A stretch of 64,000 bases of DNA from assembly GCA_965652925.1 (NCBI GenBank), contig CBFGXL010000002.1, positions 4,881 through 68,880 on the forward strand. The letters are read 5' to 3'. Positions 1 through 64,000 of this stretch are shown piece after piece. The notes under the pieces are model-generated. The model did no database searches. It saw nothing but the letters and a program-made list of their open reading frames with translations, and was not told the DNA's origin. Source of the stretch: an uncultured bacterium. GTDB taxonomy: Bacteria > Patescibacteriota > Minisyncoccia > Phycocordibacterales > UBA918. Made by a program: the position numbers and the translations under genes. Position 1 is the first letter of the stretch; the number at the start of each line of letters is the position of its first letter.

Positions 1-782
1 GGGTCCTGAGGATTCTGCCAAGTCAAAACAACGTCGTTCTCTGTCACTGATGCTTGCAGTCCAAAAACATTCGATGGCGGGATTGTGTCTGGAGCAGACA
101 GAGTTTTGAACGTACCGGAAGAAAGCACATGTCGTTTCCCCTGTCTGTCATACCCGAGAAGCTGATACTCATACACTGTTGCTGGCTCAAGATCAGTGAT
201 GACGGTCTTGTGCTCGCGTTTGAATGGTCCATTTGCAACAAAACCAAGTTCGTAGGAAGTGGTCCTCCCCCAGTGGAGTTCAAACTGAGCATACAGACTC
301 GTCTCCCATGAGACCTCTGCGCTGTATATCTCGGGGACAATATTAAAATCAACAAGATACAAATGAGTTCCACCCCCATCTGAAGATGGGGGTGGCGCAG
401 AAACGCCGGGCGTTGTAGTAGCAACAGCGGTTGAAGAAGATGAGTAATTATAAGATGAGTCGAACGCTGCTACAAAATAGGAATACGTGGTGCTTGCAAT
501 AAGCCCTGTGTCAGAATATGAGGTCAGAGAAGTTGTCGCGATCTGAACTGAATCACGGAATACTTGATACCCCCCAAGAGCCACGTCGTCAGTTGATGCA
601 TTCCATGAAAGATCTATCTGTGAAGAAGCCACAGGCGTTGCAGATAATCCTGTTGGCGTACTTGGAGCATTGATGTCCCCAATAACTTGCTGACCAACAC
701 GGAACTCATCGGTCTGCGCCTGTACAGGACCAGCGATGGTGAGAAAAAATGCAGCAGCAAAAACGAGAGCTTTCATTTTCAT
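1..782 (-). CDS. Partial CDS (5' end inside window, 3' end beyond position 1) for a secreted protein with a signal peptide and at least 2-3 fibronectin type III-like repeats.
   Basis: Reverse-strand translation from the ATG at 782 reads MKMKALVFAAAFFLTIAGPVQAQ... followed by LSATPVASSQIDLSWNASTDDVALGGYQVFRD...TTYSYFVAAFD, a classic FN3 pattern. There is no stop before the window edge, which explains why it is absent from the ORF track. Its start overlaps the upstream gene's stop by 4 bp (ATGA). Confidence 0.6.
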   Translation of the reverse strand, partial: MKMKALVFAAAFFLTIAGPVQAQTDEFRVGQQVIGDINAPSTPTGLSATPVASSQIDLSWNASTDDVALGGYQVFRDSVQIATTSLTSYSDTGLIASTTYSYFVAAFDSSYNYSSSSTAVATTTPGVSAPPPSSDGGGTHLYLVDFNIVPEIYSAEVSWETSLYAQFELHWGRTTSYELGFVANGPFKREHKTVITDLEPATVYEYQLLGYDRQGKRHVLSSGTFKTLSAPDTIPPSNVFGLQASVTENDVVLTWQNPQD

Positions 783-1540
783 AATGAGAGAGCGGTCAGT
801 GTTGTGGTCGCCACATACAGCCCAGGGGCCTGAATGACTGAGCCGCCTACCTCTACGCGGAAGCGAACAGTTGTGGTTGCTCCGGTTGGATGATTGGCAC
901 CAGTATTCGAAGCGATGATCACCGGTGACGTAGAAAGCCCGTCCCAGCATGCAAGTTCTGTGTCTTGCGAACCAGTGTTACACGCTCCTCCGTTATCTCT
1001 AAACCGTGATGTAATATCTATGCCTTCAGGTGTATAACCGAAGTGTGCATCGGCAGACCCAGAGGTGAATGTAAAATCTGGGTCTCCTGCAGGTGTGTAG
1101 TCTGCAATACTATCTGCTCCTTTTTGCATGGCAGGACTGTCTGAAGCAGCTATGGACAAAGAATACCCAGACGGACTGTCCGTTGTTACATTTACCGTAG
1201 CTGAACCATTGGAAGTTCCTCCAGAAATGCCGGGGATAGAGGGTGAAAGGCCTATATCAGATGATGCGCTTATAGCAATATAGACTTCCTGCATCTGCTG
1301 ATAACCGGCTTTGAGACTATAATTTGTGCTCGTGGATACACCGCTTGCTAATTCTCCTGCAGTAGATTCAAGTACATAGTTCGACGATGTTGAGAGACCG
1401 CCTCCGAAGTTGATGCTGTCACTCTGGATCTGATAGTTACTGCTTTGCATCACTTGCGCAATAGAAATGGACAAACTGCTGAATAACAGAACTGTTCCTA
1501 TGCCGGCGTACAGGGCTGATAAAAGAATACCCTTCCCCAT
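779..1540 (-). CDS. Secreted Ser/Thr/Gly-rich protein, paralog of 2620..3312, with a divergent WxL-like C-terminal domain.
   Basis: It has an N-terminal signal/TM segment (MGKGILLSALYAGIGTVLLFSSLSISIAQ). It shares collinear motifs with 2620..3312, including SPSIPGISGGTSNGS, DYTPAGDPDFTFTS, a C-x5-C-W pair, and the C-terminal YVATTTLTALSL, which resembles the WxL-domain end motif (tAtLTWTL). Confidence 0.55.
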   Translation of the reverse strand: MGKGILLSALYAGIGTVLLFSSLSISIAQVMQSSNYQIQSDSINFGGGLSTSSNYVLESTAGELASGVSTSTNYSLKAGYQQMQEVYIAISASSDIGLSPSIPGISGGTSNGSATVNVTTDSPSGYSLSIAASDSPAMQKGADSIADYTPAGDPDFTFTSGSADAHFGYTPEGIDITSRFRDNGGACNTGSQDTELACWDGLSTSPVIIASNTGANHPTGATTTVRFRVEVGGSVIQAPGLYVATTTLTALSL

Positions 1541-1545
1541 AGTAC

Positions 1546-2601
1546 TTACTGAGACTTACGTTTAAATTCAAAATTCTTTGCGAAGAAACGGACCAGGAAG
1601 AAGAGGACAAAGAGGACAACAAATACCGGGACAATAACCATCCATGGGAAGACCCAAAATGTTATCGTTTTCGTGTCGATCACATCATCGTACCCTCTAT
1701 TGATATGTGCTGTTGCGGTATATTTGCCGACGAGCAATTCCCTGCTCCATGAGACTTCTCGGGCACGCAGTGACTGAGGCAAAGAAAACCATGGATCAAG
1801 CTCTATAACCCCCACTTCCTCCCCAAGGAGATTGGTGATGCGGATTTCTCCGTATGGGTTAAGGTGTATATCACCCTTATTCTCATAGAGCACCTGGAAG
1901 TTGATTGGCCCTTCTGTAAAAAAAGATCTGTTTGGGATTGTCGCAAAGTCCTGCAGGATTCCTTCTGTTGCGATATCACCCGGCACCGTTACAAAGAAGA
2001 GTGTCCCCACTCTCGAGACAACCGCAGAGGCGGCTGAAGCACCAGACTGGTCCGCCACACCTGCTTCTTTTGAGACCGTAGTCACAAGAAGACTTCCGTA
2101 TCGTCCTCCCGCCTCCGCATCAGCAGGTATCGAGACAGTAACAGGAATACGTGCACGCTCATTATGCTCAAGATCAATGCTTGTATGCGGATATGAGATG
2201 TAGTCTCGGAGTGTATACGGACCACGATCATCCCCAAGAAGTACTACTGGCGTATTGGTGTTATATGAACCTTCAGCATCCTCAACTTCAAAATTGAATT
2301 GGCGCAGCTCACCCGTGCGGTTGGTCACCATGAGCTCTACAGTTTTTGACTGACCAGGTTCGATCACGAGTTCTGCTTTTCCTGGACCGACAACAAAATC
2401 TCCAGGAACAGAATCCGATGGAGAATCGAGAACTTCAGTTGTGTAGCCCAAAGGGGCACTTGAAGTTTGGTTGGCTGTTCCGCTTTCTGCACCTTCTTGA
2501 GAAAAAACGTTTTGGGGCAAAAGCATCACTCCAAGAAAGAGAAAGACTACCGCACAAACACGAGCGGTAGTCCTCTTCAGAAGTGTAGCTGAGTCATTCA
2601 T
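1546..2601 (-). CDS. Cell-surface protein with an N-terminal signal peptide and a C-terminal TM anchor plus a basic tail (DUF916/DUF3324-like architecture).
   Basis: The N-terminus is a hydrophobic signal (AVVFLFLGVMLLPQNVFSQ). The C-terminus is VFPWMVIVPVFVVLFVLFFLVRFFAKNFEFKRKSQ. It sits between two WxL-like genes, matching the arrangement of Gram-positive csc/WxL loci. Confidence 0.55.
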   Translation of the reverse strand: MNDSATLLKRTTARVCAVVFLFLGVMLLPQNVFSQEGAESGTANQTSSAPLGYTTEVLDSPSDSVPGDFVVGPGKAELVIEPGQSKTVELMVTNRTGELRQFNFEVEDAEGSYNTNTPVVLLGDDRGPYTLRDYISYPHTSIDLEHNERARIPVTVSIPADAEAGGRYGSLLVTTVSKEAGVADQSGASAASAVVSRVGTLFFVTVPGDIATEGILQDFATIPNRSFFTEGPINFQVLYENKGDIHLNPYGEIRITNLLGEEVGVIELDPWFSLPQSLRAREVSWSRELLVGKYTATAHINRGYDDVIDTKTITFWVFPWMVIVPVFVVLFVLFFLVRFFAKNFEFKRKSQ

Positions 2602-2619
2602 TATTTGAATGATTTTAAG

Positions 2620-3312
2620 CTAGTTGGTGGTAGCGGTCAACGTAGCAGTTGCAGTGTACGTGCCTGTCTGTATAGCTGGGCTTGGATTACTTGGTATGTT
2701 GACGCGGAACTGGATAGTGGTCGTTGCCCCCGATGCGGCGGTCGAAGTTGTCCTGTTTATGATAGTTTCTGCTGCATCATCAGGGTCCATCCAACACGTT
2801 CCAGAACCATCCGTTGCACCTGTCGCACAGGTATTTGACCCGTTATCAAGAAACGACGCATCGAGGTCAGCCGATGAGGAGGCAGTTACGGTGTATCCAA
2901 ACTGTGCGAATGTATCGCTGGTGAAGGTATAGTCTGGCGTACCATCAGCTGCTGGTGCGTAGTTGCTTATATAACCACCACCGCCATCGCGGATCATTGC
3001 AGTTGTGCTTGAGAAGGCAATGGTCATGTTATAGCCCGCCGCATTGTTGGTACGGACCCGTACAGCATACGAACCATTTGAAGTACCTCCTGTGATACCT
3101 GCAAGTGAAGGACTCATCGTCACATCACTTGAAGTTGCCACAAATGAGATCTCCTCAGTGACTGTCTGAGTGACTTCAAACTCATCAGTGTCAACCGCCG
3201 CTCTTCCCACAACCGGTTCGAGCATGAGAAATGATCCTGCTGCAAGCAACAGCATGAGCGTTGTTGCAGTGAGCGAACTCAGCAGCGAAGTCCTAATATT
3301 TGTAATGGTCAT
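2620..3312 (-). CDS. Secreted Thr/Ser-rich protein, paralog of 779..1540, with a WxL-like C-terminal domain (W positions substituted).
   Basis: It has a signal peptide (LLSSLTATTLMLLLAAGSFLMLEP), a collinear alignment to 779..1540, and the C-terminal YTATATLTATTN. Confidence 0.55.
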   Translation of the reverse strand: MTITNIRTSLLSSLTATTLMLLLAAGSFLMLEPVVGRAAVDTDEFEVTQTVTEEISFVATSSDVTMSPSLAGITGGTSNGSYAVRVRTNNAAGYNMTIAFSSTTAMIRDGGGGYISNYAPAADGTPDYTFTSDTFAQFGYTVTASSSADLDASFLDNGSNTCATGATDGSGTCWMDPDDAAETIINRTTSTAASGATTTIQFRVNIPSNPSPAIQTGTYTATATLTATTN

Positions 3313-3426
3313 ACGTTGTAAATTATGTGTGTTTGTTAATTACTTCTACTATTATCTCTTAATTTTCCTAGACTTTTTGATCGAACGAAGGGCTTCTGTG
3401 GATTACTTTTGCTTTGTCAAATAAGG

Positions 3427-6400
3427 CTAAATCTCTCCTCCTCCACCCCCGCCGCCGCCTCCTGCCTGGGTGTAGGGCCGCACTTGGATGGCATCAACCC
3501 GGACAGTGTTCTGATCGGGTTGTCCGATAACCCGCACTACGAAGTTTGCATCACCCAGTTCAGCAGGCGTCCATCCTCTTCCCCATGTGTCGGACGGTCC
3601 GCCGAGCGTGTAGACCGCGTCAGATCCCGTTAAGACTGAGGTTGCTTTGGTTGCAGTAACAGAACTGTCTCCATTCCATGAAAGCGCAACCTGGATAGTA
3701 CCCGCGCCAGTAGAACCAGATGCCTCGAGTTTTACTTCTATACCCTGTACGGTATTGCCGCCCGGCACATTGAATCCAAAGAGGCTATAGGATTGGCGCA
3801 GGTTTGTAGATGCTGCTGTTGCATAGACTCCGTCGGAAGAAAGAGCATTGCTTCCTCCTGTCCACTCGCTATAGAGCTCTCCAGTTGCGCTTGGAGCCTC
3901 AAAGCCTGGTTCGTTGCCAATCTCTTCCCCATTGTCTTCCTCTCCTACCCCGCCGCCGCCTTGGCTTCCGCCGCCGCCGACGTCTCCATCGCCTTCGGGC
4001 GCCTCACCTCCCACTTCGGCCGCATGCAAAGCTCCGCTTCCATTGTTTCCTCCGCGGATATGCTGCACGCTTGAGACAGACCCGAGTGGAACGATGGCCC
4101 CAGCGGTAGTAGCTCCGGTGCCAGACAAACCGGTAGTTGGCAAACTGATAGTTACATATTCATTAGTGAGTACTCCCGACACGTCGCTTGTAAGGATGTA
4201 GTCTTTGGTTGTGGTTGCACTCCATGATGTTGAGAATGTGACCGTTCCTGATTGTTCTGTAACCGAGATCTCTCCTGCCCCACCAATCTGGTTGTCCCCT
4301 GCATCTACAGACCCGTCGCTGTTGTTGTCGCGATACAGCCTCAAGTCTGAAAGGTTGCTGCTGTCTATGCGGCGGATGCCGGAGAGCGCGAACGCCGCCG
4401 ATGAGATAGTCGCATTCTCTCCTTCAGGTGCAAGCCTGAAAGTATAGAGCGGCACATCGCTCTGGTTCTGATAGCTGAATTCATTTTCCACCTGTCCCGC
4501 TGTATGTTCAGAAAGCGTTGCTGCGCCGTGAATGGCAATTGTTTTATCGTCGGTTGCGGTTATCTGCGCGACAGAACTACCTGGCGCAGTCATGACGCGG
4601 TTGGTGCCGCTATTGGCAACTGCTACGAGTGTTCCTGTTTCATAAAGATCACTTGCGTATGTGATCGAAGACCACTGATTTGCTTCAGCGGCTGTACGCA
4701 CAGTCCAGTTATTACCATCGGGTGAGGTCATAACATAGTCACTACCGCTTCCCACAGCAACAAAGAGATCGGATGCGTATACTACTGAGGCCCATGAGTC
4801 ATTATCACCAGCCGCCGAACGTGCGGTCCAGTTAATACCATCGGGGGAGGTCATGACGCGATCGCTACCGCTTCCCACAGCGACAAAGAGACCGTTGCCG
4901 TAAGTGACGCTCGTCCACCAGTCATTATCACCAGCAGCAGAACGTGGGGTCCACGTTGTACCGTCAGGAGAAGTAATAACACGGGTGTTTCCACTACCGA
5001 CTGCGACAAAGAGACCGTTGCCGTAAGTGACCGACTGCCAGTTACCTGAGACGGCTTGTGCGCTCCAAGTGATGCCATCATCTGAGCTCATGACCGACGC
5101 ATTAGTTCCACAACCATTATCGTATCCGCCGCAGCCAACTGCCACGAATTTGCCTGAACCATAAGTAACCTCTGACCATATTTGATCAGTGGCAACTGAA
5201 CGTGCAGTCCACGTGATGCCATCCGGAGAGGTCATGATCGGATCATCGCTACCTCCTGTACTCACCGCCACAAAGATACCTTCTCCATACGTTATGGAGG
5301 ACCAGGAATCATTATCACCAGCAGCCGAACGTGCGGTCCAGTTAGAACCGTCAGAGCTTGTCATGACGCGGTTGGTTCCGTTTTCGGCAACAGCAACGAG
5401 TAGTTCACTTTCGTAAGCGACTGAACTCCACGAGTTTGCTTGTGCAGCGGAGTGGGCAGTCCAGGCAGAACCTCCATCTTCTCCAGCACTCTCTGTAATT
5501 AGGACAAGTGTACTCGTTGCGGTGTTGACCGTTCCAAACTGCACGAATGAAAGTCCTGAGATAGTGAGAGTATCACTCCCAACGAAATCGTTAGAGACCG
5601 GAACAACAAGCGTCGCCCCACCATTCTCATACGAGACCGGATTTGCAACCTTGCCTGAAGCAGTGCCTCCGAAGGTAGCAGTGGTATCTGTAGTGTCCCA
5701 CAACATATCGGTTGCAGAAGTATCGATCTTAATGCGGAGGTCATTTGCTGCAGTAATTGCTGGGGTCTCCCCGTCCGTGATGGTTATGGTCGCTATTGTT
5801 GTAGTAGCTTGACCGTACCCAAAGACCTGGTTTGAAGCTGAGGAGATGGTTCCCGGCACGGGCTCACCCCCAGTAATATCCCAGCAGGTGTTATTGCCGC
5901 TGTCGGTAGAATCAGTTGCGGTTATGTTCGGGTTCCCTGAGCAGGCGTTTGAATCCTGTACGTCAACATAGGTCACCGAGATCGGGGTGGTGACATCAAG
6001 TCCCCACTGTGTCCCTTCTTTTGATGAGCGGAGTATCGCCTCACCCCCTTCTTCCCCATCAATTCTCAGAGAAGCAAAGGTTGAAGTAGCATATGCTGGA
6101 AACTCAAACGTCACCCCAGGGGTCTGTGAAATAAATTTTGATGCTTCCACGGGAGTTGAGAACCGGATGGTCCCATCCACACGAGATCCGCTGTTCGAAA
6201 TCATGACCCTGTTGCTCCCTGCTTCGATGTCGCCGACCGCCACAAACGTGCCATTGCCATAGGTGACCGAGAACCAATCATTAGCCTCCGCAGCGGCCCG
6301 CGCAGTCCACGTGATGCCGTCAGGCGAGGTCATGACGCGATTGGTGCCTGTGTCCGCAACCGCAACAAACAGACCATCGCCATAAGTAATCGCGAACCAG

Positions 6401-9400
6401 CCGCTTGCCTCCGCAGCTGCGCGGGCGGTCCACGTGATGCCGTCGGGTGAGGTCATGACGCGATTGGTGCCTGTGTGTGCTACCGCCACAAACGTGCTAT
6501 TACCATAGGCGACCGAGAACCAATCATTAGCCTCCGCAGCTGCGCGGGCGGTCCACGTGATGCCGTCGGGTGAGGTCATGACGCGATTGGTGCCGTCAGA
6601 GGCGACCGCTACAAACAGACCTTCACCATACGTGACTGATACCCACGAGTTAGCTTCCGCGGCAGAACGGGCGGTCCACGTGATGCCGTCGGGTGAAGTC
6701 ATGACACGGTTGGTCCCGTCAAAGGCGACCGCTACAAACAGACCTTCACCATACGTGACTGATATCCACGAGTTAGCTTCCGCGGCAGAACGGGCGGTCC
6801 ACGTGATGCCGTCGGGTGAGGTCATGACGCGATTGGTGCCATCTTGAGAAACGGCAACAAAGGTTCCATTGCCATAGGTAACACCGAGCCACGTCTGATT
6901 ATTGCCTGGAGTACTTCGTGCGGTCCACGTGATGCCGTCGGGTGAGGTGATGATTTGGTCATCTCCATCATACGCAACTGCAACAAAGAGACCTTCCCCG
7001 TAGGTGACTGAATACCAGCCTTGTGTTGACACGTTACTGCTTGTCCATGTTGTTCCTCCTTCAGCATTTGATCCGGAGGAAACCTTGACCACAAGATTGT
7101 TAAATGCCGAATCAGAGCTTAAAGCGCCGGTGAGCGTCTGGTCATTACCTGTAAGAGTAGTTGTCCCTGTTCCCCAGTCAATTGTTCCGTCATTGGTGTA
7201 ATCCCCTGCAATCGACATCAGCGCCGGCGCGTCGACCGTGGTCGATGCAGTGATGGTGAGGTCGCTTGTTGAAGCGTTGTTCTCAAAGACAACACCTCCT
7301 GCAAGACTGCCGCTGTTGGAGGTCATGACACGGTTGGTGCCAGTATCGGATACAGCTACAAGCATTCCATTCCCATATACCACCTCCATCCATCGATTTG
7401 CTTCTGTAGCAGGCGTACCTGTCCACGTGATGCCGTCGGGTGAGGTCATGACTCGGTTCCCTCCTGCTGTAGTGTTGCAGCTAGCGTTGCCGATTCCGCA
7501 TGCAACCGCGACAAACGTATGGCCCGTATGAGTGACCGACTCCCAGTTGTCGGCAGGCGCCGTTCGCTCGGTCCAGGTGATGCCATCGGGTGAGGTCATC
7601 GCAAGCGCAGTTCCATTTCCTACTGCAACAAAGAGTCCTTCGGCGTAGACAATACCGTGCCAAGACGACTGCGTCACAAGGGGCGTCCTTGTGGTCCACG
7701 TGATGCCATCGGGTGAGGTCATGATCGTACCATCCCATGATAAAGCCACAAAGAGGCTGTTGCCGTAGGTGACTACACTCCACTGGCTTGCCTGGGCTGC
7801 AGTTCTATTGGTCCACGTGATGCCGTCAGGAGAGGTCATGACGCGGTTGGTGCCGTCAACTGAAACGGCTACGAACATATCATTTCCAAATGCTACGCTA
7901 TACCACGAGTTAGCCTGTGAGGCGGTTCGTGCGGTCCAGGTGATTCCATCAGGCGAGGTCATCACGCGGTTGGTACCGCTTTCTGCTACTGCAACAAAGA
8001 TGCCATTGCCATATGTGACGGAGTTCCACCCAGCGGACTCGTCCGCAGACGTCCGAGCGGTCCATGTGATGCCGTCGGGAGAGGTCATTACATTATTTGT
8101 GCCTCCATTAGATACCGCAACAAAGAGTCCCTCGCCGTAGACAAGACCCTGCCACGAATTATTGGTAGCTGCACTGCGCGCGGTCCACGTGATGCCGTCC
8201 AGAGCAAGAGTCTGCGGACTATCAAGCGTCAGATCGTTGAACGCCGAAGTGCCGGTCATGTTGCCAGAGAGCGTGGTGGTACCTGTGTATACCGTTGATT
8301 CATCGTAATCAAGAGAATACGGAAACACTGTGTCTGCAGCCGCACCATATATGTATACTTTCGAGCCATCCGCATTGAACTCGATGCTGCATACGGAACT
8401 CTCCTGTGCAGATACCGATTCACCTGCTCCGTCGTATGTTGCAGTAGTTATGTCCCATGGCGTTCCGAGCGTGTACGGGAAAATGGTGTTTGAACCTGTT
8501 CCCACAACATACATCTTGGTACCATCGTCCTTAAGATGCACATCCTGCACAGCACTTTCCTGTCCGCTTATCAGGAAGGACTTGCTGTCATAGGTCGCGC
8601 TGCTGATGACCCATGGAGTTCCGAGCGTATATGAGTATATGCGATTGTTGCTGTCCCCGGATATATACATGCGAGTTCCATCCTCTGTAATGTGCATTCC
8701 GAATGGACTGACATCCTGAGCAATAGAGAAGGACGAGCTGTCATAGCTGGCTGTGGTGACATCCCATGGAGTTCCGAGCGTATAGGAGAATACAGCGTCA
8801 TTCTCTGAACCGAGCATGTACATCTTGGTGCCATCGGTCTTGAATGACACCTTCTCAACCCACTGGTCTTGAGCCAGGATACTGAAGGATTTGTTGTCAT
8901 ACACAGCTGTTGTGACGTCCCACGGGGTTGAAAGAGTGTACGAATACACCGTATCCATGTTGTACCCCGCTACGAACATCCGAGTGCCATCGGGACTGAA
9001 AGCAAGGCTTGTGATGTTATTCTCTTCGCTTGCAGTGGACTTCCCTGCGCCATCGTATACAGCAGTGGTGACGTCCCAGCCGCCGGTTACGGTGGTTGAA
9101 GCAGTAGTGGTTCCATTGATATACACAATGCCTGAGCCGCTGTTGAACGTGCCGCTGTTAGTGTAATCCCCCGTTATGGTCAAGGCGCTTGGGGCAGCCA
9201 CTGTAGAGCCCGAAGCGATCGAAAGATCGCTTGTGCTTGCATTGTCGCTGAAGGTCTTGGTGCTGTTGCCGGAGAAATAGACATCATTGAAAGCGCTCGT
9301 GCTTGCCATGTTCCCCTGGAGTGTTTGGGCCGTTGAGCCGGTGAAGTACACCGCTCCGCCGTTGTGTGTGAAGGTACCGTCGTTGGTATAGTCATCGGCA

Positions 9401-12400
9401 ATCGACAGCAGAGCAGGAGCAACAACCGTGGTCGAAGCGCTTCCGATAGTGAGATCGGTTGTTGAAGCATTGTCAGCAAAAGTGACCATGTTCTCGTACG
9501 AACCATCGCTTGAGACCAGAACCTGGTTTGTTCCGTCGGTACTTACGCCTACAAACTTACCTTCTCCATAGGTCAGGGACCTGAAGAAGTTCGTGTTTGG
9601 CGCGGTCTGTTCGGTCCAGGTGATGCCATCTTCTGAGGTCATGATATAGGTGCTTCCGGTTAATATATCGCCCAAAGATGCAAAGATACCTCCTCCATAG
9701 GCAAGTCCGTACCAGTCACTATTGCCAGGTGTAGTCCTTGCAGTCCACGTGATGCCGTCAGGCGAGGTCATCGCAGTATCGGTCTCACTGACCGCGACGA
9801 ATATACCTTCCCCGTAGACCACCCTCTGCCAGCCGGATGCGCTTGATGCACTACGAGAGGTCCAGGTGATGCCGTCTTGTGAGGTCATGACGCGGTTGGT
9901 TCCCGTATCGGAAACTGCAACATAGGTTCCATTACCGTACGTTATACCCATCCAATCATTTGCCTCTGCAGCTGTTCTGCCGGTCCACGTGATGCCGTCA
10001 GGCGAGGTCATAACGCGGCTGGTGCCGCTATACGCCACCGCAACGAATTGACCATTGCCGTAGGTGATTTCTCTCCATGTAGAGCTTTCGTCACCGGAGG
10101 TTCGCGCAGTCCACGTGATGCCGTCGGGCGAGGTCATGACGCGGCTGGTACCGGTGTTCGCAACAGCCACGAAGAGGCCGCCGCCGTACGTAACCGCTTG
10201 CCACGAATTTCCTACAGCTGGGGTGCGGCTGGTCCAGGTGATACCGACGGGTGAAGACATGACGTCTCCATCCCAGGAGACTGCGACGAAGGTCCCATTG
10301 CCATACGCAACGCCGCTCCACTGCGAGGACGCTGACGCACTTTCCTCTTCCCAGACAGCTGCTGTGTTAGCTAATTCTCCCGTTGAAGTGGCAGTAAGGT
10401 TCCCAAGCGCAGAGTTTCCGGTGAGATTACCCGAAAGGCTGCTGTTCCCTTCGATTACCATTGTGCCATCGTTGTGGTCGAACTCGCCGTTGTTCGTATA
10501 GTTGCCTTCAACCGTGATCGTCCCCGAAGGCGCAGTGACCGTCGCTGTTGCACCAATGGTCAAATCCCCCATCGCAACATCATTCGTGAAAGAAACCGTG
10601 CTGTCATCGGCGGTAATAGTGAAGTCGGCAAAAGTTGTCTCTCCGCTTCCGGTAAAATCCTTATCCGTGTCTGGAGTGCCGCCTCCTTCTGTGCCGGTGG
10701 TGAACTGGAAAACGTCCTGCTCATCAAAGCCGTACATGTACATTTTCACTCCATCGTTCCCAAAGGCAACCTGCATCGGGGAGAATTCAGTGAATGATTC
10801 TGCGCCGAAATCGAATGTCTCACCGCTGACAAGGACCGCTGTAGAGATATCCCACGCAGTGCTGAGCGCATATTCATACATGGCGGACGTAGAGTGGCCT
10901 ACCATGTACATATACATTCCGTCACTGGTGAAATGAATGCCTGTGGGGGTAGTATCCTGCGATGCAACAGAGAATGTCTGGGAAAAGACACCAGTAGAGA
11001 CATCCCATGCGACACTGAGGTTATATTGATGGACCGCATCACTGTTGCCTCCCACCACATACATCTTGGTTCCGTCAGAACTGAATTCCACTCCGTATGG
11101 GTTCGTTTCTTTTCCGCTTACGTCCAAGTAGTCAGTATATGAGGCTGAAGAGACATCCCACGGTGTGGACACAGCATATTCACCCACAGCCGCAGCGCCA
11201 TCTGCAGTTATGTAGAACTTCGTACCGGTATCATTGAAATAGAGGTCTCCAGCAAAGTCTTCCTGCGCCGCCACGCTAAAGGTATTGACCTGCGAAGCTG
11301 TTGAGAGGTCCCAGGCGCTACTGAGCGTGAACTCGCGAACGATGTCTGTTGACCAGCCGAAGGTGTACATCTTCAGTCCGTCTGAACGGAAATGGAGTCC
11401 TGCAGGTCCTGTGTCGGCAATACTTTCCAAGACACTGTCATAAGTTGCTCCGGCCACATCATAACCGACGGTATTGTTCTCAAGATCAATGGTCGTTGCT
11501 CCTGAGGCCTGCGTGAAAGTGCCGTTGTTAGTAAAGTCAGAATTGAGTGTAAGCGCGTCTGGAGCAGCCACTGTTGAGCTCGCAGTGATCGTGAATGCTC
11601 CATTCACTACTGCATCAGCAGTGAAGGTCTGTGTGGTATCTGCATAGGACCCGCTCTCTGAGGTCATGACGCGGTTAGTGCCTCCGTACGAAACTGCTAC
11701 AAAAGTATCTTTTCCGAAGGTAACAGAATTCCAGAATGTAGACTCAGCTGCGCTTCGTGCAGTCCAGGTGATGCCGTCGGGCGAGGTCATCACGCGATTG
11801 GTACCGCTCTCCGCAACGGCAACAAAGAGGCCATTGCCGTAGGTAACTGAAGTCCACGCATTTGCTTCAGCTGCTGTGCGCGCGGTCCAGGTGATGCCAT
11901 CAGGGGAGGTCATCACTTGATCCGTACCGCTTGTTGCAACAACCACAAATGTTCCCTCTCCGTGGGTAATTGAATACCACTGATGATCCCCCGCATCTGT
12001 TCGCGCGGTCCAGGTGATGCCGTCAGGACTTGTCATGACACGGTTCGTTCCATTATTTGAAACGGCTACGAAAAGGTCTTCAGCATATATAACTGAAGTC
12101 CAAGCGTTCGCTTCTGCAGCGCTTCGCGCGGTCCAGGTGATGCCGTCAGGACTTGTCATGACACGGTCAGTTCCACTTCCCACAGCAACAAAGAGGCCAT
12201 TGCCGTAAGTGACGCTGTACCACGTATCATCATTGCCTGCAGCCGAACGAGGAGTCCAATTGACCCCGTCAGACGAGGTCATAACACGATTCGTTCCCGT
12301 TTGAGCAACGGCTACGAAAAGACCATTGCCGTAAGTGACGCTGTACCAGTTATTTGCTTCAGCCTCAGCTCGAGCTGTCCACGTGATGCCGTCAGACGAG

Positions 12401-14928
12401 GTCATAACGCGGTTGGTTCCTGTTTCAGCAACAGCCACAAAGAGACCGTTGCCGTAGGTAACAGACAGCCAATTGTTTGCCGCAGATGCAGATCGCCCAG
12501 TCCATGTCACGCCATTATTTTCAAAATTGCTCACCGAGACTAAGAAACTTCCATCTGCTACCCCAGCTCTATTGACCCCATCAGAGTTGATCGCAACCAC
12601 CTTGCCGTCTCCATAGGTTATGTCTTCCCACTGCGCACTTTCTGCTTCATCGACAGGAGTCCAATTGATGCCATCAGTGGAGATCATGACCTGCTCAGCA
12701 AGATCGCCGTACCCGATCGCCACGAAATACTCGCCTGTAAAAGTAACTCCTATCCAGGACCCGTCATAGGTCGCGTCCCGCGCAGTCCAGGTTATGGCGT
12801 CAGGAGATGTCATGACATTCATGGTCCCGGCATTAAGGGATGAGACAGCTACATAGGTGCCGTTGCCATACGCGATACCATTCCACCAATTGTTTTCAGC
12901 TGCAGTGCGGTTCGTCCACGTGATACCGTCTGGAGAGGTTGCTACGCGGTTATCTCCCACAGCAACAAACTGGCTGTGTTCTTCGTTGAACATAACATTG
13001 TAAATGCCGTTGCCTGATGCGGTACCGGAAGACCACGTAAGACCATCGTCTGAATACATTGCGGTACCGTCGTACGAGAGCGCAACAAACCTCCCTTCGC
13101 CATACGCAACAGCAGACCACATATCTGCAGAAGCAGCAGTTCGGTTCGTCCACGTAATGCCGTCCTCTGAGGTCATGACGCGGTTAGTGCCATTAGGTGC
13201 CACAGCGACGAATCGGCCTTCGCCATACGCGACCTTTCTCCATTCGTTCGCCTGTGAAGCAGAGCGTCCTGTCCAGGTGATGCCGTCAGGAGAGGTCATG
13301 ACGCGAGAACCTCCCGCCGTTGCGTTACATGCGCCATCAACAGAGATGCCGCAGGCAACCGCCACAAAGAGACCTTCACCGTAGGTGACTCCTTGCCATG
13401 GGTGAGCAAGGCTCGGCGTGGAAGCGGGGATCCAGTGCGTTCCGGTGACCAGCACTCTTTGTGTCGAAGAACCAGTTACTATAGGACCATAGGAAATTTC
13501 GTTTCCGCTTATAGTCGCATCCACCGGAAACGAGGTTGTACCCGCAGTCAGGTCAAGCGTACCGTTATTTTCTAGGTCTCCTCCAAGTACTGTTGAAGTG
13601 GCACCAGTGAAAGTATCCCCGCTCCATATATAGAGCTTCTGCCCATCGTCGATTAAGAGCTCTCCATCTCCTTCCCTGACGACATAGGAAATATCCTGAT
13701 CATGCCTTCCGTCATAGGTTCCCATTTCATCAAGCGACGTAGCTCCATCATCCTCATTCCGGATGATGACGTGGTCTTGATAAAGATCCATACCACTGAG
13801 TGCCCCAGAGCCGGCAGTCAAAACAAGAGCACCCCTCGTGCTTTGGTCACCGTCCACCCAAACAACCGCAGTTTCGCCCTCAGCTGGAGCAGCAGAAATG
13901 CTCCAGTCACCGTTACTGTCGGTGGTTGCGGTGGATACTGTGCCGTCAACGTAAGCCTTTATAGTCTTGCCTGTGGTGATCGCTGTAGAGCCCTCATCAG
14001 CATATAGAGTCCCTGACAACGAGGGAGCAACTTCAAACTCTCCAGTGGAGATTGCTACCCAATCATAATTTCGCGATGCGCAGTTCGCATCCGCATCGTC
14101 CTCAAATTGAAGTGACACTCCAGTTGTTGTCTTTGTTCCAACCTCAGGAGAACACAGAGCAGCATTCACCCCTTGAGCCATGGCCACTACGATATAGCTC
14201 GTATCTGGGAATGCTGTTGAGAATGTGACCGAACCGACACCGCTGCCATTTGTAGTTGCACTGCCTGCTTTTATATTTGCCCCGTCAACCGTGTACTCCC
14301 CATGAGAAAATGCACAGTAATTGGTATCTGTCACCGCCTCTGTAGCTCCACCATCATCCTCGATGCGTATCACCGCCTGAGATGTGGTCTTGGAACCTGA
14401 ATTGAAGTTTACAACTGGAGAATCGGTGTCGGTGATAGCATTCGCAATAATTGAATAATTTGTATCCGGGAAAGCACTTGAGAATGTAACAGTGTTGTCG
14501 CCCGCGGTACCTCCGCTCACAGCACACTTCACATACTTGCTACTGCCGAGATTCCAATCTCCATATGTAAGTGCCATCCAGTTATTGCTATTGGCATTCT
14601 CTGCCGAACCCGTGTCATCTTCAGCAACAATGGTGAAGCCTCCGGCTGCTTTGTTGCTGTACGTCATGGAGTACATAACATCAGTTCCGGTCGACCCTCC
14701 ATTGAGAAGGATTGAGTAACTACTGTTGGCCATCGCTGAGCTAAAAGTGACGCCGACAGTACCTCCACTGGTGATATTTATAGCTCCTGTTTTGAATTCA
14801 AAAGATTGTGCATGTGCATGCCCAACAACGCCGAAGAAAAAGAGAGCGGCCAAAACACACCCCATCATTAACATATATATATATGAGGTGATTGATCTTG
14901 TATGAAGTTGTAAAGTGATTTTTTTCAT
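3427..14928 (-). CDS. Giant (3833 aa) secreted surface protein with three N-terminal H-type-lectin-like domains, more than 40 BNR/Asp-box-like 41-aa repeats in five blocks, two blocks of PD40/TolB-like ~55-aa repeats, beta-helix-like Thr/Asn-rich linkers, and a Gly-rich C-terminus.
   Basis: It is a single 11.5-kb ORF with an N-terminal signal (MLMMGCVLAALFFFGVVGHAHAQ). The repeated unit is NRVMTSPDGITWTARSAAEANSW.SVTYGNGLFVAVA, matching S-x-D-G-x-T-W. A second repeat class is FSSDGTKMYVVG..D.V..Y.L.TPWDVSTA. The N-terminus carries three ~90-aa VTFSSAFPDT.YSII...IRIEDD units. Confidence 0.85.
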   Translation of the reverse strand: MKKITLQLHTRSITSYIYMLMMGCVLAALFFFGVVGHAHAQSFEFKTGAINITSGGTVGVTFSSAMANSSYSILLNGGSTGTDVMYSMTYSNKAAGGFTIVAEDDTGSAENANSNNWMALTYGDWNLGSSKYVKCAVSGGTAGDNTVTFSSAFPDTNYSIIANAITDTDSPVVNFNSGSKTTSQAVIRIEDDGGATEAVTDTNYCAFSHGEYTVDGANIKAGSATTNGSGVGSVTFSTAFPDTSYIVVAMAQGVNAALCSPEVGTKTTTGVSLQFEDDADANCASRNYDWVAISTGEFEVAPSLSGTLYADEGSTAITTGKTIKAYVDGTVSTATTDSNGDWSISAAPAEGETAVVWVDGDQSTRGALVLTAGSGALSGMDLYQDHVIIRNEDDGATSLDEMGTYDGRHDQDISYVVREGDGELLIDDGQKLYIWSGDTFTGATSTVLGGDLENNGTLDLTAGTTSFPVDATISGNEISYGPIVTGSSTQRVLVTGTHWIPASTPSLAHPWQGVTYGEGLFVAVACGISVDGACNATAGGSRVMTSPDGITWTGRSASQANEWRKVAYGEGRFVAVAPNGTNRVMTSEDGITWTNRTAASADMWSAVAYGEGRFVALSYDGTAMYSDDGLTWSSGTASGNGIYNVMFNEEHSQFVAVGDNRVATSPDGITWTNRTAAENNWWNGIAYGNGTYVAVSSLNAGTMNVMTSPDAITWTARDATYDGSWIGVTFTGEYFVAIGYGDLAEQVMISTDGINWTPVDEAESAQWEDITYGDGKVVAINSDGVNRAGVADGSFLVSVSNFENNGVTWTGRSASAANNWLSVTYGNGLFVAVAETGTNRVMTSSDGITWTARAEAEANNWYSVTYGNGLFVAVAQTGTNRVMTSSDGVNWTPRSAAGNDDTWYSVTYGNGLFVAVGSGTDRVMTSPDGITWTARSAAEANAWTSVIYAEDLFVAVSNNGTNRVMTSPDGITWTARTDAGDHQWYSITHGEGTFVVVATSGTDQVMTSPDGITWTARTAAEANAWTSVTYGNGLFVAVAESGTNRVMTSPDGITWTARSAAESTFWNSVTFGKDTFVAVSYGGTNRVMTSESGSYADTTQTFTADAVVNGAFTITASSTVAAPDALTLNSDFTNNGTFTQASGATTIDLENNTVGYDVAGATYDSVLESIADTGPAGLHFRSDGLKMYTFGWSTDIVREFTLSSAWDLSTASQVNTFSVAAQEDFAGDLYFNDTGTKFYITADGAAAVGEYAVSTPWDVSSASYTDYLDVSGKETNPYGVEFSSDGTKMYVVGGNSDAVHQYNLSVAWDVSTGVFSQTFSVASQDTTPTGIHFTSDGMYMYMVGHSTSAMYEYALSTAWDISTAVLVSGETFDFGAESFTEFSPMQVAFGNDGVKMYMYGFDEQDVFQFTTGTEGGGTPDTDKDFTGSGETTFADFTITADDSTVSFTNDVAMGDLTIGATATVTAPSGTITVEGNYTNNGEFDHNDGTMVIEGNSSLSGNLTGNSALGNLTATSTGELANTAAVWEEESASASSQWSGVAYGNGTFVAVSWDGDVMSSPVGITWTSRTPAVGNSWQAVTYGGGLFVAVANTGTSRVMTSPDGITWTARTSGDESSTWREITYGNGQFVAVAYSGTSRVMTSPDGITWTGRTAAEANDWMGITYGNGTYVAVSDTGTNRVMTSQDGITWTSRSASSASGWQRVVYGEGIFVAVSETDTAMTSPDGITWTARTTPGNSDWYGLAYGGGIFASLGDILTGSTYIMTSEDGITWTEQTAPNTNFFRSLTYGEGKFVGVSTDGTNQVLVSSDGSYENMVTFADNASTTDLTIGSASTTVVAPALLSIADDYTNDGTFTHNGGAVYFTGSTAQTLQGNMASTSAFNDVYFSGNSTKTFSDNASTSDLSIASGSTVAAPSALTITGDYTNSGTFNSGSGIVYINGTTTASTTVTGGWDVTTAVYDGAGKSTASEENNITSLAFSPDGTRMFVAGYNMDTVYSYTLSTPWDVTTAVYDNKSFSILAQDQWVEKVSFKTDGTKMYMLGSENDAVFSYTLGTPWDVTTASYDSSSFSIAQDVSPFGMHITEDGTRMYISGDSNNRIYSYTLGTPWVISSATYDSKSFLISGQESAVQDVHLKDDGTKMYVVGTGSNTIFPYTLGTPWDITTATYDGAGESVSAQESSVCSIEFNADGSKVYIYGAAADTVFPYSLDYDESTVYTGTTTLSGNMTGTSAFNDLTLDSPQTLALDGITWTARSAATNNSWQGLVYGEGLFVAVSNGGTNNVMTSPDGITWTARTSADESAGWNSVTYGNGIFVAVAESGTNRVMTSPDGITWTARTASQANSWYSVAFGNDMFVAVSVDGTNRVMTSPDGITWTNRTAAQASQWSVVTYGNSLFVALSWDGTIMTSPDGITWTTRTPLVTQSSWHGIVYAEGLFVAVGNGTALAMTSPDGITWTERTAPADNWESVTHTGHTFVAVACGIGNASCNTTAGGNRVMTSPDGITWTGTPATEANRWMEVVYGNGMLVAVSDTGTNRVMTSNSGSLAGGVVFENNASTSDLTITASTTVDAPALMSIAGDYTNDGTIDWGTGTTTLTGNDQTLTGALSSDSAFNNLVVKVSSGSNAEGGTTWTSSNVSTQGWYSVTYGEGLFVAVAYDGDDQIITSPDGITWTARSTPGNNQTWLGVTYGNGTFVAVSQDGTNRVMTSPDGITWTARSAAEANSWISVTYGEGLFVAVAFDGTNRVMTSPDGITWTARSAAEANSWVSVTYGEGLFVAVASDGTNRVMTSPDGITWTARAAAEANDWFSVAYGNSTFVAVAHTGTNRVMTSPDGITWTARAAAEASGWFAITYGDGLFVAVADTGTNRVMTSPDGITWTARAAAEANDWFSVTYGNGTFVAVGDIEAGSNRVMISNSGSRVDGTIRFSTPVEASKFISQTPGVTFEFPAYATSTFASLRIDGEEGGEAILRSSKEGTQWGLDVTTPISVTYVDVQDSNACSGNPNITATDSTDSGNNTCWDITGGEPVPGTISSASNQVFGYGQATTTIATITITDGETPAITAANDLRIKIDTSATDMLWDTTDTTATFGGTASGKVANPVSYENGGATLVVPVSNDFVGSDTLTISGLSFVQFGTVNTATSTLVLITESAGEDGGSAWTAHSAAQANSWSSVAYESELLVAVAENGTNRVMTSSDGSNWTARSAAGDNDSWSSITYGEGIFVAVSTGGSDDPIMTSPDGITWTARSVATDQIWSEVTYGSGKFVAVGCGGYDNGCGTNASVMSSDDGITWSAQAVSGNWQSVTYGNGLFVAVGSGNTRVITSPDGTTWTPRSAAGDNDWWTSVTYGNGLFVAVGSGSDRVMTSPDGINWTARSAAGDNDSWASVVYASDLFVAVGSGSDYVMTSPDGNNWTVRTAAEANQWSSITYASDLYETGTLVAVANSGTNRVMTAPGSSVAQITATDDKTIAIHGAATLSEHTAGQVENEFSYQNQSDVPLYTFRLAPEGENATISSAAFALSGIRRIDSSNLSDLRLYRDNNSDGSVDAGDNQIGGAGEISVTEQSGTVTFSTSWSATTTKDYILTSDVSGVLTNEYVTISLPTTGLSGTGATTAGAIVPLGSVSSVQHIRGGNNGSGALHAAEVGGEAPEGDGDVGGGGSQGGGGVGEEDNGEEIGNEPGFEAPSATGELYSEWTGGSNALSSDGVYATAASTNLRQSYSLFGFNVPGGNTVQGIEVKLEASGSTGAGTIQVALSWNGDSSVTATKATSVLTGSDAVYTLGGPSDTWGRGWTPAELGDANFVVRVIGQPDQNTVRVDAIQVRPYTQAGGGGGGGGGEI
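6299..6913. repeat. Five or more tandem copies of a 123-bp (41-codon) unit with very high nucleotide identity inside the 3833-aa gene, encoding BNR/Asp-box repeats.
   Basis: The core cgggcggtccacgtgatgccgtcgggtgaggtcatgacgcgattggtgcc recurs starting at 6299, 6422, 6545, 6668 and 6791, an exact 123-bp period. Confidence 0.85.
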
Positions 14929-14931
14929 ACG

Positions 14932-17900
14932 CTATGGTGTTACTTCTATGCTTTGTTCTTCTGCTGTCTCGACCTGCGGTTCTTCTGCAACTTCTTCTTG
15001 TGTCCCCTCTTCTACAACTGGTTCTTCTGCTGTCTCCTCTGTTTGTGGTTCTTCTGTAGGTTCATTCTGTGGCTGTAATTCTGTTTCCTGTGGAGGTTGT
15101 TCTGTCTGCGGCTCTTCAACTGGCGGTTCTTCCTGCATGGCGTCCTCCGGAGGAGGCGGGGTTGCTTCGGTATCGCCCGTGCCACCCTCAGTCTCCCCGC
15201 CTCCTTGCGTTTCAGAAGGCGCAGGTTCCTGCGGTTCTTCCTGCGGCGGAGGTGTCTGTTCCCCGCTTCCTGAGCCATTACTTGGTCGATTGACTTCCAG
15301 CAAGAGTGCACGTAGGTCGTCTGCTGTGAGGCATACACCGTCCACACAAAGCTCGTTTTCAACATATACATTTTCTGCACGCAAGCCCGCAACATTGAGC
15401 ACACCGTCAACAAAGCCCTGCGCGAGCGTCTTGACTCGATCCCAGAGCGTTTCTTCTCCATCACTGCCAAGGACGACATCCGTTGAAGTTGACGTCAGTT
15501 CAGCAAGGAGCGACTCTGCATTAGCCGGATGCCAGCCCAAGTTTACAAACATGAGCGCCTGGCCGACTTTCACTGCCTGCCCGTCTGCGATCTCCTCTTC
15601 CCGCGCATCTTCGCGCGCCAGATCACGCAACGCATCTTGCATTTCCTCGTGTTCGTCAGCAATTGCTGTCTCAACAGACTCGAACCGCTGTGTATCGCGC
15701 GGTGTACACTCCTCCTCTTCCTCGCCGAGTGCGACGCCGCCACCGAAGTAACATCCATCGTGGATGCGCTCATCATCCTCTTGCGAAAGCGGATCGGTCT
15801 TCGGTTCTGCGATATCGTCACCGAACTGATCAATGAATCCTTCCGAATATGCATACTCGCCGTCATAGTCTTCAAGTGCCACACCTACAACCGTGCCGCT
15901 TTCTGTTGCCTTCATACCAACTCCCGGAATCGACGAGAGCATGATCTTGTCCCCTGCCTTGATCGGTCCATTCTCTGTTGAAAGCTTCACCGGCACGCGT
16001 CCTGAAAGTGCAACTGGGTAACCTTCTTGTCCAGAAGTTAAGGAGGTGTCGTCAAATCCGAGTGTGAGTCCCGGCTTGGTTGAGACCACGCCGATGATGT
16101 TCGCACTGTTCTCTTCGTCGGCGCGTTCAATACTGAGGATTCCAGCGGTAGCAATGATCTCTCCTGGCTCAAGGTCCTCTGAGGAGAAATACATTTCGGC
16201 CAAGTCAGAGTTGCCAACTGCCGATGAAACAGACGTGATCTTTCCTGTTGTTGACGCATTACAGCTACCGTCGTTGTCGACACACAAACCCCCGTAACCG
16301 ATCTGCAATCCCGCCATGTTGTTGGTAGTACCGTCTCCGATGGTCGTTGTACCGTGTGCAGTGACCGTGAACTTCGATGTCCCTGCGTTTTGGAAGTCGA
16401 CAAATTTTGAGGTAGTTGATGAGAACGATCCTCCCGAGTTGCCGAAGTTCATTACCAAGCCAGTGCCAGCAAATGCAGACGTATCTTGGAAGAGGCTTAC
16501 GAGGTCTTCGGTAGTGATCGAAGCCGAGTATGCCCGAATGGCATTTCCTTGCGTTGTGCCACGTGTCTGAGCGAAGACTCCAGCAGGCTGGAAGGTACCT
16601 CCTGCGTCACCCTCAGTAGTACCGCGCACACCGAAGGTTCGTCCGAATGCAGAGATACCGGTATTCTCTCCTTGTGTATTGGTGCCACGATGTGCCTGTA
16701 CTTCCAAGCCACGCACAGTGTTCCCAAGCGCAGTATCGTCCTCAATACGAAGCATCTTTCCTACGAGTGTTGAGGTCGCTGTTGGCGCGTTCACTATATA
16801 TGAATTGTCACCGTAGTAGACCGCGCTTGCCGATGAGTTTGTGAAGTTGAAATACTGATGAATGCCCGCAGTCCTCGAACCACTAACGCTCGTTGTCCCC
16901 ATCGCGAGCAGTGATGAAGGCGTGGTGGTACCGATGCCAACAAACCCAGTATCAAGAATACGCATCACGTCAGTTCCACTGCCCGCCTGGATCGTAACGT
17001 CAGCACCGGTGTTATGTGCACCAATTGTGAAGAGATCCGAAGTGTGATTCCAGTTTATCTGTGCACCAACACCGTCAGAAGGAGTTCCGAAGTAGATCAT
17101 CGAGTTAGACGCATCGGGTGTCATGAGGGTAAGGCCAGCATTGCCTGAACCTTCAAGGACAAGTTCATCAGCAGCACTATTCACTGCAGCCCCGCTTGCT
17201 CCACTATACACATGGAGTTTTCCATTCGGAGAGGCAGTTCCTATACCAATATTTCCCGCCCCATTGATCACAAGTCGATCATTAGTACCTAAGGCTGATG
17301 ATGATGAGATCTTGAACTTCGCTCCGTCAGAGTCATCGATACCGATACTCCACTTTTCGTTTGCACCGGAGACCGTTGAGAATTCAATTGCAGCGTCTGC
17401 GGCATTATTGAAGATAGAAAGTTTTTGGTTTGGTGTTGAGGTACCGATACCCATTCGACCATTGGTCAAAGTCGCAACACCATTCCAACCAGCAACATTG
17501 AAAGTGAGGTAGTTTGAGCCGCTCGTAATTGCATTTGCATTACTTGTTGCGTCTAACTCAATATAATCGCTCACACTAGATGGATTGGTTGAACGTATAG
17601 CGCCGTACACATCAAGTTTTGACTGAGGACTTGTAGTACCAATACCCACATTACTCGCAGGAAGAAGTGCGAGATTGCCAGCAGAGTTTCCAAACACAGT
17701 TGCACCATTGTTCTCTACCTCGAGATATGCAGAGCGGTCGTTACCAGAGTCAAAAATATTCATGCTGAAACCATTGAGAATTTCTGCATGTGATTCAATA
17801 CTTACAACATCTCCACTACCAAAGAGTGTTGGATAACCAGATGCTTCGTTCAAGCTCACAAAAAGATAATCACCGCTTGCTCCTGTCATGGTGAAGTCTC

Positions 17901-20900
17901 CATTTGAAGCAATGGATACACCCTCATCGCCTCCATCTCCTGAGAGGAAGTTGGAACCGAGCGCGATGTTGGCGGCGTTACCTGAGAGCGTGAGTGTTGA
18001 CGTAGCGCTCAATGCTGAGAATGTTGCAGTACCTGAGAATGCAGGCGAACTTGAGAACACTGCGCGTTCAGTACCTGTTTCGTCGGTGAGTATTGCCGCA
18101 AGCTCTGCTGAAGTATCGATATCAGATGAGGAAAGCCCACCCCCACCAAGACCAAGCGTCGAGGTGGCGACCCAGTTGAACCCTGAGCCGGTTGATTGCA
18201 AGATCATGCCGTTGCTTCCTGCGCTGTTACTGTTGTCGTATAAGGCTCCGGTGATACGAGCACTCCCAGCGACAGTGAGCATCTGCGACGGTGTTGAGGT
18301 ACCGATGCCAAAGCGGCTTGAGGACATGTTCACTGATGAAAGTGTATTTGCAGACGTGGTTGCCGGTATGTTTGCAAAGAGGAAGTTCCCGATGTTGAGG
18401 AAGTTTGAGGTGTTAGTAGACGTACCCAAGGTATTGTTACCGATCATGATGTTGTTGAATCCGGTAGTTATATTGCCGCCAGTTGTAGTGGTGTTGTCTT
18501 TCGATCCAAGGTAGATGTTGCCGTAGCCAGTGGTGTTGGCATAACCAGCCCGATAGCCTAAAGAGACATTATTAGATCCGGTGGTGTTATTTTGAAGACC
18601 ACTCATGCCTACTGCCGCATTGTTCCTACCCGTAGTGTTGAGGAGTAGAGCATTCCTACCAAGGCCGGTGTTTCCTATACCAGTGAGATTGCCTGAGAGG
18701 GCGTAATTGCCGAGGGCGGTGTTGTTCGAGCCGGTAGTATTGACATCAAGTGTGTCAACACCTATTGCCACATTGCTATTACCCGTGGTGTTTGAGAGAA
18801 GCGAACCACTACCGAAAGCAGTGTTAGCAATTCCTGTGGTATTGGCGAAAAGTGAAGAATAGCCAACGGCAGTGTTTTGATTTCCTGTAGTGTTAGAGTA
18901 GAGCGTATTGATACCGACAGCAGTGTTCGAACCTCCCCCAGTAATAGAAGATGGCAGTGCGTTAAAGCCGCTTGCATAGTTGGTTCCGCTCTCACCCAAA
19001 TTCATAAGCCGTGTGCCATTACGAGCAAAGAGATTGATTGATGGGGTGTAGGTAATTTCCCGAACAGAAACGTTATCGATAGTATATAAGGTGCCCTCAC
19101 TATAGTATGAGCTATCTACGAATAGCGTGTCAGTTCCCGTGTAATCAGCAGTGAAAATAACTTGATTCTGTGCAAAGTAGCTATTATTTCCTTGAAGGCT
19201 ATTATTGGTGAAATAAACAGAGGCAGAGGAGCTTGCGGCGCCGCTAAAATCATATTGGATCAGATAGGTGTGCCCTGCCACGGTAGAAATGTTTTGTGAG
19301 ACAGTCGCATCGTTACATGCAGAAACACACGATACGCGGACATTGTTGCTGTTGTATGAAGCATCAGAACCAAGCGTCCAACCAGTGGCACTACCGGTGA
19401 AGGAACCGTTCGTAATGAGCTCGCTGCCGATGATAGTGCTTGAGGCTTGAGCGGTGAGTGAGGCGTACGAGGTAGAAGTTCCTATAGTAACCGTCTTGCT
19501 GTGAAGATCATCGGTAATACGAGCACTTCCTGCAACAGTGAGGAGCTGAGATGGGGTTGTGGTGCCGATACCGACGTTGCCAGTGCCTGTAACGGTGAAG
19601 TCAACGCCTGCATCACCTCCTGTCTCGACACTTAAATTACCAGATGCATTCATATACAGAAGTGCGTAGGTTGAAGGATTATAAAGTCCGATACCAGCAT
19701 TCGAAGTGCCAGATGTCTCTGTGATCTGTAAAAATGGGTAGGTAGATGCGACCAACTCGATATCATCAGCAGGCGAGGTCGTACCAATACCTATACGTCC
19801 CGCGCTCGTAACGAAGATACCCTCATCCCCTCCATCTCCCGAGAGCCAATTAGAACCAAGTGCAATATTTGCGGAAGATCCTGAGAGCGTGAGACGTCCT
19901 GACTGTGTGGTAGTTGCAAAAGAACCTGTACCGGTAGCAGTAAGGCTCGAGAAGGTTGCCGTACCGGAGAACGCAGGAGCGTTCGAGAAGACGAGGCGGC
20001 CGGAGCCGGTTTCATCGCCAACAATGGCAAGCAGTTCGCTTGAAGTATCAAGAAGACCGTTGTGAGTGAGGGTTGCGTCTGCAACGATCGCGTCGAGTTC
20101 TGCGTAGGTGTCGATATCTGCTGAGGTGAGACCGCCCGTGATGCCGAGTGTTGAAGTCGCAACCCAGTTGAACCCTGAGCCGGTAGACTGCAAGACCATA
20201 CCGTTTGAACCTGCGCTGTTGCTGTTGTCGTAGAGAGCTCCGGTGATGCGGGCTCCTCCGGCGACCGTCAAAAGTTGAGACGGGGTTGAGGTTCCAATAC
20301 CCACATACCCCGCCCCATTGATCACTAGGCGATCATTGGTACCAAGTGCTGAAGAAGAAGAGATCTTGAACTTAGACCCGTCGCTGTCATCAATGCCGAT
20401 CGTCCACTTCTCATTTGCTCCTGAGATAGTTGAGAACTCGATCGCAGCGTCTGCGCCGTTGTTGAAGATAGAAAGCTTCTGGTTAGGAGTAGTGGTGCCG
20501 ATACCGAGGCGGCCAGTTGAGAGGATGAGTCCTGCCCTATTGTTTGATGAGAGAAGTGACGAAGAAGCAGTGCCCTCGATGGTGAGTGCGCCATTAATGA
20601 GAGCATTCTGACCGACGTTGAGTCCACCGCGCACATTCACCCCTTGGTCGAAGGTTGCAGTTTGCTTGGTGCGGAAGATGTCGAAGAGTCCAGAGCCCGC
20701 GAACATGTTGGAGACGGTGAGGCCGGAGATATCGATTATGGCGAGGTTGTTGGAGGCAGACCCTGTCACGTACACATAGTTGCCGGAGACACTGACAGAT
20801 CGGGGACCATCCATCACATTTGCGTCATTTGGATCCCAATTACCGACGGTGACCGGTGCGGCCGGATCAGAAATATTGACGATAGCGAGGTTCTGTGAGA

Positions 20901-23802
20901 GACCTCCGCTTACATACGCATAATTACCGGAAATTGCGACCCCTTGCCCGTAGTTCATCACATTTGCGTCATTTGGATCCCAATTACCGACGGTGACCGG
21001 TGCGGCCGGATCAGAAATATTGACGATAGCGAGGTTGTCCGAAACTGCACCTGATATGTATGCATAGTTGCCAGAGATGGCAGCGAACTGAGGACTATCC
21101 ATCACATTTGCGTCATTTGGATCCCAATTACCGACGGTGACGGGATTTGCGGGATTTGAGATGTCGATTATGACGAGGTTATCTGAGACGCTACCTGCTA
21201 CATACGCATAGTTGCCAGAGACCATAACGAAACCAGCATTATTCATCACGTTCGTATCATTTGGATCCCAATTACCGACGGTGACGGGGTTCGTTGGGTT
21301 GCTGATGTCGATTATAGCGAGGTTGTTAGAGACTCTTCCAGGTACATACGCATAGTTGCCTGAGACCTCAACAGAAGAAGGATAATCCATCACATTTGCG
21401 TCATTTGGATCCCAATTACCGACGGTGACCGGTGCAGTTGGGTCTGAGACATCAACGATGACGAGATTGTCAGAGTTAGCTCCCGATACATACGCATAAT
21501 TTCCAAAAACGCTAACACGAGGTCCGCCATCCATCACATTTGCGTCATTTGGATCCCAATTACCGACGGTGACCGGTGCGGCCGGGTCGCTGATATCGAC
21601 GATTGCAATATTATTAGAATTATTCCCTCCAACGTATGCATAGTTCCCTGAGATAGTGCCGTAGGTTGTCCCACTCATCACATTTACGTCATTTGGATCC
21701 CAGTTGCCAATTGTTGTTGGGGTGGAGACGTTTCCGAGAATATGCGCACTTCCCCATACGTCGAGCTTCGCAGAAGGTGTGGTCGTTCCAATACCCACAT
21801 TCCCGGCACTCGTCACATACACACCCTCATCTCCTCCATCTCCCGAAAGCCAGTTGGAGCCAAGCGCGATGTTTGCAGCTGTGCCTGAGAGCGTGAGGGT
21901 TGAGGTTGCGGTCAAGGCAGAGAATGTTGCGGTGCCCGAGAATGCAGGTGAACCTGAGAAGACAAGACGGCCTGAGCCGGTCTCATCATCCATGAGCGCA
22001 AGCAGCTCAGAAGAAGCGTCGATCTCGTCAGCATTGAGTACCGCGATGCCTGATTCCTGAAGCGCAATGCTTGAGAAGTTAACAGTACTGACGCCTGTGT
22101 TGGAAGTGATATCCACGAAGTTGGCACCACCTGTAGCATCGTCGAAATTGAATCGAAGATCCTCGTCGTTTCCATTCCCCTGTCCTTGAATGATGAGCAT
22201 ACCATCTGCATCAGTATCAAGAAGAACGCCTGTTGACGATGAATCGATACGGATCGAGGTGGCCTCGAATTGATTGTTCACCGTGAGAACTTCAGAGGAA
22301 GTTACCGACAATGTCACGTCGGTGCCTGCAGGAGAAGCCTCCCATGCAATCGATTCAGCATTCCCGAGCCGCAATACACCAGTGTCTGCAACATCAGCGT
22401 TGGTTGAGGCGAAGATGGGGCTAAGAGCGCTCGTTGTGAATGTCGGACTGGTACCAAAGACCAAGGCTCCTGAGCCGGTCTCCCCCGTCACTGCAGTAGC
22501 TAGGTTGGCGCTTGAGGGGGTCGCGAGGAACGTAGCCACGCCGGTACCAAGGCCTGAAACTCCCGTACTGATCGGAAGACCTGTTGCGTTGGTTAAGGTA
22601 CCGCTTGACGGCGTCCCGAGTGCACCGCCATTGACGACGAACGATCCAGCAGTACCGACGTTTACGCCAAGTGCTGTGAGGACTCCCGTACCTGCTCCGG
22701 TGAGTCCGGTAGAGATCGGCAACCCAGTTGCGTTGGTGAGCGTTACTGCAGACGGCGTGCCGAGGTTCGGGGTGGTGAGTGTTGGTGAAGTTGCAAAAAC
22801 AAGGGCGCCGGAGCCAGTTTCGTCAGTGAGTGCGTTCGCAAGTGCCGCCGAAGCAGCGGTTGTGGTAGCACGGCTTGAAGAATCGAGGAAAAGCGCCCGT
22901 GAAGCGGTCAGTGAGGAGAACGTGACTGCGCCAGAAAGTGATGGGGTTGCGAGGGTGGGACTCGTCCCGAAGACTGCCGCTCCTGAGCCGGTCTCGTCTC
23001 CTAGGATTGCTGCGAGTTCTGCGGAGGTATCGATGAGTCCATTGTGTGTCAGGGTGACGTCAGCAACAATAGCATCGAGTTCTGCGTAGGTGTCGAAGGC
23101 GCTTGTTGAAGCATAGAGCGTATTGAGGTAGGTGGTGTTGATGGCAAGGGTGTTTCCTGAGTTCTGGAGGCCTGTACCGGTAAGATCAGTGAACCGCTCC
23201 CCATTGACCACGAGGTTCGTGGTCGTCGCTGTTATCGCCGTAAGCTGCGTGATCGTAGACGATGCGTTGCTTATAAGTCCGCCGGTGAATGTGAGCAATC
23301 CTGAAGCAGTATCAGCTTGATCGCTGCGAAGGAGCGAGGTTGAGGCAACGCCGCCCACCGTATCGGAATCAGCGGCATGTTCTGCTTCAAAAGCGGCAGG
23401 GACTGCGCCAATGACCTTTCGTGGAGTCATTTCAGCATCACCTTCGATCGAAACCCCGAGGTACAGTGGCTGATTAAAGTCCACACTTGTTAAAGGAGTA
23501 GTGCTACCAAGCATAATGGAGAACAAACCACTGGTAACCTGCACCTCATTGGTCAGTGTCTCTGTCCAGATGGGTGAACCACCCGTTGCTTGGGTATAGA
23601 GCGAAAATTCCATGTCATAGAGACCGTCAGCAACAGCTATGCTCGTTGAGGCCGTTAATTTTCCCTGGTAGTTGATCGTGGGTGTAAATGCCGCCAAAGC
23701 GTGTACTCCAAACAAGACATACAGTGCCACCACTCCGCAGAGTATGAGCGGCAGCAGAAGAATATGCGGTTGTATATACCGGTTATTCATTTCTGTTTTC
23801 AA
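14932..23802 (-). CDS. Giant (2956 aa) membrane-anchored surface protein containing an N-terminal tail-fibre-like domain, eight LVIVD repeats, G-I-G-T-T-x-P tail-fibre-like modules, a CBM4/9-like jelly-roll domain, Hep_Hag-like N-T-T-G repeats, and an acidic Pro/Glu-rich C-terminal tail.
   Basis: It is an 8.9-kb ORF with an N-terminal TM segment (ILLLPLILCGVVALYVLFGVHALAAF). It has eight 48-aa NWDPNDANVM...GNYAYV.G..S.NLVIVDVSDPTAPVTVG repeats (the LVIVD motif). The modules ELDAIV.DETGSG and G-IGTTTPS.KL recur several times. It carries ITNGSFTGSATGWT (CBM4/9-like) and a C-terminal tail PEEPQTEQPPQE.... Confidence 0.85.
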   Translation of the reverse strand: MKTEMNNRYIQPHILLLPLILCGVVALYVLFGVHALAAFTPTINYQGKLTASTSIAVADGLYDMEFSLYTQATGGSPIWTETLTNEVQVTSGLFSIMLGSTTPLTSVDFNQPLYLGVSIEGDAEMTPRKVIGAVPAAFEAEHAADSDTVGGVASTSLLRSDQADTASGLLTFTGGLISNASSTITQLTAITATTTNLVVNGERFTDLTGTGLQNSGNTLAINTTYLNTLYASTSAFDTYAELDAIVADVTLTHNGLIDTSAELAAILGDETGSGAAVFGTSPTLATPSLSGAVTFSSLTASRALFLDSSSRATTTAASAALANALTDETGSGALVFATSPTLTTPNLGTPSAVTLTNATGLPISTGLTGAGTGVLTALGVNVGTAGSFVVNGGALGTPSSGTLTNATGLPISTGVSGLGTGVATFLATPSSANLATAVTGETGSGALVFGTSPTFTTSALSPIFASTNADVADTGVLRLGNAESIAWEASPAGTDVTLSVTSSEVLTVNNQFEATSIRIDSSSTGVLLDTDADGMLIIQGQGNGNDEDLRFNFDDATGGANFVDITSNTGVSTVNFSSIALQESGIAVLNADEIDASSELLALMDDETGSGRLVFSGSPAFSGTATFSALTATSTLTLSGTAANIALGSNWLSGDGGDEGVYVTSAGNVGIGTTTPSAKLDVWGSAHILGNVSTPTTIGNWDPNDVNVMSGTTYGTISGNYAYVGGNNSNNIAIVDISDPAAPVTVGNWDPNDANVMDGGPRVSVFGNYAYVSGANSDNLVIVDVSDPTAPVTVGNWDPNDANVMDYPSSVEVSGNYAYVPGRVSNNLAIIDISNPTNPVTVGNWDPNDTNVMNNAGFVMVSGNYAYVAGSVSDNLVIIDISNPANPVTVGNWDPNDANVMDSPQFAAISGNYAYISGAVSDNLAIVNISDPAAPVTVGNWDPNDANVMNYGQGVAISGNYAYVSGGLSQNLAIVNISDPAAPVTVGNWDPNDANVMDGPRSVSVSGNYVYVTGSASNNLAIIDISGLTVSNMFAGSGLFDIFRTKQTATFDQGVNVRGGLNVGQNALINGALTIEGTASSSLLSSNNRAGLILSTGRLGIGTTTPNQKLSIFNNGADAAIEFSTISGANEKWTIGIDDSDGSKFKISSSSALGTNDRLVINGAGYVGIGTSTPSQLLTVAGGARITGALYDNSNSAGSNGMVLQSTGSGFNWVATSTLGITGGLTSADIDTYAELDAIVADATLTHNGLLDTSSELLAIVGDETGSGRLVFSNAPAFSGTATFSSLTATGTGSFATTTQSGRLTLSGSSANIALGSNWLSGDGGDEGIFVTSAGRIGIGTTSPADDIELVASTYPFLQITETSGTSNAGIGLYNPSTYALLYMNASGNLSVETGGDAGVDFTVTGTGNVGIGTTTPSQLLTVAGSARITDDLHSKTVTIGTSTSYASLTAQASSTIIGSELITNGSFTGSATGWTLGSDASYNSNNVRVSCVSACNDATVSQNISTVAGHTYLIQYDFSGAASSSASVYFTNNSLQGNNSYFAQNQVIFTADYTGTDTLFVDSSYYSEGTLYTIDNVSVREITYTPSINLFARNGTRLMNLGESGTNYASGFNALPSSITGGGSNTAVGINTLYSNTTGNQNTAVGYSSLFANTTGIANTAFGSGSLLSNTTGNSNVAIGVDTLDVNTTGSNNTALGNYALSGNLTGIGNTGLGRNALLLNTTGRNNAAVGMSGLQNNTTGSNNVSLGYRAGYANTTGYGNIYLGSKDNTTTTGGNITTGFNNIMIGNNTLGTSTNTSNFLNIGNFLFANIPATTSANTLSSVNMSSSRFGIGTSTPSQMLTVAGSARITGALYDNSNSAGSNGMILQSTGSGFNWVATSTLGLGGGGLSSSDIDTSAELAAILTDETGTERAVFSSSPAFSGTATFSALSATSTLTLSGNAANIALGSNFLSGDGGDEGVSIASNGDFTMTGASGDYLFVSLNEASGYPTLFGSGDVVSIESHAEILNGFSMNIFDSGNDRSAYLEVENNGATVFGNSAGNLALLPASNVGIGTTSPQSKLDVYGAIRSTNPSSVSDYIELDATSNANAITSGSNYLTFNVAGWNGVATLTNGRMGIGTSTPNQKLSIFNNAADAAIEFSTVSGANEKWSIGIDDSDGAKFKISSSSALGTNDRLVINGAGNIGIGTASPNGKLHVYSGASGAAVNSAADELVLEGSGNAGLTLMTPDASNSMIYFGTPSDGVGAQINWNHTSDLFTIGAHNTGADVTIQAGSGTDVMRILDTGFVGIGTTTPSSLLAMGTTSVSGSRTAGIHQYFNFTNSSASAVYYGDNSYIVNAPTATSTLVGKMLRIEDDTALGNTVRGLEVQAHRGTNTQGENTGISAFGRTFGVRGTTEGDAGGTFQPAGVFAQTRGTTQGNAIRAYSASITTEDLVSLFQDTSAFAGTGLVMNFGNSGGSFSSTTSKFVDFQNAGTSKFTVTAHGTTTIGDGTTNNMAGLQIGYGGLCVDNDGSCNASTTGKITSVSSAVGNSDLAEMYFSSEDLEPGEIIATAGILSIERADEENSANIIGVVSTKPGLTLGFDDTSLTSGQEGYPVALSGRVPVKLSTENGPIKAGDKIMLSSIPGVGMKATESGTVVGVALEDYDGEYAYSEGFIDQFGDDIAEPKTDPLSQEDDERIHDGCYFGGGVALGEEEEECTPRDTQRFESVETAIADEHEEMQDALRDLAREDAREEEIADGQAVKVGQALMFVNLGWHPANAESLLAELTSTSTDVVLGSDGEETLWDRVKTLAQGFVDGVLNVAGLRAENVYVENELCVDGVCLTADDLRALLLEVNRPSNGSGSGEQTPPPQEEPQEPAPSETQGGGETEGGTGDTEATPPPPEDAMQEEPPVEEPQTEQPPQETELQPQNEPTEEPQTEETAEEPVVEEGTQEEVAEEPQVETAEEQSIEVTP
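20680..21830. repeat. Eight or so tandem copies of a 144-bp (48-codon) unit with high nucleotide identity inside the 2956-aa gene, encoding LVIVD repeats.
   Basis: The core catttgcgtcatttggatcccaattaccgacggtgac recurs at 20821, 20965, 21109, 21253, 21397 and 21541, with diverged copies at ~20677 and ~21685, an exact 144-bp period. Confidence 0.85.
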
Positions 23803-24511
23803 CCGGTACTAATAAAAAAGTTGTAGACCCAGAACCATTCTTGAATATTGGGCGTATCAGCGGACCACCCTCCTCATCGAAGATGATCTCCACATCATCA
23901 GAAAACTCTGCTGCCACACTTTCAACCAGAGCAGTATCCTCCTGTTCACTCCGCGGTGGAAATTGCGGCAATGTCGTAAAGATCTCGACGTCTTCGCGAA
24001 CCGTGGTGCTTCCCTCAAGCGCTGCAGAGATATGCTTTTCATCTCGAGAGAATTCCAATACGAAACTGGGGAGTGTGGCTTTAGCAACAAGCGCAACGTT
24101 CTCTGATGCGGCAGAGCTCAACTCTGTAAGTCCAACCTGTTCATGTGACACAACCCACCCAAGCATTCCCACAATCCCTCCGCATGTCAGCAATACAGCA
24201 GCCTGAGCCAATGCAAGAAATTCATGGTCCTTTGAAGCACCGCCCACATCTGTTTTTCTCTGATGAGACTCGTGTTCGATCTTGCGTACTCGTCTGAGTT
24301 CCTCCTTTCTGATCTTTTTCTCAATCTCAACTTGTGCGAGATATGTGTTGAGTGATCCGGGTTCGATGAACCACTGTCTGCCCACCTGAGTTCCAAGAAT
24401 TTTTTCCTCCCGGGCAAGCTTGCCGATGTAGTCATGACTGTACCCGCACTGCGAAGCAAGTACGTTGCTTGGAACGTACTCTTTTCCGTTTATGACAAGG
24501 CTCTGCGTCAT
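23783..24511 (-). CDS. Membrane-tethered DNA-binding protein with an N-terminal HTH_17/excisionase-family HTH, one TM helix and a ~115-aa C-terminal extracytoplasmic domain.
   Basis: The N-terminal ~55 aa (INGKEYVPSNVLASQCGYSHDYIGKLAREEKILGTQVGRQWFI) fits the excisionase-type HTH pattern (..G.S..yIgkLaR.G.i....vGrrwrI). The TM segment is LALAQAAVLLTCGGIVGMLGWVV. It is a paralog of 24555..25586. Confidence 0.6.
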   Translation of the reverse strand: MTQSLVINGKEYVPSNVLASQCGYSHDYIGKLAREEKILGTQVGRQWFIEPGSLNTYLAQVEIEKKIRKEELRRVRKIEHESHQRKTDVGGASKDHEFLALAQAAVLLTCGGIVGMLGWVVSHEQVGLTELSSAASENVALVAKATLPSFVLEFSRDEKHISAALEGSTTVREDVEIFTTLPQFPPRSEQEDTALVESVAAEFSDDVEIIFDEEGGPLIRPIFKNGSGSTTFLLVPVENRNE

Positions 24512-24554
24512 ACGATTTACCTATATATTTTATAAGTAAATCGCTAATTTTATT

Positions 24555-25586
24555 CTAAAAAATAAAGAAATTTGTGGAGAACTTTAAAAGGTCAAAAAGT
24601 GCATCAAATTCTTCCACCGAAGTATGCACAGATGCAGTCAGATGCTCGATTGCAAACTGATACGAAGTAGTGACCGTCTGCCCTTCCACTAAGTAGTTGC
24701 TCTCGAGTCCAAGCAGACCGACTACAAGCAGAATAGAAAAAGCAAAAGATGCCAGAACAAGCACTTTCGAACCTAACGAAGAATTTCCCTCCTCAGCAAC
24801 AAGAACTTTCGCACCCTCTGAAAGTCCAGCCGGTGTTTGTGCGGATTCATGTCTGACCGGAGTATGCACAGGCAAATCATGAGAATGAATATTTTTTGTT
24901 GTTGCTGTAGTGGCACCGTTTCTGTGTGCGGCATTCTGAGGAATCAATGCAGTTGTTTTTCGCATTCCATGAAATGGTTTTGACGAAATAACTATATTTT
25001 TAGTCTTTTTATGATCTTTTACTTCTTTTGGGTGGATTATCTTCTGACCTTCCATCTCCTGTATCCTCCCCTCATCAACCTCTGAAACGTGCAGTGCCCC
25101 ACGAAAGCGAATCTCGGGCAGCTTTGGGGCATCCATACGATAGCTAGGCACACTCGACGCTATGGGAAGTTGGACAGCGTCAGCCAGCTCAACTTCAAGT
25201 GAGCCATTTCTTTTCCCTTCTTTTTGAACCAGAGGTATCAACTCGGATTCATCCTCTAAATAGGCAACTTTTGAAGTTTTCTGACTGTGGTAAAAATGGG
25301 GTGATGCTACTTGCTTGTTCGTGCTCTCATTAACACGTACTTTCACTTCTTCTCGTAGAGATTCCTTTGCCTTTGTAGTAGTGCTTCTGTAACGACTCGT
25401 CTTATGCATTGAGATGGAATCACGGTCTACATACCAACTTCTCCCCACCAATTTGGCATGCACACGATGGGATCGGCAGAGCTGCCCCACATAATCAGCA
25501 GTGTACCCGAGATCTCGGGCGATAACACTAGCTTTTACATATTCTTTTCCCCCAACGTTAAGAACGTCCATACCAGAATTATACAC
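24555..25586 (-). CDS. Membrane-tethered DNA-binding protein with an N-terminal HTH_17/excisionase-family HTH, a long basic linker and a C-terminal TM helix (paralog of 23783..24511).
   Basis: The N-terminus (VGGKEYVKASVIARDLGYTADYVGQLCRSHRVHAKLVGRSWYV) matches the same HTH signature. The TM segment is VLVLASFAFSILLVVGLLGL near the C-terminus. Confidence 0.6.
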   Translation of the reverse strand: MYNSGMDVLNVGGKEYVKASVIARDLGYTADYVGQLCRSHRVHAKLVGRSWYVDRDSISMHKTSRYRSTTTKAKESLREEVKVRVNESTNKQVASPHFYHSQKTSKVAYLEDESELIPLVQKEGKRNGSLEVELADAVQLPIASSVPSYRMDAPKLPEIRFRGALHVSEVDEGRIQEMEGQKIIHPKEVKDHKKTKNIVISSKPFHGMRKTTALIPQNAAHRNGATTATTKNIHSHDLPVHTPVRHESAQTPAGLSEGAKVLVAEEGNSSLGSKVLVLASFAFSILLVVGLLGLESNYLVEGQTVTTSYQFAIEHLTASVHTSVEEFDALFDLLKFSTNFFIF

Positions 25587-25655
25587 TACATTTCACAATA
25601 TCTCGCCTAAACCAGCGTAAGCTGTGAACACGAAGATCCCTCAACTACAGATTTT

Positions 25656-27068
25656 CTACTCCTTCATCTTCTTCTCCAGTAGCTCTCTTAGAAGCGTAGG
25701 GTTTGCACTGCCCTTTGTGGCCTTCATCCCTTGTCCAACTAGATACTGGATGGATGTATCCTTCCCAGATTTGTACTCAGCAACAACGGATTCATTTTCA
25801 GCAATAATCTTTGAAACTATCTCATCAAGTGCTTCCTCAGAATTCTGTTGTGTAAGACCGCGCTCAGTTGCCAAATTTTCCGGATTTTCACCATCAAATA
25901 CCACTTCCTTCAAAAGATCTTTAGCTACTCTTGAAGTAATCTTACCTTCAGATACAAGCTGCATAAGCTTTATAAACATTTTCGGATGTGCATTCTCAAT
26001 GGTGCATCCCCCATCCGAAAGTAGACTCAATACATCTGTTATAAAATAGTTTGCTGCAAGCTTGACATCAGTTCCTTCAGGAAGCTCAGAAATCGCCTCT
26101 TCGAAGAAGGTGTTATTTGCTACATCTGAAATTATAACTTCAATTTGTTTCTCGGCTAGACCAAGTTCAGTATACTTTGAGCGCTTAGAATTTGGAGTTT
26201 CTGGCAATATCTCGGATATTCGAGAATCACTAAATTCTTCAATCTCGGAACGTTTAAACTTTGGAATGTCAGGATCAGGGAAATAACGGTAGTCTTGCGC
26301 AGTCTCTTTTGAGCGTTGCAAAAATGTTTTTCCTTTAGATTCGTCCCATCCGCGTGTTTCCTGCTTAAGCTGTCGTCCTGATTCGAGTTCTTCTATGTGC
26401 CGTTTTGTCTCATACTCTATAGCAGCCTCGACCGACTTAAAGGAATTCAGATTCTTCACCTCTACTTTTGTGCCTAGCTGATCTGTCTTGCTCACCGAGA
26501 TGTTTGCCTCAACACGCATTTCCCCACGCTCCATGTTTGCGTCAGAGACTCCGAGCGTACGGAGTAAAAGCTGTAGTTCTTTTGCAAACTCACCTGCTTT
26601 TTGTGCATCGTGTATAACCGGTTCAGTAACGAGCTCCATAAGAGGAACTCCCGCCCTGTTAAAATCAACCAAACTCTCATCTCCTTGATCGTGTGCGCTC
26701 CGAGCTGTATCCTCCTCAAGATGCACACGAGTGATAGCCACCCCCGCTATCTCACCACCTTTCACAAATGGGAATTGATACTGGCTGATCTGGTACGCCT
26801 TCGGAATATCTGGATAAAAATAATTTTTACGGTCGAACTCACTGTAGTCAGCAAGCTCACCTCCAATAGCCTTCCCAACCATCATAAGGAAGCGGACAGC
26901 CTCTTTGTTTACAACTGGTAGTGTGCCTGGATGTGCCATACACACAGGACACACATTGGCATTGGGTTCAGCAGCATGTGGATTGTTGATACAACCGCAA
27001 AACATTTTGCTTTTTGTCTTCAACTCAGCATGTACTTCGATGCCGACAGTAGTGGTGTAAGTGGACAT
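25656..27068 (-). CDS. gatB: Asp-tRNA(Asn)/Glu-tRNA(Gln) amidotransferase subunit B.
   Basis: Full-length match to the GatB family, with an N-terminal VGIEVHAEL...CGC...CPVC zinc-binding region and a C-terminal GatB/YqeY domain. Confidence 0.92.
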   Translation of the reverse strand: MSTYTTTVGIEVHAELKTKSKMFCGCINNPHAAEPNANVCPVCMAHPGTLPVVNKEAVRFLMMVGKAIGGELADYSEFDRKNYFYPDIPKAYQISQYQFPFVKGGEIAGVAITRVHLEEDTARSAHDQGDESLVDFNRAGVPLMELVTEPVIHDAQKAGEFAKELQLLLRTLGVSDANMERGEMRVEANISVSKTDQLGTKVEVKNLNSFKSVEAAIEYETKRHIEELESGRQLKQETRGWDESKGKTFLQRSKETAQDYRYFPDPDIPKFKRSEIEEFSDSRISEILPETPNSKRSKYTELGLAEKQIEVIISDVANNTFFEEAISELPEGTDVKLAANYFITDVLSLLSDGGCTIENAHPKMFIKLMQLVSEGKITSRVAKDLLKEVVFDGENPENLATERGLTQQNSEEALDEIVSKIIAENESVVAEYKSGKDTSIQYLVGQGMKATKGSANPTLLRELLEKKMKE

Positions 27069-27078
27069 GGGCGTAATA

Positions 27079-28047
27079 TTACCCTTCAGACAGTTTCTTC
27101 ACAAGCGTATCGCGCAGTTCTTTTACTCCTTCTTGAGTCAAAACTGATATTACAAACACACGATTCTTATTAATGTCAATATCAGTAAGCAGAGCGTCAA
27201 TTTTATGTTGCTCTGTAAGGTCCTTTTTAGTGAAAATAATCCACTCTTCCTTCTTCAAAAGGAGTGGGTCAAATTTAGCTAGCTCATTTCTGACGGTCAA
27301 ATATGCCTCTTTTGGGTCGTCATTTTCGAGAGATACCAGGTGGAGCAGCATTTTTGTGCGCTGGACATGCCTCAAAAATTTGTGTCCGAGCCCCTTCCCC
27401 CCCGCTGCCCCTTCGATGAGCCCTGGAATGTCAGCGATGACGTACTGATAAAGTGCACCAAGATGAGGTTCAATGGTGGTAAAAGCATACGCGCCTACAG
27501 GAGAACTTGCATTTGTAAACGCGTTAAGCAATGTAGACTTGCCTGCGTTCGGCAAGCCGATGAGTCCCACATCCACAACTAGAGATAGTTCGATCTTGAA
27601 ACTCCCCTCCTCTCCTTTTTTGCCCTCGGTTGATTCAATAGGCGATCGGTTTGTTGAGGATTTAAAGTGTTCATTCCCCAATCCACCAGCTCCGCCCTGA
27701 AGAATTTTTTCTAACTGGCCTTCCTCAAACAGTTCGTACGTTCTCTCACGCTCCAGGTCTTTGATAATCGAACCCACGGGGACATCAATAACGAGGTCCT
27801 CACTTCTCTTGCCAAACTGACTGTTACTTCTTCCGTCTCCTCCATTCTCAGCAACAAAGGTTTTAGCTCCTGTGTACTTGGCTAGGATATTGAGATCACG
27901 AACAGCACGCACGTATACATCGCCGCCTTTTCCTCCATTCCCGCCTGCGGGTCCGCCCTTCGGCACAAATTTTGCACGGAGCCAGCGTACGACGCCTTTT
28001 CCTCCATCTCCCGCTTTTGCATAAATTTCAAGTTCGTCAACAAACAT
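27079..28047 (-). CDS. obg: GTPase Obg/CgtA.
   Basis: It has the Obg N-terminal Gly-rich fold (FVDELEIYAKAGDGGKGVVRW...GGPAGGNGGKGGDVYV) and the G-domain motifs GLIGLPNAGKSTL and DIPGLIEGA. Confidence 0.92.
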   Translation of the reverse strand: MFVDELEIYAKAGDGGKGVVRWLRAKFVPKGGPAGGNGGKGGDVYVRAVRDLNILAKYTGAKTFVAENGGDGRSNSQFGKRSEDLVIDVPVGSIIKDLERERTYELFEEGQLEKILQGGAGGLGNEHFKSSTNRSPIESTEGKKGEEGSFKIELSLVVDVGLIGLPNAGKSTLLNAFTNASSPVGAYAFTTIEPHLGALYQYVIADIPGLIEGAAGGKGLGHKFLRHVQRTKMLLHLVSLENDDPKEAYLTVRNELAKFDPLLLKKEEWIIFTKKDLTEQHKIDALLTDIDINKNRVFVISVLTQEGVKELRDTLVKKLSEG

Positions 28048-28589
28048 AATATGTTACTTAATCTGAGTTTTTTGGTGCTTTAACAAATACCATTCAATGA
28101 GAAAAATAACAAGCAATAGTAAGCTCGGGACAGAGATGTCCTCTTAGTCTTACTTCTTACATGAGTAAGGCTCACTGAACAAATAAAAATAAGCTGCAAA
28201 AAAATGCTTAACTATTTTAGATAAAAGCCTTTAAAAAATAGTGATTTCGTCAACCCGAGAAGACTGATTAGCGACTAGCAGATAAGATTCTTGCGTAGTT
28301 ATGTTTGAGAAAACCTCCTATCTGCATTTTATTAACTGAAATTAGTTATTTATATATGTGAACAAAGTGGCAGACAACTAGGGATGATCCTTGGTTCTAC
28401 CTCGGTGGTCTCAGCTTAAGGTACGACATTGCCATGTATCTGTTGATACTCCCATTTTGGAGTGCAGTTTTATTCAATAACATTCTCTACACATAAATCA
28501 GATAGCGCATGTTTCCCAGTAGACGTATCTAACGAAAATCAAAATTAGCTTAGGTGGGAGATGCCAGGAGAATCAAGTAAAAGAGGCTG

Positions 28590-28958
28590 TCAATCCAGAA
28601 GTTTACTGGCAAAAGTACTTATGATGGTCACAATCAGTGAACCAAAAAAAGCGGGCCAAAAACCGGAGACTGCAAACCCATCAATAAATGATGCTGCGAA
28701 CCAGAAGAGTACCGCATTGATCACAAATAGGAATAACCCGAGTGTAAGTATGGTTATGGGGAGTGTAAGAATCACGAGCAGTGGCTTAACAAAAATATTA
28801 AGAAGCCCGAGTACGAGCGATGCGATGATTGCTATATATAAGTTTTCTACTTCAATACCCGGCACAACTTCCGCTACCAGAAGAAGTGCCAGAGCAGTTA
28901 CGATTAGTCGAGCAATAAGTTTAATCATAGTGAGCATGATACTCAATTTCCTAATCAT
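28590..28958 (-). CDS. Small four-TM membrane protein, DUF360/phage-holin-4-like (YvlD-type).
   Basis: It is 122 aa and highly hydrophobic, with PGIEVENLY...LGLLNIFVKPLLVILTLPITILTLGLF..NA typical of the family. Confidence 0.55.
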   Translation of the reverse strand: MIRKLSIMLTMIKLIARLIVTALALLLVAEVVPGIEVENLYIAIIASLVLGLLNIFVKPLLVILTLPITILTLGLFLFVINAVLFWFAASFIDGFAVSGFWPAFFGSLIVTIISTFASKLLD

Positions 28959-28969
28959 TCGCTAGTTAC

Positions 28970-29001
28970 AAAAAACCGCTCTAATGTGGGGGCGGTTTTT
29001 T
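28970..29001. terminator. Intrinsic terminator-like hairpin (stem ~6 bp, CCGCTC/GGGCGG with one G-U) flanked by an A6 tract on one side and a T6 tract on the other; it would terminate secA transcription on the minus strand.
   Basis: aaaaaaCCGCTCtaatgtggGGGCGGtttttt lies directly 3' of the secA stop (29017). It is symmetric, so it reads as hairpin + U-tract in both orientations. Confidence 0.4.
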
Positions 29002-29016
29002 GTAAACATCGTCGTG

Positions 29017-31527
29017 CTATTTTTTGATATACCACTCTCCTGTCTGGAGCAGAGACTCCGCTTTTTTATATTTTAATTCTTGTGTTTGAGTTCCATTGGT
29101 AATGACCACCGTATCATTTCTTCCATACTCTTGCTCACTCACGCGTGGAGTATTCCCTGCCTTTGGTTCACTCCCCCCTGCTCTTTGTGCCTGTACACGA
29201 GCTTTAGTGAGCTCCTCTTCTTCCCTTCTGAGTGCTTCCGGCTGCAACTGTGGAATGATTTCTGCGATCCTGTGAAGAAGTGCTTCCTGCATTTCCTTAT
29301 AGAGGCGCATGGCTTCCTTTCGGTATTCGATCAGCGGATCACGCTGACCGTATGCACGCAGATTCACACTTGAACGCGTAGCCTGCATGACTTCCAAGTG
29401 TTCCACCCATAAGATATCAATCATCTGGAGGCAGAGTCTTCGTATAAGTTCATCCCATTGGTCAGCAAACTCAGATTTCTTTTTTTCAATAGACTCTGCT
29501 GCTTCAGGAATAAGTTCTGTAAGTTCAGCCAAAATCGACTCTACTTCTTCTTTTGCTCCGAGCAACAGCTTGTGTCTACGTGCATAGACGACCTGACGCT
29601 GCTGATTAAGCACATTGTCATACGCAAGGACCTGTTTACGTGAGTCAAAGTGGAAACCTTCAATCCTTGATTGCGCCCCCTCAAGTTGTTTCGAAATTAG
29701 ACTGTTCTGTATGGGCTGATCTTCTGGGATGCCAAATGTTCCCATAAGACCACGTATACGATCGCCTCCGAATACTCGCATCAGTTGGTCCTCCATTGAG
29801 ACAAAAAATTGTGTCTCTCCTGGGTCACCCTGGCGCCCTGAACGGCCACGCAGCTGATTGTCGATACGTCGTGCCTCATGCCGTTCTGTACCCAATACAA
29901 ACAAGCCACCAAGCTCACGTATCTCCTCAGCCTCTTCTTCTGTTGCATGTGTTCCGCCAAGCTTGATGTCCACTCCACGCCCCGCCATGTTGGTTGCAAG
30001 CGTCACCCTTCCCTTCTTTCCAGCCTCAGCAATGATCTCTCCTTCACGCTCGTGATTTTTTGCGTTGAGCATCTCATGTTTCACCCCGGCTGAGGTAAGT
30101 GCTGAGGAAAGCATTTCATTTGTCTCAATGGAGGCCGTACCAATCAATACGGGTTGTCCACTCGCACTCACTTCCTTGACCTTGCGTATTACCGCCTCAT
30201 ACTTCCCTTTTGTGGTTTGGAAAATAAGATCATTCTGGTCGATACGGAGGCTTTTTTTGTTGGTTGGAACAGGGACAACCTCAAGTTTATAAACTGAGTA
30301 AAATTCCTCTTCAGAGGTAAGGGCTGTTCCTGTCATACCTGAGAGCTTCTCATACATACGGAAATAATTCTGGTATGTAATAGATGCATAGGTACGGGAT
30401 TCACGCTGGATAGCAACACCCTCCTTCGCTTCCATCGCTTGGTGGAGCCCATCGGACCATCGCCTGCCTGGCTGTAGTCGTCCTGTAAATTCATCGACAA
30501 TAACAACTTCGCCATCGCGAACCACATATTCTTTGTCTTTATGATAGAGCCCTTTTGCACGCACCGCTGTCTCAAGATGGTGCACGTATTTGATACCTCG
30601 GTCTGTGTAGATATTGTCTATCCCTAACATTTTCTCCGCCTCTTCGATTCCCGCATCAGTAAGCGTGGCACTTTTCAGTTTCTCATCAAGAGTAAAGTGT
30701 TCCCCTTCGTGGAGTTTGGTCGCTATACGCGCAAACACCTCATACAGATTTTCAGAATCCTGTGCCGGAGCAGAAATAATAAGCGGTGTACGAGCCTCAT
30801 CGATAAGGATAGAGTCGATCTCATCAACGATCGCATACGCATGACCTCGCTGTCGCAGACGAGGTGCTTCAAACTCAATATTGTCCCGGAGATAATCGAA
30901 GCCAAATTCACTGTTCGTACCATAGGTGATATCGGCAGCATAGGCTTCTTTGCGCGTACAGGGACGCAGGAACTCATAAAAGACCTTATACGAGCCTTCC
31001 GCATCACGCTCTGCATCAACCTCCTTATGTCCGGCATCATAGATATAGGAAGCATCATGGTTAATGACTCCAAGTGTGAGTCCCAGTCCGGCATAGATCT
31101 GCCCCATCCATACTGCATCGCGACGTGCAAGATAATCATTTACTGTCACTACATGTACACCCTTCCCTGTAAGCGCGTTGAGTGAAGCTGGAAGTGTACC
31201 AACAAGAGTCTTTCCTTCTCCGGTACGCATCTCTGTTATTTTTCCTTGATGCAGGAGAACGCCACCAATTAGCTGTACATCGTAATGGCGCAAACCAAGA
31301 GTACGCCGCGCAACTTCACGCGTGAGTGCGAACATGTTTGGCAAAATCTCTTCAAGAGAAGTTCCTCCGGAAACTTTCTGCCGCAGCTCCTCTACCGCAG
31401 CAACAATCTGTGACTCGGTGTATGGCTGATATGTGGCTTCCATTGCATTGATACGGTCTATCAACGGCTGCACTTCCTTAAGAGCCTTCTCATAGGTGGG
31501 CCCAAAAAAACGGTCTAAAAATGACAT
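29017..31527 (-). CDS. secA: Preprotein translocase ATPase SecA.
   Basis: It is 836 aa with DEAD motor motifs (MRTGEGKTLV, DEIDSILIDEARTPLIIS) and the SecA preprotein cross-linking and wing/scaffold regions. Confidence 0.95.
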   Translation of the reverse strand: MSFLDRFFGPTYEKALKEVQPLIDRINAMEATYQPYTESQIVAAVEELRQKVSGGTSLEEILPNMFALTREVARRTLGLRHYDVQLIGGVLLHQGKITEMRTGEGKTLVGTLPASLNALTGKGVHVVTVNDYLARRDAVWMGQIYAGLGLTLGVINHDASYIYDAGHKEVDAERDAEGSYKVFYEFLRPCTRKEAYAADITYGTNSEFGFDYLRDNIEFEAPRLRQRGHAYAIVDEIDSILIDEARTPLIISAPAQDSENLYEVFARIATKLHEGEHFTLDEKLKSATLTDAGIEEAEKMLGIDNIYTDRGIKYVHHLETAVRAKGLYHKDKEYVVRDGEVVIVDEFTGRLQPGRRWSDGLHQAMEAKEGVAIQRESRTYASITYQNYFRMYEKLSGMTGTALTSEEEFYSVYKLEVVPVPTNKKSLRIDQNDLIFQTTKGKYEAVIRKVKEVSASGQPVLIGTASIETNEMLSSALTSAGVKHEMLNAKNHEREGEIIAEAGKKGRVTLATNMAGRGVDIKLGGTHATEEEAEEIRELGGLFVLGTERHEARRIDNQLRGRSGRQGDPGETQFFVSMEDQLMRVFGGDRIRGLMGTFGIPEDQPIQNSLISKQLEGAQSRIEGFHFDSRKQVLAYDNVLNQQRQVVYARRHKLLLGAKEEVESILAELTELIPEAAESIEKKKSEFADQWDELIRRLCLQMIDILWVEHLEVMQATRSSVNLRAYGQRDPLIEYRKEAMRLYKEMQEALLHRIAEIIPQLQPEALRREEEELTKARVQAQRAGGSEPKAGNTPRVSEQEYGRNDTVVITNGTQTQELKYKKAESLLQTGEWYIKK

Positions 31528-31538
31528 AATGGCCTAGC

Positions 31539-31567
31539 ATATCACGAAACATCTCGCTTTAACACAA
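31539..31567 (-). promoter_or_regulatory. Candidate sigma70-like promoter for secA: -35 TTGTGT (31567..31562), 17-nt spacer, -10 TGATAT (31544..31539), giving a near-leaderless transcript.
   Basis: This is a sequence-only reading. secA is preceded by a terminator-like hairpin, so it needs its own promoter. No SD is present. Confidence 0.2.
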
Positions 31568-31570
31568 CGA

Positions 31571-31597
31571 AAAAACCGCCGTGGAGGGCGATTTTTT
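31571..31597 (-). terminator. Weak intrinsic terminator-like element (A5, CCGC/GGCG-type 4-bp stem, T6) downstream of the small histone-like gene.
   Basis: aaaaaCCGCCgtggagGGCGattttt has the same A-tract/hairpin/T-tract layout as the element at 28970..29001. Confidence 0.25.
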
Positions 31598-31619
31598 CCT
31601 ATCATTACGAGTGCAATGA

Positions 31620-31781
31620 TTATTTGCGTCGCTTTGCTGTTTTCTTCGCAGCCTTGCGAACAGTCTTCTTTGCAGTCTTCTTAGCAGCCTTCTTTGCTGT
31701 CTTCTTTGCAGGTCGCTTTGCGGTCTTCTTAGCAGCCTTCTTTGGTGCTGCCTTACGCACTGCTTTCTTTTTTGCTGGCAT
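31620..31781 (-). CDS. Small (53 aa) Lys/Ala-repeat basic protein of the histone H1-like / HU-C-tail-like nucleoid-protein type.
   Basis: The reverse-strand ORF translates to MPAKKKAVRKAAPKKAAKKTAKRPAKKTAKKAAKKTAKKTVRKAAKKTAKRRK*, a regular AKK/PAKK periodicity. It was missed by the ORF track, probably on length. The listed 92-aa ORF 31559..31837 is the wrong frame of the same DNA. Confidence 0.55.
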   Translation of the reverse strand: MPAKKKAVRKAAPKKAAKKTAKRPAKKTAKKAAKKTAKKTVRKAAKKTAKRRK

Positions 31782-31980
31782 GTTTTGTGATGAGAGTTAG
31801 TGAATAAAAATATTCGACCGCTGACTTCTCTTTTCAAAGAACAATTCGGGAAGAGAATGTCTGCTTACAAATATTATCGCGCTCTCTAATGTTAATGACA
31901 AGAAAAAAGAGTGCATGCATTTGTGGATAAGAAAAACAAAAAAATTTTCAAAAAAAATTTGTAAAAATTTTTTTGCAGGT

Positions 31981-33024
31981 TTATTTTAATTTCCTTACCT
32001 CCCATTCAACTGCAATGCCTGTTTCTGTTTTTATTTTTTCTGTGATTGAGTTCGCAAAGTTTTCTATCTCGTCTGCAGTTGCAGATTCATCTGCAACAAG
32101 AACAAGAGCCTGTTCTTTGTAAAGTGCAACATTTCCTGATGCATATCCCTTGAGCTTAAGCACCTTATCGAGAATCCACCCCAACGAAACTTTTGATTGC
32201 TGGTCGTTCACAGTAAATACAGGCAGTTCCGGATAACGCTGTTGCAGCAGTGCTGCAACATCTGAAGAAATGATTGGGTTCTTGAAGAATGAACCGGCTG
32301 TTCCCACCGTGTTCCAATCTGGGAATTTTCCTGCACGTATCTTCATGACTGCTTCACGAATTTCTTGTTGTGAAGGTTCTGGCACGTCTTCAAACCAAGT
32401 CGCAAGGTCTCGGTATGAAAGATGACGTCGCGGCGAAAGTGAGAGTGCGTAGATAACTTCAGTAATAATATACTTACTACCTTCGTGATGTTTAAATAGT
32501 GAGTCTCGATAAGCAAAAGAGCATGCGGCACCATCGAGTACCTGGAGTTCCTCATTCTCAATATTAAATACGCGCACACTATGCACTACGTCCTTTGCCT
32601 CAACGCCATATGCGCCAACATTCTGCACAGGTGTAGCCCCTACCGTACCAGGTATGTGCGACAGATTTTCAAGGCCCCACCACCCTTGCCCAACGGTATG
32701 GGCAATCACGGAGTCAAAGTCTTCTCCTGCAGCCACAGCGAGAAAAACCGTATCTCCCTCAATGCGTGACCTATAACCTTTCAACGCTATATGGATCACA
32801 AGACCACGCACCCCCTGTTCAGAGACTAAAACGTTTGAACCACCACCAAGGACGGTGACAGGCAGCATGTGCTCCTTAGCAAAAGCAACAGCTTCCATGA
32901 GTTCTGCGTCTTCACTCACCGATACAAAATACTCGGCTGCACCTCCAACCTTCAATGTGGTATAGGAAGAAAGCAGCGTATTCTTTTGAATATCAAGACT
33001 CATTGTGCTACTGGCATCCTTCAT
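31981..33024 (-). CDS. murB: UDP-N-acetylenolpyruvoylglucosamine reductase.
   Basis: It has an FAD-binding PCMH domain (LKVGGAAEYFV, VLGGGSNVLV) and a MurB C-terminal domain. Confidence 0.9.
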   Translation of the reverse strand: MKDASSTMSLDIQKNTLLSSYTTLKVGGAAEYFVSVSEDAELMEAVAFAKEHMLPVTVLGGGSNVLVSEQGVRGLVIHIALKGYRSRIEGDTVFLAVAAGEDFDSVIAHTVGQGWWGLENLSHIPGTVGATPVQNVGAYGVEAKDVVHSVRVFNIENEELQVLDGAACSFAYRDSLFKHHEGSKYIITEVIYALSLSPRRHLSYRDLATWFEDVPEPSQQEIREAVMKIRAGKFPDWNTVGTAGSFFKNPIISSDVAALLQQRYPELPVFTVNDQQSKVSLGWILDKVLKLKGYASGNVALYKEQALVLVADESATADEIENFANSITEKIKTETGIAVEWEVRKLK

Positions 33025-35245
33025 CAGGACGCACTCCTTTCTTCAGATTTTCTATAAAGCACTGTGAACTCTCAGCGAATGTCGGTATCTCAGTCCCGCC
33101 CTTTTCAAGCACTTTAATCGCTTTTTGTGTCTCCCCAAGCTCATAGTAAATAAAAGCGAGGCTTGCACGGTGCTGTGCAACTTCCGGCTGAACCTTTATG
33201 CGTGTCTCAAACATCTCGGAGAGCAGCTGCCTATCTCCACTTTGATCTGTCATAGCCAATGCAAAGTCATTGAAAGCAAACCGTTCAAAATATTCTTCTC
33301 CGACAAGCGCACGTGCTTCTTCTACTCTATCTGCACGTACGAGGACGCCAGCATACAAAAGACGTGCCTGTACATTTGACTCATCGAGCTCAAATGCGGT
33401 CTTCAGAAATTCAAGAGCACCTTCGATGTTATTAAGTTGTAATTCAATGATTCCCTGTTCAGTGATGATCGCCTGCTTGTTGGGAGAAAGCTCGCGTGCT
33501 TTCGCTGCCTGTTCTTTCGCCTGCGGTATGGCACCGATTGATCTATAGAAGCTCGTGAGGAACGCGTGAAGCCGGGCATCATTTGGTTTCTCCTCTATTA
33601 ACCGCAACAGTTCAAGCTCTGCACGCTGCATAATAGCTTTCTTTTCTTCTTCTGTTGCATTTTGGCTGCGAACTACACCCATCGCCTGCTGCGCAAGCTG
33701 TTCGACGATCTCCTGATCTGCAAAAGAATGGCGTTCTATTGCGTTATGGAATGCTCGCAGACGTCCCTCTACATTCTGAGACCGCATCGCATCAATGATG
33801 TCGCCCGCTGCCGCGATACCCGGGTAGTTAACGAAATATACGACTGCACCGGAAGTTAGGATCAGGATCGGCGCAACGAACTGTCCGATCATTTGCCGAT
33901 TAAGTGTGAAGGATTGTATGGCCTTGATCGGAGTTGCTATGTGCGAGTGTATAAGCGCAAGGATACTGCCATAGAATATGTAGCTGATGATGTTATCAAA
34001 CACTACAAGGTTGTGGACCAGGTACCCAGCAAGAAGGCCAAGCAGCACGCCGCGCTCAAGCACATTGAATGTCGGGTCTTCATTCTTCTTCAGTATTGGT
34101 TGCAAGAAGAGGTAATGCAAAGCTGCGAAGAAGATCGAGAAGTATGCAAGAAGTCCGAGTACACCCCCGGCAATAAGCCAATCAAGGAATATGTTGTGCG
34201 TACGGTCAAACCACGCTTCTGCAGCATACAGTGACGGATCATACTGTTTGTTAAATACGTAATTGAAATTACTCTGTCCCCAGCCAAGCAGCGGACGCTC
34301 CTTCACCCCTTCAAGCGCCATGCCCCAGATAGTACCGCGGACTGTAAGGTCGCGGGAAAGTGATATGTCTGCGATACGCTTCAAAGCCGGCTGGCTTTGT
34401 ACAAATGAACTATCGCGGAGCAACCAGAAGCTTCCTGCAGCAAGCAGAATAATTGCGCATGCTCCGATGGCGATCTTCCTGAACTCAGGATACTTGCGTC
34501 CAAAGATCGCAACGTAAATAACAGTCACTGCTGAACCGCCAATAAGCGCGAGAAATGTACCGCGGGTACCGGTAAGAAGAAGCGTGTACGCAAGGATAAC
34601 AGCAACAAGTGCATACCCGATGCGATAGCTCAGAACTTTCGTCCGAACAAACAGCCAGAAGATAATGAAGATATTGAAGAGCATGTACACCGCCATGTAT
34701 GCTGCGTTCCCCAAGAGACTATCCACGCGAGTAGTACTGCCATTGCCCGCTGCGATGAAACCGTTGTACTGAGCGAGTCCGTACAGCGCTACACACAAAG
34801 CGACAACTGCAGATGTATGAAAGAAGTATGACCAAAGCTTTGTGGTAGTGAGTACGCTGCCGGCAACCAATACATAGAGGAACAAGTGAACGAGAGTCAC
34901 GTAACCGTCCATGCGTTCGAAATTGCTCCAGAAGCTTTGCATCGGACTTTCGCCGAGTGCATTAGCAACTGCCATTACACCCAGAAGCGCGGCGAAGCCA
35001 GCAATGATCCATGAAAACTTAGGTCGATACTTTGGCTCGTAGAGTGCAAGGAGTATCCAGGAGGCAAACACAACCTCAACGATAATACGGAATGCAAAGT
35101 TTTTTCCCGTGATGTACGGGAAGAAAAAATCGTTCTCTACATACAGCGGCAAAAACGGGACAAGAAAAAGGCCTACGAAGACCAGCCCCTGAAGAATATC
35201 TTTCATATGGCAAGCATAGTACCATAACGCTTCACTCGGCCGCAC
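33008..35245 (-). CDS. Polytopic membrane protein with an O-antigen ligase/polymerase (Wzy_C-like) domain fused to C-terminal TPR repeats.
   Basis: The first ~420 aa have 10 or more TM helices including a large loop (Wzy_C-like). The C-terminal ~300 aa are helical TPR-like repeats (LEFLKTAFELDESNVQARLLYAGVL...). It overlaps the murB 5' end by 17 bp. Confidence 0.6.
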   Translation of the reverse strand: MRPSEALWYYACHMKDILQGLVFVGLFLVPFLPLYVENDFFFPYITGKNFAFRIIVEVVFASWILLALYEPKYRPKFSWIIAGFAALLGVMAVANALGESPMQSFWSNFERMDGYVTLVHLFLYVLVAGSVLTTTKLWSYFFHTSAVVALCVALYGLAQYNGFIAAGNGSTTRVDSLLGNAAYMAVYMLFNIFIIFWLFVRTKVLSYRIGYALVAVILAYTLLLTGTRGTFLALIGGSAVTVIYVAIFGRKYPEFRKIAIGACAIILLAAGSFWLLRDSSFVQSQPALKRIADISLSRDLTVRGTIWGMALEGVKERPLLGWGQSNFNYVFNKQYDPSLYAAEAWFDRTHNIFLDWLIAGGVLGLLAYFSIFFAALHYLFLQPILKKNEDPTFNVLERGVLLGLLAGYLVHNLVVFDNIISYIFYGSILALIHSHIATPIKAIQSFTLNRQMIGQFVAPILILTSGAVVYFVNYPGIAAAGDIIDAMRSQNVEGRLRAFHNAIERHSFADQEIVEQLAQQAMGVVRSQNATEEEKKAIMQRAELELLRLIEEKPNDARLHAFLTSFYRSIGAIPQAKEQAAKARELSPNKQAIITEQGIIELQLNNIEGALEFLKTAFELDESNVQARLLYAGVLVRADRVEEARALVGEEYFERFAFNDFALAMTDQSGDRQLLSEMFETRIKVQPEVAQHRASLAFIYYELGETQKAIKVLEKGGTEIPTFAESSQCFIENLKKGVRPDEGCQ

Positions 35246-35283
35246 CCATGCTTTTCAGATTACGCACAGCAGGTTGGCCTGTG

Positions 35284-36012
35284 TCAATACCTCCCCTTCG
35301 ACAGCGATTCGAGCGAAACTGGTGCCGACACGCTTATAGAGACCGTACGAGTACAGGGACATTGGTCGTCACCAATCATTTCCGGCGATCCAAGTGGGTA
35401 CGTGATACCCCGATATTCACCGAGCTTCAAAAAGCGGATCGCATTCTGACCGTGTACCGGTTGCGTATAGATGGTATCTACAGCACCCGGACCACCAGCA
35501 TGATTGAGGAGTACGTGCGCCGATAGTCCTGTACTGCTGCTTGTGAGGTACTGTGCCGGTTCATTATTCCAATTACCGACTTCAATTGCCTGCTCAACTT
35601 TTTTATCCAACTCGAAAGACTGGCCCAATGTGGTACTGCTGACGTCTGTAAGGACGTAACTCACCGTATATTGGCAGGGTGTAACATCCTGTGCCGGCAC
35701 ATCCTCCCTAAAGACCGATGCAAATGGAAAGTTAGCAGACGAGGTACCTGTACTTACGTTCAGGTGCCACGGCAATGTCTCATTTCGCAAAGCGTCCCCA
35801 AACATACGCTCTGCCATGGCTTTCTCAACACTCCAATCCCTTGCATCGCATGGAGTTGCTGATGGGCTGTCATCAGTGGTGCGCTGCGATACGGGGACCT
35901 GGATTTGCGCCACTGGAGCATTCTCTGACCGCAGACTGGTAACTACTCCATATGAACCGAGCACCACGAGGCCGGCGACGATCACAGAACCGATTAGAAT
36001 TTTTTTGTTCAC
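35284..36012 (-). CDS. Hypothetical membrane-anchored extracytoplasmic protein (N-terminal TM/signal anchor).
   Basis: MNKKILIGSVIVAGLVVLGSYGVVTSL is followed by a 215-aa hydrophilic domain containing Cys residues. I do not recognise a family. Confidence 0.45.
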   Translation of the reverse strand: MNKKILIGSVIVAGLVVLGSYGVVTSLRSENAPVAQIQVPVSQRTTDDSPSATPCDARDWSVEKAMAERMFGDALRNETLPWHLNVSTGTSSANFPFASVFREDVPAQDVTPCQYTVSYVLTDVSSTTLGQSFELDKKVEQAIEVGNWNNEPAQYLTSSSTGLSAHVLLNHAGGPGAVDTIYTQPVHGQNAIRFLKLGEYRGITYPLGSPEMIGDDQCPCTRTVSISVSAPVSLESLSKGRY

Positions 36013-36036
36013 GGTTGATGATTATATTACTGACCA

Positions 36037-38019
36037 CTACTCACGGAGGACCGCTGCTATCGCTGCACTCGTGGTGGCAAGATTATGAGTCTCAATCTTA
36101 TCTGCAATTTCATTTAATCGGGCTGCGACTTCAGGCTGGGACGTTTCTTTCTCTTGAGCAAGTGTTTGCAGACGCTCAACTGCACGGGAAGCAGAAGTAC
36201 GCTCCGGAACGCGAATAACGTACGTATCGATAGCACCATCTGTTGTATCTCCGGTCGTGTATTCTATCTGACTATCAGCAGACCCTCCTCCAGTATCAAC
36301 CGAAAGATGATACGGTCCATCACCCGTTCCTATGACCGAAAGCGTATACAGATCATCATCGGGAGCAGTGATGGTAAGTACCTTGGGTGACCCGTCAGCA
36401 TCTGTTGTTTGGCTTGTTGCTATCCCTGTTGCTTGAGCATAGCTGCTGCCGGGAATCTCCTCTACTATTGTCCCTGTCAATGGATCGTAACCTGTTTTTC
36501 TTCCCTGACTATCAGTCAGCAACAGCTCAGCCGGAGAACCGAGCTGTATCTCAACCCATCGCGGAAACGGACGCAGATTACTTGTATGGCTATACAGATT
36601 TGCCTGATCAATATCTCCACCGTAGTTTTGCACATGATTAGCAGTATCCATCAGATCGTTGGTAGTTTTGGTAAGGTACCAAAAAGGGTCATTGATAAAA
36701 TAATTTCCGCCATCAGCAAGTCCCGTGAGTAAGAAATAATGTCCCTTATCTTTCTCAAACGCGACTACGGGATTACCTTCAGAAACATACTTATCGGTAA
36801 GTGTCTTATCTGTGGTATTGAGCGCATCCAACTGTATAGTACTAAAACCCAGTTTCGAACTTAGGTACTGCAGACTGTAGAACCAGCGGACTGTATTCAA
36901 TTCTGTGTAGCCGTTGTTTGCTTTAAGCCATGCATTCATGTTCCCTGGATTGACCGCAGAACCATCAAAACCGGTATCAACGCCATATGCGAGACCCAGC
37001 ATACTCATAGAAGCAATCGCACACCCGCACCCGCCGATAGTATTTCCACACCAATCGGGAGTCCCGTCACCGTAGATATCATCAGCCCACTGCGAAGACT
37101 CAGGAGGATACGGCGATGCAATCTGAGTCATCAGAGGAACCGTGCCTTGTGAGGACGATGTCTCGATCTTTTCCTGCAAATCATTGCCGAGCTCTTGCAG
37201 TTCTTCCGCAGTTTCAGGAGAGACATCGCCCTGCTGTGCATCTTTAGTAACCTTCTTTAGAAATGCACCAATCTGATTGAGTGCAGCTTCCACTTTTTCC
37301 CCGTTGAAGAATTCCAAAAACTTCTTAATGTGCGCAAAATAAGAATTCTGCACGGCTTTCTTCTCTACCTCCCCCTCCACAATTCCTTCAATATCTTCTA
37401 CTAACTCTTCGGGTGTTGGATCAGGCACTTCATAGGTAACTACCAATTTTGGCCGAAGAGATGGATTGCCGAAATGGTCTGATGTCAAAAATCTTCTGAC
37501 GTGATTATTATTTGTATATCTTCCATCAATTTTTATTCCATAATTAGAATATCCTCCTGTAAACCAGTCTGATGTAATATCTGTTATATCGACACTCCAC
37601 CACCCAACTTCCGAAGGAGCAGGAATCCAACCCAATCCAGGATCAGAAGAATTAGGATTATTATTTTTAGTTATTCCCAATTCGGTCCATTCTTCTGTAA
37701 CTAAAAGTATTTTTGCCTCATTGTAATTCCCTCCCTGTTCCAAATCTTGAAATAAAAATAAATCAGCATCAGTTATTTCGGCATCAGTAGGAATTGTAGA
37801 TAAATCAAATTCAATGTAAGAGAAATATTCATCACTCCATCCTCCTATATGCATAAATTCAGAATCGGGACGTCCATCTTTATAATAAAAAGTACCATAG
37901 CTCGTATCCTTCCCATCTTCTGGCCCAGGTTGTATAACAACAGTTTCCGTTGCTGCCTCCACTATATTTAAACTAATACCAAAAAAGAACACTAGAAAAA
38001 GAACAAAAATATTTTTCAT
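36037..38019 (-). CDS. Secreted protein with an N-terminal DNRLRE-like beta-sandwich domain and a C39-like (papain-fold) cysteine peptidase domain.
   Basis: It has a signal peptide (MKNIFVLFLVFFFGISLNIVEAAT). KILLVTEEWTE resembles the DNRLRE-domain end. GNTIGGCGCAIASMSMLGLAYG resembles the C39_2 catalytic Cys motif, with a downstream His/Asp region (KDKGHYFLLTG...NDPFW). Confidence 0.5.
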   Translation of the reverse strand: MKNIFVLFLVFFFGISLNIVEAATETVVIQPGPEDGKDTSYGTFYYKDGRPDSEFMHIGGWSDEYFSYIEFDLSTIPTDAEITDADLFLFQDLEQGGNYNEAKILLVTEEWTELGITKNNNPNSSDPGLGWIPAPSEVGWWSVDITDITSDWFTGGYSNYGIKIDGRYTNNNHVRRFLTSDHFGNPSLRPKLVVTYEVPDPTPEELVEDIEGIVEGEVEKKAVQNSYFAHIKKFLEFFNGEKVEAALNQIGAFLKKVTKDAQQGDVSPETAEELQELGNDLQEKIETSSSQGTVPLMTQIASPYPPESSQWADDIYGDGTPDWCGNTIGGCGCAIASMSMLGLAYGVDTGFDGSAVNPGNMNAWLKANNGYTELNTVRWFYSLQYLSSKLGFSTIQLDALNTTDKTLTDKYVSEGNPVVAFEKDKGHYFLLTGLADGGNYFINDPFWYLTKTTNDLMDTANHVQNYGGDIDQANLYSHTSNLRPFPRWVEIQLGSPAELLLTDSQGRKTGYDPLTGTIVEEIPGSSYAQATGIATSQTTDADGSPKVLTITAPDDDLYTLSVIGTGDGPYHLSVDTGGGSADSQIEYTTGDTTDGAIDTYVIRVPERTSASRAVERLQTLAQEKETSQPEVAARLNEIADKIETHNLATTSAAIAAVLRE

Positions 38020-38083
38020 ATTTAGTATGTGATTGTTGACAAAGAATATATCTATAGCATAGCAAGCTCAGCTATATCTGTAA

Positions 38084-40078
38084 TTAAAGGTCTGTGATTT
38101 TCTTCTGAGAAGTAGTGGCAAACTCAAATTCTTCCACGAACCATTCATCAAAGTGGCGTGAGAGGTATTCTGAACCCTCGACACTCAAATGATCGTCATC
38201 TCTGTAGAGTAACAGTCCTTCTTCCTGCAGATAATTGATACACTTATCGTTTGGACAGATCGCTTCATAGGGATCATACACATGCACATTTTCATACTTC
38301 TTCTCTACGTTTACCAGTAGATTGCGCACCTTCTCGGAGCGCTTCATATCTTCAGATTTTTTTACCGTGCAATACTTCCCCAAGATTACACATGATTCAG
38401 GACCCGAGGTGAAAACCGGCGTGGGCGCTATGAATATAATATTGATGTCATTGTCTACTTCCTGGATATATGCATTTAAATTTTCATGGATAAGCTCCTC
38501 ATTGTACTGCTTCTGATCTAAGTAGAGAGAGACAACGTAGTAAACTTCGGCAAAAGTTTTTTTAATATTGTCCAACTCTGCAGATCTCTCCGAGAGTATG
38601 GCTTTCTCAATATCATCTTCTCTACTGTCTGTGAAAATTTCGCGGGGAAATGTCCTGAAGTACAAATTTTCTACCGCATCAGTATTGTTGAACATGGGTA
38701 CAAAATGCATTGCATGACTATCGCCCGTGAGAAAAAAGATACTACCCTCGTTTGTCTGCTCCAAACACTCTTTTTTTAGCCCGGCTTGCTCAGTTGAGCT
38801 CCCTTTTGCGGCGCATACCTCCTCAACCCTGGTCCCATTGATCTCGAAGTTCGGCTGAATCCTTTCACCCAGACTGAAATTCTTTTCGATATAGTTAAAA
38901 GAAGCTAGCCTGCTATCCAATGAGTTCAAACTTTCGTTGACCACTTTTTTTGAATTATTAAATCCGTATACCCCCACACCAATCGAGAACACGAGCAATA
39001 TCAATACGCCCAGAGCTCCAAGGTACTTCAACTTCTGATCCAGGAAAACAGAATATCTGAGTGGCTTTTCAACTACATAATAGGAAAGTAAGGCAAAAAC
39101 AATGACGGCAGTAACTGATACAAGATAAAATACAGTATCAGTGAGGTACAGATTAGCAAAGTAAATCACCGGCAAATGCCATAAGTACAGTGAGTAAGAA
39201 ATTTTGCCGGCGAAAACCAAAACCTTAGTTTCAAGCCACGCGACTACACCACTCACCCGGTTAATACCAGCATATATAATTCCCGCAGTACCAAGCGTGA
39301 TACCCAGAGTTTCAATATATAGGTTGTTTGTGTATGGTTGCAAAACAAGTACAGCAAGAACAAGGAGAAGCGACAACAACGCCAGCACATTAGTTTTTTG
39401 AGGCAGCGATCTACCTTGAGTTAAGAAGAACAGAGCACACCCTATTCCCAGTTCCCAAAAACGTGCGGTGGGGAAATAAAAATTAGAAAAGATCTCGTGT
39501 GCATGTGAGGCAAAAATTAAATAGAGAATGAGCGATAAACCACCTATAGCCCAGAACAACCACACCAGATTGAGCTTGCGACTACGCATATAGTAAAGAC
39601 CAAGTGCCAACAACATGGGATACGCAAAATAAAATTGTTCTTCCACGCCCAATGACCACGTATGCAGCAAAGGATTGATTAGGTCTTGCGCAAAGTAATC
39701 ATCCCCGTGATGCAAAAAATAAAGATTTGATACAGCGAATATTGACGAAATACTACTCTTTATAAAAAGATTCGTGTCCCAAAGAAAACCGACCAAGATA
39801 TACCCGACGGTTGTGGCACTTACCATCGTCAACAGGGCCGGATAAAGCCGCTTAAAACGCTTCTGGTAGAACTTGCCAATGTTGATCTTCCCTGTTCTTA
39901 AGTAGTCCTGATACAGAGATTGGGAAATTACGAAGCCGGAAATAACAAAAAATACATCTACTCCCAAGTATCCAGATGGAAAGAAAGTTGGTTGCAGGTG
40001 GAAGAGTATAACGAGAATAACGGCGACCGCCCGCAATCCATCAATATAAGGCTTGTATTTAAGGTCAGTTTCAAGCAT
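38084..40078 (-). CDS. OatA-like O-acyltransferase: acyltransferase-3 membrane domain fused to a C-terminal SGNH hydrolase domain.
   Basis: The N-terminal ~370 aa are polytopic with the Acyl_transf_3 start (YIDGLRAVAVILVILFHL, GVDVFFVISGF). The C-terminal domain carries GDSH (FFLTGDSHAMHF). Confidence 0.75.
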   Translation of the reverse strand: MLETDLKYKPYIDGLRAVAVILVILFHLQPTFFPSGYLGVDVFFVISGFVISQSLYQDYLRTGKINIGKFYQKRFKRLYPALLTMVSATTVGYILVGFLWDTNLFIKSSISSIFAVSNLYFLHHGDDYFAQDLINPLLHTWSLGVEEQFYFAYPMLLALGLYYMRSRKLNLVWLFWAIGGLSLILYLIFASHAHEIFSNFYFPTARFWELGIGCALFFLTQGRSLPQKTNVLALLSLLLVLAVLVLQPYTNNLYIETLGITLGTAGIIYAGINRVSGVVAWLETKVLVFAGKISYSLYLWHLPVIYFANLYLTDTVFYLVSVTAVIVFALLSYYVVEKPLRYSVFLDQKLKYLGALGVLILLVFSIGVGVYGFNNSKKVVNESLNSLDSRLASFNYIEKNFSLGERIQPNFEINGTRVEEVCAAKGSSTEQAGLKKECLEQTNEGSIFFLTGDSHAMHFVPMFNNTDAVENLYFRTFPREIFTDSREDDIEKAILSERSAELDNIKKTFAEVYYVVSLYLDQKQYNEELIHENLNAYIQEVDNDINIIFIAPTPVFTSGPESCVILGKYCTVKKSEDMKRSEKVRNLLVNVEKKYENVHVYDPYEAICPNDKCINYLQEEGLLLYRDDDHLSVEGSEYLSRHFDEWFVEEFEFATTSQKKITDL

Positions 40079-40124
40079 GGGGGATGTGATGACCCCAACA
40101 CTATAGCACGGAAGGCTCAGTAGA

Positions 40125-41783
40125 TTATCGAATCGAAATCTTCCCTTGTTCTTTCAGGTAGTCGATCACTGCCTGCGCATGTTTTTCAGGAGTACCATCT
40201 GAAGTGTCGATGGTAAGTTCCGGTTGCACAGGTACTTCGTACGGATCGCTGATACCAGTGAATTGCTTGAGAATACCTTTTCGAGCTTTTTCATAGAGCC
40301 CTTTTACATCACGCGCCTCACATACCTCAAGTGGAGTTGAAACATGCACCTCGACAAAGGTTCCATACTGTTCAACCAGTTCTCGTGCTTTTTCTCGCGC
40401 TTGAGCATATGGCGCAATGAGGGCACAGACAGCAATACCGCCATGCTTCGTAATCTCACTTGCCACATACCCTACACGCTGCACGTTAAGGTCACGGTGC
40501 TCTTTAGAGAACCCAAGCTCTGACGTGAGGTGGTTACGGATCACGTCACCATCAAGCAACGTCACCTCTCTGTCCTGAATTTCGAGGAGTTTCGTTGCAA
40601 GGATTTTTGCAAGTGTTGACTTTCCTGATCCAGAGAGGCCCGTGAAGAAAACCGTCACACCCCTCCGTTTTTGTTTTGCAACACCTATCTGCAACTCTGC
40701 GATACTCTCAGGGAATGAGAACCACGAAGGGATCTCCTCTCCTGCAAGGAGCATACGACGAAACTCTGTACCAGAAATGTTTGCAAACTCCTCCCCTTCT
40801 GTAAGTTCATCAGTACTTGCGTATGCATCACGGCTGGGTACATAGGCAAGCTCGTCACTTGAAACCACCTCGATGCCGATCTCTTGCGCATACTTGAGAG
40901 CATTCTCTCGAGCTTCATATGGTCCGTAGAACGGTTCACCTTTGCTATTCTTCCCCGGACCTGCGTGATCGCGTCCCACGATGAAGTGTGTTGCGCCATA
41001 ATTCTTCCTCACAATCATGTGCCAGAGTACTTCACGCGGACCTGCCATACGCATTGCGAGTGGCAGAAGTGAGAGAAAGGTGAAGTCCTTTCCGTATTTT
41101 TCACACACGACGCGATACGTATGCACACGGGTGATATAGTCAATATCACCCTCTTTGGTCATACCAACCACAGGATGCACCAAAACTGGAAGACCTGTCT
41201 TTTCGTGTGCGCGCTTCACAAGCTCGAAGTGTGCACGGTGCATTGGATTGCGCGTCTGAAATGCGACAACCTTATCCCAACCTTTTTCTTTAAAAACGGC
41301 TTTGAGCTCTACTGGTGTATAGCGATACTCTTTGAAGTCATGGCGTGCTTCAAGTTGTAGCTTATGAATGGTTCCGCCGATATAGAGGTCGTGCATCTGG
41401 TTCATCACATACCGCACCCCTGGATGCATAAGGTCATCAGTACCGTAGACTCCTTCCACTTCAGTCTCTTTATTGGGCGCATACCGAGACTCGATATCCA
41501 TAACGGCAAGCGGATTGCCATACTGGTCGCACAATACAATCGACTCTCCCACTTCGAATTCAGCACTATTAGGAACATCAAGCACAATTGGTATCGGAAA
41601 GAGCGTACCATCGGAGAGACGCATTTCTTTGACAACTCGATGGTAGTCAGCTTCATTCATAAAACCGGTAAGCGGAGCGAATCCACCCACCATGAGCATC
41701 TCGAGGTCAAAAAGCTGTCGATCTTTGAGGTTATATCGTTTTAGACTAAGTGTAGTTTGAATTGAATAGGCGGCCTCTGACAT
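40125..41783 (-). CDS. Bifunctional sulfate adenylyltransferase (ATP sulfurylase) / adenylylsulfate kinase, i.e. PAPS synthase.
   Basis: The N-terminal part has the ATP-sulfurylase motifs QTRNPMHRAH and VGRDHAGPG. The C-terminal ~180 aa have APS kinase motifs (FFTGLSGSGKST, LDGDVIRNHL..LGFS.EHR). Confidence 0.85.
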   Translation of the reverse strand: MSEAAYSIQTTLSLKRYNLKDRQLFDLEMLMVGGFAPLTGFMNEADYHRVVKEMRLSDGTLFPIPIVLDVPNSAEFEVGESIVLCDQYGNPLAVMDIESRYAPNKETEVEGVYGTDDLMHPGVRYVMNQMHDLYIGGTIHKLQLEARHDFKEYRYTPVELKAVFKEKGWDKVVAFQTRNPMHRAHFELVKRAHEKTGLPVLVHPVVGMTKEGDIDYITRVHTYRVVCEKYGKDFTFLSLLPLAMRMAGPREVLWHMIVRKNYGATHFIVGRDHAGPGKNSKGEPFYGPYEARENALKYAQEIGIEVVSSDELAYVPSRDAYASTDELTEGEEFANISGTEFRRMLLAGEEIPSWFSFPESIAELQIGVAKQKRRGVTVFFTGLSGSGKSTLAKILATKLLEIQDREVTLLDGDVIRNHLTSELGFSKEHRDLNVQRVGYVASEITKHGGIAVCALIAPYAQAREKARELVEQYGTFVEVHVSTPLEVCEARDVKGLYEKARKGILKQFTGISDPYEVPVQPELTIDTSDGTPEKHAQAVIDYLKEQGKISIR

Positions 41784-41902
41784 GGAACTTAAGTTTCTTA
41801 TTGATTACGTGTAGTACAACTATACCGAAAGCGAAAAGTTGCGCGAAATCATTCCAACATGAACCATTTGGCAACTTTCGTAGGTTATAGTATACGAATA
41901 TT

Positions 41903-43153
41903 ATGCCTATTGACCACCTTTTAACCTCTTTAAGCAGGAAGCTGAAACTGGATTTGCATTACTTTGCAAAAGGAGGTTTTTGGCTTCTAGTTGCACAGGG
42001 TGGAACTATTATTGGTTCACTGCTAGGAACTATTGTCTTTGCCAATATCCTTACCGAAGAAAGTTATGGAATCTACCGCTATTTGGTTGCTCTTGCTGTT
42101 TTGTTTAGCACTTTTTCTCTGACGGGAATTACTCAGTCAGTGTTGCAAACAGCAGCAAAAGGCCATACAGAATTTTTTCCTTATGCAATACGAATAAGTC
42201 TTATATACAATCTTGGCACAACTATCACAGGGCTCGGCGGATCGATCTATTATTATATAAACGAAAATTTTCTTCTCTCGACTGGGTGTATCTTAATTGC
42301 AATCTTCCAACCTCTAATAGCATCATTTCAAAACACTACTCCTCTACTCCAAGGACTGAAGATGTTCAAACAATCTGCGTTATTGCAGATTGTTAAGACA
42401 ATGGTAATTACAATAGCTGGAATTATCACGGTCTATTTTACAAAGGATGTGGTAATACTTTTTCTTGTTTTTCTTTTTTCACAAACTTTTGCAAACGTAG
42501 TTGGCTCCCTTTTTTTTATTATCAAAAATGTCTCGAGTGCTGAACTTAGAGAAGATATAAAGAATCGTTATTTAAATTATGCTCGACATTTAAGTATTCA
42601 AAACATAATTATTGGCATCTCCACTAGGATTGACAATGTCATTGTATTTCAACACTTAGGAGCTGCAAATCTTGCACTCTTTAGCATTGCAACAGTAATT
42701 CCAGATCAGATAAAAGGTGCGAGCAAAAATCTTGTTACACTTTTGATTCCAAAATTTGCTAAACATTCATCACTCGAAGAGGTGAAGTTAAAAATACCAA
42801 AGAGAAGCATACAACTATTTATTGTGCTGTTTTTGTGCAGCGCCCTTTTGATATGTATCATTCCATTTATCTATGAAGTGTTTTTCCCAAAGTACATAAA
42901 AGCTATCCCATACTCTCAGCTTTTATTGCTTTCCCTACCTGCTTCTATATACTTTGTTCCACTAACTGCTCTACAGTCACATCTCAAAGACAAGGAACTA
43001 TATTTGCTTAATGTTTATTCAGCAATGTTTCAAATATTAGTAACCTTGGTGTTGATTTATGCACTGGGCTTACTCGGAGCAATAGCATCGAGAATCATAT
43101 CTAGATACTTTCAGACTGTATTGACTTTTGTCATTATTCAGAGAACAGATTAA
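41903..43153 (+). CDS. Wzx-like polysaccharide/oligosaccharide flippase (MOP superfamily).
   Basis: It is 416 aa with ~12 predicted TM helices and the typical polysaccharide-biosynthesis-protein organisation. It is one of only two plus-strand genes. Confidence 0.65.
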   Translation: MPIDHLLTSLSRKLKLDLHYFAKGGFWLLVAQGGTIIGSLLGTIVFANILTEESYGIYRYLVALAVLFSTFSLTGITQSVLQTAAKGHTEFFPYAIRISLIYNLGTTITGLGGSIYYYINENFLLSTGCILIAIFQPLIASFQNTTPLLQGLKMFKQSALLQIVKTMVITIAGIITVYFTKDVVILFLVFLFSQTFANVVGSLFFIIKNVSSAELREDIKNRYLNYARHLSIQNIIIGISTRIDNVIVFQHLGAANLALFSIATVIPDQIKGASKNLVTLLIPKFAKHSSLEEVKLKIPKRSIQLFIVLFLCSALLICIIPFIYEVFFPKYIKAIPYSQLLLLSLPASIYFVPLTALQSHLKDKELYLLNVYSAMFQILVTLVLIYALGLLGAIASRIISRYFQTVLTFVIIQRTD

Positions 43154-43779
43154 ATTTTTGTCTTTGAATATACGACCAAATATCCAAGGGGAATTTTTTC
43201 AGTTAAGCTTCTATACTTCCTTGAAATTTTATTAAGGGATCTATCCAATGAAACTACAATTTTTTGTAAGGAATTACGCAAAAAGTTAGTCGGTACAGCG
43301 TTGCGAATAAGCTGAAAAAAAAGTGAGAGTGGCCCAAAACCTAAGGGGTATATATTTTCAACACTCAAAGCATATTTCTCTGCCAATCGTCTATAAGCTG
43401 AAACGGTATACCTTAAATAGTCATCAGGTGACCCATGTATGTGGTACATAAATGGTGCCGCAATTACAATTTTGCCTCCATTTTTCACACAACGAACCTG
43501 CTCACTGAATACATTTTCAAATTCAAATACGTGTTCCATAACATTCAAACAAATTGCATGGTCGTATGAAGCATCTTCGAAGGGAAACCTCTTTTCTATA
43601 TCTACAAAGAAATCTGGTTCGCACGCATTATCAATATTAATTACGGTAAAACTATGTTCACCTTTAATGAGTTTATGATATCCGGACCTTTTGCTTCCCC
43701 CAACGTCAAGAATGCTACCCTCTAACTGCAATTCTCCTATTAGTCGATATTCTTCATTGCGAATGATTGAGTAATTCAT
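43150..43779 (-). CDS. Class I SAM-dependent methyltransferase (Methyltransf_11-like).
   Basis: It has motif I ILDVGGSKRSGY, a post-I acidic residue, and motif II/III. Confidence 0.65.
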   Translation of the reverse strand: MNYSIIRNEEYRLIGELQLEGSILDVGGSKRSGYHKLIKGEHSFTVINIDNACEPDFFVDIEKRFPFEDASYDHAICLNVMEHVFEFENVFSEQVRCVKNGGKIVIAAPFMYHIHGSPDDYLRYTVSAYRRLAEKYALSVENIYPLGFGPLSLFFQLIRNAVPTNFLRNSLQKIVVSLDRSLNKISRKYRSLTEKIPLGYLVVYSKTKI

Positions 43780-44567
43780 TGAGTTTTCTTAACAGCTTTT
43801 ATAATAAATCGATGAGGGTTTGAGAGGTTTACTTTTTCAATGGTATGATCGCTAAACTTAGATATGAATTCCTCTGCATCTTTAATCAGATCAGCATGCA
43901 CCTCCCCAATGTAAGCATCTGCAAATTCAAGCGGGTTACTGTCACCGAAAAGAGCCTCTTCCGCTCCCTCAATGTCAAACTTAATGATATTTGCTCGATC
44001 AGTATTACATATACGTAGAAGTGATTGAAGTGTGTGGACAGGTACAGAAACGATATTCTTGACATCCGAACGGGATTTGAAAGAATTGCCAAGACTACTT
44101 GCAACGATATTCAGATCGGCAAAACCATCTTTTTCAGCAACACCCGCTTGGATTGGAGTTATTTTTGAGATGCCTGAGGTATTTTTCAGGAGTCTTTTAA
44201 AAGTTTCCGGTGCTGGCTCAACTGCGTAAATGTGCGCATCAGGGTACTTTAAATGATAGTACAAAGTTGTATCACCAAAGTGGGCCCCTAGATCCAGAAT
44301 AACCTTGGGTTCTGCTCCAAAATCCCAGTTGTACTCACCTAAAAGAAAAACCTCACTGAGTGCTGCTAAGTCAACAATTGACTCAATATAAACATTAAAA
44401 GGTTTATTCAAATAGATTAAATTAAAGCGCATTTCTTTACCACGCAAAAAAGTTTTACGAGTAAGAGCGAAGTACCACAGCTGTAAAATGAGAATCACCG
44501 TACGCAAGTACGAGCCTCCTGAAAAGGCGCTGGCAAGCCTTGGTATTAAATTAAAAAGTATGTACAT
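43776..44567 (-). CDS. FkbM-family methyltransferase.
   Basis: ILDLGAHFGDTTLYY, IYAVEPAPETFKRL and IIKFDIEGAEEAL are characteristic of Methyltransf_21/FkbM. It overlaps the upstream gene by 4 bp. Confidence 0.75.
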   Translation of the reverse strand: MYILFNLIPRLASAFSGGSYLRTVILILQLWYFALTRKTFLRGKEMRFNLIYLNKPFNVYIESIVDLAALSEVFLLGEYNWDFGAEPKVILDLGAHFGDTTLYYHLKYPDAHIYAVEPAPETFKRLLKNTSGISKITPIQAGVAEKDGFADLNIVASSLGNSFKSRSDVKNIVSVPVHTLQSLLRICNTDRANIIKFDIEGAEEALFGDSNPLEFADAYIGEVHADLIKDAEEFISKFSDHTIEKVNLSNPHRFIIKAVKKTQ

Positions 44568-44582
44568 AATTAAAATTACATC

Positions 44583-45059
44583 TTAATCGATATTCTTTAT
44601 CACACGTGCTGGAACACCCACTGCTACAACATTTGCAGGAATATCTTTTGTTACGACGGCACCAGCACCAATAACGCTATTTGCCCCAATCACTACCCCG
44701 GGATTAATGATCGCCCCTGAACCAATCCAAACCCCGTCATTGATAAGTACTCCTTTCTCAAAGTGTGCACGATCTTCCATCTTTTTTGTGTAATCTAATC
44801 CAGTGGTATTTATAACAACAAATGGTGAGATATGAACATGACTACCAATAATTATTTCAACACGTCCATTTAAAAAACAACCAGCATTTATTGATGTGTC
44901 TTCACCAATGCTAATTTTTTCGGGTGAAATAACTGTAATGGCTCCTAAAATTCTACTTCTCTTTCCAAACGAACCAAATACTATTGAGTACCCAAACGTA
45001 CGAAGCCATTTCATCCTCCCTAAATACTTTAAACGCAAGAATCTTACAATGGAATTCAT
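44583..45059 (-). CDS. Hexapeptide-repeat (LbH) sugar O-acetyltransferase.
   Basis: The C-terminal hexapeptide repeats GSGAIINPGVVIGANSVIGAGAVVTKDIPANVVAVGVPARVI mark a WbbJ/NeuD-like acetyltransferase. Confidence 0.75.
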   Translation of the reverse strand: MNSIVRFLRLKYLGRMKWLRTFGYSIVFGSFGKRSRILGAITVISPEKISIGEDTSINAGCFLNGRVEIIIGSHVHISPFVVINTTGLDYTKKMEDRAHFEKGVLINDGVWIGSGAIINPGVVIGANSVIGAGAVVTKDIPANVVAVGVPARVIKNID

Positions 45060-45065
45060 TTAAAT

Positions 45066-45881
45066 TTATTGCTTAGAGATTAAAAATAACTTAAAGAGAT
45101 CATACCCCCCATCGACCCACTTTTTGACGGAACGGGTGCTTTGGTTCTTTTCGATAAGGGTTCGAAAAAGTATATCTAAACTTGGTCTATAAAAGCCAGT
45201 AATTGCAGAATACTGCTTTGTGTACCCTGCCCGGGCAACCTCGTTCATTGTTTCTTGAGTGAAATATCGAGCCGTACCGAACGGATACGCAAAATCTGTA
45301 ATTTCAATGCCGAGCTCTGATTCGAGCTTGCTCTTATCGCCCAATACCTCTCCGTATACTTCTTTTGCGGTAAGGAGGGCGAGATTTGGATGGGTAACTG
45401 TATGCCCCCCAACACTATGTCCTTCTACAACCAGTTGATGCGCCCCATTCCACGTAAGCGGCTTTTTGGGAGAAATAAGCAACCTGTCGCGCATGTACAC
45501 CTCAATTTTTTGTTCGTCATGTGCAATATCAAGTAGGGTTGAGTTTATAAAAAATAACCCTTTGAGGTTGAATGATTCCAAAATCGGTAAACAAGTATCT
45601 ATCCATGATTGATACCCATCATCGAATGTGAGGAGGATATTGATCCTGTTCTGATTGAATTCTTGATTATGAAATTGTGTTGGAGTAATTACCGTGTAGT
45701 TTTTAACGAGCATTCCGACAACTTCTTCAAACCACTTTTTGTCAGAAACGTCATGGAAACACAGCACACGCACGAGTGGACCTTTTCTCCTTTTAATTTT
45801 CTGATACACAAAAGTAACTCCTGATATGGAGATAACAGATACAAGAAAATCTCTTATTATATGTTTCATGATATTCCCCAC
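45066..45881 (-). CDS. Polysaccharide deacetylase (NodB-homology / CE4 domain) with an N-terminal TM anchor.
   Basis: It has the TFDDGY motif, a downstream H..H metal-binding region, and an N-terminal hydrophobic segment. Confidence 0.7.
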   Translation of the reverse strand: MGNIMKHIIRDFLVSVISISGVTFVYQKIKRRKGPLVRVLCFHDVSDKKWFEEVVGMLVKNYTVITPTQFHNQEFNQNRINILLTFDDGYQSWIDTCLPILESFNLKGLFFINSTLLDIAHDEQKIEVYMRDRLLISPKKPLTWNGAHQLVVEGHSVGGHTVTHPNLALLTAKEVYGEVLGDKSKLESELGIEITDFAYPFGTARYFTQETMNEVARAGYTKQYSAITGFYRPSLDILFRTLIEKNQSTRSVKKWVDGGYDLFKLFLISKQ

Positions 45882-46696
45882 TCTGTATTAAGATCACGAT
45901 CCAGAAGTCCTGATAGTTTTTTTGTGTCTTCAACAAAATACTTTGCGAGCTCTTTGGTATCAATTTCTTTTCCAAGATCTGTATTTTTTGTATTAAGAGA
46001 ATGTATGAAATCTGGAAAACCAGTCTTACGTATTGTATGTACAAATTTGTCTAAGCCAATCCCTCTTAAGTATTCTGCACTGTAGTGCATGACTCTACCA
46101 AGAAATATACTTTTGGGGACTCGGGCAATGTTTACTTGCGAATAGAGCATAGAAGCTTCAAACTTGTCATCAACACCAAGAAATTGGTATATTCTTTTCA
46201 TAAACGTTTTTGGGTCTTTCTGTATATCTTCATAGATAAGTACCAGAAGCTGCCCTTTTGGAAAGAACGTGAAATATCGTTGCAGTTGTTCAGAATAACG
46301 ACCTTGTTCTACGACACTTTTTTCTTGCGCCATAAACGCTTCAAACGAAACAGTCTCTGTGATCTCACCGGACTTGATAGAATTTTTATATTGAGAAATT
46401 GCGCGATCCACTGGGTTGCGAAGAATGGCAATAAGTTTTACCTCTGGATACATCTCTTTAATACGAGGAGGTGCCTCTTTGCTAAACAAGTACGAGGTTG
46501 AGAACTCACCTTTTTTTAAGCCCACTTTGCAATTTTTAAAATGTGCTTCATACCACTCCCGTCCTTCCTTAAACCGCGGCCTGCTGAAGAAATGAATCTC
46601 TTTTATAGGGGCGCATATTTCTGGATGCTCATATAAACATGCGTATACCCACGAGGTCCCCGACTTCTGTGCACCTAAACCGATAAAATTGATCAT
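45866..46696 (-). CDS. PAPS-dependent sulfotransferase.
   Basis: It has the 5'-PSB motif GAQKSGTSW and the 3'-PB motif RNPVDRAISQ. It is 276 aa, the typical size for this family. Confidence 0.8.
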   Translation of the reverse strand: MINFIGLGAQKSGTSWVYACLYEHPEICAPIKEIHFFSRPRFKEGREWYEAHFKNCKVGLKKGEFSTSYLFSKEAPPRIKEMYPEVKLIAILRNPVDRAISQYKNSIKSGEITETVSFEAFMAQEKSVVEQGRYSEQLQRYFTFFPKGQLLVLIYEDIQKDPKTFMKRIYQFLGVDDKFEASMLYSQVNIARVPKSIFLGRVMHYSAEYLRGIGLDKFVHTIRKTGFPDFIHSLNTKNTDLGKEIDTKELAKYFVEDTKKLSGLLDRDLNTEWGIS

Positions 46697-47724
46697 ATGT
46701 TGAATATACGGTGTGTAAACGTATCAAGACTGTGCGCAGCAATTACTTTTTCTCTAAGCTTCAACCGAAGATATGAGACATCTTCATTTAAAAGCTTGTG
46801 TATCACACCAGCATAACGTTCGGGGGTTGGATTTTCCAGATATAATCCATCACTCAGCAAAAGATCAACAAACGCCTTGTTACCGGTCACCGGCACGCAG
46901 CCGCACAAAGATGACTCAAGAACAGTCTTGTCCATACTGTGAGTCATTGAAGTGTTCAAAAAGACTGAAGCATTTTGATATATATGTACTAACTCTTCCT
47001 GCGTTTTCGGTCCAGTAAATTTTATGTGGTCACTAACATTTTCGGAAATACATTTTTCCTTTAATTGCGAGTAGTAGATGTCATCATCCCTATAAGGGCC
47101 AATAACAGTAAATTTAAGATCACTATTTTCAGATAAAAGTATTTTTGCCGTATCTATAAAATCTTCAAGGTGCTTCACTGGCATTATTCTTCCCACAAAA
47201 ACAACCTCCTTTTTTCTATTACTTTGACTCCCAAAACTGAACAGTTCAGTATCAATAGCCTGTCCAACAATTCTTTTCTTTTTTGTTTTCACAGCAAAAC
47301 CAGTCTCAGTAGAAGTTAGGACAGTATCCACAAACAACAATCCGAGTCTCGCAGTTATGCTTATATATCCATGAGCTTTCCACCAATAAAATCTTGTCCC
47401 AAACAACGTGCGAACAAAATAAAAAGGCGCGCCGATGATGTTATAAATTGCGCCCATGTGGTAGAAAACATATTCAACTTTTGACACAAAAAATACACGT
47501 GCAAAATACTTGTAAAATCTAAATAGATATTTGATCTTGCTCTCTCCTCCCTCTTTCCCGAGCGAATACACATACACATGAGGAGGGAAAGAAAAAACTC
47601 CTTTCTGTAGGCAGATGATGTGGACCTCATCAAAATGTTTTGCAAACTCTTCTATCCACCGATGAAAAAAGCCCAATATGGGATGGTTTTTATCTACCGC
47701 CTGCGTACAGATAAGAAGCTTCAT
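46693..47724 (-). CDS. GT4-family glycosyltransferase.
   Basis: It has a Glycos_transf_1 C-terminal domain (VFVGRIMPVKHL...LNTSMTHSMDKTVLESSLCGCVPV) and a 4-bp overlap with the sulfotransferase gene. Confidence 0.75.
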   Translation of the reverse strand: MKLLICTQAVDKNHPILGFFHRWIEEFAKHFDEVHIICLQKGVFSFPPHVYVYSLGKEGGESKIKYLFRFYKYFARVFFVSKVEYVFYHMGAIYNIIGAPFYFVRTLFGTRFYWWKAHGYISITARLGLLFVDTVLTSTETGFAVKTKKKRIVGQAIDTELFSFGSQSNRKKEVVFVGRIMPVKHLEDFIDTAKILLSENSDLKFTVIGPYRDDDIYYSQLKEKCISENVSDHIKFTGPKTQEELVHIYQNASVFLNTSMTHSMDKTVLESSLCGCVPVTGNKAFVDLLLSDGLYLENPTPERYAGVIHKLLNEDVSYLRLKLREKVIAAHSLDTFTHRIFNI

Positions 47725-47779
47725 GGATTTTGAATATCCTTTATAACACGCGGGAACGCGCGACTGTTACCTTGACAGA

Positions 47780-49150
47780 CTACGCTTGTTGGGGTGCGCT
47801 CAAGGGAGCTGCAGTTGCTGGCTCGCTATCTTCCGAAAAAACGACCTCGATGGAGTCCCTGTAGGCCAGCTTATAGGCGTTGGGATCTTCGTGGAGGCGG
47901 GTTTTGATGACATCCCGTGCGTTACGGGAGAGCTGTATGCGCAAAGAATTTGCATTGAGAATATCTACCAATTTCTGACTGAAGCTCACGACATCCTCAG
48001 CATGGCACAGTAAGGCCGACTCCCCATCAGTAAAAAGGTCTTTCCTGAGCTCGGTCTGTGCAGCGAGAATCGGTAGTCCTGCCGCTGCAGCTTTTATAAC
48101 CAGCTCGTCGCTTGCCTCAGTAGTGTCTGTGCAGATGAGCACGTCTGCGGATTTCATATAGGAAATCAAAAACGACATATCCTTCTGAAAGAGCACCTGC
48201 TGCTGAATGCCAAGTATCTCAGCACGCTTCTCAAATTCCTTTTTATTTGGACCATCACCCAAAACAACCAAACCAATACGATGTGAGTTGAGAATGGTCC
48301 GGCATGCATCCATCGCACGAAACAGCGTACTCTCATGGTCAAGCTTTCCCGCAAAAAGTGCCACAAAAGAGAACTGGGGAAATGCATCCGCATCTGAGCT
48401 CTCTTCGGACGCTTTTAAGATCGCATGAATATCAAAATGTCGAGGAAGCAATGAGAGATCCTTTATGCGCGGGTATCGTTTAATGATCTGCGCTTTTATT
48501 GCTTCAGTTGCCACACGCACACTGCCAGTACGCTTCAGTACATGTCTAGCGATGCGGAGCCGCCAGGCAGTGCCTTGTGATTTTGCTCTAAATTCCGGCG
48601 TGGTAAAATCCTCAGTGATGTGGAGCTGAAACTCACGGTCATACTTTTCGGCGATCAGCAAGCCACAAAGGCCTGATTCAAAAGGATCAAGCGCTACGAC
48701 AATATCCGGCCGAAACCCGCCTGAGAATTGTAGCTGGGAATCTGCGAGCGCAAGCGACGCATACGTCTGCAGTGGCCAGAATCGGACACTCGTGGTGTAT
48801 GCCCAGACATTGATGTGCAAACGCTCAATGCGTGGCTTTCCCTGCCAAGCCTCACACAGGATGATGATATGAATCTCGTTAAATACCTCACTGATATTAA
48901 AAAAATGAAGCTGTGAAGTAGAACCCTTTTCTAGTATGGAAGCGTCTTTTGTGACAAACAAAACACGGGACTCTGAACGGTCAGACTCGAGTATCACAAT
49001 AGGGTCCTTTTGAAGCTCAGCTTCAACCGAAGACTCCATCAGTTTTTCTTTGAGGGATTCTTCAGTAGTTGATTCAAGCACCTCATCAAGAACATGCTCC
49101 GCTCTTTTGGAGGGATCGATCCATGAGGACTTCGGGGAAGGAACAGCCAT
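47780..49150 (-). CDS. GT4-like glycosyltransferase with an extended N-terminal region.
   Basis: The C-terminal half has a Glycos_transf_1 pattern (FVALFAGKLDHESTL..., GLPILAAQT). The N-terminal ~230 aa are not assignable. Confidence 0.6.
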   Translation of the reverse strand: MAVPSPKSSWIDPSKRAEHVLDEVLESTTEESLKEKLMESSVEAELQKDPIVILESDRSESRVLFVTKDASILEKGSTSQLHFFNISEVFNEIHIIILCEAWQGKPRIERLHINVWAYTTSVRFWPLQTYASLALADSQLQFSGGFRPDIVVALDPFESGLCGLLIAEKYDREFQLHITEDFTTPEFRAKSQGTAWRLRIARHVLKRTGSVRVATEAIKAQIIKRYPRIKDLSLLPRHFDIHAILKASEESSDADAFPQFSFVALFAGKLDHESTLFRAMDACRTILNSHRIGLVVLGDGPNKKEFEKRAEILGIQQQVLFQKDMSFLISYMKSADVLICTDTTEASDELVIKAAAAGLPILAAQTELRKDLFTDGESALLCHAEDVVSFSQKLVDILNANSLRIQLSRNARDVIKTRLHEDPNAYKLAYRDSIEVVFSEDSEPATAAPLSAPQQA

Positions 49151-49189
49151 ATGTGCCTATTGTATCGCACATAATGACTCGCACGGAAG

Positions 49190-50125
49190 CTATTTATCCA
49201 AAGGCTGCTGTTTCGCCCATGCTATGTAGCGGTCGATACCTTCCCATATGCCAACCTTGGGTTCAAAACCAATACTTCGCGCAAGAGAGATGTCAGCCGG
49301 GAAACGGGAGACTTCGCCCGGTCGAGCTGGCCCATGCTCAATGTTTGCCCCAAATGCTTTTGCAATATATTGTGCAATATCTTTTATGGAAGTATTTGTT
49401 CCGCTGGCAAAATTGATCGCCTTCCCTGCTAGCTCTGGATGATGAAGCACCAAAACATATGCATCGACCAGATCATCGATATTAAGATAATCCCGGGTTG
49501 CTGTCCCCTCACCAAAAACAGTGAGAGTTTCTCCAGCAAGCGCCCTGCGGACAAGAATAGGTATGAGTGCTCCGCCTTTGCCGCTTTTCTGCCGTTCTCC
49601 ATAAATATTGAATGGGCGGACGATCGTTACGTTCACGCCGAACGATTTATAATATGCATTGCACCAACGATCTGCAGCTGCTTTAGAAGCGGCATAGGGA
49701 CTGTTAGGCGAAAGTTCTGCAGTCTCATCAAGGAGTTCTCCCTCCTTCAATGTGTGTCCGTCACCGTACACTTCGCAGGTTGAGGCATATATCATTCTGC
49801 AATGATTTTCGCGCACCGCTTCAAGGATATTATGCGTACCCATCACATTTACCTCAAGAAAGCTCAGAGGGTCTTTAAGTGACTCATCAACATTGATGTT
49901 GGCAGCGAGGTGAAAGACAACATCCTGTCCACGGACAACCTTGTCCACAACGGTTCTGTCGGTAATTGAACCATAGACCATCCGCGCACCACTAAGGGCC
50001 TCAACATTGGGTTCGATCTCCTTGGAATACGTATTGAGCACGGTCACATCATGTCCATCTGCCAAAAGGCGTTCCGAAAGATGGCTTCCCTGAAATCCTG
50101 CCCCACCGGTTATAAGTATTTTCAT
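49190..50125 (-). CDS. NAD-dependent sugar epimerase/dehydratase (extended SDR).
   Basis: MKILITGGAGFQGSHL is a GxxGxxG Rossmann motif, and there are YxxxK catalytic residues (YAASKAAAD). The ORF-track start at 50179 adds 18 non-conserved residues, so 50125 is the likelier start. Confidence 0.8.
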   Translation of the reverse strand: MKILITGGAGFQGSHLSERLLADGHDVTVLNTYSKEIEPNVEALSGARMVYGSITDRTVVDKVVRGQDVVFHLAANINVDESLKDPLSFLEVNVMGTHNILEAVRENHCRMIYASTCEVYGDGHTLKEGELLDETAELSPNSPYAASKAAADRWCNAYYKSFGVNVTIVRPFNIYGERQKSGKGGALIPILVRRALAGETLTVFGEGTATRDYLNIDDLVDAYVLVLHHPELAGKAINFASGTNTSIKDIAQYIAKAFGANIEHGPARPGEVSRFPADISLARSIGFEPKVGIWEGIDRYIAWAKQQPLDK

Positions 50126-50141
50126 GTGCTGTACTGAATGA

Positions 50142-51281
50142 TTAATGTTTGTTCCGCAATGCCTGCTCCCACGAGGCACGGTACTTGTCTAAAACCATAT
50201 CAAAAGTCGGCAGTTCTGCAATGGAACGCTGGGCGTTCTGCCCGAGACGAGTGCGAAGTTCCTCATCCTCTATTACATGCAGAAGAACTTGCGTGAATGC
50301 TTCTTCGTCTTTTGGCTCCACAATAAGCGCACTCACCCGATCTTCCACTACCTCACCTGCACAACCAACATTGGTCATCACAATGGGAGTGCCTGCTGTT
50401 GCCGCTTCAACAACCACCATGCCGAAGCCCTCAAAGTCCGAGGTAAGGACGAAACAGTCACTTTGTGTGAAGAATGCACTCAGCTCTGAACCGAATTTTG
50501 CCCCGTGGAGTATGACATGTGATGAAAGTCCGTGCTCTTTGATCTCTTTTTCCAAACTTTCCTTCTCCGGCCCATCACCGACTATGTGAAGCAATACCTC
50601 AGGATGCTTCTGCGCGATCTCCTTGATCGCACACAGCTGCATAGGAATGTTCTTAATAGGAACCAACCGATTGACGCTCACAATATTGAAGCGCGATCCA
50701 TACTGCTGATCAAAGTGTGATGTGTAATGAACAAGCTCTGCCTTCTGTTCCTCACTTTTAATTCCGGACAATCCAAGCGAAGAGACATCAACATAGATTG
50801 GTACAAGCACCATACGGTCTTCTGATATGCCGAACTCGGTTACCAGACGCTTCCAGAGTCCTTTGCTCAGTACGCGTATGGAACCAGCTCTCTTGAGAGT
50901 GAATTGGGATAGCGCTTTGCGGAAAAAGTTGAGCTTCTCAATACCCAAGACCTGCACCTCAAGCCCGCAGTGGAAGTATCGGGAAAGCAACACTCCTAAT
51001 AGACCCAGGAAGTACGTATCCTGTGCAGTGATCACGTCACACTTCTCTTCGTGCACGCGCTGCCACGCCAGCACAGCCATGCGCACAAACTGAGCAATCT
51101 TAGTGCGACCGCCGGTACCGTACACTGTAGTATTCGAAGAAAGCTGCACATGCTTCTTCTCAGGCGACGGAACAATAATCGAAAGAGATTCAAGCACTTC
51201 TCCGTACCGCACATTACGTGCAGCGACAACACTGTCTTTATTGAGTATCTGCGGGTCTAGACTGAAGCTGAGTATTTTCAT
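50142..51281 (-). CDS. GT4-family glycosyltransferase.
   Basis: It shows a Glycos_transf_1 pattern (SVNRLVPIKNIP..., EGFGMVVVEAATAGTPIV). Confidence 0.72.
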   Translation of the reverse strand: MKILSFSLDPQILNKDSVVAARNVRYGEVLESLSIIVPSPEKKHVQLSSNTTVYGTGGRTKIAQFVRMAVLAWQRVHEEKCDVITAQDTYFLGLLGVLLSRYFHCGLEVQVLGIEKLNFFRKALSQFTLKRAGSIRVLSKGLWKRLVTEFGISEDRMVLVPIYVDVSSLGLSGIKSEEQKAELVHYTSHFDQQYGSRFNIVSVNRLVPIKNIPMQLCAIKEIAQKHPEVLLHIVGDGPEKESLEKEIKEHGLSSHVILHGAKFGSELSAFFTQSDCFVLTSDFEGFGMVVVEAATAGTPIVMTNVGCAGEVVEDRVSALIVEPKDEEAFTQVLLHVIEDEELRTRLGQNAQRSIAELPTFDMVLDKYRASWEQALRNKH

Positions 51282-51286
51282 ATATG

Positions 51287-52426
51287 CTAGTGAGTAACTA
51301 TACGCGAAAGCAGCTCTACAAAATGAGCAGCTTCCCGTTCCTGTGTAAAGTCCTGAAGACGCACGCGGGCATTCTGCACCATCCGTTGGCGGAGCTGCTC
51401 ATTATCAAGAAGTCGGGCTATTACTTTAGAGAGCACTTCAGTGTCGCATGGTTCAACAAGAATACCTGAAATTTCGTCTCGTATGAGTTCAGGATTGCCT
51501 CCCACACGTGTAGACACAATAGGAACCCCCAGTTCCATGACCTCAAGCAGCTGATGTGAAAGACCTTCGTATGATGTATTGAGCACAAAGAGGTCTGACG
51601 CCTTGATGGACTCACCAAGCGCTTTTTTATCTAATCTTCCCAAGAAACGCACCTTACCCTCCAGATGCAAATTGCGTACCTTCTTTTCAAGCGCTTCGCG
51701 CTCTGGACCGTCGCCAATAATGAGAAGTGTAGTTTGAGGTCGCTCCCGCAACAAGAATGAAAACGCATCCATAAGCTCAGCAAAACCTTTCCACGGCACA
51801 AGCCTGCCTGCTGAGGTGATAACAGCACCTTCATACCCCAATGACTCTCTCAGAGCTGTTTTTGACTCAGGGATAGCAAGAGGCGAAAGTGCACTGTATA
51901 CCACATGTACATAAGAGGGTTCTACTCCCCACGTTACAATGATGTTCTTGAGGTACTCGCTTGGCGCAATCACCAGACGTGCTCTTTTAACCACAAAGCT
52001 CTGTATGGCTGCAAGCAGCCTCACCTGCAGCGGCGCTTCTTTGCGTACGTGCGTATACTCGTCGAGTGTCTGTGTGAGTCCAAAACGCTGCTGCCCTTGC
52101 TCCCATGCGTAATCGCCCCCCAGACGGATAATGAATTTCTTGCCCAGGAGCACACTTACAAGGTAGGTAGGCACACCGACACTCACTGGATCAAGTGCAT
52201 ACAGTACATCGGCTTCCCTACCTGCTCTCAGTACAGACCAGAAAAATGTAGCATGGCGCACGATCTTCGGCAGGTGACGCACCGAACTGAACGCAATAAC
52301 TTCCACAGTGCAACCGAGCCCAGGAAGCTTTTCTTCAAGCATACGTGTGTACGTAGCGGGACCGCCGATCTCAGGCGGGTAGAGTCCGGTAGCTATCAGT
52401 ACTCGTATGTTTGTAGTGTCTTTCAT
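51287..52426 (-). CDS. GT4-family glycosyltransferase.
   Basis: It has the classic E-x7-E (SYEGLSHQLLEVMELGVPIVSTRVGG) and the N-terminal Glyco_trans_4 domain. Confidence 0.8.
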   Translation of the reverse strand: MKDTTNIRVLIATGLYPPEIGGPATYTRMLEEKLPGLGCTVEVIAFSSVRHLPKIVRHATFFWSVLRAGREADVLYALDPVSVGVPTYLVSVLLGKKFIIRLGGDYAWEQGQQRFGLTQTLDEYTHVRKEAPLQVRLLAAIQSFVVKRARLVIAPSEYLKNIIVTWGVEPSYVHVVYSALSPLAIPESKTALRESLGYEGAVITSAGRLVPWKGFAELMDAFSFLLRERPQTTLLIIGDGPEREALEKKVRNLHLEGKVRFLGRLDKKALGESIKASDLFVLNTSYEGLSHQLLEVMELGVPIVSTRVGGNPELIRDEISGILVEPCDTEVLSKVIARLLDNEQLRQRMVQNARVRLQDFTQEREAAHFVELLSRIVTH

Positions 52427-52977
52427 ATGTGTAGCTGTTCGACATCATCAAAAGAACGGACGCGCACAAAGGAATCGTCAGCCTCATCCATCTGCGTATA
52501 TCGATCCATAAGCACAGCCTTGATCCCCAATTGCAGTGCTTCTTCCACATAGACCTTCCGATCATCGATAAACAGACATGCCTCTTGACGTTCTGTACAA
52601 GCATCTTTAAGCATCTGCAACGCCTGTGACTTAGAAGCACCCACTATATGCACCCGATCATCACCCACAATATCCATAACTCCTGAGATTTCTATCTTTC
52701 GTCGCTGATATAATTCCTGTACATCTTCTGCCTGATTATTAAGCGGATTGCTGCTTATATACGAGGAAACGATATCGCATGCAGTTCGATGACGTAGAAG
52801 AAAGGCATACGCGTCAGGATACACAAGCAAAGTCGCATCAAAGTGCGGGTCATGTGCAGTGAGCTCATCAAAAAGCGACGCTGAACGTTCTGCTTCTTCC
52901 AAATGAAGCGCACTCATTCGCCCCTTGAGCGCTTCTGTATTAAATATGACTCCGTCAAAATCAAGAAGGTATCTCAT
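52423..52977 (-). CDS. HAD-superfamily hydrolase/phosphatase.
   Basis: It has motif I LLDFDGVIF and motif IV FIDDR, and is small at 184 aa. Confidence 0.65.
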   Translation of the reverse strand: MRYLLDFDGVIFNTEALKGRMSALHLEEAERSASLFDELTAHDPHFDATLLVYPDAYAFLLRHRTACDIVSSYISSNPLNNQAEDVQELYQRRKIEISGVMDIVGDDRVHIVGASKSQALQMLKDACTERQEACLFIDDRKVYVEEALQLGIKAVLMDRYTQMDEADDSFVRVRSFDDVEQLHI

Positions 52978-52980
52978 AGC

Positions 52981-53991
52981 TTATACAAGAAGCTGCAGAA
53001 GAAGTGCCGCGAATTTGTCTCCATCTCCTCGCACGAGACTTCGTTGTAACACATCTCCTTTCCGCTTTATGACCTCCTCGGAACTCAGAAGATCAGCGCG
53101 GACCACTGTATACTCGCACTCATCGCAGTCATCAACAACCGGGTACTGAAATGCCTGTGCATACTTCTCAAGAAGGTGCTTCGGCACGTTGCCGGTGTTC
53201 ACGATCACACAGTCAGGTGTGCGTCCGACATACCGCGCAACTTCCTTCACATGGTCGCACGCGGACATGTTATACGTCTGTCCGGGACGCGTCATCAAGT
53301 TGGACGCAAAAACGAATTTTGCTTGTGAGGCCTGTATTGCTTCCGGCACACCTTCGACCACACAATTTGCGAGCAAGCTTGAATACAGATCTCCAGGACC
53401 AAGCAATATAAGGTCCGCATGGATGAGTGCTTCTTTTACATCATTAGTGATGTGGCCTTTTGGATTCGTTGTAAGCGAAACGATCCTCCGTTCGTAGCGA
53501 TCTTCTGGCGGTTCATCGATCTCATGCTCTCCTGCAATTACCAGACCATCGTCGTACGTTGCGACAATATGGATATCATCTTCAGTAACGGGCAGGACCC
53601 GTCCTTTAATGCGGAGCAAACGCGAAGCAGCTTTCACCGCCTCCGCTTCGCTGCCAAGTATTTGAGTGAGCGCCACCATGAAGAGATTGCCGAAGTTGTG
53701 ACCATTAAGCCCTTCCCCTTTATCAAAGCGATGCAAGAACAGCTCACGCAACAAAAGGTCGTCTTCATTGACCTCGCTTGCAAGTGCAGTAAGCGCCATC
53801 CGGACGTCCCCCACGGGCAACTGTCCAAACTCGTCCCGCAAGCGTCCCGTTGAACCTCCAGAGTCTGCCATGGTGATCACTGCCGTGATATCGACCGTGT
53901 CAGCGTATTTCTTGAGGCCCCGGAGGATAGGGTGCGTCCCCGTGCCACCCCCAATGACGACAATTGATTTCTTCCCACCCGATTTTTGCAT
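52981..53991 (-). CDS. YvcK/CofD-family protein (gluconeogenesis factor, UDP-sugar-binding).
   Basis: It has IVVIGGGTGT and ADSGGSTGRLR, the hallmark UPF0052 motifs. Confidence 0.8.
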   Translation of the reverse strand: MQKSGGKKSIVVIGGGTGTHPILRGLKKYADTVDITAVITMADSGGSTGRLRDEFGQLPVGDVRMALTALASEVNEDDLLLRELFLHRFDKGEGLNGHNFGNLFMVALTQILGSEAEAVKAASRLLRIKGRVLPVTEDDIHIVATYDDGLVIAGEHEIDEPPEDRYERRIVSLTTNPKGHITNDVKEALIHADLILLGPGDLYSSLLANCVVEGVPEAIQASQAKFVFASNLMTRPGQTYNMSACDHVKEVARYVGRTPDCVIVNTGNVPKHLLEKYAQAFQYPVVDDCDECEYTVVRADLLSSEEVIKRKGDVLQRSLVRGDGDKFAALLLQLLV

Positions 53992-54072
53992 ACCATAAAT
54001 CTAACCATATCTTTGAGATAAAAGGTACGCAGACCGTATACAGAATGGTCTATTCACTGTATATTTCTCTGT

Positions 54073-55086
54073 ATGTCAAATAGGCCGCTTTTTGTGGTTT
54101 CCCTTGATTTTGAACTGTATTGGGGCATGTTCGACAAGGTGACACTCGATACGTACGGAGAGAACATCAAGGGAGTCCACGAAGCTATCCCTGAGCTTCT
54201 CTCGCTCTTCGAAAAATACGGTGTGCACGCCACCTGGGCAGTGGTTGGCATGCTCATGTGTAGAAGCAAAGACGAACTGATGAGCCTTTTGCCCGAACCC
54301 TCTTTGCGTCCGCAGTACGACGATATGCGGTTATCGGCGTATGAACATATTCTTCATACAAACATCGGCGAAAACGAACAGAACGACCCATATCACTACG
54401 GACACTCATTGGTTGAGATGATCCTCCGTACGCAACACCAAGAACTCGGCAGTCACACCTTTTCGCACTACTATGCGCAAGATGGCAGCAATAATGGCGA
54501 AGCCATTTTTGCTGCCGACTGCGCAGCATTCAGAAACGTTTCGGAACGCTTCGGCGCGAAGATCACCTCGATTGTCTTCCCTCGCAATCAGACAAGTCCT
54601 GAGGCGCTTCGTGTCTGTAAACAATTCGGTTATCAGGTCTACCGAGGCACACCTGATCATTTCCTCTACACCGGCAAAAAGGAAAAAGAACAAACAAATA
54701 TTTTCCTGCGGATCCTGCGCTTGATCGACGCTTACATCAATATCAGCGGTCACCACAGCTATCCCATTAACAGCGTCAGTGAACCAATTCTCAGTAACGT
54801 GCCCGGCAGCAGATTCCTGCGGCCGTATTCACATTCGCTGCGTCTTATAGAGCGCCTGCGCATTGCGCGCATCAAGAAAAGCATGACTTATGCTGCAACA
54901 CATGGTGAGGTATTTCATCTCTGGTGGCACCCGCACAACTTTGGAACCAACCGCAAAGAGAATCTCGCAAATCTCATTGAGATCCTGGAACACTTTAAAG
55001 ACCTACAAACTTTGTACGGTATGGAGAGCGCAACTATGCAGGAGGTTGCTACACGCGCGAACGAATCAGCTGCTTCAGTTTCTTAG
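54073..55086 (+). CDS. Polysaccharide deacetylase-family protein (CE4-like, WalW/PEP-CTERM-locus type).
   Basis: FVVSLDFELYWGMFD plus His-rich downstream motifs. Its 3' end overlaps the convergent PHP gene by 38 bp. Confidence 0.55.
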   Translation: MSNRPLFVVSLDFELYWGMFDKVTLDTYGENIKGVHEAIPELLSLFEKYGVHATWAVVGMLMCRSKDELMSLLPEPSLRPQYDDMRLSAYEHILHTNIGENEQNDPYHYGHSLVEMILRTQHQELGSHTFSHYYAQDGSNNGEAIFAADCAAFRNVSERFGAKITSIVFPRNQTSPEALRVCKQFGYQVYRGTPDHFLYTGKKEKEQTNIFLRILRLIDAYINISGHHSYPINSVSEPILSNVPGSRFLRPYSHSLRLIERLRIARIKKSMTYAATHGEVFHLWWHPHNFGTNRKENLANLIEILEHFKDLQTLYGMESATMQEVATRANESAASVS

Positions 55087-55846
55087 GAAGCCGCAGTCCG
55101 AATAGAGCCAAGAAGGCATTGGTTCGTTTACCCAGCCCAATAACAGTGAGCGAAATAAAACTGAGCAGATTATGTTGAATGCTACCACTACCTCTCCACA
55201 GCCCTGTTGGCGAGACCGCTATTTTGGATGTTCCAAAGACATATTGCCCCTCTTTAAGCGCCCTGATGATAGCATCCGAGGTCACGTGTTCTACATCTAT
55301 GGAAATAAGCGGGGCACCGAAATGTTCTCTGCGATGGAAATCTAAACCTCCCGTTGCGAAAAGCCCTTCGTTCTTTTCCTGCAAGGATCGTAAAAGCTGA
55401 GCAGCTCGTGGACGAGGGACGAGCTTGCCATCGTACTGCTGATTCCAGATCTCAACTCCATCAATCACATCTTTGAGTACCTGATCCACTACAAAGCGAT
55501 TACGAACCGGGTGTGCCAAGACGGTCAGTGCCGCGCGCTCTGCCCATTGAGCAAGAGTGTACTCATCAGCAACTTGTCCCAGAAATGTCTCCGTACCCAA
55601 AAACAGAACATGCGCATCCTTGTACGGTACCTCAAATCCAGGAATAAAAACAAACTGGCTTCCCGAAAGCGACTTACATTCCTGCACAAACAGCTGAGCT
55701 TCCTCTATGGTCAGTTTGTCTGTGTGTTCTGTTAAAAAACAGAATGTTATACCTTCTTTCTGCAGAAAGGATTTCAGAGCAGAAAGGTTCTCTTTCCCAT
55801 CATATGAGTAGGTTGAATGCACATGCGCTACGCCTTTGATTTCCAT
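55049..55846 (-). CDS. PHP-domain metal-dependent phosphoesterase.
   Basis: The N-terminal GVAHVHSTYSYDG (HxH...D) and the later TEHTD/H motifs are typical of the PHP family. Confidence 0.55.
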   Translation of the reverse strand: MEIKGVAHVHSTYSYDGKENLSALKSFLQKEGITFCFLTEHTDKLTIEEAQLFVQECKSLSGSQFVFIPGFEVPYKDAHVLFLGTETFLGQVADEYTLAQWAERAALTVLAHPVRNRFVVDQVLKDVIDGVEIWNQQYDGKLVPRPRAAQLLRSLQEKNEGLFATGGLDFHRREHFGAPLISIDVEHVTSDAIIRALKEGQYVFGTSKIAVSPTGLWRGSGSIQHNLLSFISLTVIGLGKRTNAFLALFGLRLPKKLKQLIRSRV

Positions 55847-57021
55847 TTGTTCAGTATATCAAGATATTCAAAAAGAGCGGGCACCGGGTCAGACCACGAG
55901 AAAATATCATCTTTTGAAATGAAAAATTCTTTTTTAAAATCATAGAGTGCCCGCAGGCGTGATGGATAGAGTATTTTTCGCAACGGATCGCGAGCAAAAA
56001 GAACGGCAATAAGCCATTTACAGTCGCCAAGAAAATGACGGGTACGAACGCGGCGCGGCAACGAAGTCTGCAGCTTACTTACCGCACCGCGTGCAAGCGC
56101 GTAGGTGATCAAAGGAAAATCGACGCCTGCTCTAACAGCAAGCGGCAAAGAGCCCCAAAACCGTCCATTGATCTCCATCAAGAGTACTTGCCCTGTTTCC
56201 GTATCGATCTTAAACTCGACCATTGCTGGCCCAGTCCATGCTAAACGACGCATAAGCGCATATGCATATTCGTGCATCATGCGCACTTCATCAGTTTCAG
56301 ACGCCGTTTCCTTCACCACTGCTGCGCCCCCGCGTGGTGAGAGACTTCGAATACGTTTATGTGCGAACGAAGCGAGCACTTCCCCACGATCGCACACCAC
56401 CTCAATACCATACTCATCACCCTCCACAAATTTCATTACCAAAGGTGCTTCTCCGGTTGCTTTGTAGACCGTATTGTATGTTGATTCAAGTTCATTACGA
56501 GAAAACACGAATGCAGCAGAACCAGAAACCGGCTTCTCTTCTTTCCAAACAAGACTGTGCCGATTTTTCACAACCGCTGGATACAAAATTGTGTCCCATG
56601 CCTCCTTATTGTAGATATTGATAGTGGGTATAGAAAGTTCTGAAGCAAGTGCGTAAGTTCTTTCTTTATCTGCAGCGATCTCTACTGATTCGAGGCTTGG
56701 CATGGGCATAACCGCGTACGGAGTTATACGGTCATACTCCCTTGCAAGTAAAAGAGATGTAGCATCGCTAAAAGCAAATATAACTGGCTTTTCTCCAGAC
56801 TCATCATATAGCTTCTTGGACTGGGCGATGATGTCTTCTACAAAGCCTACTGGGTCAGTCTTTGCTGATGAATATATGAAATGACGACGAACGAATCGGC
56901 TGTGACAAGCCATGGCTGTACTACGCTCAGCTGCGCACACAACACTAACGCCCTGTGCCCCCAACGAACGAACAGCACAGAGCGCGCTTTTGAGTTGACC
57001 ATCGAGAACAATCGCCGTCAT
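55828..57021 (-). CDS. ATP-grasp domain protein (likely a glycan-modifying ligase).
   Basis: It has a central ATP-grasp fold (YPAVVKNRHS..., PAMVEFKIDTETGQVLLMEINGRFWGS). The ORF-track start at 57078 adds 19 residues that would overlap the upstream gene by 55 bp; the ATG at 57021 gives a 4-bp overlap instead. Confidence 0.65.
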   Translation of the reverse strand: MTAIVLDGQLKSALCAVRSLGAQGVSVVCAAERSTAMACHSRFVRRHFIYSSAKTDPVGFVEDIIAQSKKLYDESGEKPVIFAFSDATSLLLAREYDRITPYAVMPMPSLESVEIAADKERTYALASELSIPTINIYNKEAWDTILYPAVVKNRHSLVWKEEKPVSGSAAFVFSRNELESTYNTVYKATGEAPLVMKFVEGDEYGIEVVCDRGEVLASFAHKRIRSLSPRGGAAVVKETASETDEVRMMHEYAYALMRRLAWTGPAMVEFKIDTETGQVLLMEINGRFWGSLPLAVRAGVDFPLITYALARGAVSKLQTSLPRRVRTRHFLGDCKWLIAVLFARDPLRKILYPSRLRALYDFKKEFFISKDDIFSWSDPVPALFEYLDILNKWKSKA

Positions 57022-57023
57022 AT

Positions 57024-58172
57024 CTATTGCGTTAGAGCATTGAACATGTCTTCCATGTCCCTTGAAACAATATCCCAATTGTACTTTGCAATTACCATTT
57101 CTTGTGCCTGACTCAACATACTCTCTCTATGCTGTGCATCAAGAGTCTGTATCTTTCGCACTGCGCTAGCAATACTCTCTGGATTTTCAATCTCGACCAT
57201 GAATCCAGTCTTGCCATCCGTGAGGAAATCTGGGATTCCACCTGCATTGGTTCCGATAACTATCATACGAGCAGCCATGGCTTCCAAGAACGCGTTGCCG
57301 AGCCCTTCTGACAAAGATGGGCGAATAAAAATATCAGATGCCTTCATTAGAAGTGGCAGTTCTTTCGGGTCGACAAAGCCCATGAACTTGACCCGACGAG
57401 TAAGACCCATGCGTTCCACCTGCGCTTTGATCTCCCCATCAAGTGATCCACTTCCGCACACCACAAAACATACATTTTCAGGCAACAGAGCCAGAGCAGA
57501 GACGACATCACCTATGCCATTTTTCTTCTCAAGCCGAGAACTTGTGAAGAGAATAAGCGCATCATCTGGAAAACCAAAAGACGAGCGCTTTGCCTGGATA
57601 TCTTCAGGGGAAAATGACCGTGTGAACGCATCAACAGCAACGCCATTGGGTATCACCTTTCCTGCTTTACCCTTAAAACCCATCTGTGTACCCCAGTTCA
57701 AGAGGTAGTTCGATATCGCCTGAATGCCATCTGCTGAAGCAAAGATATTGTTGAACGATTTCCGTACAAACCGAACTCGATTGTAAATATAATCAAAGGA
57801 GTCACCCTCTTGAAGCGTAAGTAAAAGCGGGACGCCGGTCTTTTTCTTGACACGAACTGCAGCGAATGCTCCATAGCTCGCCATGATAGACCACAAGAGA
57901 TCGTATCTCTGTTTTCGCATAAGCTTGTAAGCACAGAAGTGTCCGAACAACGCGAGAATAAAACCATCAACTTTAGGGATACCAAATCCCATACGGTAGA
58001 TGTTTACGTTGCCTACTTTTTCAAAATCCTTCACGTTCTTGCGGAGCTTTGCACAGATAAGATCGAATTCGATATGCGGCAGGCGTTGTGTGATATTGCC
58101 AAACGCCTGTTCTGCCCCGCCTGCTGGGACCAAATGGTCGTCAGTAGAGAAAATAAGTATCCGTTTTGCCAT
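57024..58172 (-). CDS. GT4-family glycosyltransferase.
   Basis: It has a Glycos_transf_1 domain (SSRLEKKNGIGDVV...SLSEGLGNAFLEAMAARMIVIGTNAGGIPD). Confidence 0.8.
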   Translation of the reverse strand: MAKRILIFSTDDHLVPAGGAEQAFGNITQRLPHIEFDLICAKLRKNVKDFEKVGNVNIYRMGFGIPKVDGFILALFGHFCAYKLMRKQRYDLLWSIMASYGAFAAVRVKKKTGVPLLLTLQEGDSFDYIYNRVRFVRKSFNNIFASADGIQAISNYLLNWGTQMGFKGKAGKVIPNGVAVDAFTRSFSPEDIQAKRSSFGFPDDALILFTSSRLEKKNGIGDVVSALALLPENVCFVVCGSGSLDGEIKAQVERMGLTRRVKFMGFVDPKELPLLMKASDIFIRPSLSEGLGNAFLEAMAARMIVIGTNAGGIPDFLTDGKTGFMVEIENPESIASAVRKIQTLDAQHRESMLSQAQEMVIAKYNWDIVSRDMEDMFNALTQ

Positions 58173-58184
58173 AGAGAAACTCTA

Positions 58185-58227
58185 GCATAAAAAGAAAAAC
58201 ACCACGATACGGACGTATCGCGGTGTT
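58185..58227 (-). terminator. Rho-independent terminator on the minus strand with a 12-13 bp stem (AACACCGCGATAC...GTATCGTGGTGTT) followed by a T-rich run, 3' of the Nudix gene. A second perfect 9-bp hairpin (58230..58253, GATGCGGGC-tcttaa-GCCCGCATC) lies immediately upstream.
   Basis: Inverted repeats read directly from the sequence. The U-tract (rc of aaaaagaaaaa at 58189..58199) follows the stem in the minus orientation. Confidence 0.5.
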
Positions 58228-58268
58228 GGGATGCGGGCTCTTAAGCCCGCATCAGGTTTGGCAGAAGG

Positions 58269-58919
58269 TCAGAAATCGCTGGAGAAGAGGCGGTAGGCCG
58301 AAAGCGTGGCGATAAGCACCATGCTTCTGGTTGATGCATCCTCGAATGATCCGGCCTTGATCATCTCCTCGATCTCTTCGGGGAAGAAGAACTTGGCCTT
58401 GTAGATCTTCTCCCCGCGCTCAGGCGCGATCGCCTGGAGCTTGGACAGGTCTGCCTCGAGAGCGACAAACGGGCTCCACGAAGCTGTGGTCGTCTCGTTC
58501 GTGATGAACTTGCCGAGATCGTGGGTCTCTTTGATGACCCCTGCACCGGCTTCTTCGCCCGCCTCGCGGAGTGCGCCCTCCACCACCGACTCGCCTTCAT
58601 TGACGAACCCCCGCGGAGGTCCCCAGAACGCAAGCGAAGTCTCCCCGTCTGCCGGCGCCGCCGTGTCCCTGGCTTCCTTCACCAAGCCGATCTTCATGCC
58701 GAAGTCGACGGGGTCATGGCCATAGAGGACGGTGATGACGTGGGGCCCTTCAACCGTGATCAGACGGTCGAAGATGGCTGTGCCGTCGGGTTTGCACACC
58801 ACTGCGTGCTCGATGCGGCCATAACGGCCGCCGTCGTAGCCTTCTGGGGTCGGGACCCATTTGGGAGCCACTCCCTCCGGCCACTTCACGAGTGGGTCAG
58901 TTATCAGTCGTTTAGGCAC
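58269..58919 (-). CDS. Nudix hydrolase (NDP-sugar / ADP-ribose pyrophosphatase-like), high-GC and probably horizontally acquired.
   Basis: It carries the Nudix box GFVNEGESVVEGALREAGEEAGAGV. It has an apparent GTG start at 58919 preceded by AAAGGAGGT (rc of 58923..58931). It is about 60% GC against roughly 40-48% elsewhere. Confidence 0.75.
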   Translation of the reverse strand: MPKRLITDPLVKWPEGVAPKWVPTPEGYDGGRYGRIEHAVVCKPDGTAIFDRLITVEGPHVITVLYGHDPVDFGMKIGLVKEARDTAAPADGETSLAFWGPPRGFVNEGESVVEGALREAGEEAGAGVIKETHDLGKFITNETTTASWSPFVALEADLSKLQAIAPERGEKIYKAKFFFPEEIEEMIKAGSFEDASTRSMVLIATLSAYRLFSSDF

Positions 58920-58967
58920 TGCTACCTCCTTTGAACAGATTCAACTAATATGATACTACAAAAATGC

Positions 58968-60425
58968 TTATTTGTCAATACTCTGTGTTCGCTTCCGAAG
59001 CATGTTCGAATAGGCAAAACGGACTTGGTTTGCGAACGCGTCCCCTTGTCCGATCGAACGGATCAGCGTTGTGCGCTTGCTGATAGAGATGGCAGCATGC
59101 GCTTCGTGCGTATCGTCGGCGTACACCTGATCCGCCCGGCCGAGAATGTGCTTCAGTACCAAGCGTACATGCCAAGGTATATTGCCGAGCTTCTGGTCGG
59201 CAAGCGTAATGAGGAGAGGAGCTCTCTCTCTTCCCCGCGCAAAGAGTGCAGCAAGTGCTCCGTAACTTGCAAACAGCGCCCACTTGAACATATAGCTGTG
59301 CTCTTTCTGCAGCTGTCGAGCTATGCGCGCACCCGCAAAAGGCAGTAGGAACTTATCAGAAACATGGCCGCGCCCCACTCTGTAAAGCTTCACATTAGGA
59401 AGCGCGCATTCATCAGCCATTGCGCCTTTGGAGAATTTTGTCGTAATGACATCGAAATGGATGTTGGGCATTGCGGACATGAGGTCGCACAGTGCATACT
59501 CGGCCCCTCCTGCATCCGGGAAAAAAGTGGTTGAAAAGACGAGTACTCTTTTTTCGGTCTGTTGCACAGAACCAACTTCGGCCTTGATCTCCTGTATATA
59601 TGTCGGAAGATCGCGCTTTGCCTCCCACCCAAGCGCTTTTGTCTGCGCGTTATCGACTCCGCCATGTATGCGGTTCCCTTTGCGCTCAGGCATCATGATC
59701 ACTTCCCCGCCGAACATGGAAGCCACCTGAAGTACGCTGTATGCAGTATCAGCACCGATCCCATAACCATCACCCTGCCCTTTTTCGGACACGAGGAGCA
59801 ATCCGTCGACGATATCGGAAACATGCGTGAAGTTTCGCTCCTGCGTACCTGGACTCGTGACCGTCAGCGGCTGTCCGTTGCGGTAAAGCTCGGTGAAAAT
59901 GCGTATGAGCGTACCGTATGGGCCCGACATCTCACGCGGACCGTACACGTTGTAGAAATAAGCTATGGCATACTCAAGGCCGAACCATTGTGCGTAGTTG
60001 CACACGAGCTCTGTGTTCGTTGCCTTCATCCATGCGTAGGGACTTTGGTTGCGCCCGTCGCCTCCATCGGCAAACTTCGTTGACGACCCTGCGTATACAA
60101 GCTTGCATCCCTTGCGGCGGCAGAACTCCAGCACTGCAAATGTCCCTGGTTTGTTGAGGTCCCATACCAGTTCTATGTCTTCAAAGCTTTTTTCAGTGCG
60201 TGCATATTCTCCAAGATGAAATACGAGGTCAGGCGTCTCAGGGATAAGTGCTGCTATATCCTTCGTATGTCCAGTTCGATACTCTACTCCCTCAACATGG
60301 TTATTGGGTGTACCGGTGAAATAATTATCGAGTGAGATGACTGTATGACCATCACCAACAAGCCGCTCGCATAAATGCGATCCAATAAATCCAGCTCCTC
60401 CTGTGACCAAAATAGTTTTTGCCAT
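58968..60425 (-). CDS. Fusion ORF: extended-SDR NDP-sugar epimerase/dehydratase (UDP-glucuronate decarboxylase/dTDP-glucose dehydratase-like, ~300 aa) joined in-frame to a ~185-aa GT4 N-terminal (Glyco_trans_4-like) domain that lacks the catalytic C-terminal half.
   Basis: The N-terminal part reads MAKTILVTGGAGFIGSHLCERL...YAGSS...Y..YG. From ~aa 300 it reads KRVLVFSTTFFPDAGGAEYA, a GT4 N-domain signature, then terminates after ~185 aa. Confidence 0.65.
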   Translation of the reverse strand: MAKTILVTGGAGFIGSHLCERLVGDGHTVISLDNYFTGTPNNHVEGVEYRTGHTKDIAALIPETPDLVFHLGEYARTEKSFEDIELVWDLNKPGTFAVLEFCRRKGCKLVYAGSSTKFADGGDGRNQSPYAWMKATNTELVCNYAQWFGLEYAIAYFYNVYGPREMSGPYGTLIRIFTELYRNGQPLTVTSPGTQERNFTHVSDIVDGLLLVSEKGQGDGYGIGADTAYSVLQVASMFGGEVIMMPERKGNRIHGGVDNAQTKALGWEAKRDLPTYIQEIKAEVGSVQQTEKRVLVFSTTFFPDAGGAEYALCDLMSAMPNIHFDVITTKFSKGAMADECALPNVKLYRVGRGHVSDKFLLPFAGARIARQLQKEHSYMFKWALFASYGALAALFARGRERAPLLITLADQKLGNIPWHVRLVLKHILGRADQVYADDTHEAHAAISISKRTTLIRSIGQGDAFANQVRFAYSNMLRKRTQSIDK

Positions 60426-60433
60426 ACAATCAT

Positions 60434-61819
60434 CTATTCCGCTTTCTTTTTACCCAGCAACACAGCAATAATCCCTAATGTAACAATTCCAAAGAGACCA
60501 AGCAACGGCAGGGATTCTTTGGGGAAAGACGCAGCTTGCTCAACTGAAGCCAAGGCCAGAGCTGTTGATGAGGGTGTCTTCCTCACCACCTCATCCTTCA
60601 CCCGTGTCACCTCCTCTGTGAATGAAAAGTTGCTTGACATAAGCTCTTGTGTCACATCTTCTGTATTGCGTGCAACCGATTCTTCTTTTCTCACACTCGT
60701 TTGCGTATCCTGCGCAACGGCGGGCATTGGCTCATTCTGATCGAGGGTTGCCACAAGCTCACCCTCCTGGTCATACAGGAATACCGAAGCGAAGCTGCCT
60801 CCGAGTCGCTTGCGTTCAATGGTGATCGTACTATTGGGCAAAATGATACTGCGCAATGGAAATTGCAGTCGTTCCCTTCCTTTGAGCGTGTAACCCGATA
60901 CATTAACCTCATACTTGGCGTTATTTTTCAGAAGTACATCACCTTCGGCATTACGCGACAAAGAAAAAGTCACCGGAAGTATTGTGATCGTCGTGCGTTC
61001 AACAGCCTCATGCCGTGTATAAGTGCCGTGGAGTGTGACCACATACTCTCCAGGGTGTGTAAACACATGTGTTACCTTTTTGCCGGCATGTGTGGTGAAG
61101 TCACCGAAATTCCACGTGTACTCAAGCGAGTCAAGGAATGTCTTCCCGAGCCCAGACGGTTCTACATCAAACACAACCGGCTGGTTGACATACGCGATAT
61201 CAGGAGCACGAAGCGAGAGATCGAGTGAATTGTTCGGCAACTGCAGCTCAATGATCTTTTCATCCTCTTTGGCATCATGCTCCGCACCTTCCTCCTCCTC
61301 TTCTTCTGTATGCACCACAAAAGCATCGGGGCCAGAACCGGGAGTTGCCACAGCAGTACGCCATCCAGCATCGGTCTTCTGCGCAGTTTCTTTTGTCGTA
61401 TTATCGCCACCAATATTTTCCCAAGCATCACCACCGGCGACCTGATCCTCAAGTGTCTGATCTGCCGTGCGCAAAGACAGCGTTGCACCGTCATTGGAAA
61501 GCGAACCAGTGTAGATAAGAAAGGCTTTCCCTTCTACAGTCGCATCGTCAGTGCGTTCAAGCACCACATACTCCTTCTGATCAATCGTTCCCATCAGCTC
61601 AATGGAAAAATCTGCATGATCAGTGAGCGTCCAGCCATCAAGCGATACTGGGGCATCGCCGGTGTTATACAGTTCAATCCACTCATCGTTGGGTGAAACC
61701 GCACTTCCCATCCAGGCAATTTCACTGATGATAACTGCGCCATGCGCAATACACGGGAAAACCAGGAAGATAGACGCGGCAAGGAATCTCATGTTTCTAT
61801 GCAAGTGGCGATCTGTCAC
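60434..61819 (-). CDS. Membrane-anchored extracytoplasmic protein with a lamin-tail domain (LTD), a PKD-like domain and a C-terminal TM helix plus basic tail.
   Basis: It has a signal peptide. The LTD signature is VIISEIAWMGSAVSPNDEWIELYNTGDAPVSLDGWTL. The PKD-like signature is YTWNFGDFTTHAGKKVTHVFTHPGEYVVTLHGTY. The C-terminus is LPLLGLFGIVTLGIIAVLLGKKKAE. Confidence 0.65.
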   Translation of the reverse strand: MTDRHLHRNMRFLAASIFLVFPCIAHGAVIISEIAWMGSAVSPNDEWIELYNTGDAPVSLDGWTLTDHADFSIELMGTIDQKEYVVLERTDDATVEGKAFLIYTGSLSNDGATLSLRTADQTLEDQVAGGDAWENIGGDNTTKETAQKTDAGWRTAVATPGSGPDAFVVHTEEEEEEGAEHDAKEDEKIIELQLPNNSLDLSLRAPDIAYVNQPVVFDVEPSGLGKTFLDSLEYTWNFGDFTTHAGKKVTHVFTHPGEYVVTLHGTYTRHEAVERTTITILPVTFSLSRNAEGDVLLKNNAKYEVNVSGYTLKGRERLQFPLRSIILPNSTITIERKRLGGSFASVFLYDQEGELVATLDQNEPMPAVAQDTQTSVRKEESVARNTEDVTQELMSSNFSFTEEVTRVKDEVVRKTPSSTALALASVEQAASFPKESLPLLGLFGIVTLGIIAVLLGKKKAE

Positions 61820-63761
61820 TCGTGTTGATGCGCATCATCCTTTCAAGACGCTTCGGTGATAACGGATCGTCAATGTTCTTTTTTTCAGCGTATTCCTGGG
61901 CACCTTCCGGTACCGCTGCCTTTTCAGGCTTTTCTGCTATTGGATGCTTCGGCTGTTGGGGAGTTGCTGCTGGTTGTGAACTGTGTTCGGGTTGCACAAT
62001 CGAAGCGAGTGCCTCGCGCAAGGAAGGACTAGGCACTTCTTTAGATATATCTTTTTTATGCTCAGAGGTTTCTACGTTTTTTGTTTTCTTGTCGCTCTCA
62101 TGTGACTTATCTCTCGGTTCATGTGCAGATATAGATCGAAGCACTTCCCGCAACTCATCAAGACTTCGTGTAGATCTGCTTTGTTCCACATTACGACGGT
62201 CGGAGTTACTTGTCCCATGATTGTTTGCGTGTTCACGGGGGCGTTTTTGTCCGTCTTTATTGCCCGGGTTTTCTTTGCGCGGAGGTCTCTCATAATGCTG
62301 CTCCTTTTGCGGTTTGCTATCTGTGCTGTCTATTTTTTTCTCTGTGTCAATTTTTGCAGGAATAGAACCAGCAGTCGCGGGTGAATCAGGCATTCGTACG
62401 TCAGTTTTTTCAGCAGCGGTAGTCTGCGATTCTTTCTTAACTTCATTTCCAGGAAGAAACTCCTGCATGCCGTGCCATTGATAGATCATACGTTCTACTT
62501 CCGACCGAGGATGAGCAAATTGCTTGCGGCTTTGATGGATGATGACATTCTTGTAGGAGATCTGCGCCGGCTTGATGGGCGGTAGCGTCGTTGCCGAAAA
62601 AGGTTGCGACCCAATCCCGTCGATCATAAGCGTGAGGTAGACTTGGGCAAAACCGAGATTGACGATGTCAGGCGCCAAGAATTTTGGGGTAAAAATAGTC
62701 TCAAGCACCTCAGCATCAAAAGGCCCGACGCGGAATGACACAATTGTACCGACGTTTCCGAAAACCGCGTTGCGCACCTCTTCCTCCATCTGTTCAATGT
62801 ACTGGTGTGCGATCGTGAGGTTGAGTTTGTACTTGCGCGCTTCAGAAAGGATATTAGCAAATGTGGCGTTGGCAAATGATTGGAACTCGTCCACATAGAA
62901 ATAAAAGTTCGGCGCAGCCTGCAGTGCCTCCTGTCCCATATCTGCCCGGCTCATTGCCGCAAGATAAATGCGAGTGGTGAGCATTGATCCCAAAAGATTC
63001 GCGTTTGATTCGCCCACCAAGCCTTTGGAAAGGTTCATGATGAGAATCTTCTTCTCGTCCATTATCTTGCGGATATCGAAGCTCGACTTCGGCTGGCCGA
63101 CAATATTGCGGATAAGCGGATTTGCTGTGAACTGTCCGATCTTGTTCTTAATCGCGTCTCCCGCCTCCTGCATGTATCGCTCGTTGTACTTTGCAAATTC
63201 ATCTACCCAGAAGGACCGCACCGAGGGGTCTTTGATGTTATCCACCACCTTCTTGCGGTAGTTTTTATCAGAAAGCATGCGGTTAACTCCAAGGAGGGTT
63301 GAGTCAGGATATTCCAACAGCGCCATGAGCGTATTCTGAAGAATGTACGCCATACGCGCGCTCCATGCGTCCACCCAGATCTTCTCAAACACCGACATCA
63401 AACCCGACACCACCAAGTGGCGTTTATCGGGCCCAACGTCCTCCATGACGTTGAATGACACAGGATACTCCATATCAAACGGTGCAAAGTAGAGCACATC
63501 GTCTTTCCGTTCTTCTGGGATGTAGTCGAGGAGCGTTTCGGCTGTCTGGCCGTGCGGGTCGATGAAAGCAAGTCCGTTGCCATTCTTTATGTCCTGGATG
63601 GCCATATTCTCAAGGAGGGTCGACTTACCCATTCCTGTTTTTCCAATCACGTAAACGTGCCGGGTACGGTCTTTCGCCTTAATGCCAAAAGGCACGCTTT
63701 GCCCACGCGCATCGGTCTGTGCAAAAAAAGTGATCTGTTCAGGATCAAAACTCATTACCAA
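61797..63761 (-). CDS. P-loop ATPase of the VirD4/TraG/TraD (type IV coupling protein) or HerA/FtsK-like family, with a ~230-aa disordered charged C-terminal tail.
   Basis: It has Walker A VIGKTGMGKSTL, then FIDPHGQ, Walker B FYFYVDEFQSF, and TIAHQYIEQM (a TraG-D_C-like motif). The C-terminal tail is low-complexity K/E/R/S/P-rich. Confidence 0.55.
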   Translation of the reverse strand: MVMSFDPEQITFFAQTDARGQSVPFGIKAKDRTRHVYVIGKTGMGKSTLLENMAIQDIKNGNGLAFIDPHGQTAETLLDYIPEERKDDVLYFAPFDMEYPVSFNVMEDVGPDKRHLVVSGLMSVFEKIWVDAWSARMAYILQNTLMALLEYPDSTLLGVNRMLSDKNYRKKVVDNIKDPSVRSFWVDEFAKYNERYMQEAGDAIKNKIGQFTANPLIRNIVGQPKSSFDIRKIMDEKKILIMNLSKGLVGESNANLLGSMLTTRIYLAAMSRADMGQEALQAAPNFYFYVDEFQSFANATFANILSEARKYKLNLTIAHQYIEQMEEEVRNAVFGNVGTIVSFRVGPFDAEVLETIFTPKFLAPDIVNLGFAQVYLTLMIDGIGSQPFSATTLPPIKPAQISYKNVIIHQSRKQFAHPRSEVERMIYQWHGMQEFLPGNEVKKESQTTAAEKTDVRMPDSPATAGSIPAKIDTEKKIDSTDSKPQKEQHYERPPRKENPGNKDGQKRPREHANNHGTSNSDRRNVEQSRSTRSLDELREVLRSISAHEPRDKSHESDKKTKNVETSEHKKDISKEVPSPSLREALASIVQPEHSSQPAATPQQPKHPIAEKPEKAAVPEGAQEYAEKKNIDDPLSPKRLERMMRINTSDRSPLA

Positions 63762-63814
63762 AAGTATAACAGAATGTGCACTAAAGTAAGCGCCGTATAG
63801 TCAGCGAACATCAA

Positions 63815-64000
63815 TCACTGCCGGAAATAACTGTGGTACCAATGGACGAACTTCTGTACGCCCTCTGAAACCGACACCCTCGCTTCGAAGCCCAACAGTT
63901 CCCTTGCTTTAGCAGTGTCTGCATACGTTTCATACACATCGCCGTCCTGCATAGGCAGCATATTCTTCTTTGCTACCATGTTAAGTTCTTTTTCAAGAAT
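63815..64000 (-). CDS. Partial CDS (3' end only): C-terminus of an NAD-dependent NDP-sugar epimerase (WcaG/CapI-like).
   Basis: Reverse translation gives ...MLPMQDGDVYETYADTAKARELLGFEARVSVSEGVQKFVHWYHSYFRQ*, the conserved C-terminal epimerase signature (D..T.AD..KA...LG..P...L.EG....WY). Confidence 0.5.
   Translation of the reverse strand: MLEKELNMVAKKNMLPMQDGDVYETYADTAKARELLGFEARVSVSEGVQKFVHWYHSYFRQ

Follow-up and report, generated by a model that had tools for sequence, protein, structure and literature searches.

The closest described systems are the Pam pili of CPR bacteria and the WxL clusters of Firmicutes. The Pam pili of Candidatus Mycosynbacter amalyticus represent a CPR-type pilus whose major subunits, PamA and PamB, are two-domain pilins composed of an N-terminal beta-sandwich, a strand serving as linker and a truncated Ig C-terminal domain (bioRxiv 10.64898/2026.03.03.709456; PDB 25PZ, 25QA). 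The set also includes the single-domain tip pilin PamT, the PapD-like chaperones PamC and PamD, which are anchored by a C-terminal membrane helix, and the FnIII membrane protein PamR, which acts as the anchor by inserting its N-terminal strand into the last pilin. A tail-fibre-like protein is co-localised with the Pam genes, and Saccharimonadia and Microgenomatia are the main carriers reported (bioRxiv 10.64898/2026.03.03.709456). The commonest type of WxL cluster comprises one WxLIP protein (DUF916, DUF3324 and a transmembrane helix; PDB 9i1y, 9i25) and two small beta-proteins, and accounts for 98 of 179 clusters (PMC10599100). Neither WxL nor DUF916 is mentioned in the Pam preprint (bioRxiv 10.64898/2026.03.03.709456), and the two literatures, which do not cite each other, are connected by the present analysis. 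Little has been established about host attachment in uncultivated CPR lineages other than Saccharibacteria.

The window, a 64,000-nucleotide stretch of DNA from an uncultured bacterium of the Patescibacteriota, carries eight tightly packed genes, all on the minus strand, between obg-gatB and GAPDH, the latter lying just past the window start. These encode two HTH-plus-transmembrane (HTH-TM) proteins (HTH_A and HTH_B), two giant proteins (G1 and G2), and a core consisting of pil230, the chaperone-like protein chap351, pil253 and an FN3 protein. The gene coordinates bear out the packing described in the initial annotation, as well as most of its junctions: a 69-bp gap between the array and gatB (25656..27068, minus strand; obg follows at 27079..28047, minus strand), gaps of 3, 18 and 5 nt within the array, an ATGA overlap at 779/782 between the pil253 and FN3 genes, and an AT-rich gap of 114 bp (3313..3426, 31.6% GC) before the pilin core, which is a possible internal promoter. 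Co-transcription of the array with obg-gatB, suggested in the initial annotation, is conjectural. The start and stop codons of G1 and HTH_B do overlap, but the reported 20 nt is counted from a TTG at 23802; an ATG at 23790 is the more likely G1 start and reduces the overlap to 8 nt (ATGAATAA). An N-terminal hydrophobic signal or a membrane helix was found by hydropathy in all eight proteins, in agreement with the earlier proposal that the array is directed to the envelope.

The chap351 gene (1546..2601, minus strand, 351 aa) encodes a signal peptide, two Ig-like domains and a C-terminal membrane helix. Its AF2 model (pLDDT 84) contains two beta-sandwiches and a membrane helix at residues 320-350, and the top solved-structure match in Foldseek is the WxLIP of E. 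faecium, on its own as well as in complex with a WxL protein (E 2e-12), followed by RbmA and the chaperone-usher chaperones CfaA, CsuC, CupB2, Caf1M and FimC. The relationship to WxLIP extends to sequence, with a family profile match to PDB 9i25_C at E 8.5e-7 and a Pfam WxLIP_PGBD/DUF916 match of 29.2 bits (cut-off 27.3). Pfam makes no DUF3324 call in chap351, though a second Ig domain and the membrane helix are present. The motif DFVVGPGK is invariant in the family. By fold and architecture, rather than by sequence-level comparison, the protein also corresponds to PamC and PamD, PapD/FimC-like chaperones whose C-terminus forms a transmembrane helix. We describe chap351 as a putative membrane-anchored chaperone that is both WxLIP/DUF916-like and PapD/CsuC/CfaA-like.

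On either side of chap351 lie genes for two small secreted proteins, which are paralogues of each other (E 9e-30). The pil230 protein (2620..3312, minus strand, 230 aa) is Ig-like and of pilin type, and its mature N-terminus, TDEFEVTQTV, forms a donor-strand-like extension; we propose that it is a shaft or adaptor subunit. The pil253 protein (779..1540, minus strand, 253 aa) consists of a signal peptide, three strand repeats of the form S-x-N-Y and an Ig-like domain in which a pair of cysteines is invariant; in the monomer model the repeats are disordered and the 55-residue N-terminal stretch is unstructured. It matches the NCBIfam model NF058579 (CPR_pilus_PamT) at E 4.6e-12, over residues 15-145 in its N-terminal half only and with a score of 45.9 bits, far below the equivalog cut-off of 240. 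The same model is matched by 41 of 42 members of the pil253 family (best E 6e-14), and we propose that pil253 is a PamT-like tip or adaptor subunit. No Pam model is matched by chap351, by pil230, by the FN3 protein or by either HTH protein.

The FN3 protein gene (<1..782, minus strand) is cut by the window start, such that the first 260 codons lie inside. The full protein of 561 aa has a signal peptide, the mature N-terminus TDEFRVGQQV, FN3 domains (E 9e-11 and 1.7e-10) and, beyond the window, three C-terminal membrane helices. Judged by architecture, this is the layout of a FnIII anchor with an extra N-terminal strand, as in PamR, and the protein is a putative PamR-like anchor or terminator. 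Orthologues of pil230 and of the FN3 protein share one strand motif at the mature N-terminus, D-x-F-x-[VI]-x-Q-x-[VI]. When N-terminal 12-mers of the two were compared, pairs from the same genome share 4.0 identities versus 3.16 +/- 0.15 for pairs from different genomes, with the same-genome value reached by none of 5000 permutations, in a comparison that does not correct for kinship.

The module formed by the S-x-N-Y repeats and the Ig domain (SxNY+Ig) also occurs in other lineages in proteins that combine it with an N-terminal domain. In 32 of the 150 best cluster representatives, the module is the C-terminal part of a protein whose preceding, unrelated domains span 100-1950 aa and include LamG, FN3 repeats and beta-helix-like repeats. 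In loci L089 and L091, fused proteins of this kind take the very position behind the chaperone that pil253 has here.

Giant protein G1 (14932..23802, minus strand, 2956 aa; 14932..23790 and 2952 aa from the preferred ATG) begins with a cleavable signal peptide and a conserved 'INYQGKLT' domain, and carries ten GIGT..P..L.V modules, six DETGSG modules and a seven-blade LVIVD propeller at about residues 700-1030 (LVIVD x7, E 2e-54), ending in an acidic, Pro/Glu-rich tail. Giant protein G2 (3427..14928, minus strand, 3833 aa) has a signal peptide followed by three weak gp53-like/WIAG-tail-like N-terminal domains, and then several blocks of propeller blades, which number at least 33 and measure ~41 aa each (DUF6242/EPTP). 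In many genomes, its C-terminal ~370 aa recur in conserved form immediately upstream of the pilin gene. Neither giant carries a membrane anchor, and no sequence link between the giants and the pilins was found. The domain content proposed for the array in the initial annotation holds for fn3, WxLIP_PGBD/DUF916, LVIVD and propellers, whereas H-lectin, BNR, PD40 and WxL domains do not appear at E <= 0.1 in profile searches of the array proteins. Its CBM-like and tail-fibre-like calls correspond to weak matches to DUF642 (E 0.044), Gp53-like_C (E 9e-4) and WIAG-tail (E 6e-6), all below curated cut-offs.

A survey of 80 related Patescibacteria loci, of the kind called for in the initial annotation, reveals a strongly conserved neighbourhood. 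The core genes occur in the same order in 79 to 80 of these; pil230 is upstream of the chaperone in 79, and the FN3 gene was found in 74. However, a fixed order of HTH, HTH, giant, giant and trio is not maintained: the giants vary in position, number and content and may precede or follow the core. On both sides they remain next to it, and an ORF of at least 800 aa lies beside the core in 51 of the 80 loci. All genes of the window locus are accounted for, and no outer-membrane usher-like gene is present in it or in the 80 related loci. The locus occurs in at least 200 species-level genomes of Paceibacteria type, and the pilin profile retrieves 687 sequence clusters at E <= 1e-10. It therefore provides a concrete candidate for an attachment organelle, one that is widespread and whose parts are named.

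The locus is most likely a variant of the Pam-type pilus first described in the 2026 preprint. Its initial designation as a system not yet described thus fails, since the same cast appears in that preprint and the NCBIfam PamT model already matches pil253. In common with Pam pili, it is CPR-specific, presumably Sec-exported and devoid of an usher; it has a PapD-like chaperone with a C-terminal membrane helix and a putative FnIII membrane-protein anchor with an extra N-terminal strand; and it is adjoined by large tail-fibre-like proteins. Its candidate tip pilin is single-domain and a distant match to PamT. Unlike Pam operons, however, the window carries only the single-domain 230- and 253-aa proteins and no two-domain major pilins (PamA, PamB, PamE), as well as a single chaperone gene. 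The window locus also has HTH-TM genes at its head, is flanked by obg-gatB and GAPDH rather than by ATP synthase, CorB or MFS genes, and belongs to Paceibacteria-type genomes. Chaperone-usher pili (Pap, Fim, Csu, CFA/I) offer a more distant parallel, with the same two-Ig-domain chaperone fold, Ig-like subunits whose N-terminal extension has alternating hydrophobic residues, and the possibility of an N-terminal receptor-binding domain on the tip subunit, as in FimH and PapG. In contrast to those systems, the window locus involves neither an outer membrane nor an usher, its chaperone is tethered to the membrane, a membrane-anchored FN3 protein would terminate the assembly, and its proteins have no detectable sequence similarity to chaperone-usher components.

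We hypothesize, with somewhat better than even confidence, that the locus encodes a cell-surface appendage of a Paceibacteria/Kaiserbacteria-type CPR bacterium that is built without an usher by donor-strand complementation. The predicted appendage is most likely a chaperone-assembled pilus or stalk with giant adhesins, resembling both Pam pili and Firmicute WxL clusters. All parts would be exported by Sec, and membrane-anchored chap351 would fill the open Ig fold of freshly exported pilin-type subunits and so hold them. The PamT-like pil253 module would constitute the distal end, as a free protein here and elsewhere as the C-terminal portion of a large adhesin, and pil230 would insert its N-terminal strand (D-x-F-x-V-x-Q-x-V) into the preceding subunit. 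The FN3 protein, which has the same N-terminal strand but no acceptor domain, would end the chain, and its three C-terminal helices would tie the chain to the membrane. G1 and G2, with their tail-fibre-like modules and LVIVD and other propellers, may serve as variable host- or surface-binding adhesins deployed with the stalk. The shared N-terminal strand and the C-terminal-module fusions are new observations that support donor-strand assembly, for which the disordered N-terminal extension of pil253 is further indirect evidence. The analysis predicts which strand pairs with which subunit, which protein is the anchor, and where adhesins plug in.

The similarity to WxL clusters suggests another arrangement, in which the two small beta-proteins sit on peptidoglycan and are held by the membrane-anchored WxLIP-like protein, thus forming a short, non-polymeric anchor for surface proteins. 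WxLIP is the best sequence and fold match of chap351, with the same domain order and C-terminal helix, and the trio noted in the initial annotation as WxL-like/DUF916-like was correctly read as to layout: two small secreted beta-protein genes flank one WxLIP-like gene, which is the commonest WxL cluster type (PMC10599100), and large surface proteins occupy the same locus. Furthermore, the SxNY+Ig fusions found elsewhere mirror 'large WxL' proteins, in which binding domains precede a C-terminal anchoring module. For parts of an exposed pilus, pil253 and the chaperone show unusually high conservation (>50-60% identity across the closest 120 homologues), which could mean an envelope-structural role instead, and such conservation of the small proteins fits wall binding. 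However, the locus lacks a WxL domain, an LPXTG partner and a Pfam DUF3324 call. There is no Pfam WxL match at E <= 0.1 and no dual W-x-L motif, the only invariant Trp lying in CW[DM] and the C-termini reading LTAL or LTAT, and the WxL chain of 9i25 is absent from the top fold matches. An FN3 membrane anchor sharing the N-terminal strand of the pilin suggests chain formation, and the PamT relationship points to a demonstrated filament system. We consider a wall-attachment complex of this kind unlikely. A sheet-like envelope layer or a TasA/TLP-type matrix fibre, in place of an adhesive pilus, is very improbable. Although TLP-1b and TasA fibres are the best fold matches of pil253, and its family shows strong conservation and abundance throughout Paceibacteria, TasA-type systems have neither a PapD/WxLIP-like membrane chaperone nor an FN3 membrane anchor, and the adhesin-like domains in the fusions speak for a role in binding.

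The array might also comprise more than one apparatus, with the core as a unit and the giants and HTH-TM genes as independent neighbours kept in place by conservation of regional gene order. The housekeeping neighbours murB, secA, obg, gatB and GAPDH are equally syntenic, so the adjacency of the giants could partly reflect regional synteny. The variability of the giants, the weak HTH domain in the window copies and the lack of any operator-like motif common to the three intergenic gaps are likewise consistent with independence. Against this, the giants adjoin the core on whichever side they lie, G1 overlaps HTH_B and is only 3 nt from G2, and other lineages have an adhesin and the pil253 module joined in one protein. 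In addition, in every locus with the giants downstream, a gene of the HTH_B type immediately adjoins the pilin gene, as it also does in L089, where the upstream neighbour differs (FtsW/RodA). We consider a set of independent neighbours quite unlikely.

A broader extension of the usher-less pilus reading is doubtful, yet deserves mention. Firmicute WxL clusters, CPR Pam pili and the Paceibacteria locus might be branches of one ancient usher-less, single-membrane assembly system, in which a membrane-tethered chaperone assembles donor-strand subunits. The organelle would be near-universal in Paceibacteria, its PamT-like tip would be interchangeable (free or fused to giant adhesins), and the HTH-TM protein would read assembly state or host contact via a conserved C-terminal strand motif on the outside. 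If this is true, it would provide a direct surface-to-DNA signalling route in regulator-poor cells.

The HTH_17-TM proteins at the head of the locus, one or two in number, most likely regulate it or act as its sensors from the membrane, in the style of ToxR. In HTH_A (24555..25586, minus strand, 343 aa), a long low-complexity linker connects the N-terminal HTH_17-like domain to a single membrane helix at ~269-300, which a short outside tail follows. In HTH_B (23783..24511, minus strand, 242 aa), the N-terminal HTH_17-like domain is succeeded by a coiled-coil stretch, then by a membrane helix at ~97-120 and an ectodomain that ends in the conserved motif FSD[DE]..I..D..G.....P[IV]FK......[FY]..VP. 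Their paralogy is limited to the first ~53 aa (38% identity, E 5e-13). An HTH_17 match is obtained for 17 of 31 orthologues (best E 1.3e-7), whereas the window copies yield E 0.048 and no match, so the HTH_17 assignment holds at the family level only. As in ToxR and TcpP, a cytoplasmic N-terminal domain of DNA-binding type is followed by one membrane helix and an outside domain, and two paralogues head a pilus locus; in contrast, the domain is HTH_17 (MerR/excisionase-like) rather than an OmpR-type winged helix, and no ToxS/TcpH-like partner was seen. In each of the 25 loci whose flank is visible, one or two such genes, HTH_B among them, separate gatB from the module. In these regulator-poor genomes, the conserved genes are candidates for regulation that depends on contact. 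The pair at the head emphasised in the initial annotation is real in the window, but many genomes have only one HTH gene, and these retain the HTH_B subtype, which is also present in loci L087, L088, L089 and L091. Judged by its alignment with orthologues, the true start of HTH_A is probably the sixth codon.

Eight successive genes on the minus strand fill the window from its start to position 25586, and the junctions described for them in the initial annotation were seen again in an ORF map. In the direction of transcription, these genes encode two HTH-transmembrane proteins, HTH_A (24555..25586) and HTH_B (23783..24511), two giant proteins, giant 1 (14932..23790) and giant 2 (3427..14928), and a four-gene core comprising pil230 (2620..3312), a 351-aa chaperone-like protein (1546..2601), pil253 (779..1540) and an FN3 protein (<1..782). 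The pil253 and FN3 genes share an ATGA overlap (779/782), further minus-strand junctions have gaps of 5, 18 and 3 nt, and the sole 114-bp gap (3313..3426) has a GC content of 31.6%. The array is separated by 69 bp from gatB, which lies 10 bp from obg. The start previously assigned to giant 1, a TTG at 23802, is less plausible than the ATG at 23790, which overlaps the HTH_B stop by 8 nt (ATGAATAA), and for HTH_A the sixth codon is the probable start. Identical ENA metagenome contigs reaching beyond the window start give the FN3 protein a full length of 561 aa with three hydrophobic C-terminal helices, and carry GAPDH, rpiB/rpe and transketolase genes after it. The array therefore stops at the FN3 gene and lies within housekeeping genes.

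Scans for sigma-70 promoters and intrinsic terminators yielded background levels only, and neither a second copy of any component nor an Rfam family was found within the window. The three intergenic gaps have no common k-mer, except one AT-rich 7-mer, and no common inverted repeat; an operator is therefore not evident. Directly after secA, at about 28970-29002 on the minus strand, a strong hairpin runs into a T-run (AAAAAACCGC...GCGGTTTTTTG) and precedes a small gene of Phage_holin_4_2 type (a label taken from the syntenic L087/L088 gene of related Patescibacteria), obg and gatB. Any transcript entering the array would most plausibly begin in this hairpin region.

Relatives were sampled at one genome per species, which gave 200 confirmed relatives of the chaperone-like protein, and the 80 best loci were studied by counting tblastn matches with all window proteins. 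Record titles of these loci include Paceibacteria/Paceibacterota, Kaiserbacteria, Nomurabacteria, Zambryskiibacteria and Parcubacteria. Matches to pil253 occur in all 80 loci, to pil230 in 79 and to the FN3 protein in 74, and the order pil230-chaperone-pil253-FN3 on a single strand is constant in the surveyed loci, with misses mostly at contig ends. Two layouts were seen, namely obg-gatB-HTH(-HTH)-giants-core-GAPDH, as in the window, and obg-gatB-HTH(-HTH)-core-giant, indicating that the giants shift side yet remain adjacent to the core. Of the fixed HTH-HTH-giant-giant-trio order envisaged earlier, the core order holds but the giants can lie on either side. An open frame of at least 800 aa sits beside the core in 51 of the 80 loci, many contigs being truncated, and one or two HTH-plus-single-TM genes lie between gatB and the module in every locus that includes gatB (25/25).

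The 351-aa protein has more than 1200 homologues, the best 120 of which all exceed 50% identity, and its Pfam match to WxLIP_PGBD (DUF916) is barely over the cut-off. An AF2 model built with 44 sequences (pLDDT 84) contains an N-terminal signal helix, beta-sandwiches at residues 53-176 and 195-317, and a C-terminal helix at 320-350. When this model was compared with the PDB using Foldseek, the top matches were to E. faecium WxLIP, the DUF916-containing partner of Firmicute WxL proteins, on its own as well as in complex with a 'long WxL' protein (E 2e-12), followed by RbmA and then by the chaperones CfaA, CsuC, CupB2, Caf1M and FimC. The family profile also matches WxLIP by sequence (E 8.5e-7). 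Together, these results identify the protein as a WxLIP relative with a fold like that of chaperone-usher chaperones and a membrane tether. As described, the same architecture is found in PamC and PamD of the CPR pilus type Pam, which are PapD/FimC-like chaperones that retain a C-terminal membrane helix (10.64898/2026.03.03.709456).

The small proteins pil230 and pil253 are paralogues (41% identity across the Ig domain, E 9e-30). The pil253 family is uniform, with lengths of 252-257 aa and more than 60% identity in the 120 closest homologues, and has an invariant cysteine pair and three S-x-N-Y repeats in a highly conserved stretch behind the signal peptide. In the AF2 model of pil253, residues 29-83 are unstructured and the Ig-like domain is confident. 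Among family members, 41 of 42 match the NCBIfam model NF058579 ('CPR-type pilus protein PamT'), with pil253 itself scoring E 4.6e-12 and 46 bits at partial coverage, against a cut-off of 240. This model originates from a bioRxiv preprint reporting cryo-EM structures of the pilins PamA and PamB, joined by donor-strand exchange, from the Saccharibacterium Ca. Mycosynbacter amalyticus, in which PamT is modelled as the single-domain tip pilin of the operon (10.64898/2026.03.03.709456). The Pam models in NCBIfam gave no match to pil230, the chaperone, the FN3 protein or the HTH proteins, and single-sequence and profile searches of PDB sequences found nothing for either pilin. In pil230 orthologues (loci L007-L086; window 3190-3230), the signal peptide ends in a conserved [LF]-E-P-x-[VL]-[GS]-x-A directly preceding the mature N-terminal strand. 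It is unusual for a signal peptide to contain a Glu-Pro pair.

When 1.84 billion cluster representatives were searched with a pil253 profile, 1532 clusters matched at E <= 1e-3 and 687 of these also at E <= 1e-10. Forty-nine of the 150 best representatives exceed 300 aa, and in 32 of these, unrelated N-terminal domains of 100-1950 aa precede a complete SxNY+Ig module that forms the C-terminal end, as in a 2187-aa protein rich in repeats and a 1205-aa protein with LamG and four FN3 domains. At locus L089 the gene order is HTH_B-type, pil230-like, chaperone and the 2187-aa fusion, and at L091 it is gatB, HTH_B-type, pil230-like, chaperone, a 670-aa fusion and the FN3 protein, so the adhesin-bearing version sits in the pil253 slot. 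FimH and PapG likewise unite a binding domain and a pilin domain in one protein, and 'large WxL' proteins offer a further parallel. We propose these fusions as new evidence for a tip or adaptor role of pil253. The other 17 long representatives (P0293, P0295, P0299, P0303 and 13 others) are single gene calls in which the chaperone, with its membrane helix, runs on into the signal peptide and pilin of pil253, either because the genes are genuinely fused or because a stop codon was read through when genes were called. In the 468-aa representative P0326, which bears the pil253 module at its C-terminus, the N-terminal domain resembles the NCBIfam 'TafC family fimbrial protein' (E 1.6e-8, below cut-off), which hints at a link between the module and other fimbrial families.

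Orthologue sets of pil230 and the FN3 protein, whose fn3 domain was confirmed with Pfam, have a common motif, [TSE]-D-x-F-x-[VI]-x-Q-x-[VI], at their mature N-termini. The window copies are TDEFEVTQTV (pil230) and TDEFRVGQQV (FN3 protein), and lineage variants co-occur per genome, with EDQF in both proteins, or YDQF in one and YDSF in the other. Mean 12-mer identity between the two proteins is 4.0 within genomes versus 3.16 +/- 0.15 when genomes are permuted, with none of 5000 permutations attaining 4.0, and because phylogenetic signal is still included and a few registers are mis-picked, this new test is supportive of strand donation rather than conclusive. With a strand, no acceptor Ig domain and membrane helices at the opposite end, the FN3 protein looks as a donor-strand chain terminator or anchor should. 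These features match the role proposed for PamR, an RbmA-like FnIII protein with a C-terminal membrane helix, whose extra N-terminal strand plugs into the last pilin (10.64898/2026.03.03.709456).

Several domain calls of the initial annotation were upheld by Pfam, which recovered fn3, WxLIP_PGBD, LVIVD and propeller blades in the array, but H-lectin, BNR and PD40 were absent at E <= 0.1, and the tail-fibre-like (Gp53-like_C, WIAG-tail) and CBM-like (DUF642) matches exist but are sub-threshold. Giant 1 has seven LVIVD repeats by Pfam; regex counts and tandem-repeat analysis give ten GIGT..P..L.V modules and a 48-aa LVIVD array. Many DUF6242/EPTP blades were matched in giant 2, for which the same counts put the blade number at 33 or more, each blade being ~41 aa long. 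Both giants have signal peptides that look cleavable and no membrane anchor, and their PHROGs matches are to unknown-function families only. A C-terminal pilin or WxL-like domain on the giants was rejected, as no similarity was found. A conserved donor strand was rejected as well, given that G1-type N-termini (AFN..INYQGKLT) are kept but look part of a folded domain and that G2-type N-termini are not conserved.

The best-supported reading of the array, and one we consider reasonably probable, is an usher-less surface stalk or pilus that the membrane-tethered chaperone would assemble via donor-strand complementation, with pil253 as a PamT-like tip or adaptor, pil230 as a putative shaft or adaptor subunit, the FN3 protein as a candidate membrane anchor and the giants as possible variable adhesins. 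This reading is weakened by weak pilin fold scores, by a PamT score that is sub-threshold and covers only part of pil253, by the absence of PamA/B-type pilins and by the unusual conservation of the small proteins. Its main rival, a non-polymeric WxL-type wall anchor, appears rather unlikely. Insertion of a DUF916 strand into the WxL domain is predicted in the literature, and the commonest WxL cluster has one WxLIP and two WxL genes (PMC10599100), the same one-plus-two layout as this locus; the Pfam WxL domain was absent from the array at E <= 0.1. That the giants and HTH genes are mere syntenic neighbours of the core is quite improbable. Giant position does vary, but the fusions provide a physical link between the pilin module and large binding proteins, at least in some lineages. 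In the Pam operon model, a tail-fibre-like protein is co-localised (10.64898/2026.03.03.709456).

The array is less surprising than its earlier description as novel implied; this kind of system is already known from the 2026 Pam preprint and WxL clusters. The locus represents a separate variant from a different CPR class. WxL, DUF916 and Paceibacteria all go unmentioned in the preprint (10.64898/2026.03.03.709456). The variant combines a minimal single-domain pilin set, a WxLIP-type chaperone detectable by sequence that bridges the Pam and WxL literatures, HTH-transmembrane genes that are conserved, and a putative tip module whose free and adhesin-fused forms are interchangeable. The array yields precise, testable predictions for a very widespread uncultivated group.

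HTH_A and HTH_B are paralogous over their first ~53 residues only, and HTH_17 (Pfam) is matched by 17 of 31 HTH orthologues across loci (best E 1.3e-7). In type A the linker is long and the membrane helix lies close to the C-terminus, whereas type B, which single-HTH genomes retain, combines a coiled coil with a helix around residue 100 and an ectodomain. The end of this ectodomain (window 23783-23900; L091:995-1234; L089:2019-2822) carries a conserved strand-like motif, FSDE..V.PD..G.SGVI.PVFK....EYLYV.VPV, that could mediate contact with the chaperone or pilins; the rest of the protein diverges fast. The family is fast-evolving, with only 48 matches in a big database, and its context is unchanged wherever checked. 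Its topology is like that of ToxR, but the DNA-binding family is different, and we infer that these proteins regulate or sense. Just upstream of the L089 HTH_B-type gene, and divergent from it, the minus strand (L089:1496-1696) encodes a stand-alone MerR/HTH_17 protein of 66 aa.

Elsewhere in the window, a neighbouring gene pair (36037-38019 and 38084-40078) encodes a 660-aa protein with CBM96, Peptidase_C39_2 and FIMAH domains and a 664-aa Acyl_transf_3 and SGNH protein. Near this pair is a low-GC surface-glycan island (40125-47724; GC 0.36-0.40 at 42001-48000) with genes for a fused ATP-sulfurylase/APS-kinase, a sulfotransferase, two methyltransferases, a hexapeptide acyltransferase, a polysaccharide deacetylase and a GT1 glycosyltransferase, as well as a flippase-type Polysacc_synt gene on the opposite strand. 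This gene content points to a CPR bacterium with a sulfated surface polysaccharide.

Follow-up and report, generated by a model that had tools for sequence, protein, structure and literature searches.

A conserved four-gene operon of CPR bacteria combines a distant WxLIP homologue with secreted proteins that look like pilus subunits

Does a gene cassette of a CPR bacterium whose order mirrors the WxL clusters of Firmicutes encode a cell-wall-binding module without the tryptophans after which WxL domains are named, or does it encode something else? The question is raised by three adjacent genes in a 64,000-nucleotide stretch of DNA from an uncultured member of the Patescibacteriota (hereafter the window, meaning the whole stretch at its full length). 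A preliminary description had read these genes as encoding a small secreted protein, a protein with a signal peptide and a C-terminal transmembrane (TM) segment, and a second small secreted protein. It regarded the three as a WxL/DUF916-like cassette, the first and the last being divergent WxL proteins if homologous and the middle one a candidate DUF916/DUF3324 relative, and suggested that such a module could dock giant proteins to the wall.

A syntenic four-gene operon

The ORF listing of the window confirms S1, M and S2 as real minus-strand ORFs, and hydropathy bears out the reported signal-peptide and membrane features. S1 (2620..3312, minus strand) encodes a secreted, single-domain subunit of 230 aa; M (1546..2601, minus strand) a membrane-anchored, WxLIP/DUF916-like protein of 351 aa with two Ig-like domains; and S2 (779..1540, minus strand) a secreted protein of 253 aa composed of a signal peptide, a conserved linker and a beta-sandwich core. 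S1 and S2 each have a single, signal-peptide-like hydrophobic segment at the N-terminus; M has an N-terminal (residues 10-35) and a C-terminal one (residues 311-346). A fourth gene, F (1..782, minus strand), had been overlooked. It is cut at the left edge of the window, which holds the first 260 of its 561 aa, and it is translationally coupled to S2, overlapping the S2 stop codon (ATGA). The operon order is S1-M-S2-F, the first three genes being the cassette described earlier.

This four-gene operon, shared by many of the ultrasmall CPR bacteria, occurs in Kaiserbacteria/Paceibacteria-type lineages, and its synteny is strict: it is complete in 65 of 80 fetched CPR/Patescibacteria loci, with median intergenic gaps of 17, 3 and -1 nt, and F lies downstream of S2 in 78 of the 80. 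Across CPR/Patescibacteria genomes, an S2 relative is present in 178 species representatives. The cassette is flanked by genes of glycolysis and the pentose-phosphate pathway; there is no ATP-synthase neighbourhood around the operon and no usher-like gene in the operon or its flanks.

The complete F gene (561 aa) comes from locus L002, where 1,600 bases align with the window at 100% identity. Its product consists of a signal peptide, an N-terminal strand motif (TDEFRVGQQV) of a kind common to F and S1, FnIII repeats (fn3, 41.4 bits; match to PDB sequences, E=2e-13) and three C-terminal TM helices (residues 461-491, 493-523 and 535-561), all of which lie outside the window. Compared by architecture only, F is of the same type (FnIII anchor, N-terminal strand, C-terminal TM) as PamR of the Pam pilus, a system of the CPR bacterium Candidatus Mycosynbacter amalyticus (Troman et al. 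2026 preprint, 10.64898/2026.03.03.709456).

M is a distant WxLIP homologue with a chaperone-like fold

The suggestion that the middle protein is a DUF916 relative holds. M matches PF06030 with 29.2 bits, above the gathering score of 27.3 (E=1e-6), and 87 of 92 M relatives match the same model. An hhalign comparison of the M family with Firmicute WxLIPs yields a probability of 96.9% (E=1.5e-10), the alignment covering domain 1 only, and the M profile finds the sequence of the solved EfmWxLIP1 with E=5e-7. Domain 1 (2068..2406, minus strand; about residues 66-178) is Ig-like and homologous to WxLIP_PGBD (DUF916), with the Pfam match at residues 78-173 and, in a PDB sequence search, residues 74-175 matching EfmWxLIP1 residues 21-125. 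Beyond it come a long hairpin (165-178/193-206), whose tip is modelled at low confidence (DSSP, pLDDT), and domain 2 (1651..2025, minus strand; about residues 193-317), a second Ig-like beta-sandwich with DSSP strands across residues 193-317 and pLDDT >94. The C-terminal TM helix (1555..1644, minus strand; residues 320-349) carries the basic tail FEFKRKSQ. In its succession of signal peptide, paired Ig-like domains and C-terminal TM helix, M has the architecture of a WxLIP. DUF3324, by contrast, was not recognised from the sequence: none of 92 M-type proteins matches DUF3324/WxLIP_HBD (PF11797) at E<=0.01, a model against which plasmid WxLIPs, used as controls, score 1e-32 to 1e-40.

In Foldseek, the AF2 model of M (pLDDT 89.5) has its best fold matches in the E. 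faecium WxLIP (9i1y/9i25_C, E=1.6e-12 to 8.5e-12), with alignments of 269-274 columns that cover both WxLIP domains. Next come RbmA and then the chaperones of chaperone-usher systems, 1e-8 to 1e-6 (CfaA, CsuC, Caf1M, FimC, CupB2, PapD and EcpB). The relationship of M to DUF916/WxLIP is one of genuine, if distant, homology, and its fold is chaperone-like.

S1 and S2 are paralogues without a detectable WxL domain

At 41% identity over 181 aa (E=3e-32), S1 and S2 are paralogues, S2 carrying an N-terminal extension of 50 residues that S1 does not have. Searches returned 506 relatives of S1 and 1,609 of S2, and 1,511 clusters at 50% identity for S2. The S2 core (782..1297, minus strand; residues 82-253) is an Ig-like beta-sandwich with pLDDT >90 in AF2, and its C-terminal strand reads Y242-x-A-T-T-T-L-T-A. 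In S1, the signal peptide is followed by one N-terminal strand motif (DTDEFEVTQTV) and the beta-sandwich core.

The motifs that had invited the WxL reading are present as quoted, with Y and A at the WxL-equivalent positions (G-Y-x-[LM] and T-L-T-A): GYNMTI spans residues 93-98 of S1 and GYSLSI residues 125-130 of S2, and the two proteins end in ...GTYTATATLTATTN and ...GLYVATTTLTALSL. Because G125, Y126, Y242, T245 and T247 do not vary across 132 relatives, the GY and C-terminal motifs are features of the family and not chance. C187, C198 and W199 (S2 numbering) are likewise invariant in these relatives. S1 has a corresponding Cys162/Cys173 pair, and the sole tryptophan of each protein (W199 in S2, W174 in S1) directly follows the second cysteine, in a context that is not WxL.

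Profile similarity, found for DUF916, failed to appear for WxL. PF13731 matches neither S1 nor S2 at E<=10 and none of the 132 members of the S family at E<=1, with authentic WxL controls at E=1e-26 to 1e-41. Aligned with WxL by hhalign, the S family reaches a probability of 3.8%, over the last hairpin only, against 0.4-0.9% for cross-controls; the local score barely exceeds that of column-shuffled controls, 4 of 100 shuffles reaching the same value. No WxL chain of 9i25 is among the top 50 fold matches of S2. The two motifs are 124-133 residues apart in S1/S2 versus about 104-107 in plasmid small WxL proteins with both motifs, the published spacing being about 106 (PMC9772566). The dual Trp-x-Leu motif is absent as well, and homology of S1 and S2 to WxL is not supported. 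The likeness to genuine WxL proteins at the level of the motifs is real, authentic small WxL proteins ending ...GYTTTLTWNLG...

S2 is distantly related to a CPR pilin and carries a conserved linker

S2 matches the PamT model (NCBIfam NF058579, CPR_pilus_PamT) with E=4.6e-12 and 45.9 bits, far under the equivalog cut-off of 240 bits, and the match spans residues 15-145 only, i.e. the N-terminal half. All 61 of 61 S2-type members match this model, likewise below the cut-off (best E=5e-13); S1-type members do not, and no match was obtained with the PamA/B models. These sequence matches indicate that S2 is a distant homologue of PamT and not an equivalog. The fold matches of S2 are pilin-like in that they are mostly subunits of donor-strand exchange—TLP-1a/b, the PapG pilin domain, PapE, FimA, CfaB, CsuA/B, TasA and cannulae—and none of them is strong (best E=3.4e-3, TM-scores 0.25-0.54), the top match being TLP-1a. 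The core resembles pilin domains whose structures were solved in complex with a chaperone or a donor strand (2wmp_B, 1n12, 6fqa_D). Overall, S1 and S2 look like pilus subunits rather than WxL domains.

The N-terminal linker of S2 (1298..1456, minus strand; residues 29-81), which contains the proposed donor strand(s), contains the strand repeat S-S/T-N-Y-x-[LI]-x-[SA] three times, at residues 33, 52 and 71, with Gly-rich spacers in between. It is predicted to be disordered (pLDDT <50 in the AF2 monomer model) and is strongly conserved, scoring 0.75 versus 0.66 for the core across 80 species, with 13 invariant residues within the segment. PamA/B are reported to show the same pattern (10.64898/2026.03.03.709456, supplement). 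The S2 linker lies inside the PamT-matching region, and in the relative P0380 the match comprises residues 10-93 only. In some relatives, an unrelated N-terminal domain precedes the linker and the S core, in proteins of up to 2,187 aa. An N-terminal strand motif follows the signal peptide in 76 of 80 S2, 43 of 66 S1, 30 of 77 F and none of 74 M proteins, the counts for S1 and F being approximate given crude signal-peptide boundary detection and ORF start calls. The motif of S1 may be just the first strand of its own fold.

A proposed surface fibre and the alternatives

Taken together, the S1-M-S2-F operon most likely (with a probability of roughly 0.55) builds a thin surface fibre via chaperone-assisted donor-strand exchange and would be a minimal relative of the Pam pilus. 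For such a fibre we infer a groove, strand exchange, polymerisation and individual roles for S1, S2 and F. All four proteins would be exported by Sec, with the C-terminal helix keeping M in the membrane. M would serve as the chaperone, its two Ig-like domains holding freshly exported S subunits by donating a beta-strand to an Ig-like fold that is assumed to be incomplete in them. The S2 linker, unfolded in isolation, would supply three strand-forming repeats, one of which would take the place of the chaperone's strand in the subunit before it, yielding a head-to-tail polymer with S2 as the polymerising subunit. S1, with one N-terminal strand motif only, could be a tip or adaptor subunit, and F could cap the base of the fibre and tether it to the membrane, as an anchor or terminator analogous to PamR.

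TLP-1 offers a parallel in favour of the fibre: its N-terminus, too, is predicted by AF2 to be disordered, and in the fibril it serves as the donor strand (PMC11494351). Against it stand the weak fold matches of S2, a PamT score far under 240 bits that concerns the N-terminal half only, and an operon with neither a two-domain PamA/B-type pilin nor an ATP-synthase neighbourhood. In addition, PamT has been described as a tip pilin without a linker (10.64898/2026.03.03.709456), which is awkward for S2 as the polymerising subunit.

It seems doubtful that S1 and S2 are instead tryptophan-less homologues in a true, highly divergent WxL cluster, bound non-covalently to the wall, stabilised by a strand inserted from M and forming a non-polymeric platform that displays other surface proteins. 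Such a cluster would have its WxLIP homologue in M, and one WxLIP with two small secreted beta-sandwich proteins is the commonest type of WxL cluster (PMC10599100); G-Y-x-L-x-I and Y-x-AT-TLTA are locally similar to G-W-x-L-x-V and Y-TT-LTW, and the sole region aligned by hhalign is this same C-terminal hairpin. However, as T-rich amphipathic C-terminal strands are common among Ig-like subunits, the match of the motifs carries little weight, and the PF13731, hhalign, shuffling and fold results speak against WxL, as do the significant relationship of S2 to PamT instead and a repeat linker and F gene without counterpart in WxL clusters. It is very unlikely that there is no assembly at all, S1 and S2 being monomeric adhesins or carbohydrate-binding beta-sandwich proteins and M and F independent Ig/FnIII surface proteins anchored in the membrane. 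Ig-like and FnIII folds are indeed generic surface-protein modules, and weak S2 fold matches would suit this reading, yet it sits poorly with the strict order of overlapping or near-overlapping genes in 65 of 80 loci, with the conservation of a disordered linker and with an N-terminal strand motif common to S1, S2 and F but not M. Moreover, M is specifically homologous to a protein crystallised with its partner (9i25), which argues for a complex.

A further possibility extends the fibre model rather than replacing it: the cassette could be an anchoring or display device for the neighbouring giants, as first suggested, with S1 or M recognising the C-terminal domain or poly-Gly tail of a giant that would top a short, F-tethered S2 stalk. 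The giant neighbour in the window (3427..14928, minus strand; 3,833 aa) has a conserved C-terminal domain and a poly-Gly-x-Ile tail, and no convincing terminator was found between its gene and S1. Of 49 testable loci, 27 have a giant ORF that ends <600 nt upstream of S1; where a giant is poly-Gly-tailed, its gene stops 94-576 nt ahead of S1 in 15 of 17 loci; and relatives of 1,205 and 2,187 aa bear the linker and S core C-terminally. Such display is nonetheless unlikely: no S-like domain was found in the giants of the window, their conserved C-terminal domain has <1% probability against the S, M and F profiles, and the cassette is without an adjacent giant in 22 of 49 testable loci and in the complete genome CP064968.1. 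The giant gene often, but not always, adjoins the cassette, and adjacency by itself is no proof of interaction.

Comparison with known systems

Fibres that assemble with little chaperone help, i.e. TasA/TapA of Bacillus subtilis, the TLP-1a/b fibrils from pond water (PMC11494351), archaeal cannulae and threads, likewise have secreted subunits of similar size whose N-terminal segment, disordered on its own, completes the Ig-like domain of a neighbour. At 16% identity and a TM of about 0.3 the similarity is weak, and those systems have neither a WxLIP-type membrane chaperone nor an FnIII anchor. With chaperone-usher pili (Fim, Pap, Csu, CFA/I, Caf1), no sequence similarity was detected; M superposes on their periplasmic chaperones (1e-8 to 1e-6), the S2 core resembles their pilin domains and the N-terminal extension fits donor-strand logic. 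Here, in contrast, the chaperone is membrane-anchored and there is no usher and no outer membrane, which CPR bacteria are reported to lack (10.64898/2026.03.03.709456).

WxL clusters of Bacilli comprise a small and a large WxL protein as well as a WxLIP (DUF916-DUF3324-TM) (PMC9772566, PMC10599100; 9i1y, 9i25). M is homologous to the PGBD/DUF916 domain of WxLIPs, has the same overall architecture and fold and is likewise flanked by two small secreted beta-sandwich proteins. A WxLIP has been crystallised bound to WxL (PDB 9i25, 'WxLIP bound to long WxL'), and the strand that WxLIP is predicted to insert into a gap in WxL (PMC10599100) amounts to donor-strand complementation. The operon differs from these clusters in that neither S1 nor S2 is detectable as a WxL domain or has either Trp-x-Leu motif, in that it has no large WxL or LPxTG protein and no DUF3324 recognisable by sequence in M, and in its additional FnIII-TM gene, its repeat linker and its phylum.

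The Pam pilus, reported from Saccharimonadia and Microgenomatia (10.64898/2026.03.03.709456), differs in lineage from the Kaiserbacteria/Paceibacteria-type operon described here, and has about seven genes against four and two chaperones against one. S1 and S2 are single-domain proteins without the PamA/B-type NTD, whereas PamA and PamB join an NTD beta-sandwich, a donor linker and a truncated Ig-like CTD; this NTD-linker-CTD layout of PamA/B/E is seen in S2 relatives, not in this operon. Further differences are the threefold S-x-N-Y-x-L repeat of the S2 linker, F itself, which at 561 aa is double the size of PamR (32.8 kDa) and contains three TM helices, a neighbourhood of glycolysis and pentose-phosphate genes instead of ATP synthase, and an S2 score far under the PamT equivalog cut-off. 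Against these differences, both are CPR systems in which every component is Sec-exported (predicted, in the case of S1-M-S2-F). By architecture only, M resembles the membrane-anchored, FimC/PapD-like chaperones PamC and PamD, in which a signal peptide is followed by a pair of Ig-like domains and, at the C-terminus, a TM helix. Pam pilins combine an Ig-like acceptor domain with a donor linker of high conservation, the proposed anchor is the RbmA-like FnIII protein PamR with its TM segment, comparable with F, and S2-type proteins match the PamT model with E about 1e-12.

A conserved four-gene operon

The preliminary description of this region recognised a three-gene cassette in which a middle protein with a signal sequence and a C-terminal transmembrane (TM) segment is flanked by two small secreted proteins. 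Three minus-strand ORFs are indeed present, encoding S1 (2620-3312, 230 aa), M (1546-2601, 351 aa) and S2 (779-1540, 253 aa). S1 and S2 each carry a single N-terminal hydrophobic segment, M has one at residues 10-35 (N-terminal) and another at 311-346 (C-terminal), and the quoted motifs are found both internally (GYNMTI at residues 93-98 of S1, GYSLSI at 125-130 of S2) and at the C-termini (...TLTATTN in S1, ...TLTALSL in S2). Since ORFs, hydrophobic segments and motifs are all present, the observation itself is confirmed. What had been overlooked is that S1 and S2 are paralogues (41% identity over 181 aa, E=3e-32), that S2 has a 50-residue N-terminal extension without counterpart in S1, containing three S-S/T-N-Y-x-[LI]-x-[SA] repeats, and that another minus-strand gene, F, overlaps the S2 stop codon and continues past the window's left edge. 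Translation of window positions 1-782 yields the first 260 residues of F. It is a fourth operon gene cut by the edge, meaning that the three-gene coordinates leave out part of the system. The full gene was taken from L002 (11820-13505), a metagenome contig that matches the window at 100% identity across 1,600 aligned bases, and encodes a 561-aa protein with a signal peptide, FnIII repeats (PF00041, 41.4 bits; FnIII match to PDB sequences, E=2e-13) and three C-terminal TM segments.

S1-M-S2-F is a conserved operon of real genes. The complete order is found in 65 of 80 fetched loci, most others ending at contig ends, with median intergenic gaps of 17, 3 and -1 nt along the operon. Its neighbours are gap, rpiB/rpe and transketolase genes. 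Scans for promoters and terminators yielded about as many hits as shuffled sequence did and are given no weight. Relatives in a 90%-identity protein collection number 1,609 for S2, 1,207 for M and 506 for S1, the named ones mostly belonging to Candidatus Kaiserbacteria, Pacebacteria or Patescibacteria, and nearly all of the 80 loci carry CPR lineage labels. The operon is very widespread: a full-library search with an S2 profile retrieved 1,511 cluster representatives at 50% identity (667 with E<=1e-10), the best 150 of which are all close S2 relatives (E<1e-52) with the distant tail lying beyond them, and an S2 relative is encoded in at least 178 genomes of the GTDB species collection.

For several genomes in which the S2 orthologue shares 55-77% identity with that of the window, the record labels look at odds with the Kaiserbacteria/Paceibacteria names given to their closest relatives, namely 'Acidimicrobiales bacterium' (locus L042) and 'uncultured Candidatus Saccharibacteria' (loci L017, L020, L021 and others); such record titles are no guide to the operon's taxonomic range. 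Within the window, two minus-strand ORFs of S/M-like size (23783-24511, 242 aa; 24555-25586, 343 aa) were considered as a second cassette and rejected, as they have no HMM similarity to S or M and no Pfam match. They sit just upstream of the gene for a 2,956-aa giant protein.

The middle protein belongs with the WxLIP family

The proposed DUF916-like character of the middle protein is borne out: M passes the gathering score of the WxLIP_PGBD model PF06030, the former DUF916 (29.2 vs 27.3 bits, E=1e-6), and the model matches 87 of 92 M relatives (best E=5.1e-10). The DUF3324 part of the proposal stands at the level of the fold only, PF11797 (WxLIP_HBD) matching 0 of the 92 relatives. Firmicute WxL loci from plasmids, confirmed as authentic, served as positive controls, and hhalign aligned the M family with their WxLIPs over 100 columns of domain 1 (96.9% probability, E=1.5e-10). 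The M profile also matches the solved EfmWxLIP1 sequence (E=5e-7). In its AF2 model (pLDDT 89.5), M consists of two beta-sandwich domains followed by a C-terminal helix (residues 320-349), and its best PDB fold matches are the Enterococcus faecium WxLIP structures 9i1y and 9i25_C, the latter 'bound to long WxL' (E=1.6e-12 to 8.5e-12). RbmA comes next, followed by the chaperone-usher chaperones CfaA, CsuC, Caf1M, FimC, CupB2, PapD and EcpB (1e-8 to 1e-6). It is at the level of this putative chaperone that the operon is homologous to WxLIP.

Locus L016 (CP069367.1), whose record names it a Klebsiella pneumoniae plasmid, contains at 4025-4322 an unannotated two-piece sequence with 74% identity to the WxLIP1 fragment of E. 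faecium, and a WxL-like ORF as well; either the DNA seems to come from Enterococcus or the record seems to be mis-assigned.

No detectable WxL homology in the small proteins

The same preliminary description raised the possibility that S1 and S2 are WxL homologues lacking the name-giving tryptophans. Neither protein matches PF13731 at E<=10, and 0 of 132 S relatives do so at E<=1, as against 1e-26 to 1e-41 for the authentic WxL controls. A WxL HMM built from 12 plasmid-borne WxL proteins and run with --max reached a best E of 0.5 against S proteins. Local hhalign of the S family against the 12 small WxL proteins gave 3.8% probability over the last hairpin only, with cross-controls at 0.4-0.9%; a global-mode comparison produced a meaningless end-overlap alignment and was disregarded. 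For trimmed cores, the local score of S vs WxL was 15.5, a value reached by 4 of 100 column-shuffled controls (11.3 +/- 2.1). The WxL chain of 9i25 is absent from the top 50 Foldseek PDB matches of S2. With Pfam, our own WxL HMM and local hhalign all negative, WxL membership of S1 and S2 is rejected on the sequence evidence, and the likeness of their motifs, while real, falls short of detectable homology. The WxL/DUF916 reading of the cassette is partly supported: its DUF916 half holds, for M, and its WxL half does not.

S2 resembles pilus subunits

A different kinship emerges for S2, which matches the NCBIfam equivalog model CPR_pilus_PamT—PamT being the proposed tip pilin of Pam, a non-type-IV pilus of CPR—at E=4.6e-12 and 45.9 bits, far under the cut-off of 240. 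All 61 S2-type members match this model and no S1-type member does. The matched region runs from the signal peptide through the repeat linker into the first core strands; in P0380, a database protein whose linker is followed by an inserted domain, only residues 10-93 match. The AF2 model of S2 combines a confident core (residues 82-253, pLDDT >90) with a disordered linker (29-81, pLDDT <50). Its Foldseek matches in the PDB are individually weak (best E=3.4e-3), and most of the proteins matched are donor-strand-exchange fibre subunits: TLP-1a/b, the PapG pilin domain, CS20, FimA, CfaB, CsuA/B, PapE, TasA and archaeal cannulae. TLP-1 forms a pond-water fibril; AF2 predicts its N-terminus as disordered, and within the filament this segment provides the donor strand (PMC11494351).

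Conservation over 80 species is higher in the S2 linker (0.75) than in the folded core (0.66), and 13 linker residues are invariant, which is what one would expect if the segment folds upon binding. For PamA/B, the Pam preprint describes a donor linker with this same pattern (10.64898/2026.03.03.709456). The signal peptide is followed by a short strand motif, [DENST][FYW]x[VIL]x[QTSRKE], in 76/80 S2, 43/66 S1 and 30/77 F proteins, and in 0/74 M proteins; the version in S1 and F is T-D-[DE]-F-x-V-[RT]-[QT]-x-[VI]. Among the matches listed, many S2 relatives are long, their linker and S core forming a C-terminal module behind an unrelated N-terminal region of 100-1,950 aa (P0363, P0374, P0379, P0435 of 2,187 aa, P0467 of 1,205 aa and others); in P0380, P0414 and P0396 a domain of ~200-340 aa lies between linker and core. 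About 15 listed M-S2 fusions (P0364, P0369, P0371, P0372 and others) were not accepted as natural fusions: because S2's own signal peptide is retained, gene calling has probably read through the short gap between M and S2.

Giant proteins beside the cassette

The window encodes two giants, a 3,833-aa protein (3427-14928, minus strand) and the 2,956-aa protein, neither of which contains an S-like or linker-like module. In 27 of 49 testable loci, a giant ORF terminates less than 600 nt upstream of S1. The giants of 17 loci have in common a conserved domain at the C-terminus whose end reads ...VDAIQVRVYHQ-A-GGGG[GS]GGGG-x-I, and in 15 of the 17 they end 94-576 nt before S1. The 3,833-aa protein of the window shares the domain and ends ...VDAIQVRPYTQAGGGGGGGGGEI (C-terminus at 3427-3560, minus strand); other loci sharing it are L026, L040, L047, L053, L056, L058, L061-L063, L068, L069, L071, L074, L084 and L087. 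The shared domain comprises ~130 aa and closes with a beta-strand, 8-10 glycines and two final residues, the last being Ile or Leu. It has no match in Pfam or NCBIfam and scores <1% probability against the S, M and F profiles. Together with its poly-Gly tail, it has the look of a signal for sorting or attachment at the C-terminus. The earlier suggestion that the cassette docks the giants is a reasonable candidate extension of the fibre reading set out below: adjacency is frequent, but the domain has no match and one complete genome has the cassette without an adjacent giant.

The 2,956-aa giant (C-terminus at 14932-15402, minus strand) closes with a long acidic, Pro/Glu-rich low-complexity tail, ...EEPQVETAEEQSIEVTP, and the same kind of tail closes giant ORFs upstream of the cassette in L020, L028, L032 and L059.

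A putative fibre and its relation to known systems

CPR bacteria (Patescibacteria) are thought to live attached to host cells, and to our knowledge their surface machinery beyond type IV pili is almost unknown, Pam being the only non-type-IV CPR pilus we know to be described. With homologies, synteny and conservation of the four genes established, we consider it somewhat probable (a little over one half) that they form a minimal Pam-like operon whose fibre is built by chaperone-assisted donor-strand exchange. In this reading M would serve as chaperone and S2 as the subunit that polymerises, with S1 a tip or adaptor and F a membrane anchor or terminator; we infer the groove, the strand exchange and these individual roles. 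Weighing against such a fibre are the weak fold scores of S2, the PamT score far below its equivalog cut-off and the description of PamT as linker-less (10.64898/2026.03.03.709456).

The operon lies outside the two classes from which Pam was reported, and its four genes are few enough to be reconstituted. Its recurrent neighbourhood with giants suggests a route for presenting the largest adhesins. Current descriptions of the DUF916/WxLIP proteins from Enterococcus, Listeria and Lactobacillus present them as binding peptidoglycan and the host. The operon provides a first sequence-level bridge from these proteins to a putative chaperone role in fibre assembly and may thus link WxL loci to pilus-type assembly; confirmation of that role would change our understanding of WxL virulence loci.

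Closest in logic is the Pam pilus. Its proposed model features membrane-anchored chaperones, PamC/PamD, a tip pilin, PamT, and an FnIII anchor, PamR, that has a strand at its N-terminus as well as a TM helix (10.64898/2026.03.03.709456). M fits the published PamC/PamD design and F that of PamR, and the long S2 relatives share the NTD-linker-CTD layout of PamA/B/E. The preprint makes no mention of WxL or DUF916 anywhere (10.64898/2026.03.03.709456). As for WxL clusters, AF2 work predicts a WxLIP strand inserted into a gap in WxL (PMC10599100), which is donor-strand complementation in all but name. A bolder and, in our estimate, unlikely proposal joins the two: the WxL clusters found in Bacilli and the Pam-type pili found in CPR would represent separate branches of a single ancient monoderm system of chaperone-assisted donor-strand exchange, and this operon—with its WxLIP-type chaperone, PamT-type single-domain subunits and FnIII anchor—a minimal intermediate whose fibre bears, in many genomes, the adjacent giant BNR-propeller protein as a host-contact adhesin held via its conserved C-terminal domain and poly-Gly tail. 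Were this true, the 'cell-wall-binding' modules of WxL proteins would be pilin-like subunits.

Follow-up and report, generated by a model that had tools for sequence, protein, structure and literature searches.

Positions 3427..14928 of the window (the whole 64,000-nucleotide stretch that was analyzed) are occupied on the minus strand by one open reading frame, running from ATG to stop and encoding an acidic protein of 3,833 aa (399 kDa, pI 4.05); the length given in the sequence-only reading was correct. An exact look-up returned no database entry for an identical protein. All features given below with coordinates lie on the same strand. Hydropathy analysis of the whole protein detected one hydrophobic segment, aa 17-35, followed by AHA|Q, and together with direct reading it marked aa 1-40 (14809..14928) as a putative Sec-type signal peptide or signal anchor. 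The paired cysteines, the single N-terminal hydrophobic segment, and the pI of 4.05 are features of the extracellular type. No hydrophobic segment was found outside aa 17-35, no Pfam or NCBIfam family matched aa 3660-3833, and motif, transmembrane, and NCBIfam/Pfam analyses revealed no C-terminal sorting signal (LPXTG, PEP-CTERM, GlyGly-CTERM, T9SS CTD, and others) in the protein. The Rfam scan of the window gave no RNA family.

The giant gene is flanked by genes of the same orientation. Upstream, a 2,956-aa fibre-like LVIVD-repeat protein is encoded at 14932..23802, its stop codon preceding the ATG of the giant by 3 nt; downstream, a gap of 114 nt separates the giant from a Pam-like operon (1..3312). 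The latter comprises a 230-aa pilin-like gene (p230, 2620-3312), a gene at 1546-2601 for a chaperone-like DUF916 protein of 351 aa whose TM helix is C-terminal, a 253-aa PamT-like gene at 779-1540, and, at 1-782, the first 260 of the 561 aa of an FnIII + TM protein. The 253-aa protein was recognized by the NCBIfam model CPR_pilus_PamT with E 4.6e-12, its 45.9 bits being far under the equivalog cut-off of 240, and this sub-threshold match suggests that the DNA comes probably from a CPR bacterium (Patescibacteria). The set of PamT-like, paralogous pilin-like, chaperone-like + TM, and FnIII + TM genes resembles the Pam pilus of CPR bacteria, from which the locus differs in the sub-cut-off PamT score, in the lack of a match to the PamA, PamB, PamC, and PamD models in the operon, and in a giant protein devoid of a pilin-like domain. 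The LVIVD neighbor weakly matched Bdello_MAT_N (22.9 vs. 60 bits); the idea that it carries the C-terminal module of the giant was rejected, BLAST similarity being nil at 1e-3. With such short distances between them, the LVIVD gene, the giant, and the Pam-like pilus genes are probably co-expressed as one cell-contact cluster.

Directly behind the signal segment, the three N-terminal units of about 90 aa described previously were found, each 86-87 aa long and alignable with one another and with outside homologues. N1 (aa 41-127, 14548..14808) is a Gp53-like_C/WIAG-tail lectin-fold domain; N2 (aa 128-213, 14290..14547) is a Gp53-like_C domain with a Cys135/Cys205 pair, which alone reached 25.5 bits against the cut-off of 24.9; N3 (aa 214-300, 14029..14289), also Gp53-like_C, ends with DWVAISTGE. 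N1 and N3 were delimited by HMM, alignment, and model. The head matched Pfam PF21882 Gp53-like_C in three stretches (49.1 bits vs. the cut-off of 24.9), NCBIfam NF012201 WIAG-tail (38.7 vs. 33), and PHROGs tail-fibre families (E 8e-9 and 4e-8), and its units end with the motif W-[IV]-A-[IL]..G, as phage heads do. The AF2 model of the three-domain head (pLDDT 73.6, pTM 0.69) was best in N3 (pLDDT 85-93), N1 and N2, covered by only two sequences, having pLDDT of 58-78. It showed the fold of the AP22 gp53 head (PDB 4MTM) and the beta-sandwich of the H-type lectins. The earlier assignment of the units to the H-type lectins thus stood with respect to the fold, as modelled and at an identity of only 14-23%, but not with respect to the family: Pfam H_lectin (PF09458) matched neither the whole protein (E<=1) nor aa 41-300 (E<=5), and phage heads scored above the lectins. 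Helix pomatia agglutinin (2CCV), discoidin I (2W94), and the coral lectin SLL-2 (3WMP) have the fold in common with the head but not the HMM match, and the GalNAc specificity proposed for the units is not supported.

Altogether, these analyses showed that the head is made up of three domains in tandem, which belong to the receptor-binding family of phage tail fibres/tailspikes and have the H-type-lectin fold, and that N1-N3 form one sequence family with AP22 gp53, the cyanophage Pam1 tailspike RBD (7EEA), and LKA1 gp49 (4RU4). Phage heads, however, are C-terminal, with one domain per chain of a homotrimeric fibre, and in phage-like contigs the domain was single-copy and C-terminal in a 571-aa protein, whereas the head of the giant is N-terminal, triplicated in tandem within one chain, and joined to a cellular protein of 3,500 aa whose gene has housekeeping surroundings on the chromosome. 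The three copies probably pack as a single-chain pseudo-trimer, recreating the three-site head of phage fibres, because the relatives of known structure work as homotrimers to which each chain contributes a single domain. The gp53 head is lectin-like and part of a trimeric fibre, ethylene glycol and glycerol bind in the pockets of its lectin domain, and no host-binding role of AP22 gp53 was detectable in the only functional test. The same triple head sits on another body in a further protein (P0001). PDB sequence searches with the head gave chance-level matches or none, tblastn against 50,697 phage records gave zero matches, and the sole match of aa 41-504 among genome contigs was to the L1 region (see below), over a stretch of an Elusimicrobia MAG with 33% identity.

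The 41-aa repeat forms six blocks of about 290 aa, each of seven repeats, with a mean column identity of 61% on alignment. Its motif, S-x-D-G-x-T-W, occurs in the giant protein in 36 strict copies spaced 38-50 aa apart; with six degenerate first blades, this makes 42 blades, in agreement with the more than 40 copies estimated before. The canonical Asp-box is S-x-D-x-G-x-T-W, and the description of the motif as an Asp-box short of one residue proved accurate on direct reading; neither the canonical form nor a Pfam BNR/sialidase match was found in the giant protein. Motif spacing and alignment delimited the seven-bladed propellers A (aa 505-798, 12535..13416), B (aa 799-1093, 11650..12534), C (aa 1525-1808, 9505..10356), and F (aa 3153-3447, 4588..5472), with additional support of TRF for B and F; blades of A and B are of 41 aa. 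Propeller D (aa 2241-2538, 7315..8208) was defined by alignment and AF2 modelling, and propeller E (aa 2623-2912, 6193..7062), the most regular of the six, by HMM, alignment, and TRF. The repeat appeared in the DNA as 123-bp TRF arrays, the one in propeller E having 4.9 copies with 83% matches. An indel of 41 aa, the size of one blade, was observed in another sequence (L007) and may be either true variation or a collapse during assembly. The block coordinates proposed in the sequence-only reading were off by at most a few tens of bases. Five BNR-like blocks had been counted, but the first of them (13416-11650) comprises two propellers, therefore there are six.

A two-domain AF2 model spanning propeller D and the preceding block of the longer repeat, R55_II, reached pLDDT 90.2 with 5x4 + 7x4 strands. 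Propeller D formed seven four-stranded blades, nearly all blocks having pLDDT of 88-98, and the 41-aa repeats thus do model as propeller blades. Foldseek retrieved generic tandem propellers only, which do not point to a particular family. Pfam PF19755 DUF6242 matched in 15 stretches (70.9 bits vs. 29), and Ycf48 was the best and only solved-protein match of the repeat profile in the PDB (E 4e-5). Propellers of the Ycf48 and DUF6242 types have blades of ~41 aa and the seven-bladed fold in common with the giant, in which, in contrast, the motif has one residue less than an Asp-box and six propellers are strung in one chain. Homologues of both repeats were sought with a 590-aa piece of the giant protein; those of the 41-aa repeat, at 55-62% identity, were uncharacterised surface proteins with fn3, Big_2, or T9SS tails.

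The FSSDGTKMYV repeat has a period of ~51-52 aa instead of the 55 aa reported. It makes up two blocks of five copies each, R55_I (aa 1157-1412, 10693..11460) and R55_II (aa 1949-2210, 8299..9084), both delimited by repeat alignment and profile search. R55_II was modelled as five four-stranded blades, most 10-residue blocks having pLDDT of 88-98. A second propeller type, as anticipated, was therefore present in the AF2 model, but the PD40/TolB label did not hold: PD40 (PF07676) reached 12.5 bits on the giant protein, under the cut-off of 20.9. The YVTN model TIGR02276 also remained under its cut-off (10.2 vs. 27.85 bits), and the closest match of the repeat profile was 1L0Q, the YVTN S-layer propeller of Methanosarcina mazei (E 1.6e-7). 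The blocks are predicted to be two five-repeat propellers, YVTN-like rather than PD40; the M. mazei surface-layer propeller and YncE-like proteins have seven ~40-aa blades, whereas the giant has five longer repeats per domain.

The proteins homologous to the ~52-aa repeat are ~800 aa long, contain about 15 repeats, and have been named lactonase automatically. These names, the Asp-box-like motif, and a weak match to the NCBIfam F510_1955 glycosylhydrolase (27.5 vs. 175 bits) would fit a secreted polysaccharide-degrading or lytic enzyme with catalytic propellers (sialidase/BNR-, lyase-, or lactonase-like) targeted by its lectin head. We consider such an enzyme highly improbable. Every enzyme-family score fell far under its cut-off, the canonical Asp-box and the Pfam BNR and sialidase matches are all absent, and the blades are near-consensus copies, a pattern usual for propellers of a binding or structural kind that were amplified recently, and not for differentiated active sites.

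The Thr/Asn-rich linkers noted earlier between the blocks, putatively beta-helix-like, are present and recur in relatives. L1 (aa 301-504, 13417..14028) combines a weak CarboxypepD_reg-like beta-sandwich ('LSGTLYADEGST...') with a Thr/Gly-rich segment. L2 (aa 1094-1156, 11461..11649), read from sequence only, is a Thr/Asn-rich '...APxxLxIxGDYTNxGTF' module, and L4 (aa 1809-1948, 9085..9504) contains two copies of the Thr/Asn-rich module. L3 (aa 1413-1524, 10357..10692) matched no Pfam family; L5 (aa 2211-2240, 8209..8298), the shortest linker, was modelled as disordered (pLDDT <50); L6 (aa 2539-2622, 7063..7314) was delimited from its sequence. Further modules are the Mid module (aa 2913-3152, 5473..6192), with no Pfam or NCBIfam family match, a module labelled 'Ig' (aa 3448-3625, 4054..4587), which looks all-beta, and a Gly/Glu-rich low-complexity linker (aa 3626-3675, 3904..4053).

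The conserved C-terminal domain (aa 3676-3824, 3457..3903) gave no Pfam, NCBIfam, or PDB sequence match, and its 26-sequence profile found nothing above chance in the PDB. An exhaustive search of 50%-identity clusters retrieved it in 4,814 clusters at E<=1e-3 and 1,311 at E<=1e-10. The relatives are mostly giant proteins with the domain at the extreme C-terminus; elsewhere it is repeated in tandem, up to 11 times, and archaea have proteins with it as well. Among the best 150 of the 4,814 clusters, the domain ended <=15 aa from the C-terminus in 99, and 81 had a G4+ run. The giant protein terminates with ...QAGGGGGGGGGEI, a G9 run followed by Glu-Ile (aa 3823-3833, 3430..3462), the family consensus being GGGGxGGGG-[EAGR]-[IL]-COOH; a GGGGxGGGG-x-[IL] terminus, with the domain ending ~9 aa before it, is present in the giant, and the tail pattern also in most of the best 150. 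The G9 run with which the protein had been said to end is present, but it is not the bare end, being followed by Glu-Ile and closing the conserved domain. It is not incidental but part of the conserved C-terminal signature of a large family. Sharing of modules decreased from the C- to the N-terminus (150, 116, 93, 70, 41, 34, 16, and 0 of the best 150 relatives), with 116 for the 'Ig' module, 93 for Mid, 70 for L4, 41 for L1, and 0 for the head, and the relatives bear other heads, e.g., Gly_rich_2 in P0170. Hence, the C-terminal module set (Mid, 'Ig', Gly-rich linker, C-terminal domain, and poly-Gly-x-Ile end) was shown to be common to thousands of large proteins with differing N-terminal parts.

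With moderate confidence, we favor a giant modular adhesin that is exported by Sec to the cell exterior, has an exchangeable glycan-binding head, and is made probably by a CPR bacterium; the word adhesin is what we reasonably infer from the architecture. The conserved C-terminal end would attach the giant to a partner or to the envelope of the producer. Specificity would be determined distally by the variable N-terminal head, which would bind a surface glycan of another cell, the host or prey of the episymbiont, and the propeller string would serve as a long spacer, perhaps with extra low-affinity binding surfaces. The distal position of the head is suggested by the conservation pattern alone, and a head following the signal peptide could equally be membrane-proximal.

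The opposite polarity would make the giant a structural protein of the envelope or S-layer type, its head anchored on the wall polysaccharide of the producer, possibly the sulfated glycan encoded nearby, its propellers acting as a protective or spacing coat, and its C-terminal module left exposed or making the contacts within a lattice. The position of the head directly after the signal peptide, 1L0Q as the sequence of known structure most closely related to the 52-aa repeat, the sulfation and polysaccharide gene cluster in the same window, and the lack of a recognizable C-terminal membrane or wall anchor agree with such a protein. A family normally conserves the modules by which its members are anchored, but in this one conservation is highest for the C-terminal modules and lowest for the head (0 of 150 relatives); elsewhere, domains of the head family serve phages in receptor binding, and the glycan cluster lies 18-30 kb off with the housekeeping genes gatB, obg, secA, and murB in between. 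We regard the structural role as unlikely. The sulfation genes placed 25 kb away in the sequence-only reading are real, but the proposed binding of their glycan by the giant is not supported, and a link between the giant and the sulfated-glycan cluster would be speculation.

FimH and PapG consist of a lectin domain and a pilin domain. By analogy, the giant might be a tip or accessory adhesin built into the neighboring Pam-like pilus, with its C-terminal domain taking a donor strand of a pilin. Its gene directly precedes, in the same orientation, two pilin-like genes, the TM-anchored chaperone-like gene, and the FnIII + TM gene, and the preprint on the Pam pilus (bioRxiv 10.64898/2026.03.03.709456) proposes donor-strand exchange and reports a conserved, co-localized tail fibre-like gene next to the pilus genes. 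That gene, however, may equally correspond to the LVIVD neighbor. A pilin-like truncated Ig domain or likeness to the neighboring pilin-like proteins was not found in the giant; p230 and linker L2 gave a marginal BLAST match (E 0.014 over 45 aa). The C-terminal domain as a PamT-like pilin domain was rejected, its profile being unlike the 253-aa protein (hhalign probability 0.09) and unlike any solved pilin sequence, and its repetition up to 11 times in tandem and its presence in archaea also set it apart from a pilin domain. Incorporation into the pilus is thus quite improbable.

Returning to the modular adhesin, we propose only tentatively, and as a combination unlikely to hold as a whole, that an episymbiont took a phage tail-fibre receptor-binding head and rebuilt it as a single-chain pseudo-trimer on a 400-kDa propeller stalk for host recognition, and that the C-terminal domain with GGGGxGGGG-x-Ile is an undescribed attachment or sorting signal. 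Such a signal would hold thousands of giant proteins on the envelopes of wall-bearing, outer-membrane-less bacteria, possibly with Pam-like pilus machinery. If the phage head was taken over by an epibiont, phage and epibiont would compete for, or share, one type of receptor-recognition module.

The mosaic adhesive trimer fibres of Bdellovibrio and the SPEARE proteins of Nanohaloarchaeota follow a similar logic of giant contact proteins. The same holds in general for the glycan-binding adhesins of Saccharibacteria, where contact with another cell is made by a secreted protein of very large size, carrying propeller or lectin-like modules, and several glycan-binding surface proteins are needed for epibiotic growth. 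The C-terminal module and the head type of the giant differ from those of all three groups, and the likeness is one of general logic.

CPR bacteria live attached to other microbes, and their means of host recognition are largely unknown. A phage-type lectin head on a chassis common to thousands of giants would offer a testable model, in which a head swap changes the host, and a 260-aa recombinant head fragment would be a short probe for the receptor. The C-terminal domain with its poly-glycine end, abundant (>4,800 clusters at 50% identity) and absent from Pfam, NCBIfam, and PDB, may deserve definition as a new family and is perhaps a new signal for attachment to the surface. Were the giant an ordinary adhesin, the value would lie mainly in the better annotation of a large class of giant genes, now 'hypothetical', at which metagenome assemblies break; short-read assemblies were seen to break within or beside such genes.

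The minus-strand ORF at positions 3427–14928 is intact and encodes a 3,833-aa protein (399 kDa, pI 4.05) in which Thr, Gly, Ser and Ala are abundant, cysteines are arranged as close pairs and G9-E-I forms the C-terminal end. Hydropathy analysis revealed a sole hydrophobic segment, residues 17–35, followed by AHA|Q. All of this is consistent with Sec export and an extracellular location. The sequence-only reading had placed the repeat blocks accurately, and its structural guesses proved largely right, with corrections to the propeller count, the repeat period and the families.

The head (residues 41–300) had been described as H-type-lectin-shaped. It did not match Pfam H_lectin and instead passed the cut-offs of PF21882, "putative tail fiber protein gp53-like, C-terminal" (49.1 versus 24.9 bits, three stretches) and of the NCBIfam WIAG-tail model (38.7 versus 33); PHROGs tail-fibre families were matched as well. 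By these profile matches the head is assigned to the phage tail-fibre type (Gp53-like_C/WIAG-tail). In the structural ranking, bona fide H-type lectins came directly behind phage heads (discoidin I, 8.1; SLL-2, 7.8; Helix pomatia agglutinin, HPA, 7.4), so the lectin shape stands at the level of fold and falls at the level of family. In the structure paper on gp53, the tail-fibre protein of phage AP22 (PDB 4MTM), HPA was the top structural neighbour; gp53 formed a trimeric fibre with a lectin-like head whose pockets bind small polyols, and had no detectable effect in an infection assay. The solved relatives of the head assemble as homotrimers in which each chain contributes one domain, whereas the giant protein carries three tandem copies with almost no linker in one chain, which suggests that the units may form a single-chain pseudo-trimer.

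A word-indexed search found the triple head in only one other protein (P0001, 56% identity, with a different body behind it), and the head domain in one single-domain protein. The profile of the head units added 17 further proteins, mostly of approximately 109 aa and single-domain. On viral or phage-like contigs the domain was 32–42% identical, single and located at the C-terminal end of a 571-aa protein. The stand-alone proteins P0147–P0155 (~109 aa) are made up of a short N-terminal segment ("...LVGGxQTxLHSHAGGGG") and a single Gp53-like_C domain, and could represent either free lectins or small tips of phage fibres.

Behind the head, a motif scan counted 36 strict copies of S-x-D-G-x-T-W. 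Six blocks of ~290 aa could be aligned, each with seven repeat units of 41 aa (mean column identity 61%), and the repeat therefore makes up 42 blades in six propellers; of the five blocks proposed earlier, the first comprises two propellers. The corresponding 123-bp arrays were merely 68–83% identical at the DNA level. The 41-aa repeat passed the cut-off of Pfam DUF6242 (70.9 versus 29 bits), and the only match of the six-block profile among solved sequences was Ycf48 (E 4e-5). The repeats are thus real propeller blades, as had been supposed, and the label "BNR-like" holds for the shortened motif and the relationship to Ycf48 but not beyond. Their close homologues (55–62% identity) were uncharacterised surface proteins with fn3, Big_2 or T9SS tails.

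The second repeat, present in two blocks of five copies each, has a period of ~52 aa and not of 55 aa. Its proposed PD40/TolB-type identity was not upheld, since both PD40 and TIGR02276 scored under cut-off and the repeat profile matched the YVTN propeller of the M. mazei surface-layer protein 1L0Q instead (E 1.6e-7); by this match the 52-aa repeats, too, are true blades. Homologues of the repeat, proteins of ~800 aa containing ~15 consecutive copies, carry the automatic names YncE or lactonase. Such proteins (P0025–P0143; auto-names YncE/YvrE lactonase) predominate in the family, and one homologue came from a Nitrosopumilaceae archaeon. That the giant protein is an enzyme is less well supported, and no pointer to catalysis was seen among the repeat-family and profile matches of its propellers.

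No Pfam or NCBIfam model and no PDB sequence matched the C-terminal domain (residues 3676–3824), even when a 26-sequence profile was used, yet an exhaustive HMMER search recovered representatives of 4,814 clusters at E ≤ 1e-3, of which 1,311 also passed E ≤ 1e-10. Among the best 150 of the 4,814 matches, the domain lay at most 15 residues from the protein end in 99, a run of at least four glycines stood inside the last 22 residues in 81, and the usual ending was ...VYHQAGGGGxGGGG[E/A/G/R][I/L]. Hence, the G9 run noticed earlier is not only present but a conserved terminal signature of the family. This GGGGxGGGG-[E/A/G/R]-[I/L]-COOH signature (3430–3462, minus strand), kept in most of the best 150 relatives (P0164–P0311), contains neither a TM helix nor a known sorting motif; a minority carries a 40–55-aa aromatic or hydrophobic extension behind the domain instead. 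At least 1,500 aa were found in 67 of the 150, the longest reaching 5,201 aa. Sharing of modules within this set dropped steadily from the C-terminus toward the N-terminus: C-terminal domain 150/150, "Ig" module 116, Mid module 93, linker module L4 70, L1 41, 41-aa propeller 34, 52-aa propeller 16 and triple head 0. Relatives bore alternative heads, such as a glycine-rich domain (P0170) or an unassigned domain (P0165, C-terminus 87% identical). DUF2341 proteins of Asgard archaea carried the C-terminal domain as well, arranged in tandem, so the domain is a general extracellular module and not exclusively terminal; up to 11 copies were seen in P0162 and P0312, from Hodarchaeales and Promethearchaeota.

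The conserved C-terminal chassis and the variable N-terminal head are the main argument that the C-terminus would provide attachment on the producer side and the head would be the outward-facing specificity determinant. Altogether, the protein most likely functions as a modular adhesin whose head is of phage type and probably binds glycans; our confidence is moderate, as we infer binding, polarity and anchoring alike. All the folds, and giant adhesins in host-dependent microbes, were already known; the novelty lies in the triplication of a phage head at the N-terminus, in the pair of five-repeat propellers and in the very common yet unannotated C-terminal domain with its poly-Gly tail.

Four same-strand genes follow downstream after a gap of 114 nt (1–3312, minus strand; 10001–14216 in L005, a metagenome contig with the same locus). 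They encode secreted pilin-like paralogues of 230 and 253 aa (41% identity), the latter matching NCBIfam "CPR-type pilus protein PamT" at E 4.6e-12, well under the equivalog cut-off; a DUF916/WxLIP_PGBD protein of 351 aa whose TM helix is C-terminal; and a 561-aa protein (first 260 aa at 1–782, minus strand) that combines a signal peptide and FnIII domains with three C-terminal TM helices. This make-up parallels the Pam operon of a CPR parasite, which combines pilins, TM-anchored PapD-like chaperones and an FnIII + TM anchor and has a tail fibre-like gene conserved beside it (bioRxiv 10.64898/2026.03.03.709456). WxL loci of Firmicutes are likewise resembled, which hints that the Pam pilus and WxL systems may be related. 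The producer is probably a CPR bacterium. A pilus-borne tip adhesin is a less well supported reading: the pilin-like genes lie next door, but the C-terminal domain has no similarity to their products, which does not support a built-in tip role.

On the other side, the ATG of the giant gene lies 3 nt past the stop codon of a gene for a 2,956-aa LVIVD-repeat protein (14932–23802, minus strand), in which similarity to the giant protein was not detectable. It has seven LVIVD repeats, recurring fibre-like "GIGTTTPSxKL" motifs, a very acidic Pro/Glu-rich C-terminal tail and weak NCBIfam matches to choice-of-anchor B and the Bdellovibrio mosaic adhesive trimer (adhesive-fibre) N-domain. Directly upstream (23783–25586, minus strand), two paralogues (242 and 343 aa) have a common N-terminal domain of ~55 aa (38% identity), after which comes a hydrophobic segment; they matched no family and might serve the cluster as membrane-bound regulators.

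Genes for sulfate activation, along with sulfotransferase, flippase and Wzy-like genes, lie 18–32 kb upstream of the giant gene, with gatB, obg, secA and murB in between, and no connection to the giant protein was found in the window context; a self-glycan-anchored envelope protein is less well supported than the adhesin. The polysaccharide cluster (33008–46696) encodes a bifunctional ATP sulfurylase/APS kinase, a sulfotransferase, a flippase, FkbM-type and other methyltransferases, a polysaccharide deacetylase, an AT3-SGNH acyltransferase, a Wzy_C-TPR protein and a DNRLRE/CBM96 protein of 660 aa that includes a C39-like peptidase domain, and a sulfated surface glycan is a plausible product. 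G+C content was 49–55% in the two giant genes versus 36–47% across much of this cluster (42–48 kb), which could reflect Gly/Ala/Thr-rich composition or a different origin.

The locus recurs across many metagenome assemblies with housekeeping genes on its flanks. One other assembly of the giant protein was 99.9% identical over 3,294 aa. Compared with 3427–13557, contig L007 lacked exactly 41 aa, i.e., one blade, and L005 showed 89.7% identity with 118 gap positions; these indels could represent blade copy-number variation between strains or repeat collapse in short-read assemblies.
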